From Carcharhinus amblyrhynchos (lineage: Eukaryota): DNA of 64,000 nt. Of the stretch, positions 1 to 64,000 are shown piece by piece. Positions within the stretch are counted from its first letter, which is position 1; each line of letters begins with the position of its first letter. The translations under genes and the position numbers were made by a program. Under the pieces are notes generated by a model, which was not told the origin of the DNA, did not search any database, and saw only the letters and a list, made by a program, of their open reading frames with translations. The DNA lies in NCBI GenBank assembly GCA_965287045.1, contig OZ336873.1, forward strand, positions 106,020,001 through 106,084,000. The letters are read 5' to 3'.

Positions 1-1109
1 AAATGTAATAACATTTTGAATGTGTTCCAACTACAACCTAAGATGATTCAACTCTGCTAGTAAAATATTGTAAAATAATATTAAGGCATAAATGCCAAGA
101 CCAGAATAGTTCATCCATTCATACAAATTCATGGGGATGAACCTTTCAAGTGGATTCACTGTTTAATTTTTGTCTGGAGTAATTTCACCACCTTCCTTCC
201 ACCCCATCATCCTGATATTAGGGAACACTGTCCTGCTTGCCAATCCTAACTGTTAGCAAATTGGCTGAGCATTTGATGTGTTCTTTCTCCCAAAGGGAAG
301 AAATTATGGTTTGGCAGCAAACTTGTACTTGGGCTGGGTGTTGAAACTCACCAGCATAAACCCATTGCCCTGTCAGTTCGTAGGACAACATGCTGGCTAA
401 TGAATGAAACTTCTGCCTTCTCTAGCTAACATTTCAATTGGGTTCCAACTTTTTTCAAGGCTGAATGGACTAGAGAATGAGAAGTGTCCAGCAAAGTGAA
501 TCTGAGATGCAAGAATGAAACTGGAGAAAAGTGACAGAGTAGTCCATCATCTAATCCCTTTTTAATTAGCAGAAATGGGTGCTGACAAAATAACCCTTAT
601 TTGTCTACAGAGTACCATCTCCACAGGTCAGCACTGGCCTACACTTCTAATGAGGTGCAATCAAATTCCGGGTCAAGCTGTTTTTAATGTCCCTGCATGT
701 CCCAGCCTCTGTTACTCAGTAACTACATATGTCTTTGCAGGAGTTGGCACAAGTTTGAGTCTGCTTCTTTACTGCCAGGACCTGCTGAAATGATTGGTGG
801 TATCTTGATGGGCACACCCAATCAGGAAAAGATTGTTTGAGTTGAGGCCTCTTTTAAGCATAACTGGGTAGGATTGAAATGCTTCTGAAGAGTCATCAGT
901 CATGATAACTAATCAGACATTCGCATGTTTTTGATATGAGTCTGCCAGCAAAAGCTTCTGCATCTGCTGGAATGAGATAAATATGCCTCTCTCCCCTATG
1001 ATTGAGGGTGTAAAGGAGTTGTCCAGACATGGAGTGCCTGACCAACCTGATATCTCAACACTTGTTATCTTCTCGCTAATTTATCAACTTGGAGTAATTT
1101 AAAAACATT

Positions 1110-1345
1110 TTCATGGGGTATGAGTAGAACTGACAAGGCCAACATCTATTTCCCATTCCTAATTGTCCTTGAGAAAATGCTGCGGAGCTGCTGCCTTGAA
1201 CTGCTACAGTTCATGTGGTGTAGTATACAACAGTGTGATCAGTGAGAGAGGTCCAGGATTTTAATTCAGCAATGATATATTTTCAAGTGAGATTGGAACG
1301 GAAATTTGCAATGGTTATGTTCCAATGTGTGGTAGGTGGTAGACA
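1110..1345 (-). mobile_element. CR1-type LINE 3' end fragment (degenerate)
   Basis: tcatggggtatgagtagaactgacaaggccaacatctatttcccattcctaattgtccttgagaa is the reverse complement of the LINE tail also seen at 37835-37990 and 39020-39255. Confidence 0.6.
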
Positions 1346-4300
1346 CTAGATGCTTGGAACATGGAGCATCTCTCTTCACACTAATAGGATTGAGCTAATA
1401 TAATTAAGAGCAACTTGCACAATGGTTCATGAATGGTTCATGCTCTTGGCGAGACTGGAAAAATGGTGAGAGAGGCAAGACAACGACTCAGAATTGCCTT
1501 AAAACATTTACTTTAGCAAACATTTGGCATAAATAACAAGATGAGGCTGGCACAGCTCTAGCTCCCAGTTGCCAATGAAGGTCCTGCATATTATTAGATA
1601 TGAGTTTCCATCGCCAGCCCCAAATCCCAGTTCAATTGGATTGGAAATTGGCAGAAATCAAATTAATCTTATTTCAGTCCAATTTGGTGCCCAAATTTCC
1701 ACATCGCTGATGATTTTCAGGACACATCAGAGGGAAAGTGAATCTGCTCATGCTGCCTCTTCAGAACTAACTTTCTGTACTCCAGTTTTATGTCATGAAT
1801 GTAGAATATGTGATTTTCTATTGCCCAAAAACATATTTAAAATGGTAATAGGCATGTATTTTCTTACCGTTGAAGTGTGCATTGCAATTAAATAATTTAG
1901 CAGCAAGCTATTGTGAGGTTAGCCTAAGTAAAGTTTACTGTTTTCAAACATTTATTCCACATAACACTACATACAGCCAGTCTCAGGCATTCAGAAATGC
2001 ATGAAAAGTTTCAATACAAATAAAGATTGCACATATTTACATATCATAGTCACTTCAGGATCTGATCTCCCATGGGGCAGGTCAGTGCTTTCTTGAATCA
2101 ATTCAGTACTTTTAAGGCTGAAGGGAGGGTCTTGTGAAATGAAGAATCTTTAACAGGCTCTGAGAGTTATTGTAGACAAATACACCAGAAGCTTGGTTCT
2201 CTAGTGAACTTTGAATCGGGAACAGGTACTTTGGTTACGTGATGGCGTACAGCTAATGGCAGAGTTTGGTTCTTAGACTTGTTTCCCATTCGGATTAAGT
2301 GAACTACTGGGTCTGCTTTTAATCATAAAACTGTTGGATTAACTCTTCTGATGCCCATCCAGTGTGTTTTGGGTAAACAAGGCCATGGTATTATGTTGGG
2401 AAGTTGATAATATCCATTGAGTTTTGATTTCCCTTTTTTCCAGTATAAATCATGGAAACTCCATAGTTATCAGATGGTGATCCACGCTTGAACAATGAGA
2501 TGTATGAATTCCATAGATGGCTGTGAGATACATCTACCTATATACATATTTAATTAGATATTGACCAAAGTCCTGGAGTCCAAATCCGGAAAGTCAACTA
2601 ATTTGTGGCAGTCATCTTATTAACGTTTGTGTTCAATGTTTGGAAGCATTGAATGTAAGTTCATAACAGGATGTGTTGTTTAAGATAGAAAACATTTCCC
2701 ATTATACAAAATAGCATTACAAATGTATTAATTAAGCAGTAGTGACTATCAATTCACCTATAAAACCTTTGCAAAAACTCCCATGGGGTGAACAAGATAA
2801 CTAGCAAATATTATTTTTCCAGACAGACTGTTTTTCAAGACATAGTCAAAGTCAACTGTTTACATGCCTTTTTCTCACTCCCTTATAGAATCTGGGCGAG
2901 TGTTACCAGGTAACAGGCCAGGAATAACCTAGGGTTGGAAGTAATTGGATGACCAGACAATGTTCAAATAGGACTGAGCCAAGAAAGAATGAAAGAAAGC
3001 TCTGGAGGCATGGGATATTTCTCCAATTGAACTTGGCCTAAATAGCCTGCACTACCATTAGCAAAAAAGTACTTTAAAAATTCATGGGATATGAGAAACC
3101 AAAAGTAAAATTATTTTAAAAAATCTCCAAATCTACTTTTCACAATATCCTGACTGCAACAAGAGATAAGAGATAAATCACAAGCTTCCCTCCCTATATG
3201 GTTGTCTGGTCTGCTTGGAAAATAATGCCAGCTTCAAATTAGAGGGAAAAGAATGTGTAATATACCAAAATACTGTTTCAGTCCCAAGCCCTAGACAGCA
3301 AAGTGAAACAGGGCCAGATGCTCATGAAAGAGAGAATGGAGGTGATCAAATCTGATATTTTAAACAAATCTTATCATTGCTTCTTAAGTGGGACACCATC
3401 TTTGACTCCATAGCTGAAAATATTCAAAAGGAGTAGAATTTCTGCTTTGGACATTTTGTTGATTTTCTATCAAAACATCAGTGGAACGTCCATGGAAACA
3501 TTAATTTTATGGTGGATGATCAGGAAAAACTCTTGTGGAATTCCTGTCTCATGAGTCACGGTAACATTTGCTCATATTGGATTCCCTGTAACTTGTTCGT
3601 TACATCAGGTAAATTCACTGAGCCTTGGGTGCTGTGCTCAATGTTTTAGTTGGAGAATCAGCATTTCAGCAAATTCCAAATTCCACATAGGTGAGAGATG
3701 GGGGAATTAATTGTGACTTCGGGTAAACTGACAGAATAGGTTTCTCGCATGTCTTGCCATTTTTAACTGCAGCGTAACTCTTTTTTTTTCTCTGTTGGGT
3801 TCTTGGGTATGGATAGCCAGTTTGACAGGCTTCAGGCTTTTTGAGTGGGAAGGCTCAACAAAGCTGCGGCTGATGTAAATGACAGAAGAGAGATTGAGAT
3901 TTTGGGGGACAGGAGAGAATCAGTATTTGGAAGGGACAGAGGGGTCCTGATTGCACATGATTAGGGTGAGACTGGTGGGGTATTCAAAATATTGGTCAGG
4001 AGAAGGTATGGCGTTTGACTAGATCATATAAGGGGCTGCAGGAATTGGTGGCAGGCATTGTTAGGTAAACTGTTGGGGTCTGGAATAAGCACTCTTGCTC
4101 TGCCCGGCCCACAAGCAATGCTGAAAAGGATCCTTCTCCCTTCCCTGCATAGGTCACTCATTATAAACCATATCCTTTTTCAGTGACCCTCAAAAACATC
4201 TCATAAAGCTGCCCACAACCAACAACAGGTTTTTTTTTGTTTGATTGAAAGGTAACTGCTTGCCAAGCTTCCTTCCTTTTCTTCACAAAACGTGGAAAGA

Positions 4301-4715
4301 TCTTCAATATCCATGTGATCCAAAGAATCGGGAGATGTGAGCATTAGTTCGGCATTTACTTTGAAGTTCACATCAAGAGTTGGCCTCCTGACTCAGTACA
4401 AGTTATTTTTGAAAACAGTTTTGCAACTTGGCAAGACCATTCAATTGGTTCTTATTAATGTCAGCACAAAACAACTTTACACCAACCTTGAGATACCTAA
4501 TAGTTTTTGAATTTGTGAATTAATGCATTGCCTATTCAAGTCAGCACACATCACACTACGAAAAGAGATTTATAGCAGATATAATCTAAAAGTCAATTTC
4601 TTCTGACATGTGAACAGATTAAATTAGCTGATCTGTTTGTGCTTTTGGCCAGTAATTGGAGAATAATGTGTATTGGAGAAATGAAGATTTATTTATCATA
4701 TTCATATACTATGCA

Positions 4716-5052
4716 GGGCGGCATGATTGCACAGTGGTTAGCACTGCTGCCTCCCAGCGCCAGGAACCCAGGTTCAATTGCTGGCATGGGATAGCGATCC
4801 ATATCAGGAATTGAACCTGGGTTCCTGGCGCTGTCTGTGTGGCGTTTGCATGTTCTCCCCGTGTCTGCATGGGTTTCCTCCTTGTGCTACAGTTTCCTCC
4901 CTCAATCTGAAAGATGTGCTGATTAGTGCATTGACCATGCTAAATTCTCCCACAATGTACCCGAACAGGCACTAATGTGGCAGCTTGGGGATTTTCACAG
5001 TAACTTCATTGAAGTATTATGTAAACCTACTAGTCACTAGTAAATAAACTTT
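4716..5052 (+). mobile_element. HE1/V-SINE-like tRNA-derived SINE, tail type B, with internal inverted duplication
   Basis: Head gggcggcatgattgcacagtggttagcactgctgcctc (A box) and ggttcaattg (B box); V-domain tgtggcgtttgcatgttctccccgtgtctgcatgggtttcctc; tail ggattttcacagtaacttcattg...aaataaacttt. Confidence 0.9.
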
Positions 5053-5164
5053 AGCCTAACTTTATACTCTACTTCTACATAAGAATCAGAAACGTACTTA
5101 TAGAGAAATGGAATCTGGATCTTCCTTGGTGTTTCTCCTACTCTTCCAGTGCAACTTTAGTGGG

Positions 5165-5825
5165 CAGGGTACAAAGGAGATTTACTAAAATGGTAAGGAG
5201 GATGCAGGATCTCAGTTAAGCAGAGAGACTAAAAAAAGGTGGGATTATTCTTTTTTTGAGAAGAGCAGGTTAAGGAGAGATTTTTTTCAAGTGTTTTGAT
5301 AAAGTAAGTAAGATTAACTTATATAATAAAATAAAATTTGGCATAACTATAAGGTTCATGGTGGGAGATATAGGAGGGATGTCCAAGGCAGATTCTTTAC
5401 TCCGAGAGTGGTTGGGGTGTGGAATAGACTGCCTGCTGTGATAGTGGAGTTGGACACTTTAGGAACTTTCAAGCAGTTATTGGATAGGCACATGGAGTAC
5501 TCCAGAATTATAGGGAGGGGATAGCTTGATCTTGGGATTGGACATAGCTCAGCACCACATTGAGGGCTGCAGGGCCTGTGATGTGCTGTAATGTTTCTAT
5601 GTTTCTATTAACAATTTTCAGTTGTATAATTCACTATTACTGAAGACACAAGTTGAAGACATATGGTGAAAGAACCAGAGATGACATGAGGAAAGATGGG
5701 AAGTTGAAACATTTGCAGGACTAGAGGGAAAGAACAGGGACGATGGATTACTTTCCTAAAGAGGTAATGCAAGAACGATGGATTAACAATCGCCTTGTGT
5801 GCTGCAGCTGGCTATGATTCTAGGA
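5165..5825 (+). mobile_element. CR1 LINE 3' fragments (a younger piece at about 5340-5608 inside an older one)
   Basis: gggtacaaaggagatttactaaaatgg; ttctttactccgagagtggttggggtgtggaatagactgcc (FFTxRVVxxWNxLP motif); (ttctatg) tails at about 5595-5608 and 5815. Confidence 0.75.
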
Positions 5826-5909
5826 TTTCCCTTACTACACACACTTCACACTACACTTGTGTAAAACCCTAATGAGGCTACTTCATGAGCAATGGGCACA
5901 TTTGAATTT

Positions 5910-6715
5910 TGCACATCAGGAAAGATATATAGCCTTGAAAGTGTGGTATGGTGTAGATTCAGCAGAATGATAAATGGAGCTAAAATGATTCAATTAGGAG
6001 GGCAGATTGCATAGGGTAGATCCCTTATTGAAGATTAAGAGGGTGGTGGCAGCACGTCTCCAATGATCAGTGGCAGCAAGTCTCCGATAATCATGTGACC
6101 TGTTCTGCTAATTGGGCTGGAGTGTTCAAATCCTGGAACTGAGGGTGAGTTTGCTTGCCAGTTGGGATTCTGGAGTCGTAGAGTACAGTAAACTTTATAT
6201 CAGTCTCTGTACATAGTTACTGACCTTAATAGACCACTCATTCATTAATCTACTTGGCGGTTACCGTCCTTGTAAGGTACTAGAAATGGTGAACCAGTTG
6301 CGAAGTTTAAAAATGATTAGTGGATTAATAGGGTAAATAGAGAGAAACTGTACCTTGTGGTGAACGAAACTAGACTCTTAAAATTGGGACTAGGTCATTA
6401 ACAGGTGATGCAGAGAGCGCTTCTTCACACAAAGGTGGTGGAAATCTGGAGCTGCCTTCCACATGAAATCCCAACAATTGCTCTGGCCTTGTGCAATACC
6501 CTTCAAACACCTATTTCACATCTCATTCTAATTCTCTGGGCGACTGATAAAGCCACATTGACATTTTCAGTGCTATTGACGTTGGATTAATTGAAAGTTT
6601 CAAATCCAAAACTGATAGATTATTTTTGGTAAGAGTATTAAGGCATATTGAACCAAGGCTGCTAAAGGGAGTCAGCCATAAGTTATTTGAATGTTGGAGC
6701 AGCCAAGAGTAACAG
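5910..6715 (+). mobile_element. CR1 LINE 3' fragment interrupted by unrelated sequence
   Basis: ttcttcacacaaaggtggtggaaatctggagctgccttcc (FFTQRVVEIWxxLP-like); gatagattatttttggtaagagtattaagg in the 3' region. Confidence 0.6.
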
Positions 6716-8659
6716 CAGAGCATACAATTATACTGATGGTCTTAGAAAAATTAATAAAAGAAATGAAAGTTAAAAAATATTTAAACTACCTTTACGGCCT
6801 ATCTTATATTTGTGTAACTTCAACAGACTGCTGTTTAATTTGTTAAAATAAATGTTTGATTGTGTTTTTAATTTCAGTTTAACATGAGTATATAATTACA
6901 TAAGTCTGTCTGCATGTATACATTTATTTTATATATATATATGTATTATGTATAAAAGGAAACAGACCAGTCAATTGCTTCACTGTAGCCATAAAATTAA
7001 CCACCCTGATTACACGATGAACAGAATGTGACAGACACTTTACTGTTAGAATTTTCAGATTAGCACTAACTTTAATGTGGCTTTAGCTGAAAGCAGTCAC
7101 CTAAAGGATTAGAGTGGGATGCTAAATAGATATGTCAAGGGCAGGACCAGAGAAATTGCTGGAATTTCACGGCTCAGCATTGCGGCTTATAGTTGCAGGA
7201 GGATGTAAATACATTTTCTTCTAGATGAGGCAGAACTAACAAAGGTGATCTTGTCAGAATTGACAGACATGTTTACATGAGGGAAACACAATGAGAGAGG
7301 ATTTTTTTGAACACTTGGTGGAAATTTGAAGATGTGTATTTTCAGTGAGTGGAGATGGATGAGGAAATTGATCAGGTCACTGATCCCTCAGAAAGCAGGC
7401 AGGAGAGAACATGACTTTCTGTCATTTGGGAGGATTTAAAGGCTTTAAACTGACTGTCTTGATCAAGCCATGTTGGCCAAGTGTTACTGAAACAAGCTGC
7501 GTTATTCAGTTATGGATCCTGTGCTGCTATGCAGCAAGCTGTTTGATATTTGGCTTGCCCCCGTCAAATCGAAAAATTCAACCAGGCTCGGTTGCAGGGT
7601 GGTTAATTCGTTTGCTGAGAGGGGGATGAGATTTAGTGAAGACAAAGATGTAAGTCTAGATGGCAACCCATCTGCCCTACTTGTGCTGAAATACCATCAT
7701 TTTATACAAGTTAGGCGTCTGGATTTGTATGGGGTTTCATGGCAGACAAGTAAGGACACAGCAAAAGAATGATCACCGATATGTTTTTTCATTAAATATA
7801 AATGGGGGACACACATTTCTTTTTGTAATTAATACCCAGGTCTATAACACTGCATTCTGAGAGATTGCAATTCCCAAGCCAAGTCATATGCATATTTTAT
7901 TTGAAACTTGTAAAATTATATTGCAATTTAGGGCCCCTGCTTTTCAGCACATTCAAAACTGGCACAAGTGGGAATTAATTGATACACTGATAGGTTTGGT
8001 TGGAGTTGGGTGGGAAGAGATCTGCATGGAGCATAAACATCAGCATAGACCTATCATCCTGTATCCTTCTGTGCTTCACATTATAGGTAAATGCATATCA
8101 ATAATTCTCAAACTTTTTTGCTCTAAAGGGCTCTTTTTAAATTGTTTGGTAATCAAGGATCACCCACCCCCCTCCATTAAAATTACAATACTACATAATA
8201 CTGACAGTGCATAATATTGCAGATAAAGGGAACTCAAACAATACTTTTAGCAAAATATGTATTTTCTTTCAAATATGAGAGAGATAGGAATGCCTGTTTC
8301 TCCCATATGGACTCTGTCTATCTTTAATGTGATGTTTGGAAAGCTCTTCTTGTTATTTGTGGCTTTAGGACATCACAATTTTAATGTCAACTACCCGAAC
8401 CAATCTAATTTTCTGTTGGAGAGCAATAGGAACTCAAAACTTGAGGCGGGCATAAAATGTTATTATGTGCTCCTTGGTTTGGTTAAGATTTCCACGGTTT
8501 GAGCCAGCTGAGGCTTCGTGGTGTAATTTCCATATTAGGTGCGCCACATCGACCACGTCCAGTCCGTATTCTGTTGAGGGTTGTCCACATGCTCTAGAGG
8601 AGATTGAATCCTTGGCTGTTGAGATGCTGGGTCAGCGACATTGGCTCAGAACCTCCTGA

Positions 8660-9060
8660 ACATACTCCTCAAGATGCAGACCCCCTCAGAGGTCCCAATA
8701 CACTGACTATGTGGGAATTGTCCATGATGCTTTGACATCTGATGGATAGATGTCCTCTATCCAAAACTCTCTGAAAAGTCTCCATCTCTTGAACTAGAGT
8801 TGGAGGTTTTGAAGGGTTCCAACTTTCTTACCTAGATATTTACCCAGGAAATGTTAGAAAGAAATTAAGTTCTAACTGCTGGGTAAGTATACATAATTGC
8901 TCACAGATTGTCATTGCCGCCCTATCCCCGCCAACCCCTGACTCTGAGAACCTTGCCCAGCCCAATCTGACCTACCTTCCCCTTGACCCTCCAACTACCT
9001 CCAGCCTTCCAACCACCTGTCCCCACACTGCCCATCAACTCACCCCTTTACTGTCTGACA
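8660..9060 (+). repeat. Interspersed repeat with ttacccag/ctgggtaa hairpin and C-rich tract; paralogue of 43981-44693
   Basis: Colinear similarity to the reverse complement of 44440-44680 (ggaattgtccat, ttacccaggaaa...ctgggtaa). Confidence 0.55.
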
Positions 9061-9180
9061 CTCACATGAAATAAATGCTGGATTCTGATGTGCAAATTAT
9101 GGTTCTCATCTAAAATGTCTTCATTTTATGAAATGTTTCTGTGTGATCATTGTTTCTATTGAAATATTTCCAGACGTTAA

Positions 9181-9900
9181 GGGTGGAATTCTCCAAATCA
9201 GCCTGCAATGGGTTTGTCAGCAGGTGTGGAGAATCTGGCGGGAGCCAAGAAGTCAGAAACGTGTCGGTGTAAAATCATGTTGTAGTTCTCCCAGTGGCAG
9301 GTTGGCCTTCCCGCTGGCTGGTGGTGTGAATGCCATTTGCATTCATTTGCACCTCATGAATGCTCATTAAGAAAGCTGCCTGCTGACATCCTGTCAGGCT
9401 TCCCAATCTTGTGTCACACCAGTGTGAAATTACATTGGTCTAAAATTCAATTGCTAATGAGTGGTGAGCACAGGGTGGTCCTCAGAGTTCCTAAGAGATC
9501 CAGAGTGAGTGCAACAACTTTCTGCCATAGTGCAGCACTGCTCCTGATGCTCTGTACACCACTCTGCCATGGCAGACATGGCAAGGAGCCCTCCATCTCC
9601 ATGTCAAGCTGGTCTTCATGTGCAGCACTGTGCTACAGGACCATGGAGCCTCCTGTGTCACCATCTCAGATCAGTACTGCACCTGGGGTTGCAAAATACA
9701 GAGGTCTCCTTCCCCTTGCCACACACCAGTGTCTGTCTGCACAGTCCTGTGCAGTAGGACTTGTGCTACCATCACAAAGATCCAAATTTCCATCAGGAGG
9801 TGGAGTGCAAGTTAAGGCCGGGGGAAGGTGGTGAGGGTCTCCTAACAAAGGCAAAGGCGGGCAAATTGGAAGGAGGGCTATACAATTGTGGGGAAGGGGA
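9181..9900 (+). mobile_element. GC-rich non-autonomous DNA transposon remnant (PIF/Harbinger-like terminus)
   Basis: Begins gggtggaattctcc, similar to the TIRs of other elements in the window; contains an atttgcattcatttgcac motif. Confidence 0.45.
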
Positions 9901-10065
9901 GGGCGAGGGATCATTCATGCAGAGAGGCATGAATTCCTTTCCTACAGCACCTTTCTATGGAAGAGTAGAAGACGCAAATCTTGTCCTTTACTTCCTCTCC
10001 CCTTCCCATCCCAGCCTCTAACTATTCCTTCCTGGTAAAACAGCAATTTACATTTAATATTTCAA

Positions 10066-10780
10066 TTTATTTGATTTGATTTATTATTGTCACGTGTCAG
10101 TATGCAGTGAAAAGTATGGTTTCTCGCATGCTAGACAGACAAAGCATACTGTTCATAGGATATAGAGAAAGATCAACTTAGTGTGAGGTCGGTCCATTCA
10201 AAAGTCTGATGGCAACAGGGAAGAAGCTGTTCTTGAGTCAGTTGGTATGTGACCTCACACGCTTTTGTATCTTTTTCCCGATGGAAGAATGTGGAAGAGA
10301 GTTTGTCCAGACTGTGTGGGGTCTTTAATTATGGTGGATGCTTTTCCAAGGAAGCGTGAAGTATAGACAGTGTCCATGAATGGGAGGCTGGGTTGGGTGA
10401 TCGACTGGGCTTCATTCATAACCCTTTGTAGTTTATTGCGGTTCTAGACAAGAGTGGGAGCCACACCAACCTGTGATATAATAGAAATAATGCTTTCTAT
10501 GGTGCATCTGTAAAAGTTTGTGAGAGTCGTAGTGGACATGCCAAATTTCCTTAGTCTTCTAAAAAAGTAGAGACGTTAATGGATTTGCTTAATTATAGTG
10601 TCAGCATGTTGGGACAGGTTGTTGGTGATTCGCAAAACCTAAAAACTTGAAGCTCTCGACCATTTCTACTTCATCCCCATTGATGTGGACAGGAGCTTGT
10701 TCTCCTCTATGTTTCCTGAAGCCAATGGCTGTCTCTCTCATTTTTTTGACATTGAGGGAGAGATTATTGTTGTTGCACCA
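10066..10780 (-). mobile_element. Rex1/Babar-type LINE, 3' part of RT ORF2 plus (atcaa)n tail
   Basis: Minus-strand translation WCNNNNLSLNVKKMRETAIGFRKHRGEQAPVHINGDEVEMVESFKFLG matches the C-terminal RT region of this clade; tail tttatttgatttgatttattattgtcac. Confidence 0.8.
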
Positions 10781-11302
10781 GGATAAAGATGTATAATGGA
10801 AGTCAGAAGCAAGAAATGGTGAGGAAAGCTGGACCCTGACAAAACTGCATGAAATGCTCACAAACCAGTGGGTCATTGTTTACTGAAAGTGGATGCGTGG
10901 ACCCTCCAGATATGGTTGGTTGAGGTCCAATTGGAGCATCGCCATCTCGCAGGTGTTGGATTCAGTAGAAGGGTGGTTGAATCAAGGAAAAGACTTCCTC
11001 TTGTGACTGTTGGCCCTTCCCTGCAGGATTGCTGACATCCTGCATGGTCTGGTGAAGACACAGGGGCTGGAGTCAGTGATATGAGTGTGCTTGACTAGTG
11101 TTTTAACATAACACCCAAACCTTCAAACTCATAGCTGAAGGTGAGCAGGCAAATGAGCTGCTGGCCTGCCAGGAGCTGTAGAGGGAATTTGCCTGTGCAT
11201 AATTGTCTTCCAAGTGCAGAATCTGACATGGGATCCCTATTCTGTTCCAGTCAGCAGGGCAGGCATTGCACTTAGTCTCAGTCAAGGAGAATTCCGCTCT
11301 GA

Positions 11303-11389
11303 GAATATAAAAACAAAAGAGGCTGAAAAATTTCAGCCCTTACTGCAGCATCCGTGGAGAAAGAAACAGATTTAACATTTTGACTCCAT
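11303..11389 (-). mobile_element. Penelope-like family P2 terminal repeat, left (inverted) arm
   Basis: Reverse complement reads ...aaatgttaaatctgtttctttctccacggatgctgc...tttcagcctcttttgtttttat, matching 62400-62470 and 12437-12550. Confidence 0.7.
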
Positions 11390-12410
11390 GGGGTCGACTC
11401 TCCCCAAAAAATTCTAAGTGCCGAATTTGCATAAAACTGGAGTAAATCCTGCTGGTTTTTTTTTTCAGCAGGAATTTCAAATTGAATCTCCCACACTCAG
11501 AGTGCCCTAATGTGAACTTCGTGAACAATCTGTGGCCGGGGTTTATTCCCGTTGGAGAGGCCCGCAGCGCAGCACTGAGCGGGCTACTGCGCATATGCCG
11601 ATCAGTTAGCACTGCGTTTGGTGCATGCGCAGTAGACCGCTGTGCTGGCCTCTTGCACAGCAAACCCCCCATTGCTGGCCATATGACCACCCCGTGACTC
11701 AATTGCTAGTCACCTGAACATGTCCGGGCCAACCTTGATCTCTTTCCCACCCCACACCCCCTACCCTGGTAGTCCCGATTTGCACACCTCCCCATCCCAC
11801 CTCGATGCACAGCCTCAATCACTAGCCTCCCTCCCTCTGCCACTGACCCCTCTGCAGAGTGGCAGCAGGACCCCCCATGTCTACCAATCGCCACGAGCCC
11901 CCGTCCCCTTGATTCTACCTGATGCCTGGTGGGCAGGTCAAGATGCCATCTGGGCATTGCCACTTTTGTCCCTTAGTGGTGCCAAGGGCTCAGGCTGGCA
12001 CTGCCAGGCTGGCAGCTCCCGGGAGTACTCCTAACCGCCCCCCAGCCCCACCGCCCCACCCCGCCCAAACCTCGATGGCCCCCTTTCATTCCAGCAGGGT
12101 TGGGCCGCTTGCTCCCAGTGCTGGGGAGCTCTTGTTAACTCCGCTGGAGTGAAATACTGCTGGTGGGGACAGAAATTCTAGCAGGCACGGAGACCCGGGC
12201 CTGCTAATTCAATGCAAATCATATTATAATTCTCATTTATTAAACAGCTCCGCACCGATTTCTGGCATAGAGCTGACGGCGCCGGAAATCCAGTTGACAG
12301 AGATTAATAAAGGCTGTGGCACCCGGCAGGAAGCTCGCAAAACAGCCCTCGCTTGAGTCTCCCAGCCCACTATGCTGCTTTTGCTGTGCAGCAGTCTGGG
12401 AGAATCGCCC
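11390..12410 (+). mobile_element. About 1-kb GC-rich non-autonomous TIR DNA transposon (PIF/Harbinger-like)
   Basis: Ends ggggtcgactctccc and gggagaatcgccc form imperfect TIRs; GC/CpG-rich interior with hairpin ctactgcgcat...atgcgcagtag; related to 58317-59140. Confidence 0.7.
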
Positions 12411-12414
12411 ACCA

Positions 12415-12550
12415 TATGATTGAAGACGAGGGCTTGAAATATTAACTCTCTTTCTCTCGCCACAGATGCCACCAGACCTACTGAGTTTTTCCAGCATTTT
12501 GTGTTTTTATTTCAATTTTCTAGCTACCACGGTGTTTTGCTTTTATTTTA
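12415..12550 (+). mobile_element. Penelope-like family P2 terminal repeat, right arm
   Basis: gaaatattaactctctttctctcgccacagatgccaccagacctactgagtttttccagcattttgtgtttttatttc...ttttgcttttatttt. Confidence 0.75.
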
Positions 12551-12929
12551 GTCAGAAATTAAGGACCAAGATGAATTACATTTCAAACTTCTAGTCGCAG
12601 TAACATCTTATGGATGGCCCCCCTCATGTTTCAGTAGTTGGTAAAGGTTGTATTTAGACCTGAGCCTTCGAATGGAAAACCTGAGCCCTAGAGTAGATGA
12701 AGCCCGGGCTCAATCTCTATGTGATGAGCTTGCCACTCTCAGTCTGGCCAATAATTATCTTTTAATCCCTGGGCTAGGGAGGACAGAAGTCATATGCAGA
12801 ACTCTGTTGGTTGAGTACAGATTTAGTGTGACATGATGGTTAAGTCATCTGTTTCACCTAGACTTACAGGTGAAGTTCGTAACATTCTGCACCATCTCCT
12901 TTCCTTCTCCCCTATAACTGGTAGCTTTG

Positions 12930-13005
12930 TCAGTATAGAGTGCAAGAACCAATACTTTTGACTATATCCCAATATATGTGATAGTAAAAATCAAATCAAA
13001 TCAAA
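12930..13005 (+). mobile_element. Short 3' tail of the Rex1/Babar-type LINE
   Basis: aatacttttgactatatcccaatatatgtgatagtaaaaatcaaatcaaatcaaa mirrors the tail at 10066-10130. Confidence 0.55.
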
Positions 13006-13489
13006 GAATGAACACTTTAATGTGGCAATGGGAAGTAGCCGTAGACACACAGTTCAAGGTGAGTCAGCACCTCAGGAAGGACAAATGTTTTAGTGGAGGA
13101 TAACGAATCCAGTTGATTTTGTGAAAATGACTGTTAGTCAAGTGAAGTGCACACCTTCAGAATTTCGAAATTTCAGTTGGACTGAGACAAAATCTAGGCT
13201 TGAATTTGGTTAGTAAAATATAAACACTGAAACATACAAGCACTTGAAGGTTGTGAATGAATAAAAATTCTGGAAGTGAGTATTTATAATGTCGGTGAGG
13301 GGTAGGTTTTTTTCAGCTGCTCAGCCTTAATTACGAAAACATATTTAATGAATAATTGGCTATTATTCCTCTATTGTCCAAGATGTTGAGACATGAATCT
13401 TCTGCCTATTTTTTGATCTGAACAAAAAGTAAAACTGCACCCTCTCAGCATCAGAATGACAAAGAAAGCTGACATGCAGCAGGGAAAAA

Positions 13490-13810
13490 GAAAGGAAGTC
13501 ATTGAATCACCTTAAAGCCAAAAACAATCGTGCTAATTACTTACAGCTTGTAATAAAACGAGGAGTTTAACAACCAAAGCATTTTCGGAGGCATTTTATG
13601 TTAAATCACCGCAGCAAGTTTTACCTTGATTTGTCAAATGATGATCAGTCACCGTGTAAAGTATTAACCGTAACAGTTTTCCTCATTTAAGGTGTGTTCA
13701 TTAAACCATTACATAATTATGTCGAGTTTATGGAATCCCAACAGAAAGAGGTCTATTAATGTAGCATGGATAATAAAATGGACAGCAGTCACACCTGCAC
13801 AGAAAATGGC
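13490..13810. promoter_or_regulatory. Candidate conserved non-coding element (enhancer)
   Basis: Non-repetitive, AT-rich, retains several CpGs, dense in TAAT/TTTATGG/AATAAA homeodomain-type words; conservation not testable here. Confidence 0.3.
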
Positions 13811-14885
13811 ATCATGTGGGAAGTAATACTAAACTTAATGATCTGTCATTCAGGCTTAGCTCTAACCTTGGAACGTGTATTTTTCTCTTTATGCCATATT
13901 AATAACCAAACTGAATTAACATAAAAATAAAAAATCTGGATTAGTTGGTGTTATGAGAAGAAGAGTATATAACCTTATGATTGAAGTCTAAATCTCCTTT
14001 ATAGAGAAGCTGAAATACATTTTTTGAAGATGATTAATATTTGTTACTGCAACAAAAACCCCGGTAGCTTTTCATTTCATAGGCATCTTACATCGCATCA
14101 TACTTTAAACTCAGAAATCTGATTCATCTTCCTCAATAAGTATATTTAAGCTGCCCTGTCCCTCTGTGACAATCTATTTGACAATTTCAAGTCAATTTCA
14201 GAAATTTGAAATCACCCAATGAGTGATTTTTCTGTGCTCATGTTGATTTAGAAGCAAAATGATCAGGGACAAAGAAACCACTGTGATGAATTGAATCCCT
14301 CAAAGTGCTCGATACAGCATTTGCTGTGTTAACTCCAGCATTTCCTGTATATTCAAAACAGTCATGTCATTTAGCAGACATCGTTGCAGAAACTCAAGAG
14401 GCTCAAAATGGACTTTTCCTCAGATTTAATTATATGTTTTAAACCCCTTTACCCTTGCTCAAGAATTGTTTTTCACCAGAAGCCCACCTAATTTTCTGGA
14501 CTTTATTTTGCGAAGGATGCGGCAATGAAGACTTGGGAAATGGATCTTATATCATGGCTCTGTAATCCATTCAAACGAGCAGATTCAATTAAATCTGTCT
14601 TAAGTAAGCTCTTTTTTATTTAAAAGCAGAGGTTAAGCTTTACATTAATTATGAGGGCTGTTTGTTGGTTGGACAGTAAAGTCCAATAATGGTCTTACTC
14701 TGTCTTTGTACTGTAGAACAGGTGCAATATCAATTGTCACCTCTAGCCATGCAGAAGCAAGAATGGCATTTCATGCCTCTAATGTCTGATCTTGAATAAT
14801 CATGGACACAATATGAAATCTCTTGCTGATTGTCTCAGTATTAGCACAGTGGCAACGTCGGTCCTTCCTCTGATCTCTGTAGGAA

Positions 14886-14998
14886 CAGAAATATCAACTC
14901 TATTTACTTTCTCCATAGACGCTGCCAAACCTGCTGACCTCTTCCAGCATTTTCTGTTTTTATTTCTGATTCCAGCATCAGCAGTATTTTGCTTTTAT
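14886..14998 (+). mobile_element. Penelope-like family P2 terminal repeat fragment
   Basis: gaaatatcaactctatttactttctccatagacgctgccaaacctgctgacctcttccagcattttctgtttttatttctgattccagcatcagcagtattttgcttttat. Confidence 0.75.
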
Positions 14999-15157
14999 GT
15001 TACCGTGCCATTGGCCAGAGAGCAAGCAAAGCAGAAATCGAAAGCAGTGCCTCTTAATGAAGCAGAGTTATCAAATCTAGTCTTTCTTCATCTTATATAC
15101 ACATAGGGCTACCACCACCACCACCCCCCCCCGCCCCGCCAACCAAAGCTTCGCAAA

Positions 15158-16735
15158 AACAACAACTTATATTTAAATAGCGCCTACAATGTGGCATAAT
15201 TTCTCCAGGTGCTCCATAGAAGTGTTATAAAGCAGAATTTGACACCAAGCTACATAAGGAGATATTAGCATTGGTGACCAAAAAGTTGGTCAAAGAGGTG
15301 GATTTGAATGAATGTCTTGAAAGAGGAAAGAGAGAAAGCGCAGTGGAAAGGTCTAGGAAGGAAATTTCAGAGTTTCTGACCTAGGAGGCTAAAGGTACAG
15401 CAAGCAATGGTAGACCAATTAAAATTGGGGGTGCTCAAAAGTCCAGAATTGGAGGAGTGCAGATATCTCAGAGGGTTGTAGGCTTGGAGGAGGTTACAGA
15501 GAATGGAAGGGCTGAGGGATGAAAGGATTTCAAAACATGATAGGAATTTTAACATCATGGCATTGCTTAACTGGCAATAAGTCAATGAGCACAGACTGAG
15601 AGCAAATGGAACTCAGTGTATGTAAGGACACAGGCAAGAAGCATTTTGAATGACCTCAAGTTCATGAAGGTTAGGAGGTGGCCAGGAGTGAATTGGAATA
15701 GAAAAAAAAGCAGGGATGAATATTTCAGCAGCAGAAGAACTGAGGCAGGCGTGAGTTGGGCAATGATATGGAGATGGAAATAGGTGGTCTTAGTATTGGC
15801 AAGAATATGTGATCAGAAGCTCTTCTCAGAGGCAAATATGTTACCAAAGTTACAAAGAGGCTCCCTCATCCTCAGGGATTTACCAAAGAAAGCAATAGTT
15901 TGATGGATAGTGAGCAGAGATTATGGTAGACAGCAAAGACAGTGGTTTTTGGCATTCCTAATATTTTGCAGGAGATATTTCTGTTCATCCAACATTGGAA
16001 TTTGAAGAAGTAGCATAAAAACATGGTGGAGGAATGACATTGGAGGAGTCGACTGAAGTGTTGGTGAGTTAGAACTGGATCCCTTTAGCATATGTGTGGA
16101 AACTAATACTGTGTTTTCAGATGATGTCACTGAGGGGCAGCAAGTAGTTGAGGAGAAGAAAAGATGAATGGAAAACTATTGGAAGGCATGGTGGCACAGT
16201 GGTTAGCACTGTTGCCTCACAGCGCCGGGGCCCGGGTTCGATTCCCGGCTTGGGTCACTACCTGTGTAGAATTTGCATATTCACTTGTGTCTGCGTGCGT
16301 TTCCTCCGGGTGCTCTGGTTTCCTCCCACAGTCCAAAGATGTGCGGGTTAGGTGGATTGGCCATGCTAAATTATCCCTTAATGTCAGGGGAACTAGCAAA
16401 GGTAAATGTATGGGATTCTGGGGATAGGACCTGCGTGGGATTGTGGTCGGTGAGGACTCAGTGGCTGAATGGCCTCCTGCACTGTAAGATTCTATGATCC
16501 TTAGGGACTCAATAGTGCAGGAGCAGGCCAAGAAAAATTGAAGGTTTTTTTTCCAGCTAAGGTTAGATGTGCAAGAGTGAATCAGGCAAACATATTCCCA
16601 AGGACAGGATGTGGGGGAGAATAGTTTGGTAAAATATATCAATGGTTGCAGATAGCTCAAGAAGACCAAGGAGAGATAACTCATGTTCTTCACAGTCATG
16701 TAGGATGTCAGTTCTGACTTTGAGAAACAATATCA
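15158..16735 (-). mobile_element. L2-type LINE, 3' portion (degenerate RT), interrupted by a SINE at 16181-16498
   Basis: Tail aacaacaacttatatttaaatagcgcc; minus-strand translation near 16160-16085 gives LLPLSDII*KHSISFHTYA (decayed YADD region). Confidence 0.75.
16181..16498 (+). mobile_element. HE1/V-SINE-like SINE, tail type A (CR1-derived)
   Basis: ggcatggtggcacagtggttagcactgttgcctcacagcgcc...ggttcgattccc; V-domain; tail gaatggcctcctgcactgtaagattctatga. Confidence 0.93.
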
Positions 16736-17462
16736 AGTCCATCGCCTGACTGGGTGCCCACTCTTAGACCTATAGGGACTATACTTGTTAGCATCATTAA
16801 TTGTGCAATGGTCAGAACATGCACAGTGGCCATCGGAAGGAGTCTGTATTGGGCATGTGCCTTGTTCATGGTGGGGCCTAACTTAAAAGGAGCTGGAGAG
16901 CTGCTAGAACGAAACACGTTCTTCAGGGACAGCTCATCAAATTTGGGGTGGGAGAACGATGGGAGCAGCCAAATCTGAAGGATTAACAGCAGGTCTTAAA
17001 TGTAAAGGATGAAAGCATCAGCGCTCAAAGGGTGCAGCAATTTACTGTGGCAAGGAAAAAAAAAATGCTGCACTTATAATAGCAAGGAAATTACATAGTG
17101 GATATCTCAAAAGTTCAAAGTGCAAAAGCAACTGCAGTAGAAGTGAACCTATTTCCTACAGAAACTAATAAACCTTTCATAGCATTCAATATGGCTGCCT
17201 TGCAATTTCAATTACCAATGGTGTGTGGAATCAAGGACTGGTGATAGTAATGAAGACGAAGGAAAATGCATTGGGAGAGTGGCATAAGTGCGACATTTGA
17301 CCCTGATTTGCTGTTATTCACAAGGTGCCTAGTTGTTTCTAATGGAAATTCCAGCCCCAAGGTCCTCCTGAAAATCAGAATCAGTCACCAACAGGGCATT
17401 TCCAGTTGCTTGCCTCCCTACCGCTGCCAGCGAGAATGGAGAATTTGGCAATTAATGTACTT

Positions 17463-17808
17463 GGCACAGTAGCACAGTGGTTAGCACTGCTGCTTCACAG
17501 CTCCAGGGACCTGGGTTCCATTGGCGTCTTGGGTCACTGTCTGTGTGGAGTTTGCACATTGTCCTCTTGTCTGCGTGGGTTTCCTCTGGGCACTCTGGTT
17601 TCTTCCCACAGTCCAAAGATGTGCGCGTTATGTTGATTGGCTATGCTAAAAAAAACTGCCCCTTAGTGTCCTGGGATGCATAGGATAGAGGGATTAGCAG
17701 GTAAAATATGTCGGGGTATGGGGGTAGGGCCTGGGTGGGATGGTGGTCTGTGCAGATCGATGGGCCAAATGGCCTCTTTCTGCACTATAGAGTTTCTATG
17801 ATTTCTAT
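17463..17808 (+). mobile_element. HE1/V-SINE-like SINE, tail type A
   Basis: tRNA-like head, V-domain, tail atggcctctttctgcactatagagtttctatgatttctat. Confidence 0.92.
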
Positions 17809-17930
17809 TTGTATCAAATTCTATTCACATTAAACAGGTTAATTTGTTTATTTAAAATGGACTAAGGGCATAGCTAAAGTAGCAGATGGAGGAATATCAG
17901 ACAGATGTCTAAATATTTTTGCATTACTAT

Positions 17931-18641
17931 TGTGTCTTTATTGTACAGTGAAACAATGGAGATGCAACAATGGACCATATTTTAACAAAGAAAATGGCAG
18001 ACTGTTCATTCTGGTGAGAAAAATGGCACTTTTCTCTCCATGGAAATAGGTTTCAGGCATTGTGTTTTTGTCCCATGCAGACAAGCAATATAAATTACTT
18101 TTCCTTCCCTAAAGATCTATACGTGGTGATCCTGAGTCTGTGCTCACTGTCCACAGGAATGATGGTGGGGGATCAAGATCTGGTGAAACCCAGAAGTCAT
18201 GAATCTTGCCGGCAAGGTTGTGACTTCTGATTTTTACTGTGCATCGCTAGCAATGCAATCAGGTTACCACCCATGGGTTTGCTGGCACTGATTGTTGAGA
18301 GGGGAGGAGGAAATGTGGTGAATGCTGGCTCTGATGGGGAGGAATTGGTCAGAGGATGTAGGTTGGGGGAGGAGGGAAGTTACTTTTTGGTCTGAAACCA
18401 AAAGATGAAATGTTGGAAAATCTCAGTAGGTCTGGCAGCATCTGTAAGGAGAGAAAAGAGCTGACATTTTGAGTCCAGATGACTCTTTGTCAAACTTTTT
18501 GTTTTTGTAAGAGAAAATCGACCTATTTCCATGGAGAGAAAAATGCCATTTTTCTCACCAGAATGAACAGTCTACCATTTTCTTTGTTAAAATATTGTCC
18601 ATTGTTGGAACTCCATTGTTTCAGTGTACAATAAAGATACA
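17931..18641. repeat. 121-bp inverted repeat (arms 17931-18051 and 18521-18641, 469-bp spacer)
   Basis: Hand alignment of arm 1 with the reverse complement of arm 2 gives 114/121 identical, no gaps. Confidence 0.95.
18391..18496 (-). mobile_element. Penelope-like family P2 terminal repeat with decayed hammerhead
   Basis: Reverse complement agt-ttgacaa-a-gagtc-atctg-gactc-aaaa-tgtc-agctcttttctctccttacagatgctgccagacc; stem II intact, core mutated. Confidence 0.75.
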
Positions 18642-20508
18642 CTAACGTGCTCAATATGCCTGCTGCAACAAAAGTAGGGACACAATGTCAAATCTTTGTC
18701 CACATCTGACCCTATATGAGCAGGCAACAGTTAGATTGTAATGGACAAGCTGAGTTGTATGTCTTTCACTCAGTCCCTATATGATACAGATATAGTATTG
18801 AGCCCATCTTTTCAACCTCTACAAAATACATACCAGAGAAATGATCCCAAGCGAGGATAAGAGCACACTTCTTGCACTGCATTATTTCAAGATTGTGATG
18901 TTGGCATGGGAACCATCAGTGTTATTTGGACATGTTTTCTTATTCCTTTTTAAAAATAACAGGATTTTCCACATGTAAAAATCCTCTTGAGAAACAAAAT
19001 TGCCGATAATATAGAATTGTTCTGCCTCTGATTCCATTCCTGCAAATGCTCTTTAAAATGCGAATAGATTCAATCGCTCCAATTTGAAATTTCTTCACCT
19101 ATTGAATGACTTCACTTTGTTTATCTTTGTAATTGTTTCAAATCACAACTGTGTGGATAATGCTTAAAATGCAAGTGGATCAATGTTCCTTAGATTAATA
19201 GCCCTTCCAAACGTCAACAGATTTTAGGCTTAGAAAAACAAATCACAAATAAGACACTGATATTTCAAATGCATCCCATAGCTACAGCTAACATTATCCG
19301 AATATAATTCAGATTGTTGAGTATTTGATTTTTCTACCTATCTCTGTCCCAATGGTGCCACCTATTTCAAAATAACACTATTTATCATATATTCCAGTTG
19401 TCTTTCGATGGTTCCACTGCTTAAGCCAAGTGCTGTTTACAAGGTTTTTTTCAATCACTAGTAATATAATTTTAGAAGGGGGAATAAATCTTTGTAAGGA
19501 TTTGGCATGCTTGTAAGAGCCTGGTTCATTTATACAAATGGATGGTAATTTCCTGTTCAACAAAAGGGTATTGTGGGAAAAAAAAACAGGAATTAGATCA
19601 AAATCTACTCAAAATCTCTTTTTTCATTGAAGGTTCTTTTATACATTTTCATCAAAGGACATTTTTTATATTGATCCCCTGGGATTTCAACAATTCTAGG
19701 TTGAGAGACCTGAACCTGAGCATATTGTGTAGCTGTCCAAACCACAGATCGATGCCCAATAAATGTCTTTCTATTAAATGAGGAGACACTGGAAAGGTCC
19801 AAATCATCTTACGTTTTTCACTGATTCTATTCCTTTGTGTTCACTGCATACGTTCAGTTCATTATTACTCAGATTTAATAATTCATGCTCCTTATTGGCT
19901 GCTGTTAGAAGTGCTTTGTGACATTAAGTTGCAATTAAGAAGGTATTACCAACTGATGTGTTGCTTAGAATTTTTCAATCCAGCTGAGGATATCCAAATA
20001 TTTTGACATATGAGAATGTACCGATATCAGAGAATATTTGACAACCAGATTGTTTACTGACCAAGATTGAGCTTTATGTGAGTAGATGACTTTTGGAGGT
20101 TTAAAATAATCTTCCTGTTTATTTAATGTCATAAAGAAATCACATTCTGGACTAACCTTTGAGTGCTGAAAGGCGTTTTAAGCTTTTAAGACCTGAACAT
20201 CATCTTCTGTTATATGTCAGCGAAGTAAAGTTTCTGTAAACTTCCTAAGCTGAGCATTGCAAGATCAAATTAAAGACTGGTAAAAGAAAAGGATCAAAAG
20301 GCTGTTCTGTCTCCTCGGGGGCCTGTGTCCAAATCCAACCCAAATACATAGAACATTAATTGTGGCTAAATTTGCAATTTTACTGCGATGTGAAATGGAA
20401 ACGTCAACCCAATTCAGCAAAATGTTACCCTGTAAATGGTGCAAATCTGAGCTGATATAGGATGGATCCACATCCATCTGATCAATGCCATACCTTTTAA
20501 TTCACTGC

Positions 20509-20826
20509 CTGTTCTGAAAACACTAACTCATGGTGGGCACATTCCCAAAACGTCATGATAGGGACAATCCCAGAGTGCACCTACTCACAGTGGGGACTGT
20601 TCCAGAATACATTAACTTGTGGTGGGGGCTGTTCTAGAACATGCTAATTCATGGTGGGGACATTTCCAGAACACAACTCACACTGGGGACATTTCCAGAA
20701 CACAACTCATGACAGCGACAGTTCCAGCATACATTAACTCATGATGGGGAAAATTTTGGAACAGAGACTCATGGTGGGGACAGTTCTAGATCGGACTAAC
20801 TCATCTCGAGGACAGTTCTAGAACAC
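20509..20826. repeat. Degenerate minisatellite, about 10.5 copies of a mostly 29-32 bp unit (acagttccagaacacactaactcatggtgggg)
   Basis: Recurrent gggac(a/t)(g/t)ttc(c/t)agaa...actcatg units directly visible. Confidence 0.85.
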
Positions 20827-21276
20827 ATGTTGGGCATGGCTCCTCTGCTGCTGAATAACAGTTGGGATCTTACCCAAATAATCTCTGTTCAAATACTGGA
20901 TCTGGACAGTAATCGTGGGCAGGATTCTTCTTACTTATTCTTACAACAGAGATTGGGATTGGGAATGGGAAAATAATGATTTTGATTTTCCACGCACTAA
21001 AGCCATTTGTAGAATATTTACTGCCAATGCAGCTGAGATTGATTAACAAAGCAATGATTTAAACTTCACATTTCCCTATCTTTAGGGCTCGGGACAATCG
21101 CAGATAGACTGTTTGTTCACTGAGGCATTAGGGGAGTTGCTAACTCATGTTTGATGTTTACATTGAGCTGAGAACCTTCTATTCCCAAAGAATTATTCCT
21201 CACCCTTGAGCAGCAGAAAATAAATTAGCAGAGTGTAAAAGCACTTGAAACTTTAAAACTGAGTATTGTTTGACTT

Positions 21277-21356
21277 AAAAATTGCTACATTATTAACAGT
21301 GTAAAATGTCATATAAAAATATGACACTTTACACTGTTGATAAAGTAGCACTTTTT
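21277..21356. repeat. Fold-back hairpin, 38-bp arms with 4-nt loop
   Basis: aaaaattgctacattattaacagtgtaaaatgtcatat / aaaa / atatgacactttacactgttgataaagtagcacttttt; 34/38 complementary. Confidence 0.9.
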
Positions 21357-22148
21357 GACATATTTTCCTGGTAGTGGGAGCTACCGATGTAAACGAGTCA
21401 AACTGCAATTACATCCTCTTACCAACAGAGACACCACAGTGGCATCACAGCTGGAGGATGTATTGACTGAGCAGAAATTTTACATAAGCAAGTTCCATTC
21501 TAAATATGGGCATCAGCGCTTGCAATAAACATACTTAAGGAAGGAGAGAACTTGCACATTTGAAATGGAGACTGAAGATGGATTGATCTCCCTGATTTAA
21601 TCTTTATCATTGAACCTTGCTTTACCTGATATCTCTACTTGGTTATGGACCAGTAGACATAATATATAAATTTCTAGTCTCATCCTATAAGAATAAATTC
21701 TGTATTGCTGATATTTCTTGATCAAGTTCTAAGAAGGTTTGTCACGTGAAATGCCGAATCTACAAGGCTGTGGTGTGGGAGCTGGAGAGTTGGATAATCT
21801 TGCACAATATTTTATCAGTCAACATGGGTACAATGGAATCTTTCTGTGGTTCTGTATAATTGCCCTTCCTCCAGCCCAAATTGTATAAAAAATAGCACAA
21901 AGAACAAATTGCACCCCTTTGCAAACCAATTTGCAGTTTTGCGTCAACATCAAACCCAAGCATTATTCTGCCCATAGTTTGATTTCAGTAACAAAATGTT
22001 ACTGCCATACACCTCAAGGGATTTCTATCTTATCATAGCTCACAAAGTCTGTGTTATCTTGTGACATATGATGCTTGACATATATGTGACATGGGTAAGG
22101 ATGATTAGAGTTCATAAAGGTATTTTTTTTTCTCTCGTGTCATATTTT

Positions 22149-22455
22149 CATAGAATCACTACAGTACAGAAGGAGGCTATTTGGCCAATTGAGTCTGTAC
22201 TGATCACAATCCCATCCAGGCCCTATTCCCATAACCCTCATTTACCCTGCTAATCCCCCTGACACTAGGGTCAATTTCGCATGGCCAATCGACCTAACCT
22301 GCACAGCCTGGGCCTGTGGGAGGAAACCAGAGTACCCGGAAGAAACCCATGCAGACACGGAGAAAAAGTGCAAATTCCACAAAAACTCCTGAGGCTAGAA
22401 TTGAACCTGGGTTCCTGGCACTGTGAGGCAGTAGTGCTAACTACAGTGCCACCAT
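22149..22455 (-). mobile_element. HE1/V-SINE-like SINE, tail type A
   Basis: catagaatcactacagtacagaaggaggctatttggcc...ctgtgaggcagtagtgctaactacagtgccacca. Confidence 0.92.
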
Positions 22456-22763
22456 ACATTGAAGATGGATGATTCACCAAACAAAATGCTAGCTTTATCC
22501 ATCGTGCTGATTCATAAAACATAAACTGCAACTCTTAGAATTTTCTGATTTTGTTTCAGATCACTCAGCTATTTTGCTGATTGCAGAACCGGTCAAATGA
22601 TGCTGCATTTCAATGCAGTTCAACAAGGAACCACCTATTGTTCTCCAGTTCTATTTAACTACCATCTTCAACAAGCATCAATATGCAATATAATTATTGC
22701 ACTGTCTCTGATTTTTTCCTGTAATGCATTGCAGTAAATTGTTTGTGTGGGGTATATCTTACT

Positions 22764-22890
22764 TTAAAGTTTATTTATTAGTCACAAGTATGGCTTACAT
22801 TAACACTGCAATGAAGTTGCTGTGAAATTCTTCTCGTCGTCACACTCCAGCGCCTGTTTGGGTCAACGTGCTTAACCAGACTGTGGGAAG
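22764..22890 (-). mobile_element. HE1/V-SINE-like SINE, tail type B fragment
   Basis: aaagtttatttattagtcacaagtatggcttacattaacactgcaatgaagttgctgtgaaa is the reverse complement of the tail at 42900-42968. Confidence 0.8.
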
Positions 22891-23984
22891 AATCGCAATC
22901 TGAGGTGCTGTGAGGAATGTGGTAAATATTCCCATAATCATCACCCTATGCAAGAATGTTAATTCAGAGGTGCAGCAGTGACAATTTATTTTTCATTACT
23001 CTGACTGTACAAAGAGTTCCTGCAGATTATTATGTTTTCTCATTACAATAAGAACTTTATCCATTATATAATTAAGCGTGTAAGCAGTGAGGAAGTAGGA
23101 AGATGGCTCTGTGTCACCTGAGATCCTTTTTTAGTCATGCAGACATATTAATTAAATTTATTTTTCTTTCAAAGACCTCCTTCTTGATATTATTTGAACT
23201 TGCAGCGATGTTTTGACTGATTTTGTGAGTCCATGTGTGATACTTGAGGTCGCTTTATTAGAACAGCTTGAATTGATTCATGTTTAATTATGGCACAGAA
23301 CATTGTTTAATCAGCATCTTCTCCAACTTAATATATGCCTGCAGGAGAATTTTTACCTGATCCACCAATGAACCAGTGGCTGAGTAGCTAAATACCCAGA
23401 GTGACATACCACCTGCTTCATTCCAATCCTGGCTTTTAACTTGTTCCTCTGGGCAGGCAACAAAGAGCAGTGAGGGTCTTCCTTTAAAGATGCAGATTAG
23501 ATGCGGTGATGCCCCCAAGCCCTAATTGAAGCAAACTGGGAGACAACTGAGACATGACGAAAGTTTGCAAAGGAATATTTTACTTTCTAATTTGGAGCCG
23601 AGAAGAGCGGGACAAACCAACTTTAGGCCTTCTCTGACTCATACTCACCCATGCCCTCATGCAAAACCTACTTCCCAAAATTTATTTACATGTTGGCAGG
23701 TAATCATGAGCTGTCCAGTTGAGATGAGGCACTTCCTACCTGACCAATGACACCAGAATCAAGTCAAAATTATTTTGCAGGAAAACTACATAGCATTGAA
23801 TTAATCCCTTAGTTTCAAATAGAATGCCCCATAACCAATAAGATGCTTTGAAATCAAAGATACATGTTATATCATGGAATATCCAGTATTCATCTGAACA
23901 GCGGTTTATATAGCATTACACTCCAGGGATTGGATGTGAAAGATACCGACAATATAACACAGCCAAATCTTAGCTGTATGATAT

Positions 23985-24186
23985 GGTGTGGAGGTGCCGG
24001 TATTGGATTGGGGTAAACACAGTAAGAAGTCTCACAACACCAGGTTAAAGTCCAACAGGTTTATTTCATAGCAAAAGCCACTAGCTTTCAGAGCGCTGAT
24101 GAAGGGGCAGTGCTCTGAAAACTAGTGGCTTTTGCTGCCAAATAAACCTGTTGAAATTTAACCTGGTGTTGTGAGACTTCTTGTTG
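23985..24186. mobile_element. Penelope-like family P1 fold-back mini-element with hammerhead motif and 10-bp TSD
   Basis: Arms aagaagtctcacaacaccagg...agctttcagagc and gctctgaaaactagtggc...gtgagacttctt; ctgatga at 24096-24102, gaaa at 24117-24120; TSD tgtatgatat at 23975-23984 and 24187-24196. Confidence 0.85.
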
Positions 24187-25431
24187 TGTATGATATAATC
24201 TAGATTTCCTAATAAAATACAACAGAAGATTATTGTGAAAAAAATTGTGTCCTTAAAATCATGGAAAGTGAATAAAGAGCTATTAGTTTCCACAAATAAT
24301 AGCTTGCATAAATTAAAACTGAGGTCATTGATTCAGATGAAAGACGCTTGACTTTTATAAAAGGCTCCACCCTGCAAATATTTGACCACAATGACACATT
24401 CCAACTGAAACAACTGGGATGCGGTACAAATATTGACAGCATAACAATAGCATGCTGTTGAAGTCCAAGGGATGCCAGTGGAGAGTTGGCAATTGTGCCA
24501 TGGATGTCTATGCGAGTCACATCCATGGTAAAATTGAGGCTCTGTATCCGAAGATGAAATCTCTGCCAATGAACTAAATGCAATGGATTCATCTCTTGGA
24601 TCAGATTCTGTTTATTAACTACTTGGCATCATGAATCCCATTATATAGTCATTGCCTTTTAATTCCCTCCCTAATGGATAGAGTGCATTCAGCCACACAC
24701 ACTTGTCACTGGTGGATCATCCACCTAGAGATGGTTGGGAGTTACAGACTTTATTCTCTTTTATTCTATTTACAGTTAATTTGGAGGAAAAAAGTGATTA
24801 ATTTTTAAATAGTTTTCTGTGATCTAGCTCTTGGAACTTCAACCATATCAACAATCCGGGGGAAATAAATCCCAAAACATGAATCATTTTGCATAAGAAA
24901 TTCTAGTCAAAACACATGATTGTGTCATAGCACCTATATTTTGGGTTTACAAGGGCAAATTTGGCTTCAAAATGGTGGCCACAGTACAAACATATATTTC
25001 TGGTGCTGGCCACTCTGGATGTGATTGTGGTAAAGGCATTAACACAAATACAGGGAGTGTACATTCAAAGTATGCAGCACAGGTAGATTGTGGGATCCAT
25101 AAGCATGTAACACTGATTTGAAGCCAGTGCGACTGTTTTAGACCTGAATGCTCCAGCTGAAGCCTCAATAGCCGAATGTGTGTCCAGCCGCAGGAAATAC
25201 CCCCATCCCCATCACTACCACCTATTCAAGGGATTCACCAACAACTTTCATGTTAGTAGCTGATTAATCTCCGCTGCTGCTACTAAAGTGGTAGGAGTGC
25301 CTATATGTTTGCATTGCTGGTTAAAGTTGCTGAAATCGACACCAAGCTACGTGACCCATGGTGAATGCCTAAGTTCTGACTTCTGGGGGTGGGGAGGACT
25401 TTCCTGTCCTGCCTGCCACGAAAATCAAGTA

Positions 25432-26045
25432 GTGTTTAACTTGGAGGAGTATTGATTCATAAGCTGAGCAGGGAGGGTACATGCTTATCAGCAGGAGGTT
25501 TCCTTGTCCATGTTTGACCAGGTGCCATTAGACTTCATGGTGTCCAGAATCAATGTTGAGGTCTCCCAGGGCAACTCCCTCCTGTCTGTGTCCAATGTGT
25601 CTCCACCCTGTTTGCAGGATAAGAAGTCTCACAACAGCAGGTTAAAGTCCAACAGGTGTGTTTGGTGTCATGAACTTTGAGAGCACTGCTCCTTCATCAG
25701 ATGAGTCACTTGATGAACGAGCAGTCCTCAGAAAGCTCTTACCAAATAAACCTGTTGGACTTTAACCTAATATTGTGAGACTTCTTACTGTGCCTATCCA
25801 GTCCAACGCCGGCATCTCCACATCATGTTTGCAGGGATGGTGATGCTGGTGTCTGGGATATAATCTGTAATGTGTGACTGCATGAATATGACTCCATCAG
25901 ACTATTGATTGACTAGTCTGTGAGACAGCTTTCCCTATTTTGGCACAAGCCCCCAGATGTTAGTTAGGGAGGACTTTACTGGTTTGTCAGGGCTGGGATT
26001 TCCAATGTCATTTCTGGTGCCTAGGTTAATGCTGAGTCTTTCATC
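25432..26045 (-). mobile_element. CR1-type LINE ORF2 N-terminal (APE endonuclease) remnant, split by a P1 insertion
   Basis: Minus strand reads approximately LTNIWGLVPKIGKLSHRLVNQ...IPDTSITIP...EGVALGDLNIDSGHHEV*WHLVKHGQGNLLLIS, typical of the start of a LINE endonuclease. Confidence 0.75.
25619..25825. mobile_element. Penelope-like family P1 fold-back mini-element with two decayed divergent hammerheads and 10-bp TSD
   Basis: Centre gagcactgctccttcatcag-atgagtcac-ttgatgaacgagcagtcctcagaaagct; TSD tgtttgcagg at 25609-25618 and 25826-25835. Confidence 0.85.
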
Positions 26046-26124
26046 CAATTTCATTCCTTTTGTCTTATTTGGCATTGAGAAGAATGAGAGTTGTTCTTCT
26101 TAATTCTTTCAGCACTTCATAAGT

Positions 26125-26420
26125 AAAAGTCGGAGAGTCTGGAACTAGGGATTCAGAATAAGGTGTCAGCCACTTAGAGTTAAGGAAAGATCTCTTCAAG
26201 CTCCGCTGGCTATCAACCTTTTAGAGTTCCCTACCCCAGAGAGCTTAGCAAGCTCAGTTGATAAGTAAGTTCATGACAGAGACTAATAGATTCTGGTTCT
26301 CTCAGGAAATCAAGGTGATAGGGCAAAAAAGTGGAGTCGATATATTCAACCACAGTCTTACTGAGTGATGATGTAGTTTTGATACCCATTTGGCCTACCC
26401 CTGCTCCTGTTTCTTATGAA
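26125..26420 (+). mobile_element. CR1 LINE 3' end fragment
   Basis: ggagagtctggaactagggattcagaataagg...ccctaccccagagagc...ggcctacccctgctcctgtttcttatg. Confidence 0.7.
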
Positions 26421-26669
26421 TGCTCGCTTGCCAGTTTGCACAACTTTCCAGCATCTGTGTACTGTATTAAATATAGGGTCACCTGGAAATGGATCAGCAT
26501 GTATGGCAGGGGTTGGGGGGTTTCTGGTGCCAACTTGCCATCTCTCCTGCAATTTTGCCAGCAATGGGAGAAGTGTTGGGAAGCTCAATTGCCTGTGGGC
26601 CAATAGAAGTCATTAAGTGGTCAGTTAATAGTCACTTAAGAGCCCCTTATCTTTTCATGACAATGATCC

Positions 26670-27090
26670 CAAGAATGAAAAGCTTGACAAAAGAGGAGCG
26701 TCAAGGATGAGGGGGATCTCATTGAAACTTACACAATATTGAAAGGCCTCGATAGAGTGAAACTGGGAAAGATGTTTCCATTGGTCGGTGAGATCAGAAT
26801 CTGAGTGCACAGTCTCAGAATAAAGGGATGCCTCTTTGGAACCAAGATGAGGAAGTATTTCTTCAACCAGAGGTTGGTGAACCAATATAATTCATTGCCA
26901 CAGAAAGCTATGAACGCCAGGTCATTGAGTATATTTAAGACAGAGATAGATACGTTCTTGATTGGTAAGGGGATCAAAGGTTAAGGGGCAAAAATAGCCG
27001 GAAAATGGGATTGAGAAACTTATCAGCCATGATTGAATGTCAGAGCAGACTCAAATGGGTCAAATAGCCTAATTCCGTTACGATAGCTTA
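26670..27090 (+). mobile_element. CR1 LINE 3' end (ORF2 C-terminus and UTR) inserted into a GC-rich DNA-element remnant (about 26480-27530)
   Basis: aggatgagggggatctcattgaaacttacacaatattgaaaggcctcgatagagtg (RMRGDLIETYxILKGLDRV); ttcttcaaccagaggttggtgaacc. Confidence 0.85.
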
Positions 27091-30000
27091 TACCTCCTGC
27101 CACTGGGATTTTACCTATGGCAGGAGAGGCCCATGTCAAGTATTCAGCTCAGCAGTTATAAAGTGTGATGAGGGGTTGGATGGAATGCCTCCTTTACAGG
27201 CACCCTCTATCCATTTGAGTCCCCACTCTTGCAGGTCTTTCCATCCATGCCTTACCTCTCGCACCCTGCCCTTTCCACCCAGCCCCCTCAGCCCTGCCTC
27301 TCAGGGGCCTACCAATCTGCCCTCAGTGAGACCACTGGTTTACGTTAAAGTCTGGACTCCAACATAGCATGCCTTCTTCAGATCTGGTTGCAGCCCCAGC
27401 AGTGGTTACTGTCTCTGATGGCCCTGCTGGGACCAGAGAGATGCTGGCAGATAAGTAGCTACAGGGTGAGTCAGCCAAATGAAAGCAGGCTCACCGCTGA
27501 ACAGTCACAGAGTGGAACTTCACTCCTTTACAATATAGTACATAATACATACTATCATATATTGAAAAGTCCTTTTTATAGAAGGTCACAAAGTTCATCT
27601 CGTTAATTCTGGTTTACTATCTATTTAGCCTTTCTTATTACAAAAATATAAGCAACTAGTACAAGTTAATGGAAAAAGAAAGAAAAATCTCAACAAATAA
27701 GGGTGATAAGCAGATCTAAGCAACCGCAGGTATCTGGAATTCTTTACAGTAACTTGAAGAAACAAGCAGTCAAGTTGCACATTACTGGCCTGTGATGCTG
27801 TGTGTTAGAACAACGCAAAAATGGACTACGCTTCCTTTTTTGTGACTTCTAGATCTTAGACCTGCCATGGAAAAATGCCATGCAGAAGAGAAAAATGTCC
27901 TTTGAGAAGTAAAATGGAATCGCTGAGGCAGAGTCTACCTAAGTTGCCTTTTATGAAGTGTCTAGTGCTGAGTGCCATTTGCAATGCTTTGCAAAGGAGT
28001 CTGCCTGCTTTGGCCTCCTAAGCCAGAAAACGGCAAGCGGCACTAGGTAAAGATACCTTGGAATATAGCAGTAAATAATGTACTAATGAAGACTTTCTTC
28101 AGGCTGCAATAGTACAGCATTAGGTGTTGTGCAACACATCTTGAAATGTTCTGCGCTGGATTGAGAATATTGCTCCTAGCAAAATGAATGATATCAAACC
28201 TGTACATATGTCTTATGACTGGAGAAGAGTTTGTAGTTCAACCACTCAAACTGAAGTTTTATGAAATCTCCATGCACTTCCACAGCTGGGCTAGTTTTTT
28301 CTTACTTTCATATTTCATTTGAACTGTAAGAGAGGGTACTTCTGATATCACATGATTTCTAAATATCAAGTGTCTGTCTTATCCTATCTTCAGGACTTTC
28401 ACACCGTTAATTTGTGTCGCCTAATTGAGCTGAAGAATTATGCCGGAGGGAATGTGATACATCTGCTTTTGTAACTGGTGGAGCAGGTGGCTGTTGAGGG
28501 TGAAGAAGTTCACGTGATATTATCTTCAAGTGGTGCCTTTACTTGATTCAAAGTGCAATTTGGTTTTATAAATATTATGTCAAGTTGAAACATTCCTTTG
28601 TTCAACATTTAATATAGAGACATTTCTTCTGACGGGATTTTTGTTTCCTGGGGAATTATATCTCTGTGGAAGTGGGGATTTTATGGAGGCCGCAATGGCT
28701 GGAACGGTGGTCAATTAGATGGGAGCTAAAATTTTGCTTTCCCTACAGCTGGATCATTTTTCATGATTAAATCCAACAGGTGTTAATGGTGGGTCAGAAC
28801 TCATGCTATCCCATTGGTGATTTTCCACTTGTATTTATGTAATTACATCTTACCTTCATGATAAAGTGAGTGGTACATGAGAATCCCTATGGCACCAGCT
28901 TCATGTTTGTCTAAAGGTGAAAAGGGGATATGCAACAGTTGGATTTTTGCAGTTTATGTCTGAGGTTAATGGTTTTTCTCTGTAGAACAAAGGAGGGGGA
29001 CAGGAGAATGGCAGCTTGCGTGGAGGCTGAAGACCAGCAAGGGTTTGTCAGTGCTTGATGGGGTAGCAGGCAGTGGAGTGGAAGGGGATCCAAAGGAGCA
29101 GAGAGGGTAAGACTGCAGAAATGGAAGAGTGAAAGAGGAAGAGCCTGGCATCCTGAGTGTGGTGGGAGATAAAGGGAAAAATGGGGAATTGAAAGAGCAA
29201 TGTAAGTAATTGTATTGACTTCAACGAGACCCATAAGGTTGGCCCCTTGGAGTATGAACTCCCTGGTTGATTGGGCAAACAGTTACAACCTCAAGGAGCC
29301 CCACAGATATAATACGGGAGTGTCAGGTCCACTGACACTACTGATTCTGACTGTGTACCTGAAGCATTCTAGGAATAGAGTTTGTAAAGAAAAGGAATCT
29401 GGTGAAGGTACACCAGCCTCAGAGGAATTATTTCAGTATGGGTCACTTGCAGGATGTTGGCCAACAATTTGGTGTGCTTTTAGCTCTATGATTAGGTTAG
29501 ACTCAATAAACACCAATGATGCCAAAATGAATAGAGTGAAACCAATGCAATGTGAATTTTAAATTTAAAAAATACCTGTGCCACCATTTTACTTTTAATA
29601 AAGTTCATGGATTTATGTTAATGGCAACGGATTTGGGTATACACATTGTGGCCTTGATGCAAAGCTTCTCTGCTGGTCCAGATTGCTCCTTTATAGCCTG
29701 CCTATATCTGCCACATTGTCAGTTAACTGTGAATTTCACCCTTGAAAAGTTTCCCTCATTGCACACGATGCCTGAGCATTCCATGCATACTTGAAATTTT
29801 AATTGGAATTACGTGAGAACTAGCAAAATGCAAGGGACAGAGTGATTCCCACCTCCTGTTGTACTGCTAGGCACAGTGCGCCAAATTCCTTGCATAGTTT
29901 CTTGGGATTTAAAAAACAAAGTTATCAAGTGTTTAAAATGAGTTTAGCTGTGTGCTGGAAATACAGAGCAGTAACACTCATGGGAGATAGTTTATTATTT

Positions 30001-30135
30001 GTTTACGTGCTAACTTGGTGATCCGAATATCTTGGAAAGCTGTGGCACAAAAATCATTACCTAAGTTCCTTAGTGAAGCAGCTACATTACAATCACAAGT
30101 TGGGTTAAATAGCTCACATTTGCATTTGATTCCAA

Positions 30136-30355
30136 GGCCAGGATTTTCCTGCCCTACCCCCATCCTCCTCATTCACATGGCATTTTTCTCACGGTGAATA
30201 CGGTGAAACGTTAGTCACTGGCGGGATTTCCTGGCGTCAGTGGCTGGACTTCCCAGTCCTTTTGCATGGCTAAGCCACCCAGACACCTGCCATGGAGGTT
30301 GACCTTAGTGGGATAAGAAGTTCCTGCCAGCATGGAGGATTGGAAAATCCTGTCC
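30136..30355. mobile_element. 220-bp MITE with 14-bp TIRs
   Basis: ggccaggattttcc (30136-30149) and ggaaaatcctgtcc (30342-30355), 13/14 complementary. Confidence 0.7.
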
Positions 30356-30669
30356 AAAGTCATTCTTTTCTTCTTTAATCTCTGGAACAGGTTCTGTAAA
30401 ATAACCTCACCAGTACCAGTGCTTTGTTGAATTTCATTTTTAACAGATTACATATCCTCAGTGTTGGGATTCACATCCACTATTATCTAATATAAATCAT
30501 TAAGGATGCTAAGTTTTGACAGCTATGTGTGGTAGGACTGGGCAAAAAACTATAGGAAGATTTTCACTGGCACTATTGTCATGAAATTGTAAATGTGACA
30601 TTTTTGGATAAAACATTAATGGTGCAGATCTATATAACAAGTACCAACAGGCATCAAAGACATTGTCGC

Positions 30670-31030
30670 CTTTGAAATAAAAGATTGGAGGTTCAAGTTC
30701 TGCTTCAGGACTTGCATATATCTTCTAGGTTGTGTGTGATATATCTTCTCGGTTGCCAGCTCAATGGAGTACCAAAGATGTGCTGCATTTTCAGAGGTAT
30801 CTTTAGGAAGATGTAACATCAAAAAAAAGGAATCTGTCTGCTCAGGTGAATATAATGGCACTAGTTGAAGAAAACAAATAAATGCTTCAAGCCAATATGT
30901 AGCCCTTAGTCAATACCATCAAAAGCACAATATATGATTCATTCATTTCATTGAAGTTTGTGGAACCCTGCTATGTGCAAATTAGCTGCTGTTGTCTATA
31001 AAACAATAGTGACTACTTCTCAAAATGAAT
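30670..31030 (+). mobile_element. Old Deu-domain SINE (SacSINE1/AmnSINE1-like)
   Basis: ggaggttcaagttctgcttcaggacttg head; gtgctgcattttcagaggtatcttt...tctgtctgctcaggtgaat...atggcactagttgaagaa; tail tttgtggaaccctgctatgtgcaaattagctgc. Confidence 0.6.
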
Positions 31031-31399
31031 TTTTTTTATATTTTAGTATTGCTTGTCCAGGTCGATGGTAACACAGTTTAACAATACATATTTGTAGAGG
31101 CATGGTTCAAAGATTTATTTTTTTCAGATGTTACTATCGTCTTATTTCTGTAAATGTTTGAAGGGTTTTCCTAAAATTCAGTCTGGTTAAATGAATGTTT
31201 GATTCAAGCTTCTCTCTAATTCAAAGAATTCCATTGTATTATACATTTCATATCTACTACTATTGTATGCAATTTTAAATTCAAGCATGACATTTAAATA
31301 CGGATTTTGATCCATGCATAAAGTCTTTTGCAATTATAATTTTTATGTTCACATTAAAGAAGGCAGTCCCTTGCCAAATTTCACAAGAAGATAGAAATG

Positions 31400-31680
31400 C
31401 ACTTTAAGACCCTAATCAGCTGGTGCAAATTGTGATTTTGTTGGCTGTTTGTGTTTGGATTTAATTGCTAAATGAATGATTAAATGGGCATTGGTACAAA
31501 GATTTGTCAATTGGCTATTTTTAACTGAAGTTCAAAGCGCTCCTGATTGAAGTGTGACATTTCTTGGCAAACCAGCTTTAGTATTTATCAGCTTTCAGCG
31601 ACTGTAATAATATCTTTGTAAACGGTTCAGTGCCAAAAATAAGAACTGTACACAGAACTTTGAAAATGGCCTCGTTTGAC
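31400..31680. promoter_or_regulatory. Candidate conserved non-coding element
   Basis: Non-repetitive; contains ggatttaattg, tgattaaatgg, tgtcaattgg, tgtttgtgttt and retained CpGs; conservation not testable here. Confidence 0.3.
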
Positions 31681-32370
31681 AGATATAAAATGCATCAATC
31701 CTATTTTATTTCATAAGATCCACAGTATAACAAAGTGGAATATTTTATGTTATTCATTCACATACATAGGACAATTCAGTACAACCTACAAATTGAAACC
31801 ACATTACTTTATATGTGCAACTATAACAATGAAGTCTACAGAATACAAGTGTATGACAAGAGGTTTAGAATATAACAGTAAATCTATGTTAAACCTTTCT
31901 CATGACAACTGTTGAAGTATCTTGTGCAGCTTTCTGCCTCACACTATAAGAAAGATGTAGATGCAATAGAGAGGGTACAGGGTAGATTCACTGGATGTAT
32001 GGCATGAGGCAATACAGCAAGAGCGTAAAAATCAAGATGCTCTCATTTCCAAGGAAATTATGAGTGGTTTAATAAAAGATTTTATTTTTTTAATTATGAA
32101 GAATTGAGACAAGATTGAAACTGATTGCTCTAGTGATTCTAGGAGATGTAGTTAAAAGATTAAATGTGAGTAATTACGACACAGAGAAAGGGACCCTTTA
32201 TCCATGTTACGGATTGTGAGGTTGTGGAATGCTCTGCTGGATTTGGAATTTAAATAGGGGCCATTTAGAAATAGTTTAGATGACTGGTTGAAGAAAAGAG
32301 CAGTAAAGGAGTAAGTGAGTGGGTATTTAAGAGCTATAGTGCTAATCTCATGTGAATAAAAAACGGTCAT

Positions 32371-32500
32371 GATGTGCATATGCCGGCGTTGGACTGGGGT
32401 AAACACAGTAAAAAGTCTGACAACACCAGGTTTTAGTCCAACCGATTTATTTGATAGTAAACTCACTAGCTTTCGAGGGGTTTCCCTCTTCTTCAGGTGA
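32371..32500 (-). mobile_element. Penelope-like family P1 solo terminal repeat
   Basis: Near-identical to the reverse complement of 56097-56226; degenerate 12-bp TSD aaaaacggtcat (32359-32370) and aaaaacagtaat (32500-32511). Confidence 0.85.
32463..32500 (-). ncRNA. Minimal type-I hammerhead ribozyme motif
   Basis: Minus-strand RNA UCAC-CUGAAGA-A-GAGGG-AAAC-CCCUC-GAAA-G-CUA-GUGA: stem I UCAC/GUGA, intact CUGANGA and GAAA boxes, 5-bp stem II, loopless palindromic stem III (AGCU), NUH triplet CUA. Confidence 0.75.
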
Positions 32501-32759
32501 AAAACAGTAATATGGACTGGTTGGGCTGAGTTTTCTACTTCCATGCTGCAATGTCCCATTGTTATTTGACCTGTATAGATAAAGCAATGAATAGTACAGA
32601 ATTTGTTCTGGATTATAAATTTAAAAGGCTGTGGATATAATTTTCCAGCCCCATTGACTGTTGCTAACATCTGGTCCTGTCAAAAAATAAATTGACTTTT
32701 GGCTGGCATTCCACATTTCCTGTGGCAGATCCTGCCTCGACTGCGCTGGAACATTTTAT

Positions 32760-33116
32760 TTTATTCATTCATGGGACATGGCCGTCAATGGTATTTATTG
32801 TCCATCTCTGGATGCCCTTGCACTCTGTGGCATGCTAGGCCATTTCGGAGAGCAGTCGATAGTCAACCACATTACTGTGGCTTTGGAGTCACATATTGGC
32901 CAGATCAGACAAGGACGGCAGATTTCCTTCCCTAAAGGACATCAGTGAACTAGATGGGTTTTTCCAACAATCGACAATAGTTTCATCAGTGGATTTTTAA
33001 TTCCAGATATTTTTTATTGAATTAAAATTCCACCATCTTCCATGGCCATCTTCCTGGGTCCCCAAACGTCAGCTAAGATTCTGGATTAATAATCTCAATA
33101 ATATCACTAGGCCATC
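32760..33116 (-). mobile_element. Second tRNA-derived SINE family with CR1-type tail
   Basis: Reverse complement starts gatggcctagtgatattattgagattattaatccagaa; paralogue at 46131-46446; tail shared with the LINE end at 1110. Confidence 0.8.
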
Positions 33117-33185
33117 CCAGCCTATTTTATCAGAGAATAAACTACGGTGATGTTTTTTCATTATCAATACATTCTTTGTTTTGCC

Positions 33186-33351
33186 GCTAAAAGAAAGGTA
33201 AAATACAGCGGATGCTGGAATCTGAAACAAAAATATAAAAAGCTGGAAAATCTCAGTCGGTCTGACAACATCGACTCAAAAACGTTGGCTCTATTATCTC
33301 TCCATAGATACTGTCGGGCGTGTTGAGATTTTCAAGCTTTTTATATTTTTG
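33186..33351. mobile_element. Penelope-like family P2 fold-back mini-element with 12-bp TSD
   Basis: Left arm aaaatacagcggatgctggaatctgaaac...; right arm gactcaaaaacgttggctctattatctctccatagatactg...; TSD ctttgttttgcc at 33174-33185 and 33352-33363. Confidence 0.8.
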
Positions 33352-34829
33352 CTTTGTTTTGCCACATCTGCTTCGAAAAGTTTTACTTCACAGACAGGCA
33401 TGTAATGTGGAAAGCCAGTTTGACTTGTAATTGTAGTGTCTGACCTTTAATAGAACTTTTCTACTTATAGTGGAATTTTACACAGCAAAATGGTATTTCA
33501 ATACGTAAAACTACATTTCAACAGTTATTAAAGTTGCTCGCCAGAATCAGAGTTAATTTTGAAATGTAAGTGGCTTCTGATATTGGTACGGACATAACTG
33601 CTTAACCTGCTGAAGGTTGAAGTATGAGCTGAAATATTTCAGTTGTTCATGATTCATATCTTCAGATTGGTTGCTTATTGGTATTTGATGTTTTCATTTG
33701 TCTGAATAACATTTATTCTGCTAATACTGGTCTGCATTCTTTAAAACTAAATGGAAGTAAAATTGCTTTTTTCTTTAACTTACTCACCGATGGTTCATGT
33801 AAAATATGTAATCAGAAATTAGACTTGCACTTTCTTGTTGCTGCAGTCAAATGTCCATAAATATTACAATAATTTCTGGATTTGCAATGAAAGATGGCCA
33901 ATTATAAATGTGTGTATTACAATTACATTTTACACCCCCCAAAATTTCCTCATGCTTTCCTTCTTCTCTGGATCCTAAATTGGTAATTTATGCTGGACTA
34001 TGCGTCCCCAAGTCCATGCTGTAAACCTCAATGACTCTATGACTCTAAGTCCGTGCAATTCCCTCCTTTTTGACTTATGTGGTGAGGGGAGGGCTCATTA
34101 ATTAAAGCCATCATTAGTGAAGGAGGATGGCAGTTAGGGTTTTTTTTTAACACAGAAGACTGTAGGAATATGTAATGTTTTTCATACTGAGATATGGACC
34201 ATGAGCTTCTTTGAGGAAAAATTTGGTAAATATTTGTATCAGAAAAATATTCAAGACTATGGGAAGAGAGTAGGGCATTTGAGTTCATTTTCAATTGAGA
34301 TAGACTTTTTTTTAGTCGGTAAGGGAATCAAAGATTATGAGGTTAAGATGGGAAAGTGGAGTCAAGGACAATATCAAATAAGTTAATTGACCTACTTCTT
34401 CCTGTCCCTGTGTATTATGGGTTGCTTTAGAAAGGAGGTGACGAGCTGAGTGGCTTCCTTCAATTATGTATCAGTTTGTGGGTTCTTGGTCCTATATATG
34501 AGGCAGGATAGAAGCAAACCTCATTGTGGTATCTGCTGATGTGTTCCTGTACCGGAGATTATTTGAAAAATAGTCAGGAGATGCGATTTCTCAATGTTAT
34601 TTATCCCCGTACTCAGGAATTCTTGAAGCTAATTGCAGTGACAACACAACCCACCCATCACCACTAATGCTCTAGATCACTGAGCACAGTACTGTGCTAG
34701 CTATCACTTCATGCATTTATCCACAGAGGCACTGAAGGTGACAAGTTGTTTTAATCATTTTTTACCTTTAAAAGAAATATTATGTCATCGAGTTGGGCAA
34801 AGAGCTAATATTGGCCAGAACAATATGTA

Positions 34830-35170
34830 AAAAAAGACAGGAGAAGATGTTTCAGCCTATCCAAGCCTACAATCAACTTGACATCCAACTGTGTTTTGAA
34901 TGCTCCTACCAGCTTGAAATCCTTATTTTTTTTCCCTAGTATAGTTCTAGAGGCCTGACTTAACCTTGAAGTACATTTGTGTCCACTGTCTATCCTGTTT
35001 GATGTTTTACATATTTTGATGACATCTTCACCTTCCCACCTTCTATCTAGATTGTAGAATGTCAATTTCTTTAAAACCTCCTTATAGCCCAATTCCTTTT
35101 CACCTGAGATCAGATTTGTTGTTCTTTTTGGCACCATTTTCAATGTCTATGTCTCCTCCTTGAAGCATGG
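34830..35170 (-). mobile_element. Old CR1 LINE 3' fragment
   Basis: ORF-track translation ELGYKEVLKKLTFYNLDRRWEGEDVIKICK resembles the CR1 ORF2 C-terminus (L.Y.ERL..L.L.SLE.RRLRGDLI.VYK). Confidence 0.6.
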
Positions 35171-37834
35171 TGAAGCAATATTGGATGGACATTACAGATG
35201 TCATCAGATAATGTGAGGTCAGCCAGGCAGGCTGAGCCGTGCAGCTTCTGATACATTAAATCTCACTTTGCTCAGAAAGATATTGTTAGTGGATTTTTTT
35301 TTTACATGCAATTAACAGTTCAATGGCAGCTACTAAATGGCAGGCAGCCACCAATTCTCAATAACAGTTTATTAATATTCAGATTATTTTGACTTCAGAT
35401 TTCATTTGGAGCACTCAACTATTCTGGATCCAAAGTCTAGATCTCTCTCATCGAAAGAGAAGCTGGAGAATTATGAATCTGGAACATGTTCCAAAGATGC
35501 CAATAACTGAAAAGTTTTCTTTCCTCCTTTCTACTTTCTCATCCTTCAACACCATTGAATTAACCTCTCAGGTTCCCTAGAAATCATTACTGCATCCAGT
35601 TGGGAAGACAAAATAGTATATTTCACCTGTAAGAGCAAAGGTCCACATTTGTGCAATTGGTCTTTAAGCCTCAACCCAAACTCATCAGTGATCTCAACCA
35701 ACTAGTAATATCTATGATACTAACCTGATATGGCGGACATTTTCAGCACAACTTTTGAAGCAGTATTCTGCAATACTGATGTCTTAAAAACCACAGCAAA
35801 ACCCCCATTTATACAGAGATAATTCAAGGTTTAAAACAGCTTAGTTATCTATTTAACATGAATGTACTTCATTTACTTGATGTGTTTTTATTTATGGTAT
35901 GGATACACTTTAAAAAAGCAACAGTCAAGTCTACATATTAAACGTGCTGACAAATAGCTGTTAATTTCAGGTACTGTTCCTTCGACTTGCATTAAGCTGT
36001 TGTTTTCACTCGGAGCTTTGGTTAGTTTGCTAACTGTCTAATCCAGATATTGTTTTCATTGCACATCATGATATCTACAGCGATTGCATCAGTCCAAATC
36101 TAACATAATTACAATGAATATTGAATTCCAAATTGGCTCCTACAAAGTTCTGGTTAAGTTATATGCCATGCCTGATTTGAAATACTTACAGGGAAATTCC
36201 TGGTGGATTCTCAGAATTAACATTCCATTAGCTTTCAACTTTTAATGTATTCACTTCGAATGAATACAGACTTTCTCGACTTGCTGAACCCAGATTAAGG
36301 TATCAATGTAGACAAGGTGCTGGAAAATGAACCATGCATTAGCTTGATTGCATTCATTCTGATTTGAGTTCAACTTCTCCATGCCAACCAAGAAAATGGT
36401 CCAGTAACATGGCACACTCCAGAACTATCTTTCGGAATTGTCCAAAAGTGGTATAGTCTGGTTTAACTCGTGATTCTTCTTGATTTGTTCAGAAAATGAT
36501 CATGTGTCTGCTCATTGCCTTTAATAAGACTTAGTAGCTCTCCTAATGTCAGGAACTCATCAGAGGGGATTTTGTCTTGTGATACTGTTTTGGTGGAAAT
36601 AGGCTCTTTGCCTGATCAGATTCATGACTACTTCAAAATAGTTGGATTAGTGAACCTCATTTAAATGTGATTAGGGACCAGGCCTTTCTTTTCCCTCTGC
36701 TTCTTGTGAAGAAGACACGATCTTTAGCAATCCCATTGCCTACTTGAAAAGTTACACTTCATAAAGCAATGGTGCTATGGCTTTGGTCAAGTTCTTGTGG
36801 TCTTAGAAAATATATAACTTCCGGCACCATTTCCAGGTTGCTATCCTACCCATGCCAATGTTTTTCTTCCTGCACTCTCTTAAGGCTGCCTCTGTGTTTT
36901 CTGTCTAATTAGGGATAGTGGGCAGCACATGGATGCAGGAGGGTAACTCAGAGGGCCAACAGGAGAGTTGGGGAATGCACCCACATGAATGCATTTGGCT
37001 GCTTTCAATCTTTGAGATTGTTGATACGCGCAATTGCATCAGCCTATGATTTCCCTCTGATCTCTTGCCCTGAAGTGTTGTCAGACTCCAAACACAGCAA
37101 GGGGACTAATGCCCTGACAACAAAGCAACTTCTCTCTCTGAAAATAGCCATAATGAAGGCCTTAAGTATTTTGATTGCCTTTCTCATCTTTGGAAAACCT
37201 ATCTGGATGCAGGACTTCATCTTAGAGGTGTCCAGTTGAGATTTTTCACTTTCTTTTCCTGTACCCTACCCCTAAGGCAGCAGAAGTATCCTCCCTTTCA
37301 GTTGTTTGCAGTGAGCTTGTGGTTGCCATGACTGGTGTAAGAGCTCCATTGCAGCTCAGGAGATCCTACTGGAGGAGGTCAGGTTTCAGAGAGAGAGATT
37401 TCTCCTCAACTGGAAAAAGACATCCCAGATAGATTTTGGGACATATTAGAAGATGTGAATCTGTAGGCATCACCTCCAGGACATGAGTACATTGCAAGGA
37501 TAATTTTGACAGCCTGACCCAGTCAGTCAATGTGCTAATCACTTCCTGCTCTGTATCCGACGCTCCTACAGTTCCTCTGTCCCTCAACAATGCTCCCCTC
37601 AACAAAACTCTCCTTCCCAGTTCCAGGTGCTTTTCTTGCAATTAACACTGCACACCACACAAAACTTGCTCCTCATTATAATCATATTCTCACCAGCTGC
37701 TACCTTCACAGCAGACACGAACAGCATCCTCCTCTCACCTGGTAACAACTGGAAATCTTTTCGTTCTTCCCTTAACTGCTTGCAGATCTCACGCTGTCTT
37801 TACCTTCTCCCCACCTGTTCATCTTATTGTTGAT

Positions 37835-37990
37835 GGGTCAAAACCTGGAAAGCCTTCCCCAGCAGCACTGTGGGAATAACTTCACCATATGGACTGCAGC
37901 TGTTCAAGAAGGCAGCTCAACTCCACTTTCTCAAGGGCAACTGGTGACGAATGCTGGCACTGCCAGCAGCACCCACATCCCAAGAAGGAT
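37835..37990 (+). mobile_element. CR1-type LINE 3' tail
   Basis: gggtcaaaacctggaaagccttcccagcagcactgtggg...ggactgcagctgttcaagaaggcagctc...cccacatccc. Confidence 0.7.
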
Positions 37991-39019
37991 ATTTTTTAAA
38001 CCTCTTGCTCCTTTTCCCTTTTGCTTTTTACACGGTGTTCAGATGTTTCACATATCTGCACAATTGTTTACACCAGTCAAACACAAACTTATTCACCATT
38101 TCTCTGATGACAAGATCATTGTATAACATCAAGGTGAGGCCCAGAACTGCAGGAGGTTTCAAGTCATCTCCCTGGTGGAGCAGAGAAAACTGAGGGGTAT
38201 TGCAAACAGACTTGACTTTTGGCATTAGTGATGTGTCGAACAGTCTCACCGCCTATCTCCATTTCCTTTTCTCTTTCCCGGAGCAAAATCATATACAGGG
38301 AGTGTGACAACCTGCTGCTGCCTTCTGTGATCACGCATCTGGCTACATTACCTGCTGACCTTTCGTATAAGTCACTTCCATCACTCAAGACCTGCTGTTG
38401 AAGTAAACCATCTTCAGGCTCATCAGCAAATTCTCAAGGCACAAGTGACCTGGGAGGAGCAGCTATGTCTAACAAAAAGTTAAAGTCTATCTCCTGCAGC
38501 AAGCTGGCACAAGGAATCTGTATTTTTAGTCAATCACGGAGCATATGGTCTCCTCTATGGTAGTTACAGCGGAAACCTGTACATCGCCAGCAGTAACAAC
38601 TTTAAATGATTATCAAACTGGTGACATTCAAACGCTGACAACACTTTCCAGCAACCTTGACAGGTTGGGGGAATGGCATGGACCTCCTGCAGTCTGTGCA
38701 CTGATAGATGAATGTGAGAGTGCTAAGCAGTGCTCCAGCTTGGTAGTGTTGCAACTCTCCGGAAGATAGCACTTCAACATTATTGACGCACCCACACCCA
38801 AGTTCCACTCCAATGTCAGAAAACTGGAAAAGATCAGTCCTCAGCTGGATAGGGTCTAAGCACCTGGCCGTTAATACAGCTGATGTGCTACATCAGCTTG
38901 TCTGTTATATGATGTCTCTGTGCTGTAGAATTCACTCTGCTGTGATTTTGTTTTAGTACCATGGACAACTCCTCACACCACCAGTGGTGTCAAGCAGATA
39001 TTCATGAAAATGCCACCAC

Positions 39020-39255
39020 CTACAGATAACCCTCCAAGTCATTCATTATCCCAACTTGAAAACATATCATTGTTCCTTCATTGTCACTCAGTCAAATGCC
39101 TGGAACTTCCTTCCTAGCAGTACCATAGGTGTCCCAACATCACGTGGACTGCAGCAGTTGACAAGGCAGCTCACCACCACAACTGTCGAGGGTCATTAAA
39201 GGACAATAAATGCCAGCCTTGCCAGATGCTCACACCCCAAGGACCAATAATTAAA
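39020..39255 (+). mobile_element. CR1-type LINE 3' tail
   Basis: ttggaa-like aacatatcattgttccttcattgtcactcagtcaaatgcctggaacttccttcc...ggcagctcaccaccac...aataaatgccagccttgcc. Confidence 0.7.
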
Positions 39256-39539
39256 AAGAATCCTAAACATGCCATGAGATGAAAAGTGGTTCAGAATTGT
39301 CATGAACTACTTAAGCAGATATCTTTGTAATAAGGACTGGCAGATTTGGAAATCATTTCTAATTTGCATTTAAGGACAGTGCTGAACATTTCACAAGCTA
39401 GAAATGTACCACAGGCTCATGTCCACTGGGCACTGAAAGACCTTGCTTCGCATGAGTACATCAACAGATACCAGTCTGTCCTTCATCTGTTATCTTTGAA
39501 TGAGTGAAGTTTAGGTCTCCAGAGATGAAGGGTAAAGAG

Positions 39540-39850
39540 GTGACTATTAATAAAATGTGCCCTCATCACATTTTGTACATAATTGAATAAATTCTTTCAT
39601 TGCTGTATGATACAATGGTAATTAATGTTTCCCTAAACTTTTCTCCAGAGGTTAATTGAAATCTTCATTTAATAAATTCTGAAAGCGACTCTGATCCCAA
39701 TTAGCATCTTTTGCAATTACATTGAAGCAAATAAATACCGTCGGCACTTTATTTAAACAGTGATATCAGTAAGATCACATATTTTACAGTTCAATATATT
39801 GTGTTAGGTAAATTAAGCAATACTTCATGCCTGAATTCCATTGTATGTTC
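39540..39850. promoter_or_regulatory. Candidate conserved non-coding element
   Basis: Non-repetitive, very rich in TAAT/TAATTA/AATAAA words with retained CpGs (aataccgtcggcac); conservation untested. Confidence 0.3.
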
Positions 39851-42677
39851 AAGTTCACAGAACTGTCCTAACTCTAGAAGCTTAACGGAGAACAGTAGTC
39901 TTGATGATTTTTGTGTTTTTATGCTTACCATGTCTCTCTGTAGGTTTCTATGCATATGTGGATTGGAAGTGTTTGTGCAACTATATGTTTCTCTTTATCG
40001 TTACTGAAACAGAGGATTGTTGTAGCCTCTCATCTGGAGAGATGACAGTTGGGAAATTGCTAAATAAAAGAAAAGCTTCAAACTGGGTGGCAGATAGGGA
40101 CAGTGCATTGCTGTCATGGTGTGATAAAATGCTGGATTCAGTCAATGATTGTGCTTTATATTTCAAGCATCAAATGGTTGTTCAGACTTCCCATTGCAGG
40201 CCGACATTTCTTCAGAGCTCAGTTTTTCTCCTAAATGTTTTTTGCCTTACCAGTGGTCAAGCCCTACAATTAACCACGAGTGAAGTAAATTCCTTTCTGC
40301 AGACCAAGATGCTCGCTGCATCTCCTGCCAGTCTGGGCAACTGGCAATATTGTATTGTTACACTAACATGTACACTACTGTTCTGGATTTAATGATAAAT
40401 AATATGATACGCAGATGTGCTCTATTCACAATGACCCATCTCAGATATGAGGCCCACTTTGTCAGCCATTTGCAGCAACATCATCTGGATTTGAGTGACA
40501 GTGTGGGAACACAGTGTTTTTTAGCCAATGCCAACATCATTTTTTTTAAATGTTGCTATATTTGGCTGTTTAAATGTTGTCACTTTGGTTATTTTCTTTT
40601 TTGAAAAAGTTGGCTTCAAACAGTAGCCAGCTAGGAGACATAATAGATCAGCAGGAAACGTACAAACAAAGAAAATCTAAAATAGAAACTGGTCCAATCC
40701 CTGAACATATTTAAATATTCCTGAAGTACCAACAGCATATCATATTTTATTTCTGACCATGAAAACAGTTGAATTATTGTAGTATTATTTTGAGTATACC
40801 ATCTCCAGGAAGCATATTGTACACAATACCTAGATCAGTTTGAAGAACTGGCACAATCAATTATTTTAATATTCTCTTTTATGCTCCTTGCCTTTTGACA
40901 TGCAAGTGAACTACCAACTGTCAAAGTTTAATGCAGGAATAAGTGAAACTGGATTTGTGAATTTTGACCTGTGCAGAATACAGACTAATGTAGGGTAGGT
41001 GGGCACGGTATTTTCCTCAAGTAATGGTTTTTTCCTCAAGTAATTCTCTGCATTAATGCTGAATAGTAATCTCCTGCAAAAGTGTTTTTCTTGACAACAA
41101 TACAATTACTTTGTTGACAGATTGTTTTTTTTTCTGAGATGTATTCACACTTATTTGCAATGGTTTGTTTTTTGAATGAAGAGATTTTATGCAGGCACAT
41201 TTACCTATCTAAAAGTGTCAGGGTTCAGACGTCAAACACCTATCCATTCAGTAAATTCATTAAAGTTATATGTGCTTCTAATTTGAATTGGCACAGCAGT
41301 ACTATAGTCTGAGTTCAAATGTTATTGACATATTTGATTTGGCTTACACTTAAAGTCATACTTGCCCCATACTTTTCTCAGATATAGATATCTTTCATGC
41401 AAATTGTAGCAAAACTGTTGCAGACAATACAATTCTTTTCAGCAACACTTTTGAGGGACTTAGTCAACTTTTCTCACATAGAGGTCAAAGCCAGTACTAG
41501 GAGGTTTACACATTTATGATATTGACCTATGTTAACCCTGGATCAGCATGAATCCCAGGCTGAAAGCCCAGGGAGTCAACAAGGTCAGTGCACAAGCTTT
41601 ACATCCATAAACCTAATCCCTGTCTAAGGAAAGAAAAAGCTGACTATCTACTGGATGGGATATTAGAAAAGTTAGTTTCTTGGAAAAAAGAAGTAATTTC
41701 AGAAACTGCCGAGCACTGCAGTTTCAAACCATTCCCTGTATGTAGCGATCAGACAACTAAATGTTAGGCTACAATAGGAACACAAGGCTCCGTGAAATGG
41801 ATCAGACTATTGGTGCACCACAAAAATGATTTTGTAAGCCATTGTAGTTTGAACCACACACTAAAAAGATATTACATTGAGAATGTGAACTATCTTGCAA
41901 TGTCTTGTCCCAGACTTGATTCCAAAAAGCGTTTTCATCAGGCTGATAAAAATGTCACATTCGTTTCCTCTTACGACATTTCAGTCCTGGTTGCTGTAGG
42001 CATAAATCAGTCTGTTGAAGTTGTGCATTGACTATAATGTTGTAGATGGTTTGAGAGATAACACGTATTTATACCATGTGAGCAAGATGAGTATGAATTT
42101 AACAATTTTAAGAAAATTTGACATTCACCTCTGAAACATTGAACGACTGGGAATTTCTTGGATGTGATCTTCTCGTTCTTGCATAAGCTGATGTTAGAGC
42201 CAACCTAAAACGCTTATGCAGAGGAATGAGAGAGTAATTTGTTTTGAAGGAACACTTTTGAAGAGCTTTCAAAGTATGTATTTTTATCAATTTATCCATA
42301 TGCTGAAAGATTATTTTACGCTGGGACTCCAACTAGCATTTTCATACCTGAAGGACAAATCCAATCAAATGTAGCCATGCATATAGTTGATGGAATAAAA
42401 AAAAACTTTAGGCAAAAATCACAATAACCAATGCAAGAAAGCAATGTCAAATAACTGCTCACTGGCTGGATAGGTTCTAATCACAGGCAAAGTATTGCCT
42501 TTGAGACAGAGGCTTATGTAGAACTCAAGCAGCAACCATTCTTTATAGCATTCTTATTTTACTTTTATTTCTAGAGCAAGTATTTTCAATGAACCATGAC
42601 TTTCATCTTGCTTTAAAAAGCTGTTCCTTACGGTAACATTATAACCTTATTGATAATGGCTCAAACAGAAAGATCTT

Positions 42678-42968
42678 GGTGGCATGGTGGCATAGTTGTT
42701 GGCACTGCTGCCTCACAGCACCAGGGACCCGGGTTCAATTCCCGGCTTGGGTCACTGTCTGTGTGGAGTCTGCATGTTCTTCCCGTATCCACGTGCGTTT
42801 CCTCCGGGTGCTTTGGTTTCCTCCCACAGTCCAAAAGACGTGCTAGTTGGGTGTATTGGCCATGTTAAATTCTCCGAACAGGCGCTGGAGTGTGGCGACT
42901 AGAGGATTTTCACAGTGCTTCATTGCACTGTTTATGTGGGCCTGCTTATGACATTAATAAATAAACTT
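42678..42968 (+). mobile_element. HE1/V-SINE-like SINE, tail type B
   Basis: Head and V-domain intact; tail ccgaacaggcgctggagtgtggcgactagaggattttcacagtgcttcattgc...aataaataaactt. Confidence 0.92.
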
Positions 42969-43980
42969 CACACTTTACCACATGCAATTTTGCATGGCCT
43001 CTACAGATGGTCCTTTCAGAAAAAGTTTGTTCCCTTCCTCATGCAATTCCTACCTCAGAAAAAGTTGCTGTTAACAATTAAAGTTCATTCTTCTAGCATA
43101 TGCACAAAGCTAATGAGCAAGACTGTCTCCCTCATTTGTAATGAAGGAGAGAATGTTCTGTTGTTAATTTGTGCTCTACTCAGCACTGAACCGTAAAGAA
43201 CATTCCATACACCTATTCTTTGCATCCCTAGAACTATTTGTTGGCAAGTGAAATTTACAATATGTTGTCAATGTACAGGATTGACACTCATTTTCAGATG
43301 GAATGACCTCTTGCTCAGTGTAAATATGTCACCCATTGTGCCAGAAAGGCTGAACCTGGGACAAACACAATGTGAGGAAACCTCTGCACCAGGTTCTGAA
43401 AAATGAATTGACATCCTCTGGGCATACTTGCATGTTATGTAATTCCATCCTACTCCCCACCATCCTTCCCATGTAAGAGAAAGTGTTCTGAATGTAAAAA
43501 TCATAAGCAAGGCTATGGAAATCCACTTTAGCTACTCAAAGGATTCACATCTGTGACTGAAGTTAGCATCTTCCATAGAGCAAAAGACAACGTAGTATGA
43601 ATAGAATCGGTTCCAGCACTACAACATTCACAGAGTGGCAAGATTTGGCAGGCAGCAAAAAACTGAATGAGCTATTCATGAACAGACTTCAGCAGTGGGA
43701 AAGAAAGGTCTAGAGCTAGATATATGCCCATGTATACTGAAATACATATAGATTTCTATGTATTTATAGTGTAACTTTTCTCAAACTTTCATATTACATT
43801 TCTCACTTTGCTATTGGATCTGTTTTACAAATTCATACATCTACATGGTTATTCCAAAATTGTAAAACAGTAAATGATATGAAAGAATGCAATTTAGTCT
43901 TGCCCATTCTATCATAATGGTTTGGGTAAATTTGGGTAAATTGCACCTTCCATCAACAAATAATTGTTCTGGGAATACAT

Positions 43981-44693
43981 AGGTTGGAATTTTTGTGCTA
44001 AGTGCTGGCCGTGGTGAGAAAACCATTGTGGTAGTCAGGGAGGTGGGAGGTACAATCTGGTGTTAGTCTGGGTGTGGGAGCATAGTTGAGGGAACGAGAG
44101 GGTAGTCAGTGGGATGGGAGGCAGTCAGGGGTTCAGAAGGGTGTTTGAGGTTGGGAGGGCATGAGTGGAGCTGTGAGATCAGGTGGATGGGGTAATGGTG
44201 TTTGTCTGGGGTTCAGCAGGAAAATAGGGGCAGTGAACTGGTGGTCAAAGTTAGGGAAGTAGTCAGGGGCTTGAGAGAGTGATTGCTGTAGAGGATTTAG
44301 TCAGACCCTACAAAGACCATTGAGGCAGTCAAGGAGTACTCCAGGTTGGGGCAGCCATGTGTTTAGGAGAATGGTCGGGGTAGGGAGGGTAATCAGGGGA
44401 AAAGTAATGCTAGTTGAGGAGGTGCAGTCGGGTGGAGGGCAGTTACCCAGAATCTGGAAGTAGATTTAATCCTTTTAAATTTTCCTGGGTAACTAATTTG
44501 CTAAGGGAGTTTGAACAATCTGAAATTCCAGCTTAAGTCAGAAGATCAGATGGTTCCCGGAGCAGGGTAATTGCTTAGTCGGAAGTTTAAACTTTATGGA
44601 CAATTCCTGTGCGGTCCTTGCATGTGGACCTCCACAGGTCTCCAGCACATCTGGGGCACAACTATCTGAGGAAGTAAAGTTCTGGACCATTAT
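43981..44693 (-). repeat. Interspersed repeat with G-rich degenerate tandem interior (gggtagtcagggg-like units) and hairpin
   Basis: Repeated (t/c)agtcaggg words at 44030-44440; agttacccag...ctgggtaact inverted pair at 44441-44494; paralogue of 8660-9060. Confidence 0.55.
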
Positions 44694-45531
44694 AATGTGC
44701 ATTTCCTCTAGTACATATCCCATGAAAAGTATAACAGAATGAGAATGGACAATTGGAATTGTAATATTCTCCTTTTCCATGTAAAATAAATCTGTAATTA
44801 TAAGTGCAGAATTTTTATGCACCCTAATGCACAACGTTCATTGTCAAAAGTTAATTGTGGTGGTCGAATGGAGGACGCAAGGCTGAAAGTTTGCCTAGGG
44901 TGCCTATTACTCTTGCACCAACCCTGAAAATATAAAGCTGAACTGAGCTAGCGCACAATTATTTTGACCCTGAGTCAGGCCTGAGTGAGTGTGATTTTCA
45001 ATGATTTGTATCCCATCCTGTCTTTATGTACTAGCTGTTGCTTAGCCTGATTGCATCTCAATCTACTTCCAATATGTGCAGTTAAAGTTAAATCAAATAC
45101 CATTTTTGTAGGTTTTAGGTAATAGAAAAATCAAATGGCAAAGTACAGTACTAGAAAAAGTCATTATTTAGTCCTCTAACTTATATTGCAATTTACTGCA
45201 TTGCGCAATTCTTCCTTTAATGCCCACCCAATTGAAATCTATTGTTTTTGCTGCTGTATTACTGTTCCAATCTGGCACCTTGAAGTGATAGGTTTCAGTT
45301 CATCATTAAATGTCAATGATGTGTTCCTCAGGTCATTTAATTGCTCCTTTTCATAATTTGCAAGATTTAAACATTTTATCTGGAAATTTTCCCAATGCAT
45401 TAATCTATGATATGCAATTGCATCACAAAGTTCAAACTGTTGCAAGATATTTTAAGCACATCAATAAGCAGGGCTCCATTTGCTTTTGTTTTTGAACCAG
45501 AGTTCAGACTTTGCACGTAGAGGTTTCTTTG

Positions 45532-45850
45532 CATAGAATCATAGAATTGCTACAGTGCAGTGGGAGACCATTCAGCCCATCAAGTCTGCACCGATCACAA
45601 TCCCACCCAGGCCCTATCCCCATAACTCCATGCATTTACCCTAGCTAGTCCCCCAACACTATGGGGCAATTTAGCATGGCCGATGCACCTAACCCGTACA
45701 TTTTTGGACTGTGAGAGGAAACTAGAGCACCTGGAGGAAACCCACGCAGACAAGGGAAAACTTCACACAGACAGTGACTGAGGTCAGAATTGAACCCTGG
45801 TCCCTGGTGCTATGGGCCAATGGTGCTAACCACTGTGCCACCATGCTGCC
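45532..45850 (-). mobile_element. HE1/V-SINE-like SINE, tail type A
   Basis: catagaatcatagaattgctacagtgcag...gtgctaaccactgtgccaccatgctgcc. Confidence 0.92.
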
Positions 45851-46130
45851 TGTGCATAAAGAGATCCCCAAGACTTGGTCCCAATATGACACACAAAATA
45901 AATTGACTAAATTCCCGGTAGAATTTAACTTTATTACTCTGAAGTGATGAGGTTCCAGTGAAAAACAAATCCCTCAGTCGGCTGTCCCAAGCAGACAATG
46001 TAGCCAAATGTGGAATTAAAGTACACTCACGGTCAAAGAAACACAAAGAACTTTAAAAACTTGGGCCCCCTCATTTCCAATAATCCCAGCATTAAAACAG
46101 TAAAATATCAGTTACCAAATGATTTTTTTG

Positions 46131-46446
46131 TTATTCATTCGTGGGACATGAGTGTTTCTGGCTGGCCAGCATTAATTGTCCATCTCTTATTGCCCTTGGT
46201 GTATCTCTGGAGTCACATGTAGGCCAGACCAGTTAAAGGTGGCAGATTTTCTTCCTTAAAATGAACCAGATGTTTCTTTCTGATGTTTGAAAATGGTTTC
46301 ATGGTCATCAGTAGATCCTTAATTCTGGATATTTTGCACTGAATTCAAATTCCACCTGTGACAGGATTTGAACCCAGGCCCCCAGAACATAAACTGAGTT
46401 CTGGGATTAATAGCCAGTGATTATACCACTAAGCCATTGCTTCCCC
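46131..46446 (-). mobile_element. Second tRNA-derived SINE family copy
   Basis: Paralogue of 32760-33116; reverse-complement B box ggatttgaaccc. Confidence 0.8.
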
Positions 46447-46608
46447 CAGAATGTTATCTTTTGAGTTGTTAAATATGCTGCAAACTGATTAAGATGTTGT
46501 AGAGTGACTATGTGCTGTTCTTCATCAAAGACCTCAGTCTTGTAACTGTATCAAGTCTTAACTTAAAATCAAAACTACCGGGATGGTGATAAGATCAGCT
46601 TTAAAATT

Positions 46609-46929
46609 ATAGAATCACTACAGTGCAGAAGAAGGCCATTCGGCCCATTGAGCCTGCAGTGACAGTAATCCCACCCAGGGTCTATCCCCTTAACCATACG
46701 TATTTACCTCGCTAATTCCCCCTAACATAAAGGGTCAGTTTAGCATGGCCAATCCACCTATTTTGCATATCTTTGGAGTGTGGGAGGAAACCAGAGCACC
46801 CAGAGGAAACCCATGCAGATATGGGGAGAAAATGCAAACTCCACTCAGACAGTCACCTGTGGTCGGAATTGAACTCAGGTCCCTATGTTGTGAGGCAGCA
46901 GTAGTAACTGCTGTGCCATTGTGCTGCCC
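46609..46929 (-). mobile_element. HE1/V-SINE-like SINE, tail type A (downstream unit of a tandem pair)
   Basis: atagaatcactacagtgcagaagaaggccattcggccc...ctgtgccattgtgctgccc. Confidence 0.92.
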
Positions 46930-46930
46930 T

Positions 46931-47190
46931 AGAAGGAAACCATTCGAGCCTGCACTGACAACAATCCTAATCTCAGCAATCCCACATATTTATCCTGCTA
47001 ATCTCCCTAACACTCAGAGGCAATTCAGCATGGCCAATCAACCTGACCTGCAAATCTTTGGAGTGTGGAGCAAACTGGAACACCCAGAGGAAACACAGAC
47101 ATGGGGAGATTGTGCAAACTCCACATAGACAGTCACCCGAGTACAGAATTGAATCCAGGTCTCTAGCGCTGTGAGGCAGCTTTGACTAAC
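46931..47190 (-). mobile_element. HE1/V-SINE-like SINE, tail type A (upstream unit of the tandem pair)
   Basis: agaaggaaaccattcgagcctgcac...agcgctgtgaggcagctttgactaac. Confidence 0.88.
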
Positions 47191-48141
47191 ATGCACATTT
47201 ATCTCTCTAAACTCTGTTCAATGTGTGCCTGATGTGTGTTTAACCCACTCTTGATGGTTTCCTAATTTCTTTTTGGGAGGGATTTCAAACTGGGTTGAGT
47301 TTCACTCTGCTACATTGAAATGAGCACCACAATGTCACGATGCCAACATAATTATTAATTCTGAACAGCCTAACTGGAGAGACACTTTGGCTGAAGCACG
47401 TGTATTTTTAACAGGTACAAATTGCAGTGAATATCCAGTAGGTTTAATGCTGAAATGGAGGACAGGAAGCTAATTAAACACAAGGTGAGTGCAAGTACTG
47501 TAATTAGCAAGAGACCCTCAACCCCAGCATCAAACCCTTAACCCTTTCAGCACTGAGAGACATTTTTGGCTCAAAACTCTCATCCTTTCATTTTCGTCGC
47601 ACCTGCATTTCATTGCTGGTATGATAAAGTAGAAGTGGAATGTGCTATTAACATAACATCACATTGGAAGTATTCTGTGAGCTGAAGTCTGGTTCCCTGA
47701 GTATCATTTACCTTGAAGTACCTTAAGTGGTTGTGTGACCCAGATAGTGTCAGTTGGCAGTTTCACTGGTGAGGTATTACGGCCAAATCTATTCCTACTT
47801 TTGCATATTCACATGATGCAACTTGTAGTAGAAATCACATAGACGATGAGCAAAAGAAAGAAAAAATTTCTCTGCAGCCAATCAGCATTCTGGTCGATTG
47901 TAAAGTTCCCCACTATTGATGCAGCTCAGATTTGCAAAATCAGCTAAAAGTGCTGATGTAACTCAAACACTTCTTGGTCAATATGGTTCAGTTATTGATT
48001 AAGCAATTCCTTCAGTCATCAGGGGAGGCCTATGTAAGGTGTAGTAAAGTGATGGATCGACGAAGGCCAGATCCATATGGTGACAGTTGCTTCATAGACA
48101 CTGTTCCTCAAGTATAATCAAATCAAGAGCAAGGTACTGTG

Positions 48142-48246
48142 AAAAATCAAAAATAAAATTGGAAAATGCTGTGAACACCCAGCAGTTCTGACAGCATCTG
48201 TGCAGAGAGAAGTATAACGTTTCTGGTTCATGACCTTTTGCCAGGC
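48142..48246 (-). mobile_element. Penelope-like family P2 terminal repeat with decayed hammerhead
   Basis: Reverse complement ctggcaa-aaggtcatgaacca-gaaacgtt-atacttctctctgcacagatgctgtcagaactgctg. Confidence 0.65.
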
Positions 48247-48439
48247 CAAAATTCAATGTCTGGTGATGTCACAGTCATTATGTTGTCTCTCCTACACTCC
48301 AGGATTTTATGCTCACAGCTATGATCTTAGATGCTTAGTTTGAAAGAAAAATAGGCAGTAATTATATTTTACCTCATTAATACTTACTGTTTCTCATCTA
48401 ATGTTCTTGAAGTGCAGTTACTTCTGTTATGTAGGCACC

Positions 48440-49195
48440 CACAATTGACTAAATTGGGCCTATGCACTCTGGAGTATAGAAAGATAAAAGGTTATTACAT
48501 TAAAACATGCAAAATACTGAAGGGGCTTGACAGAGTCTACACTGAGGCATTACTTCGCCTCCTTGGGGAATTTAGGATTCAAGGACGTAGCCTCAGGTCA
48601 ATCAATTAAGTACTGAGGAGAAATGGGATGGCACGGTGACACAGTGGTTAGCACTGCTGCCTCAGCACCAGTGACCCAGGTTCAATTCCAGACTTGGGTG
48701 ACTGTCTCTGTGGAGTTTGCACATTCTCTCTGTGTCTGCGTGGGTTTCCTCCAGGTACTTCAGTTTACTCCCACAGTCCAAAGATGTGCGGGTTAGGTTG
48801 ATCGGCAATGCTAAATTGCCCCTTAGTGTCAGGGAAATTAGCAGGGTAAGTTTGTAGGGTTACAGTGATTGGGCCTGAGCGGGCTTGTTGTCAGTGCAGG
48901 CTCAATGGGCTGAATGACCTCTTGCTGCATTGAGATTCTATGATTCCATGAAATGTCTTTACTTAAAGTGTTGTGAATCTTTAAAATTCTCTAACTCAGT
49001 GGAATGCCCCAGTGTTGAGTATATCCCAAGCTGAGGTAGACAAATTTTTAATCACTCAAAGAATCGAGGCAGATGAGGAGTGAGCAGGAAAGTGGAGTTG
49101 AGGCAGAAGATCAACCCTAATTGTATTGATTGATGGAGCAGGCTTGAGAGGTCACATATCCATTTCTGCTCTTATTTTTCATGGTCATATGTTCT
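48440..49195 (+). mobile_element. CR1 LINE 3' end split by a SINE
   Basis: KLGLCTLEYRKIKGYYIKTCKILKGLDRV (CR1 ORF2 C-terminus); resumes after the SINE with gtgttgtgaatctttaaaattctcta. Confidence 0.8.
48626..48949 (+). mobile_element. HE1/V-SINE-like SINE, tail type A, with TSD gaaatg
   Basis: Full head and V-domain; gaaatg at 48620-48625 and 48950-48955. Confidence 0.93.
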
Positions 49196-49197
49196 TA

Positions 49198-49415
49198 ACA
49201 ATCAAGCTGCACACAGCTAGATCACAGCATCAGCAAGTGATATGAAATGACCAATTAGTCATTTTTTGGATATTAATGTTGTAATGTTGGCCAGGACACT
49301 GGGGGAATACTCTAATTTTATTAAAATAAGATATCAGTGGCTCTTTCCTGGCCACATTGGCCAGTTTAACTTTTTATTTGAAGAACAGAATCTCCAAACA
49401 CCCTCTCAGTATTGT
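49198..49415 (-). mobile_element. Old Deu-domain SINE fragment
   Basis: gttggccaggacactgggggaatactc is the reverse complement of the Deu-core gagttctccccggtgtcctggccaa. Confidence 0.55.
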
Positions 49416-49818
49416 GCTAAAGAAATGCAGAAGGAGTTTTTTTTTGGCAAAGAAATAAACGGAGTACTTTCAGTGGCCTACTCAGTGAATATACATGCAA
49501 TTGAAGGATGGAGATCAAAATGATGCCAGATTCAATGTTACATTGTGATGAATTTGTTGATTGGAGCTTCAATAGTGTTAAAGTGCAGATTTTTCATAAT
49601 TGAAAAGTTGTAAAGTACTTCAAACAATATTACTGTTTAGGCATCAGTCTCCCTATGTTAGTAAAAAAAGATTAAAAATGGTTAAGGTTGCCAGTTCTGA
49701 CCTTGTCAGGTGATTGTTATTCAAATGTCAGTGCATCAAATGATAGGACCTGGATCAACTGTGATGCACGTCCTTCTCATTTAACACATACTCGGTGGTC
49801 AAATGACCAGCCAACACC

Positions 49819-49947
49819 CGGGGAGAAATTTTACCGGCACGTCCACCCGAGTTTTGCACGATCCTGCTCAAGGCCAACAGAGATTGCTGTGCTCCGAGCC
49901 GAGCCTGCCCCTGGAATCGGGGCTGCCATCTTGGTAAAATTCCGGCC
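49819..49947. mobile_element. About 130-bp GC-rich MITE
   Basis: Ends ggggagaaattttacc and ggtaaaattccggcc share the inverted core aattttacc/ggtaaaatt. Confidence 0.55.
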
Positions 49948-50229
49948 TCACTGTCCATTTTTATGGACAGTTGTAATTCTAACCTTTCTGTTATGCAATG
50001 GAATGTTACCTCTTCACTAGGAATTCCAACCAAATGCACTTGCAATTATTTACATTTGGTAGGTAGTTTAGAACAAGAAAAATATGTTACGTCTTTGGGC
50101 AGCATCACTTAGAAAGCACATTTTATATAGGTTCCCTATGATTATTGCACAATAAAGCTTCAGATAAGAGATGGATAACTTCAATTTCTTTTTGCAATTT
50201 TCAGCAGTTAGGTGAGGTAAGTTGTTGTT

Positions 50230-50720
50230 TGAAGCTTGCAAAGAATAATACCTTCTTCAGGTCAGTGGAGACCTACACGAGGCAGTCGGGAGCTAAGAAA
50301 TACTTATAAATCAAGCCCAGGGATTGCAGTGTGGCCTGAGTCAGTATGGAGGTGTGGGAAAGAGTTGGGAGATGAGAGCTGCAGTCTTACACCATTTCCG
50401 CTGCTGCGAGGCTGCACGGGGGAAAAACTGTGCAATCGCAGGAAACTATTGAGTTGATTAGCTGCTAAATGTTCAACGTAAAAAGTTGTGGCATTTGGAA
50501 TAAAGGGAAATTGGGGCCAGTATAACATGGTATTATAAGTAATCCGAAGTAGAATAAAGTTAATGTAAGGGAAGCAAAGTTAAGACATGACAGGGCAGCA
50601 CAGTTGATGGAATATGTATCCTGTAATTTGTGTGAAGTCACGGAAGCTACTGGTGTCTGAAACGACCTTATGTGCAGGAAGTGCTGCCAGCAAAAGAAAC
50701 TTGAGCTCTGGATTTCGGGG
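50230..50720 (+). mobile_element. CR1 LINE 5' region with start of ORF1 (zinc-finger-like N-terminus), decayed
   Basis: From about 50604: LMEYVSCNLCEVTEATGV*NDLMCRKCCQQKKLELWIS, resembling the CxxC...CxKC N-terminus of CR1 ORF1; 5' boundary approximate. Confidence 0.6.
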
Positions 50721-51094
50721 ATCCCTTTTGATCTCAGTTGAATCGGTTCCCAGCTCTGATGGTGCAAACCTCACGCATTTGTTTCTTTGTGGTTAGAGGG
50801 ACAAGATCTAGAGAGAAAACAGGCCAGTGGAGCTGGACAGTTCCACACCAGTTTTCTGACCGGAACTGTTGCTTAGCCAAATTCTCATAAATTTCCATAA
50901 AATTCTCAGTATTGTTGTTACGTGGGAAAATATGCAAAACAAGATTTGCACAGAAAGATCCCACAAACAGCAAATGTAGCCAGTAGCATAAATAAAATCT
51001 GTTATTTATCCCTCCACAGCAACAAGTCGACAGGAGGAAACCCAAATAATTTTTCTGTCCTATCTCACTGAAATGAATTGAAACGAGCTTGCCT

Positions 51095-51365
51095 ATCATA
51101 GAATCCTACAGTGCAGAAGGAGGCCATTTGGCCCATCCAGTCTGCATTGACCACAATCCCACACGGGCTCTATCCCCATAACCCCATGCGTTTACCCGAG
51201 CTAATCCCCATGATACAAAGGGGCAATTTAGCATGGCCAATCCACCTTACTGACAGAGTTTTGTACTGTGGGAGGAAACGAGAGCGCTCGGAGGAATCCC
51301 ATGCAGATGTGAGGAGAATGTGTAAACTCGACACAGACAATGACCCAAGCAGGGAATCAAACCCG
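51095..51365 (-). mobile_element. HE1/V-SINE-like SINE, tail type A, 5' truncated at the B box
   Basis: atcatagaatcctacagtgcagaaggaggccatttggccc...tgacccaagcagggaatcaaacccg. Confidence 0.9.
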
Positions 51366-51859
51366 ATAATACATGCAGCTCCATGCCGATATTGGCTGGG
51401 TTAGTCAATGCGTTAAACTGTTTGCATAGAAGGGTACAGATCAGAGAGATCGTGAAGAGATCATGAAGAGATCAAGAATTTTTAATCATGAAGTGATACT
51501 ATATTAGCTATGTTGAGACAGGAGCATAGCAAGATATTGCACTTGACTTCAATGCCCCTGAGAAAGGGAAAATATCCAGTAATCAGTGTGCCCTGATGAG
51601 AAGTTCATGAGAATGACCATGGGGATCAGGCTTGACCTCCCTTTATAGCCAAATACTTACTTAAGATTCACAGTCTGGGCTCATACGGGTTAGTTGTACA
51701 AAGTACCAGGTGCTGGCTAAAGCCCAAAAAAACAGCAGCAGTGTTCATTACTCCAACCAAGTGTGCAGCCATGCATTTGAACATACAGTAAGATTCAAAC
51801 CAAAAGGAATCTTAATTGAGGCATAGCTGAGCCTTCATAAATTGACCTGGTGGATTTTA

Positions 51860-51962
51860 AATAATAACAGGAAGTGCTGGAATAACTCAGCGGGTCTGGC
51901 AGCATTTGTGGAAAGAAACAGTAACTGCTTCTCAAGTCCCTATATAACTACTCTTGGAGCTA
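51860..51962 (-). mobile_element. Penelope-like family P2 terminal repeat fragment
   Basis: aacaggaagtgctggaataactcagcgggtctggcagcatttgtggaaagaaacag. Confidence 0.65.
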
Positions 51963-54900
51963 GAAATTCATTCGCAATGTCATCACATGGAGGCACCTAT
52001 AATACCTACCTACAGCAAATAGCTGGATAAATTCCCACCTTCAACATTTATTTGAAATCTCTTTACAATAGATGATGGTGATTCAAATAAATAGAATGTT
52101 ACCAACAAAACTATAAGTTACCTTTATTTGGCAGCTATTTCAGGCCACTGTTTTACAGAGTCAAGAGTGTGATCAGTTTCCTGCTACGCCCCTAGCTTTT
52201 GACTTGCCATCATGGGGAAAATTTAACTGTCCATCCTACTCTATGGAAGTAGAACACCTGTTAGCCATACTATTGGAAGCTTTTCTAGCATTGGAAGCTG
52301 TAGATCGGTCTTCAGCTCAATTATCTCCTGACTAATTTATAGGAGAGGGACAGTGAAGAAGTGAGGAACCCATTCATTACAAAGTATAGACGGAGAAAGG
52401 TGAGACATGCTAGTGCTAGGGAATTAAATTTGTGTCACCTCACATCTGTTGGCAGCAACTAACGTGTTCAGGAGCAGCATAGTATGGGTCAGATGTAACC
52501 ATTCTCCATGTCTGTTTAACAAAGTGCCACTACAGTATTTGTAGCATAATGCAAGTCCTTCATATGGATTTTCAGAATGAAATTGCAGATATCACCCCAG
52601 CATGCGTTTTAATCTAAGTTATTTAGAAATGCCTCCACTGACAAGAATATCCTCTTTCTGAGCTAGATTTTGTTAAATTCCTTCATACTGAGAGGTCCCA
52701 CAGCCAGGTGTCAGGGAACACAGATCTTCATTCAGTCTACTCGCTCCACACTCCAAACAACAACTGCCCTCTCAAAGCAGTTCCCAGCCATCTCACCCAA
52801 CAACCTGTCACATGACCTGTTCCCATATAGGGACAACACCCCAACATAAATAACAGATTTGAACTTGCCCCTTGAGGATGAATGGGCAATAGTCATACGT
52901 ATTGAACAGGATCCCATAATCTCTGAACATAGCTGAGTCACAGATAACGACGTATAACTTCAGTCTTGATCAAAGTATTTTTAATATCCATTCTTCCTGC
53001 ATCAATCAAGTTGTTCTGTCATTCTTCTGTGGGTGTTTCTATTATGAATTGTTACACATTAACATCAGAAGATCCCTGAATAATAAGAAGGGCACATAAC
53101 AATTCAACAGATATTTATCAATTGATTCAGTGGTTACAGCATGAGTCTCCAATCATCAATTATCATATGAATTAACCAAACCTGACCCCTGTTGGGAATA
53201 AAGAACAAGTTATCGACCTTGCCAGAAAGACTAGTCTTTTAGATTCCCTGCTTATTCAAGTGGTATTCTGGGATCTGTCCCATTTTATTGATGGACTGGC
53301 TATGATGGATAAAATCAATCCATGCATCTAACTAACCTATCAATCCAGTGGAAACTCATGCTTTAGTCTATAATGGTCCAGTTATGAATTTGTATGTGTG
53401 CCTTACTGCTTGGTGGGGGTGTCCAAACATATTTTTGAATGGATTTCCAAGCTGGAGACTGCAGATCCCAATTGTGCCATGAGAACAATACATGAAGAAT
53501 GCTTTACTGTCCCATATTTTGTCAAATTACTGGCAACAGTATAATGTATCTAGTAAGAAAAATATTTGCCGCAATATAAGACTGCAATATTGGATAATGT
53601 TTGGACATTAGAACAAGGGGTCTGGAATTGTGTCAGTTTTTGCAAGTGTAACACATACAAAGAGACTAGTCCATGTAGATTGCTACAGATAGATAACACA
53701 GGTAAGTCATACTGCTGACTGTGAATTGCACTCTGCCTTCAAGGAAGAGGCCTTGCACATTCAAGCTGCTGGATAGTTGGTTAAATTTTAAAGTTGGAAG
53801 TCCACAGCAGCATGTGCTCTTCTTCATATATCATATACCCAGGCAGCTTACCAAACTTAGTGCTTCTTAAATTGAGTCCAGATGCTGACTCAAAGCTTTC
53901 CTGCAGAGATCATGAACCCAAGGCACAAAAGGTTGCTTCCTGGATGGAGCCTCACACCATTTGCCTTCACTGTAGTAAAGAAGCCAAAGACAACTTGACT
54001 GGATTATTTCACCATCATTTTGACATCTTTACACAGTCAGGCTACATTGTATAGGCACAATAGGAGTCATATTGCAGCATGGTAAGCTTCCAAAGACAGA
54101 AGGATTCTTCCACCATTCTGGAGACAGTCTTTGCTCTTGTTTCCAAGTGCAGTCAGGAAATTTCAATTTTTTTGCAATTTTAACTGTAGGTCTGAATTAT
54201 TATCCCTGAGTAAAGAGCCCGTAAGCCCTGTTGAGCTCAGAAACCTGCAGTAAAATAAAATGTGAGAACCTATTATGAGTATATTATTATTGTTTGATTA
54301 GAACTATTTGCAAATCAAAGTTTGACATTTTCCTCTCTTTTACCACTGCTAGATTACCTCAGTTCTAAAACAGGTACTGACAATTCAATGTAGCCTACAG
54401 TGAGAAATTTTTTTTTTTTTAATTAGACTGTGTCACAAAATCACCAAAAAGACATTATAATAAACATTTGATGCCTAGATCTCACCTGAGTAATTCATCA
54501 GTTCTTTAAAACATATCAGTGAACTCCATTATCGTTAGTCAACGTTGAGTCAAAGGGTATAGAAACTCGTTAGAATGTCTTCTTCGCAAAGAGGAGGAGT
54601 GAGGAGTGAGATGTGGGTGTGGACGATGTGCAATGGGGATTAGGAAATGTGAAATCTTGAATGGTTTCTGATAGTTCCAGGCAACTTGAGCTAATTAAAA
54701 AAAGTGTTACGGATCTTTGGTGCGACAGTAATTCATGCTGTTAGTAGATCCACTGTCGTTTCTTTGAAACATTGGCGTTTCTTGAGGACTGGAATCAGAT
54801 GCCATGTAACATAAAATGGGTGGGATTTTCCAACCCTACTGATCCGGTGCAACAGATAAGCCACACGATGATATTTCGCTTTCATTTTCTTTCTCACTTT

Positions 54901-55720
54901 CAAACTATTGCTATTTCTTTTCCTCATTCACTCTCATTTTCTTTCACCAACACCAGTTTTATTGTTGGTTAGAAAATTTACAACCTCAATCCTCTCATGT
55001 AAGCTCCATATTTTGTTTCCATCCGTGTCTGGCTTTTATTGAAACATATGCAATTATCCCACAATCTTTCAGGTTTTCTTTGTATTGAAAATGCTGTCTA
55101 TGTCTGAATATGGCATGTGAAGCCAGTGTGTAGAGAAATGGGGCTTTACAGTGAGGTAAAACAACACTCTTTTCTCAGAAGCACAAATAACAGGAGGACA
55201 AATTCTGTTTGTCTTTCTCTGAGGTGACATATACGTGCTTCAATTCAGCAATGGGCAATTATTAAAGTGTAATCACTACCGGAAGAAAAAGTATGGATTA
55301 GTTTATTTTCCAAGGTGTATAATCTTGGAATTATAAAAACGTAGAGATCAGAGGGAGGCTAATTGAGAGAAAGAAAATAATTTGAAATACATTGTCACTT
55401 TTTTTATATCCCTAATATTATCTAGATAACCATTTTGGAATGGCGCCTTGAAACAGCGAGGCTATCCCTTTATGAAGATATCCTTTGCAGGAATCTAAGT
55501 CCATTCTTCATCCTTTAAAAATTGCTGAATCTAAAACTGCATAACCTACCATGTTTGTAATTAGGTCACCCTAACTAATGGAATCTAATGTATGTCACAT
55601 CATTATATAATGATAGAACAACTAGCAATCCATAACAACCTATATAGTAGTATACGTTCTGATGTCAAAAATCAAGAGTGATGGCAAACAGAAGGATTAT
55701 AAAAGGCTTAAAGACATTGA

Positions 55721-56226
55721 CATCTCGCCAAGGCCATCCCCACACCCCCCACTACTTGCCTTCAAACAACCGTGCAATCTCAAACAGACCATTGTTCACA
55801 GCAACTACCCAGCCTTCAGGAGAACAGTGACCACAATGCCACACAACTCTGCCACAGCAATCTCTGCAAGACATGTTGGATCATTGACATGGATGCCATC
55901 GTCTCACATGAGAACACCGTCCACCAGGTACAGAGTACGTACTCGTACAACTCGGCCAACATTGTCTGTCTGATATGCTGCAGGAAAGGATGTCCCTAGG
56001 CATGGTACGTCGGCGAGTCCATGCATCGGATGAATCAACATTGTTTGACAATCACCAGGCAGGGGCGTTCCCTTCCTGTTGGGCAACACTCTCCCATTCA
56101 CCCAACGAAGAGGGGAACCTCGAAAGCTTGTAAGTTTAATATCAAATAAATCGGTTGGACTTAAACCTGGTGTTGTCAGACTTCTTATTGTGTTTACCCC
56201 AGTCCAACGCCGGCATCTCCACATCA
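55721..56226 (+). mobile_element. 5'-truncated Penelope-like element (family P1): GIY-YIG endonuclease remnant plus terminal repeat, 12-bp TSD
   Basis: PPLLAFKQPCNLKQTIV...CHSNLCKTC...NSANIVCLICCRKGCP*AWYVGES...LPVGQH (PLE linker and GIY-YIG); terminal repeat 56097-56226 with aataaa; TSD taaagacattga (55709-55720) and taaagacgttga (56227-56238). Confidence 0.9.
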
Positions 56227-56262
56227 TAAAGACGTTGAGGTTACTGGAATGTGAAGACAGTT

Positions 56263-56547
56263 AATTTTATTTATCAGTATTACATAAATAGGCTTACATT
56301 TAAGACTACAATGAAGTTACCATGAAAATCCCCTAGTCGCCACACTCTGGCACCTATTCGGATACACTAAGGGAGAATTTAGCATAGCCTATGCACCTAA
56401 CCAGTACTGTGGGAGGAAACTGGAGTACCTAGAGGAAATCCATGCAGACACGGGGGGAACATGCAGAATCCACAGAGACAGTGACCCAAGCCGGGAATCG
56501 AACCTAGGTCCCTGGAACTGTGAGGCAGAGTGCTAAGCACTGTGCCA
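56263..56547 (-). mobile_element. HE1/V-SINE-like SINE, tail type B
   Basis: taggcttacatt...aatgaagttaccatgaaaatcccctagtcgccacactc...ctgtgaggcagagtgctaagcactgtgcca. Confidence 0.9.
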
Positions 56548-57419
56548 GACAGATGGAATATGGAACTTAATGCCAATAAATCTAAGATCACATGGCTAAG
56601 AGGGTGGAGGTTGGTGGGGTGGGTGGGGTATAGTTTCTACTTTGGGCACATTTGGCAATCAAGGTGCAAATTCTGCACAAAATTGTGCTGATTTTTGGAA
56701 TGTAGTCCAGGATTCCACTCAAAACAATATGAATAGCTTAAAACGCAAAACTCTTCCATGAACCAGCATGCACCAGAATTCTTGATGTTTTCAAGAGTAA
56801 CCTGCTGCATTTTGATTAGTACAACTGAAAATGGGTTTTTCATATAAAAAATAAGCAATTTTACTGAGTGTCTAATCAACTACCTGTGGGTAACCATAAA
56901 TTTTACAGAACTAAAAATAATTTAAAACTCTACAGAACCATTTATTAGGTTTGTTGATGTATAGTCGCCAGTTTTTTACTTCATTTTCAAATATTCAGAA
57001 GCTTTTAAAATGAGCTAGTATTCCCAGGTGCCTATTTAAAAAAAAGATTAATTTTTTGGAGCTACTTTGGAAGCTCACAGGCAGATACAATTAGTGTAAG
57101 TTCACCATGGTGATTAATATGATTTGAGAACATTGCCTGGGTGCGGCTTTCCTTCAGTATGATGTTTTTAAAACTAGTGCAAAAGATGACAAAACTTGAT
57201 TTATTCTGAATGGAATTTGTGTTTGAAATTAGGTGGTCTTCTGTGGTGATTTGGTCATTTTGGGTAAAATTATGCTTGGCATACATTGAGTTTCCTCCAC
57301 TCCAATGTATTTTGGGTGAAAATCAACAAGCAGGATTTGAATAACCAGATAGGCCTACTTGTTTCAATGCATAATTCCTCAATAGAATGAACACCTATAG
57401 ATGAAGCCATTAGAAACAT

Positions 57420-57995
57420 CTATAGAATTTGGGGCATCAAATTTAGAGAATATATGGGTAAAGTAATAACGAATTTGTACAAACTATAATTTTGCCTCAA
57501 GTTAAACTATTGTGTATAGTTTTGGATACCCCATTATAGAAGAAACATTAAAACCAGGGTGTACGGTGTTGATTTACTAGAATGATGCCAGGAATGAGAA
57601 TTATGAAGAGAGACTGGAAATGCTGGGGCTAGTTGTAAGGGTAGAGAAGGCAAAGAGAACATTAAAAACAATGTTCTTAGAAACCTGAAAGTTTTCTGAA
57701 AGATTGAATATTAAATTATTATTTCCTCTAGTTATGGAGTGACTGACAAGTGGGTCATTAATTTAATATTATCAGAGTGTGGAGAGAGGTTAAATTTCTT
57801 TACCCTCATGAGTATTTGCCACAGGGCGAGGCCACAGCATATTTTAAGGGGTAATTTAATAAATATTTGAACCATGCCACAAGGGAAAGAGATGAGGGCA
57901 GTGGCATTAGTTTTGGATTGCCTCAGCAAAGAGCCAGTATGAATATAGTGAGTTGAATGGATTCTCTTTATTGCTATAAATGGAATGGTTCTACA
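57420..57995 (+). mobile_element. Old CR1 LINE 3' fragment
   Basis: tattgtgtatagttttggataccccattatagaaga (YCVxFWxPHYR); gatttactagaatgatgccagg (RFTRMMPG). Confidence 0.65.
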
Positions 57996-58039
57996 TGTGA
58001 ACTGTAAAAAAAAATTGCATCCATTACATCTAACCCTGG

Positions 58040-58310
58040 CTACAAGCATTGGATTTTCATTAATTTTTGCACATAGACCGATGAAGTCATGTTTGTTCAT
58101 ACAGGGAAGAAAATTAAATGAGTGTTCAACACAGCAGCTTTGATTCACAGTCAAACCTGTTCAATTGCAACCGCTCAAATCGTTGTCTGAAAATTAAACC
58201 AGAAAGTCTAAACAATAAAGGCAGTAAAAAATCCAGGAAGGTTTGGCATACATTAATCTTTATTTGCCCAACTTTTATGAAACGGCGTAGAATAATGGTG
58301 AATACAGTAA
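58040..58310. promoter_or_regulatory. Candidate conserved non-coding element
   Basis: Non-repetitive island between two transposons, with retained CpGs, aacaat (Sox-like), ttttatga and attaat words. Confidence 0.25.
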
Positions 58311-58316
58311 TGATAA

Positions 58317-59140
58317 GGAGCAAAAATTTCCCAGGAAAATTCTGAGCGTCATAACAGGGAGGTAACTGGAGTCTTCCATGCCAGACTTGTTGGTGAGGAC
58401 TGCGTAGTGATCTTCCGACATTCTTTCACTTTTCTTGACAATTGGAAGCCTTGGCCTGGTACAATGGTGTGGGGGTGGGGGCGTGGTTTGGGGAGATGGT
58501 GGAGGTGAACCTTCAGTGAGCTTGGGCGCAATTCTGCAGGGCGACCTCTTCCCACCTCCCTTTCACAGATATTGGACCTTCCCCTCCACCAATGTCACCC
58601 CCCCCACAGCAACATGGGTTGCTGGCATCAGGGCATCTAGTCCCTCTCGAAAGGTACCCTGGCAGACTCCTGACATGCCACTCCCCCCACCCCCTGTTAA
58701 AATGCATAGGTCTCCCGTCATAGCCCCCACTGAGACCCCAGCCCCTTGTCACTGCCCTAGCACACTTATGGTGCCCGGCTGGCATTGTCGGGGTGCCAGG
58801 TGGGTAATGTATGATGGGCATGCCTGGTCATGTCCCAGACCACCCAGGGGCTTTAATGGCCTCTACTCCCCCCCCCCCACCCCCATATGGCATGGCACCT
58901 GATCTCCACTGGTGGAGACCTGTAGCGGTTTGTGCTGGCGTGACATCTCGACGGAGAGTAGGGAAGCATCTAGGAGCAGGGAAGCATCTGGGAGCAGGGA
59001 AGTAGCAATGCTGGCTTGCTAATGATATGGAAATCAAGGCACACTGATGCTGGGTGTGAATTGGATTTTTGGCCTCTGAAACAATGTTCCCAACTCTCCA
59101 TGCTAATCGGCAGGCACGGCGAGTTGGTAAGATCGCATCC
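58317..59140 (+). mobile_element. GC-rich non-autonomous DNA transposon related to 11390-12410
   Basis: Start tttcccaggaaaattctgagcgtc...aactggagt parallels ctccccaaaaaattctaagtgcc...aactggagt; shared ggctggca(c/t)tg core; internal 18-bp tandem agggaagcatct(a/g)ggagc at about 58960-59002. Confidence 0.6.
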
Positions 59141-60339
59141 ATTATCTTACAAAGACAAACATTCTTCACAGGGTGCCGTTGCCATTTGTTATCTTCAGCT
59201 TTCAACAGGCAGCCACCAATGGGATTTTACAAACTCTTTTGTGATTAATCCAACTAAGCAGCGCTCTTGCATCATTGGCCATCCTCCTTTCATACTTCTG
59301 CTTCCTGAAGCAATTCTCATTCTTATCCAAATCTTCAACATGCAGACTTTCCTTTGCAAAGCTCCGGAAACCTGAAATTCAGAAATGCTGTTTTCCTTCA
59401 TGAGGAACTTTGGAATCCTCAGTTCCCTTTTGGCTTTTCTTGTCGAGTTATCTATAAATGCAACTTCCATATATGTTACTGCAATTATTGTTAAAGCAAG
59501 CTTTTCACAATTAGAATTTAAAGGAAGGAAAAAATAGGGCCTTTAAAAATGGTTGGGTTAAAATTCCAATAAGTGATTTGAAAATAATCAGAGATGGCAG
59601 TAATATAGTCAGGAGTAAAATTATTTATTTTACTTGATAACTGTGTCTGACTACAGACTTGTATTTTAATGGAGCAAATAAGGGAAGCAGGGAATCGTTA
59701 GTACAGAGGCAACAGTGAAGTGTCAGGCGTTAGTGCATCCAGTAGTAATTGAAATGCCAGATAATTTGAATCAGACATCTTTAAATTAAAGGAAGTGGAA
59801 TGTGGTGAATGTACTTGTAGAAGTCTTGCACCTTGAACATGCCCAACACTTTACAGATATCCCAATTAAAGTGTCACATCTTGTTATATAATGATCTTAA
59901 AACGTAGTGCGAAAGCAAGTCTACTGCTTTCTTTCTTCTGACCTGAAGTCTGAAATTTACCGGCAGTTGCAATTACCTGGATTTACTGACATTGTCCAGT
60001 TTCCCCACAGTGGGGATTAAACAGTGAATTTGAAGGGAGAAGTCCGATTTAAGCAGCGTTCCATTTTAGCAGCTAAGCATTATAATGATGCTCCAAAGTA
60101 CAGGGTTACCCATGACTCATGCTGCTCGTATGTGGGACAGAAATGTTCAGGCTGAGGACACTAAACAGGGCTGCTCTCTGCATTCAAGCACAAGACTAAT
60201 TAAATATGTACTATCTGACTTTGGGGCCAGTTTTATAAATGCTCACTATCAGAGAGGAACTTTTCCTTGAAGAATCAGGGTATCATGGACAAACTGTCCA
60301 CCAAGTACTAACCACTAACTTTTTGAGGCAGCAAATCTT

Positions 60340-60780
60340 GGGTAACAAGCCGATAATTTTCCATTACGAGTAAGTCAGTAGCTAACATGAATAATGCGTG
60401 ATACATGTAACCTGCATATGTTACACTATATTAGCATAGGAAAGATTATTGTCTTGTACATTTTGTTCCCACTGTTGTATTAATTAGATGGGGAAGCATT
60501 TCTAATTGTGTCGCACATCATGACTTGGAGCTTCCCATTGATGAGTACCCACTTTCTTAACTGTATGTTAGTATGAATGCATCACACCACTTAACACCTT
60601 GAAGGGTTATTTGACTTTATTTTTTGTGATGAAAGGAAATGTTAAGCTGCTAAATAATGCTTAATTGACAGCGCTCTTTTGCATATGCAAGCCGACTTAT
60701 TTCTTGCTAGCTTCATGGCAAAATGACTTTTCATGAAACAGAAATGCATCATAGCTTTCATTCAAAAAGCCCTAAGTTAT
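60340..60780. promoter_or_regulatory. Candidate conserved non-coding element with POU/TALE-type motif cluster
   Basis: ttaattgacagcgctcttttgcatatgcaa at 60661-60690 (TAATT, TGACAG and the palindrome ttgcatatgcaa). Confidence 0.3.
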
Positions 60781-61727
60781 TGCAAATTAAAAATTAAATA
60801 TTAAAAAGAATATATAGTGCCATTATACATGAGATACCGATGCTCTTCATGCAGCTAGAAGATGTTATTCCTTAGTTTTATCAAAATAAGTTCAGTGGCA
60901 TTGGATTGTAACCCTCTGATTCCTCATTCACAGTATATTTCCAAAGATGGCAGGGAAAAGATAAAAGATAAAATACATTTGCATTGTAAAGGCAGATTTG
61001 GGTATGTAACATTTGTCGTACAGTCCTTTTTATGATCATCAATTTTGACTACAGTGCAGATGATGTGACAGGTAGTGGGTGATTTTGTCAGCAAACACTG
61101 ATAGTAACATGACTGACAGAACCTTATTTGAGCTCCAAAAAAGTAACTTAAACATTAATGCCCTCAATACTGAAAGAGTAGTTATAATTCACCATAACTT
61201 AGTGCATTGTTCCTGAACTGCACTTGGTATTGTTTTTAATTTTTTATTCTTCCACAAGGTGTCTCATGACATAATCCAATTAGTTATGAATCATGAACTA
61301 CATTGCTGTGCTCCCATACATACAAGAACTCCTAGGTTGTACAGGGAAACACTATCTACTTTTAAAGCTGGCCCATGCAGCAAGCAAATTACTATGTTGT
61401 GGTCCAAAAGCAAAATCCTCTCTGGCTCTTTTATTTCAAATCCCTCCATTGCCTTGCTCTACTTCAAATTATCTTTTCCAGCAGTTTTCCATTCCAATGT
61501 TTTCTGGATCGGCTCAACTTTCTGGACCCAGTATTTAATGACAACACTCGTGCATCAGGAATTCTTCTTTGCAACTGTCTTGATATGTTTGCCAAAAACC
61601 TCCAGCCTTATTTGCGGCTGGGATTCTCTGGTGCCACTGAAAGTGAATGGAGTTTTGGCTGGAATACTAAATTCTTCGTGTTCACTTGCAGTGAGGCTGT
61701 CCTGGATGAGACCGGAGAATCCCACCC

Positions 61728-61973
61728 ACTATCTCTCACTGTCATCCAGCTTGGTGGGACTGCTCTCACCTGGTTCCATTCTTAGCTATTTAATTGTAGC
61801 CAGCGAATCACCATTAGTGACTTCTCCTCCTATTCCTGGATCACTACCTCCTGTGTCCTCCTATCCTTTGGCTCCCTCCTATTTCTTATATACATGTTGC
61901 CCCCTTGACAAAATCATCTGAAAACAAAACATCAGTTTTCACAAGTACATTGATGACAACCAGATCTATCTCT
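61728..61973 (+). mobile_element. L2-type LINE RT fragment
   Basis: LSLTVIQLGGTALTWFHS and LLFLIYMLP...KII*KQNISFHKYIDDNQIYL (decayed YADD motif). Confidence 0.75.
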
Positions 61974-61989
61974 GTTTTAATCTCATGTA

Positions 61990-62470
61990 GTGTTCAAACG
62001 AAGCTCGAGGGACGACGTCTCATCTTTTGATTAAATACTTTACAGCCTTCCAGACTGAACATTGAATTCAACAATCTCAAACTGTAATCTCTTCCCCCCA
62101 CTCCCCTCAATTTTTGCCCTTTTTCTTTGTGTGTTGCCATTTAATCTTGTCTTTCTCTTGCTATCACTTTTAATCGGCGCCATCATTCTGTCATTCGCAT
62201 TGCTCCCAGACACACCTTTTGTATCTTTACTCATCCCATTGCCACTCCCTTTGACCTTGGATCATCAACATTTTTGCCATTTAATTGCTCCTGCCACAGA
62301 TCTTCCTTTTTGTTCTTTTTTTACCCTGTCCTCTTTCACTTGCTACAAATCAATCACATTTCTAACCTTTTCTGGTTCTGATGAAACGTCACAGATCTGA
62401 AATGTTAAGTGTTTTTCCCTTCTCAGGTGTTGTCGAAATGGCTGAATATTTCCAGCATTTTCCTTTTTTT
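61990..62470 (+). mobile_element. Penelope-like element 3' end (family P2): GIY-YIG C-terminus, pyrimidine-rich UTR, hammerhead-bearing terminal repeat
   Basis: 62001-62087 translates as KLEGRRLIF*LNTLQPSRLNIEFNNLKL* (cf. E..LI.RL.TL.P.GLN end of PLE GIY-YIG); ctgatga at 62378-62384 and gaaa at 62399-62402. Confidence 0.85.
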
Positions 62471-62709
62471 TTAAGTCCCAATGCTTGGAGGATTTTTTTT
62501 ATCCATTTTGCACCTGTTCCAACAAATAATAACTGTGTCACGAGTATCTTGTTAGACTGTAGAAAGCCTTGTTGGATGTAGAAGACACCTGTATTTAAAA
62601 ATGACTGCTGAAGTCTTCCTCCTTTATACTGGAACTTTGAGGCAGTAATAAAATTTTCCGAATAAGACCGAGCTTTATGGTTCCTCTTTCATACAAAGCC
62701 AAGGTAATT

Positions 62710-62994
62710 CACAGAATCCCTAGAGTGCAGAAGGGCCATTCGACCCATCAAACCTGCAGTGACAACAATCCAACCCAGGGCCTATCCCCATAACTCCATG
62801 TATTTACCTGCTAATTTTCTCTGACACTGAGGGGCAATTTTACATGGCTAATCAACCTGACCTGCACATCTTTGGAGTGTGGGAGGAAACCTAAGCACCC
62901 GGAGGAAGCCACACAGAGACCCGAGGCCGGAATTGAACCTGGATCCCTTGTACTGTAAGGTAGCAGTACTAACCACAGTGCAACCGTGCCACCC
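62710..62994 (-). mobile_element. HE1/V-SINE-like SINE, tail type A (internal deletion)
   Basis: cacagaatccctagagtgcagaagggccattcgaccc...actaaccacagtgcaaccgtgccaccc. Confidence 0.9.
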
Positions 62995-64000
62995 TTATGA
63001 TAATTCTTATCATAAACTTCTATAAATCATTAATTTAGCACACAGATAAAAGTTGGACCATTGAATCTCATCCTTTGAGTCTCCTTTGTGAGAAATATCT
63101 TTTAAGGTCAAGCAATCTTTTGTTTTGATTGTTTTAATGCCAAGGCTCTTTTCTCTTGAATGTGCCTTTGAAAAAGTAGCTTGGAAAGGAACTAGATTGG
63201 AATAACTAACAATTGTCTGAATTGAGCTTACTGTTGGAGGGAGAGAAACCCAACAAATCCTCCAGGGTTTGAGTTTCATCACATTGCAGCACTAAATATT
63301 GCTGCCAGCAATGGCCTAGCTCTTGATAAATTATGTTGCACGTATATTTTTAAAATTGCAAGATATTTTGTTGTGACTGTTAATTGTAGAAGATTGACTG
63401 AGCCAAATGGAGTTAAACTACTCCAGTGAAAGCTTTAATTGGCCTAGTATTGAATTTGTACAGACACCAGGAAGTCTGAGCAACTTGATTGTCACTCATC
63501 ATCCAGAAAAGACAGCCAAAAGCATTTAGACAACACTATTATTGAAAGCTGATTGTACAAAATGCAGAGTATTCATTCTTATTATGCATTCTTTATGGAA
63601 TAAAATTATATAACTTTTATACTTTGAAATTAAAGCATTTCCCTAATATATTAACAAATTAGATATTCAAAGGAAAAATACTGCAACTTAAAGTCATTGT
63701 TCAAGTGACCCCCTTGGTGAATGCATACATTGAAAGTTGAGCTATGCAGACCAGAAGAATTCCAATTAGTTTATCTGATTCAATTGGGAAAACAGTAAAT
63801 GTAATTTATACATGGTTAGTGAAAGAACACTATCCTCCCCACTCCTAATTATTATCCAGCAATATCCTGCTGGAAGTGTGCATGTGAGGATGTTAGTTAA
63901 GGATCTGACTTAATTCTGATGCGTTATTTTGTTAATGTTGCTTATAACCACTCATTTTGTATGAATTAAAGATTCCTGGTTAGACTACTGTGTTAATTGT

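Follow-up and report, generated by a model that had tools for sequence, protein, structure and literature searches.

Short P1 and P2 units in the Carcharhinus amblyrhynchos genome point to ordinary debris of two Penelope-like elements

Described insertions, hammerheads and retrozymes

In the available text of PMC8557442, PMC3846280 and PMC2377424, insertions of EN+ Penelope-like elements (PLEs) are described as partial tandems with an inverted upstream copy and a tail at one end. They have target-site duplications (TSDs) of 8-16 bp, a 30-40 bp tail at the start of the ORF, and terminal repeats (pLTRs) that serve as both 3′ and 5′ UTR. The two repeat families studied here, P1 and P2, resemble them in all these respects. 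In contrast, most of the insertions here are only 130-270 bp long, and with hundreds of thousands of them the end positions can be counted. A one-tail rule (31 of 31 P1 fold-backs, see below), chimeric arms and a fixed P2 5′ edge were not found stated for EN+ PLEs in the available text of the three papers.

The minimal type-I hammerheads of metazoan PLEs (Cervera and de la Pena 2014, PMC4209133) also resemble those of P1 and P2: CUGANGA, an unpaired A and GAAA, a highly variable stem II closed by G-C, and a loopless palindromic stem III. Most motifs in that paper are single and "probably related to truncated PLEs", and pairs on opposite strands, separated by 100-700 bp, are also described; its available sections name no sharks and do not show the P1 or P2 sequence families. 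For PAc, a Poseidon element of Anolis, the accessible part of Frangieh et al. (2024, PMC11167929) reports that in vitro two adjacent internal start sites of reverse transcription bound the tail, both target strands are cut and extended, the RNA 5′ end sets the product length, and hammerhead cleavage is unneeded. P1 and P2 would resemble PAc in all these features. However, PAc belongs to the Poseidon clade and its tail lies ~111-118 nt into the ORF, whereas the P1 tail stops at the ATG and the P1 parent has a linker of the Neptune type. Moreover, PAc is described there as having no strand preference for the start site, whereas P1 and P2 fold-backs in the genome combine the two sites.

Non-LTR retrozymes (PMC7229834; bioRxiv 10.64898/2026.07.22.740005) are, like P1 and P2 units, short, non-coding and pLTR-related, with a type-I hammerhead. 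As far as these sources were accessible, retrozymes are repeated head to tail in tandem, and those of PMC7229834 have canonical ribozymes and circular RNA, whereas P1 and P2 units are single or head-to-head and their minimal cores are mostly broken. A literature search over partly accessible sources returned no paper on hammerheads in shark PLEs; the 2026 retrozyme preprint includes one chondrichthyan genome, and its supplements may list P1 or P2. The two families may also be catalogued already in Repbase/Dfam.

P1 and P2 in the window and their parent elements

P1 and P2 are unrelated families that together cover all the loci listed in the window, that is, the whole 64,000-nt stretch analysed. 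The original prediction had assigned these loci to two families; this was borne out, with 0 matches in reversed-sequence controls. The arms number 6 for P1 and 10 for P2, plus one weak extra P2 arm at 22537 (Table 1). The density is ordinary for this genome, in which ~8 insertions per 64 kb are expected; extrapolated totals are about 260,000 P1 arms and 220,000 P2 arms. The label HE1 SINE is presumptive and drawn from repeat content. P1 and P2 are the pLTRs of two PLEs with Neptune-type endonucleases. The GIY-YIG remnants thought to adjoin each family are both real: the one at 55720-56090 shows 82.6% identity to the full-length P1 parent and is joined to its pLTR only via an internal deletion of ~365 nt (parent 2709 to 3075), and 61977-62081 matches the C-terminus of the P2 endonuclease (E 6e-6).

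Five TSDs of 10-12 bp had been claimed. Three in the window are strong (10/10, 10/10 and 11/12) and the others are weaker (9/10, 8/9 and 8/9). In 300 random intervals, strong-class scores occurred in 1% and a score of 8 in 16%, so the weaker three depend on their position at the element ends. Three of the four claimed fold-backs are clear. The fourth, the P2 pair 11307/12545, is only probable: it is split by ~1 kb of another dispersed repeat (11388-12411) and no TSD was found at its ends.

Table 1. Features of P1 and P2 in the window
Feature	Position	Strand	Remarks
Decayed tail-less P2 arm	11307-11395	-	Probable left arm of interrupted fold-back
Decayed tailed P2 arm	12425-12545	+	Probable right arm of 11307/12545 insertion
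Single tailed P2 copy	14879-14997	+	5′ half of hammerhead missing
Single tail-less P2 copy	18391-18497	-	Start ~4 nt upstream of decayed core; TSD 9/10 at 18382 and 18494
Weak extra P2 tail fragment	22537-22578	+	Absent from the original list
P1 fold-back	23983-24190	tailed arm 23983-24094 -; tail-less arm 24096-24190 +	TSD 10/10, 23975-23984 and 24187-24196
Minimal type-I hammerhead core kept	24096-24127	+	Junction in place of stem I 5′ strand; stem III position changed
P1 fold-back	25619-25826	tail-less arm -; tailed arm +	TSD 10/10, 25609-25618 and 25826-25835; cores mutated in both arms
Single tailed P1 copy	32369-32501	-	Start ~4-5 nt upstream of core; TSD 8/9 at 32359 and 32500; intact hammerhead 32463-32499; 91% identity to parent pLTR
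P2 fold-back	33186-33372	tailed arm -; tail-less arm +	TSD 8/9 at 33179/33357; core absent in both arms
Single decayed tailed P2 copy	48126-48252	-	
Single decayed tail-less P2 copy	51854-51949	-	
5′-truncated P1 parent ORF remnant	55720-56090	+	Linker Zn-finger-like motif and GIY-YIG start; interrupted by stop and frameshifts
P1 pLTR and tail	56081-56227	+	~365-nt deletion at join to remnant; core mutated; TSD of whole insertion 11/12, 55709-55720 and 56227-56238
5′-truncated P2 parent end	61977-62470	+	GIY-YIG C-terminus 61977-62081, pyrimidine-rich 3′ UTR, pLTR with hammerhead core at 62374-62410

The P1 parent is intact in the genome. It is a 3,024-bp unit with a single 893-aa ORF carrying RT and C-terminal GIY-YIG, as in EN+ PLEs, and the ATG lies at the P1 end. 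Four loci (L296-L299) have 893-aa ORFs that are 98-99% identical, each with its ATG at the tail end, and many 917-codon open frames occur among 150 scored matches. This near-identical parent is probably still active. The RT matches PF00078 (E 5e-10) and a GIY-YIG motif is present; its PDB match to T4 endonuclease II is weak (E 1.2), and Pfam detected no GIY-YIG domain in either P1 or P2. The P2 GIY-YIG region is 30% identical to that of P1 (E 1e-16), and the P2 pLTR lies 3′ of the P2 GIY-YIG ORF in 16 of the 18 loci retrieved with the P2 protein. No full-length P2 ORF was found in these 18 loci, the longest open frame having 513 codons. A tail of 30-40 bp usually at one end, an inverted 5′-truncated copy and a TSD, the other marks of EN+ PLEs, were all found; the partial-tandem pLTR structure is seen in L296-L299, thus in P1 only. 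The linkers read CX5CxxC in P1 and CX4CxxC in P2. According to the available text of PMC8557442, CX2-5CxxC in the RT-EN linker marks the Neptune clade and occurs also in Nematis; judged by this one motif, P1 and P2 would belong to Neptune.

The P1 unit is exactly the parent leader before the start codon, to which it aligns as a whole: a hammerhead, ~90 nt, and a 35-nt tail ending at the ATG. One of the four full-length loci, L297, has tails at both ends, a state that may reflect two events.

Minimal type-I hammerheads had been proposed for these terminal repeats. The identification is right for both family consensuses, which have the conserved core, stems I and II and a palindromic stem III. 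However, the hammerhead is a property of the consensus and not of most copies: the full CTGANGA...GAAA-NN-UH core is present in only 3 of the 16 window arms (24096, 32496 and 62378), the first of which has lost the stem I 5′ strand at its junction. An Rfam search of the window and of three family loci yielded no hammerhead; its only matches were hairpin-like miRNAs that stayed under the gathering score. The strict P1 core is present in 124 of 190 covering arms, and 60 P1 stem II variants, which show G-C/A-U exchanges, pair better than swapped halves (3.23 versus a mean of 2.59 and a maximum of 2.92 in 1000 swaps). For P2 the strict core is present in only 14 of 124 covering arms and stem II pairing shows no excess over swapped halves (2.29 versus 2.16); the P2 consensus is consistent with a hammerhead after CpG decay. 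In tandem transcripts the ribozyme is predicted to work as a dimer; a two-copy MFE fold did not yield a clean intermolecular stem III. Many P1 and P2 arms also form hairpins scoring microRNA-like.

Fold-back architecture and the origin of the short units

Inverted terminal-repeat pairs had rightly been recognized as a known PLE product. Each fold-back consists of two head-to-head copies within one TSD, one ending at the tail end and the other at the tail start. In a systematic sample of 1.3 Mb, exactly one arm is tailed in 31/31 P1 and 15/17 P2 fold-backs, and none has two tails. In 10 of 90 cases the tail continues 6-12 nt into the beginning of the ORF. The sizes are continuous from 136 bp to 6.6 kb when coding copies are included, and the same inverted layout flanks coding copies of up to 6.6 kb (L093, L094, L095, L098 and L296).

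With a probability of a little under 0.8, we consider that the short units are mostly decayed insertions, likely made anew at each landing from parent RNA and not amplified as units. As shown in vitro for the Anolis PLE, the element protein probably nicks both target strands and starts reverse transcription from two fixed RNA sites, using a different one for each strand. Short microhomologies or palindromes would then serve to join the two cDNAs, in many cases with templated filler between them. Many of them would be short through run-off at the 5′ end of an RNA starting just upstream of the hammerhead.

The original prediction was of another kind: the short units would be a non-autonomous, ribozyme-processed, SINE- or retrozyme-like system that amplifies itself in trans. 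The high copy number extrapolated above is consistent with it, as is the narrow size class of 136-274 bp that includes 23 of the 31 P1 fold-backs in the sample. Junctions also recur in 7/50 P1 and 12/50 listed P2 fold-backs; the 12 P2 cases share one perfectly palindromic junction and may be clonal. Moreover, passenger DNA can be mobilised in trans by pLTRs (PMC3846280, in part) and retrozymes have been proposed as PLE derivatives (bioRxiv 10.64898/2026.07.22.740005, in part). However, the recurrent P1 junction is not clonal. It is common to different subfamilies and occurs in either tail polarity; the seven P1 loci carrying it have seven different stem II variants, with tails oriented 4:1 among the 5 that are readable. 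All 31 P1 junction pairs in the 1.3-Mb sample differ, and 28 of 31 junctions differ in an exact genome-wide pattern census. The prediction had itself set unique junctions against clonal amplification, and mostly unique junctions are what was found. Descent from short masters, with a common junction and private variants as in SINEs, is therefore not seen for P1. Likewise, the outer end of the inverted arm is fixed at the tail start, whereas a re-copied hairpin would be variably truncated; the core that cleavage would remove is kept in copies; and sizes grade into coding copies. Neither the 1.3-Mb sample nor the window contains head-to-tail arrays, including retrozyme-like repeats each with an intact hammerhead; same-strand neighbours at up to 600 nt in the 1.3 Mb (3 P1, 3 P2) include no repeated full unit. 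Self-amplification is thus unsupported and, for P1, largely refuted by its junctions; we regard it as very improbable. These observations point to ordinary PLE debris in an already described layout.

A single cDNA could also fold back at a palindrome and copy itself, as proposed on an antisense template in the available text of PMC3846280. Palindromic junctions are indeed common, most of 43 within-locus arm pairs lie within one edit in their ribozyme variant, and P1 arms are more alike within a locus than between loci (0.92 versus 0.83, 17 pairs). However, in 12 of the 31 P1 fold-backs of the sample the tail-less arm exceeds the tailed one by 15 nt or more on the 5′ side, which a single self-primed cDNA cannot yield, and arms of different subfamilies are joined in L312 and L314, probably also in L304. 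Self-priming is accordingly improbable. We infer instead that the one-tail rule, the few mixed-subfamily arm pairs and the sharp P2 stop (below) fit two priming events and run-off.

Positions of the 5′ ends and their meaning

Copies usually start upstream of the predicted ribozyme cut and not at it, contrary to the ribozyme-processed ends that had been predicted. For P1, arms stop about ten times as often per base at -11..+15 relative to the core (44 of 83 arms at risk) as they do far upstream. P2 arms stop sharply: by eye, at most 3 of 100 pass -6, a position ~30 nt from a conserved TATAAAT-like box, and the poor alignment of decayed upstream UTR biases where P2 arms seem to end in the systematic sample. 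A similarly sharp P1 start at -6 was considered and is weakened by young P1 subfamilies, in which many arms pass it by eye and extend as far as -14 to -28. When single arms were searched strictly for TSDs, there were 9 calls in 70 for P1, four of which were not true singles on inspection, and 4 in 65 for P2 (null 1 in 60); the remaining five P1 copies, which are true singles, begin at -78, -39, -24, -19 and -7, so P1 has no hard edge. We slightly favour run-off at an RNA start ~30 nt downstream of the TATA-like box as what would shorten many cDNAs, the case being stronger for P2 than for P1.

The same origin may apply with the ends piling up at the hammerhead for another reason, either stalling of reverse transcription on the folded ribozyme or palindrome-rich microhomology. 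Junctions do recur at palindromes and 2-4 nt microhomologies, and young P1 arms spread from -3 to -28. However, ends do not accumulate at the 3′ foot of stem II (+16..+23 holds 1 of 84 P1 ends), P2 arms stop at -3 to -5 even with filler joins that lack microhomology, and single copies start there too (window 32501 and 18497). We consider stalling or microhomology rather unlikely to replace the RNA start.

It is doubtful that a minority of copies derives from hammerhead-cleaved RNA, whose 5′ ends would lie at +28 (P1) or +31 (P2). In its favour, the ends of 7/113 P1 and 6/97 P2 arms lie no more than 3 nt from the cut, and between +24 and +40 arms stop at 3-4 times the far background rate; the P1 excess there is mild (15 of 99 ends, 7 within 3 nt of +28). 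However, no spike at the cut was seen among the first 50 of 671 young fold-backs, in which by eye ~10 of 100 arms start at +27..+29, at or below a flat spread; 0/36 P2 fold-back arms end at the cut; and RNA-seq ends at the cut were not found in Anolis, according to the accessible part of PMC11167929. The hammerhead rides along in the leader and does not define the stub ends.

A new mobile system would have mattered; the remaining value of these units is mechanistic. In the available text of the cited papers, the origin of PLE inverted repeats and tails is still open, and dated junctions can be had from this genome by the hundreds of thousands. The near-identical P1 parent is a candidate for biochemistry, and about half a million P1 and P2 arms should carry annotation as PLE ends. 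The chances are about even that the stubs record PLE insertion genome-wide: one complex would prime both cut strands, one per tail end and sometimes on two pLTR copies, and cDNAs primed where leader and ORF meet would run off at a transcription start lying just upstream of the hammerhead. Direct tests could use a very young family in this genome, which has many intact ORFs. If true, this would explain why pLTR stubs flood genomes and why tandem templates are needed for full-length copies.

Copies in the window and in the genome

All of the P1 and P2 loci of the original prediction were recovered by self-comparison and profile searches, which gave 16 arms (P1, 6; P2, 10) in 11-12 insertions and zero matches in reversed-sequence controls. 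Here, an arm is one copy of a pLTR, the terminal repeat of a Penelope-like element (PLE), and a fold-back is two head-to-head arms inside one TSD. Five TSDs had been proposed; against 300 random intervals, three are strong and three more are weaker. Three of the four proposed fold-backs are clear and the fourth, probably split by a later insertion, is only probable. The endonuclease (GIY-YIG) remnant reported for each family aligns to the respective parent element, in P1 across an internal deletion of ~365 nt. The full hammerhead core, described for the window copies where that part is retained, is kept in only 3/16 arms, and Rfam gave no hammerhead match in the window or in three family loci.

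In 130 evenly spaced 10-kb stretches (1.3 Mb of the 2.9-Gb genome), 115 P1 arms form 82 insertions and 97 P2 arms form 79 insertions. This predicts ~8 insertions per 64 kb and, by extrapolation, ~360,000 genome-wide. Therefore, the ~11 loci once taken as a sign of a special system represent an ordinary density for this genome. At six genomic loci (L014, L024, L028, L050, L058 and L270) P1 copies lie within or directly beside P2 copies, possibly reflecting a target preference or simply density.

Other features of the window
Feature	Window position	Remarks
SINE-like repeat, ~320 bp, ~12 copies	4717, 16178, 17462, 22148, 42678, 45529, 46602, 46940, 48623, 51095, 56260, 62706	presumably HE1-like
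80-bp near-perfect hairpin	21277-21356	weak miRNA-like score in Rfam
80-bp near-perfect hairpin	4755-4833	
Degenerate tandem array	20509-20827	units ~30-32 bp
P2-parent endonuclease-region fragment, previously unlisted	9933-10081	64% identity
Piece adjoining this fragment	10066-10145	inverted repeat of it at 12924-13004
Other dispersed repeat, ~1 kb	11388-12411	terminal inverted repeats short and imperfect; apparently interrupts a P2 fold-back
MITE-like element, 717 bp	17928-18644	124-bp terminal inverted repeats (94%); contains P2 copy at 18391

The hammerhead motif and the parent elements

The motif of both families is the minimal type-I hammerhead of PMC4209133, the available text of which already describes hammerheads paired on opposite strands as well as solitary ones derived from truncated PLEs. 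The predicted hammerhead stands in P1, where 124/190 arms covering the region have the strict core, stem III is the palindrome AGCU, and 60 stem II variants, with G-C/A-U exchanges, show a pairing of 3.23 vs at most 2.92 for swapped halves (1000 swaps). In P2 only 14/124 arms have the strict core, stem II pairing shows no excess above swapped halves, and the stem III letters are consistent with CpG decay of ACGU. P2 is older than P1.

A first look at the genome gave 32,645 candidates for the P1 remnant of the window and 13,597 for the P2 endonuclease. Four fetched P1 parent loci (L296-L299) each carry a unit of 3,024 bp, the 893-aa ORF of which is 98-99% identical between loci. The protein combines RT, a linker of the form CX5CxxC and a weakly matching GIY-YIG motif, the Neptune/Nematis-type layout as outlined in PMC8557442. 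The P1 tail, the ~35-nt end of the pLTR, finishes at the ATG of this ORF, which makes the short P1 unit the 5' leader of the parent. A different GIY-YIG ORF precedes the P2 pLTR in 16/18 fetched loci, none of which contains an intact P2 ORF.

The P1 parent family, in these four and other genome loci, is very young, with many intact 917-codon open frames and full-length copies often in head-to-head or tandem pairs. Its ORFs are 98-99% identical, yet hammerhead stem II varies by compensatory changes. In the full-length element L297 even the 5' and 3' pLTR variants differ (L297:673, L297:3698), with a tail at each end.

Junctions and ends of the short copies

The short units had been proposed to be a non-autonomous, ribozyme-processed system, and identical fold-back junctions were sought as a mark of clonal amplification. 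P1 junctions are mostly unique: the inverted arms join at a different position in each of 29 young copies, and 31/31 junction pairs are distinct in the systematic sample (lengths 136-1,425 bp), the layout extending into coding copies of up to 6.6 kb. An exact pattern census, read by eye, gave 28 distinct junctions in 31 fold-backs, the repeats including one identical pair 40 kb apart and one perfectly palindromic junction. Of 1,289 P1 loci, seven among the first 50 have one junction in common; each of the seven has a stem II variant of its own and their tails are of either polarity, so this junction arises repeatedly at a microhomology, not by clonal copying. Of 96 P2 loci, the first 50 include 12 that share a palindromic junction. 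Many junctions hold short stretches of filler that were copied from element sequence close by, resembling the templated insertions of microhomology-mediated end joining. Moreover, retrozymes, as defined in the accessible parts of PMC7229834 and bioRxiv 10.64898/2026.07.22.740005, are head-to-tail arrays, whereas no such arrays of short units were found in the 1.3-Mb sample. Given the P1 junctions and the lack of arrays there, the proposed system is very unlikely.

Theoretically, hammerhead cleavage would strip the core, giving ends at +28 (P1) or +31 (P2) relative to the core. There is a mild excess of P1 ends near the predicted cut, and by eye the first 50 young fold-backs out of 671 show no spike there. 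Among P1 arms at risk, 44/83 stop at -11..+15, ~10 times the far-upstream rate, as do 29/51 fold-back arms taken alone. At most 3/100 P2 arms extend past -6 (by eye), and a conserved TATA-like box lies ~30 nt from this edge; a promoter is known in the Drosophila pLTR (PMC2377424, in part) and a TATA/Inr pair is described in rotifer pLTRs (PMC3846280, in part). Contrary to a hard P1 edge, young P1 arms often extend to -14 to -28 and TSD-defined P1 singles have spread start positions. This stop pattern, with its soft P1 edge, makes run-off at the RNA start the preferred but unproven reading of the short copies.

Formation of fold-backs and relation to known elements

A single arm is tailed in 31/31 P1 and 15/17 P2 fold-backs and both arms in none (not counting three that lie at sample edges, two of P1 and one of P2); the full-length locus L297 has two tails. 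The tail-less arm extends further 5' in 12/31 P1 fold-backs, which one self-primed cDNA cannot give. Arm pairs mostly have the same ribozyme variant; two loci (L312 and L314, probably also L304) combine different subfamilies. Tail ends run 6-12 nt into the ORF start in 10/90 cases, so the template carried the ORF behind the tail. In vitro, two internal start sites with extension of both strands are reported in the available text of PMC11167929. From these data together we infer that each insertion involves two priming events.

The stub structure corresponds to a known PLE insertion form, as far as presented in PMC8557442 and PMC3846280. Literature searches gave no paper on shark PLE hammerheads; the supplements of bioRxiv 10.64898/2026.07.22.740005 may cover shark families. 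The P1 and P2 repeats are real, ordinary in kind, and belong to a known class. Their value lies in a countable mechanistic record of insertions together with an intact young parent.
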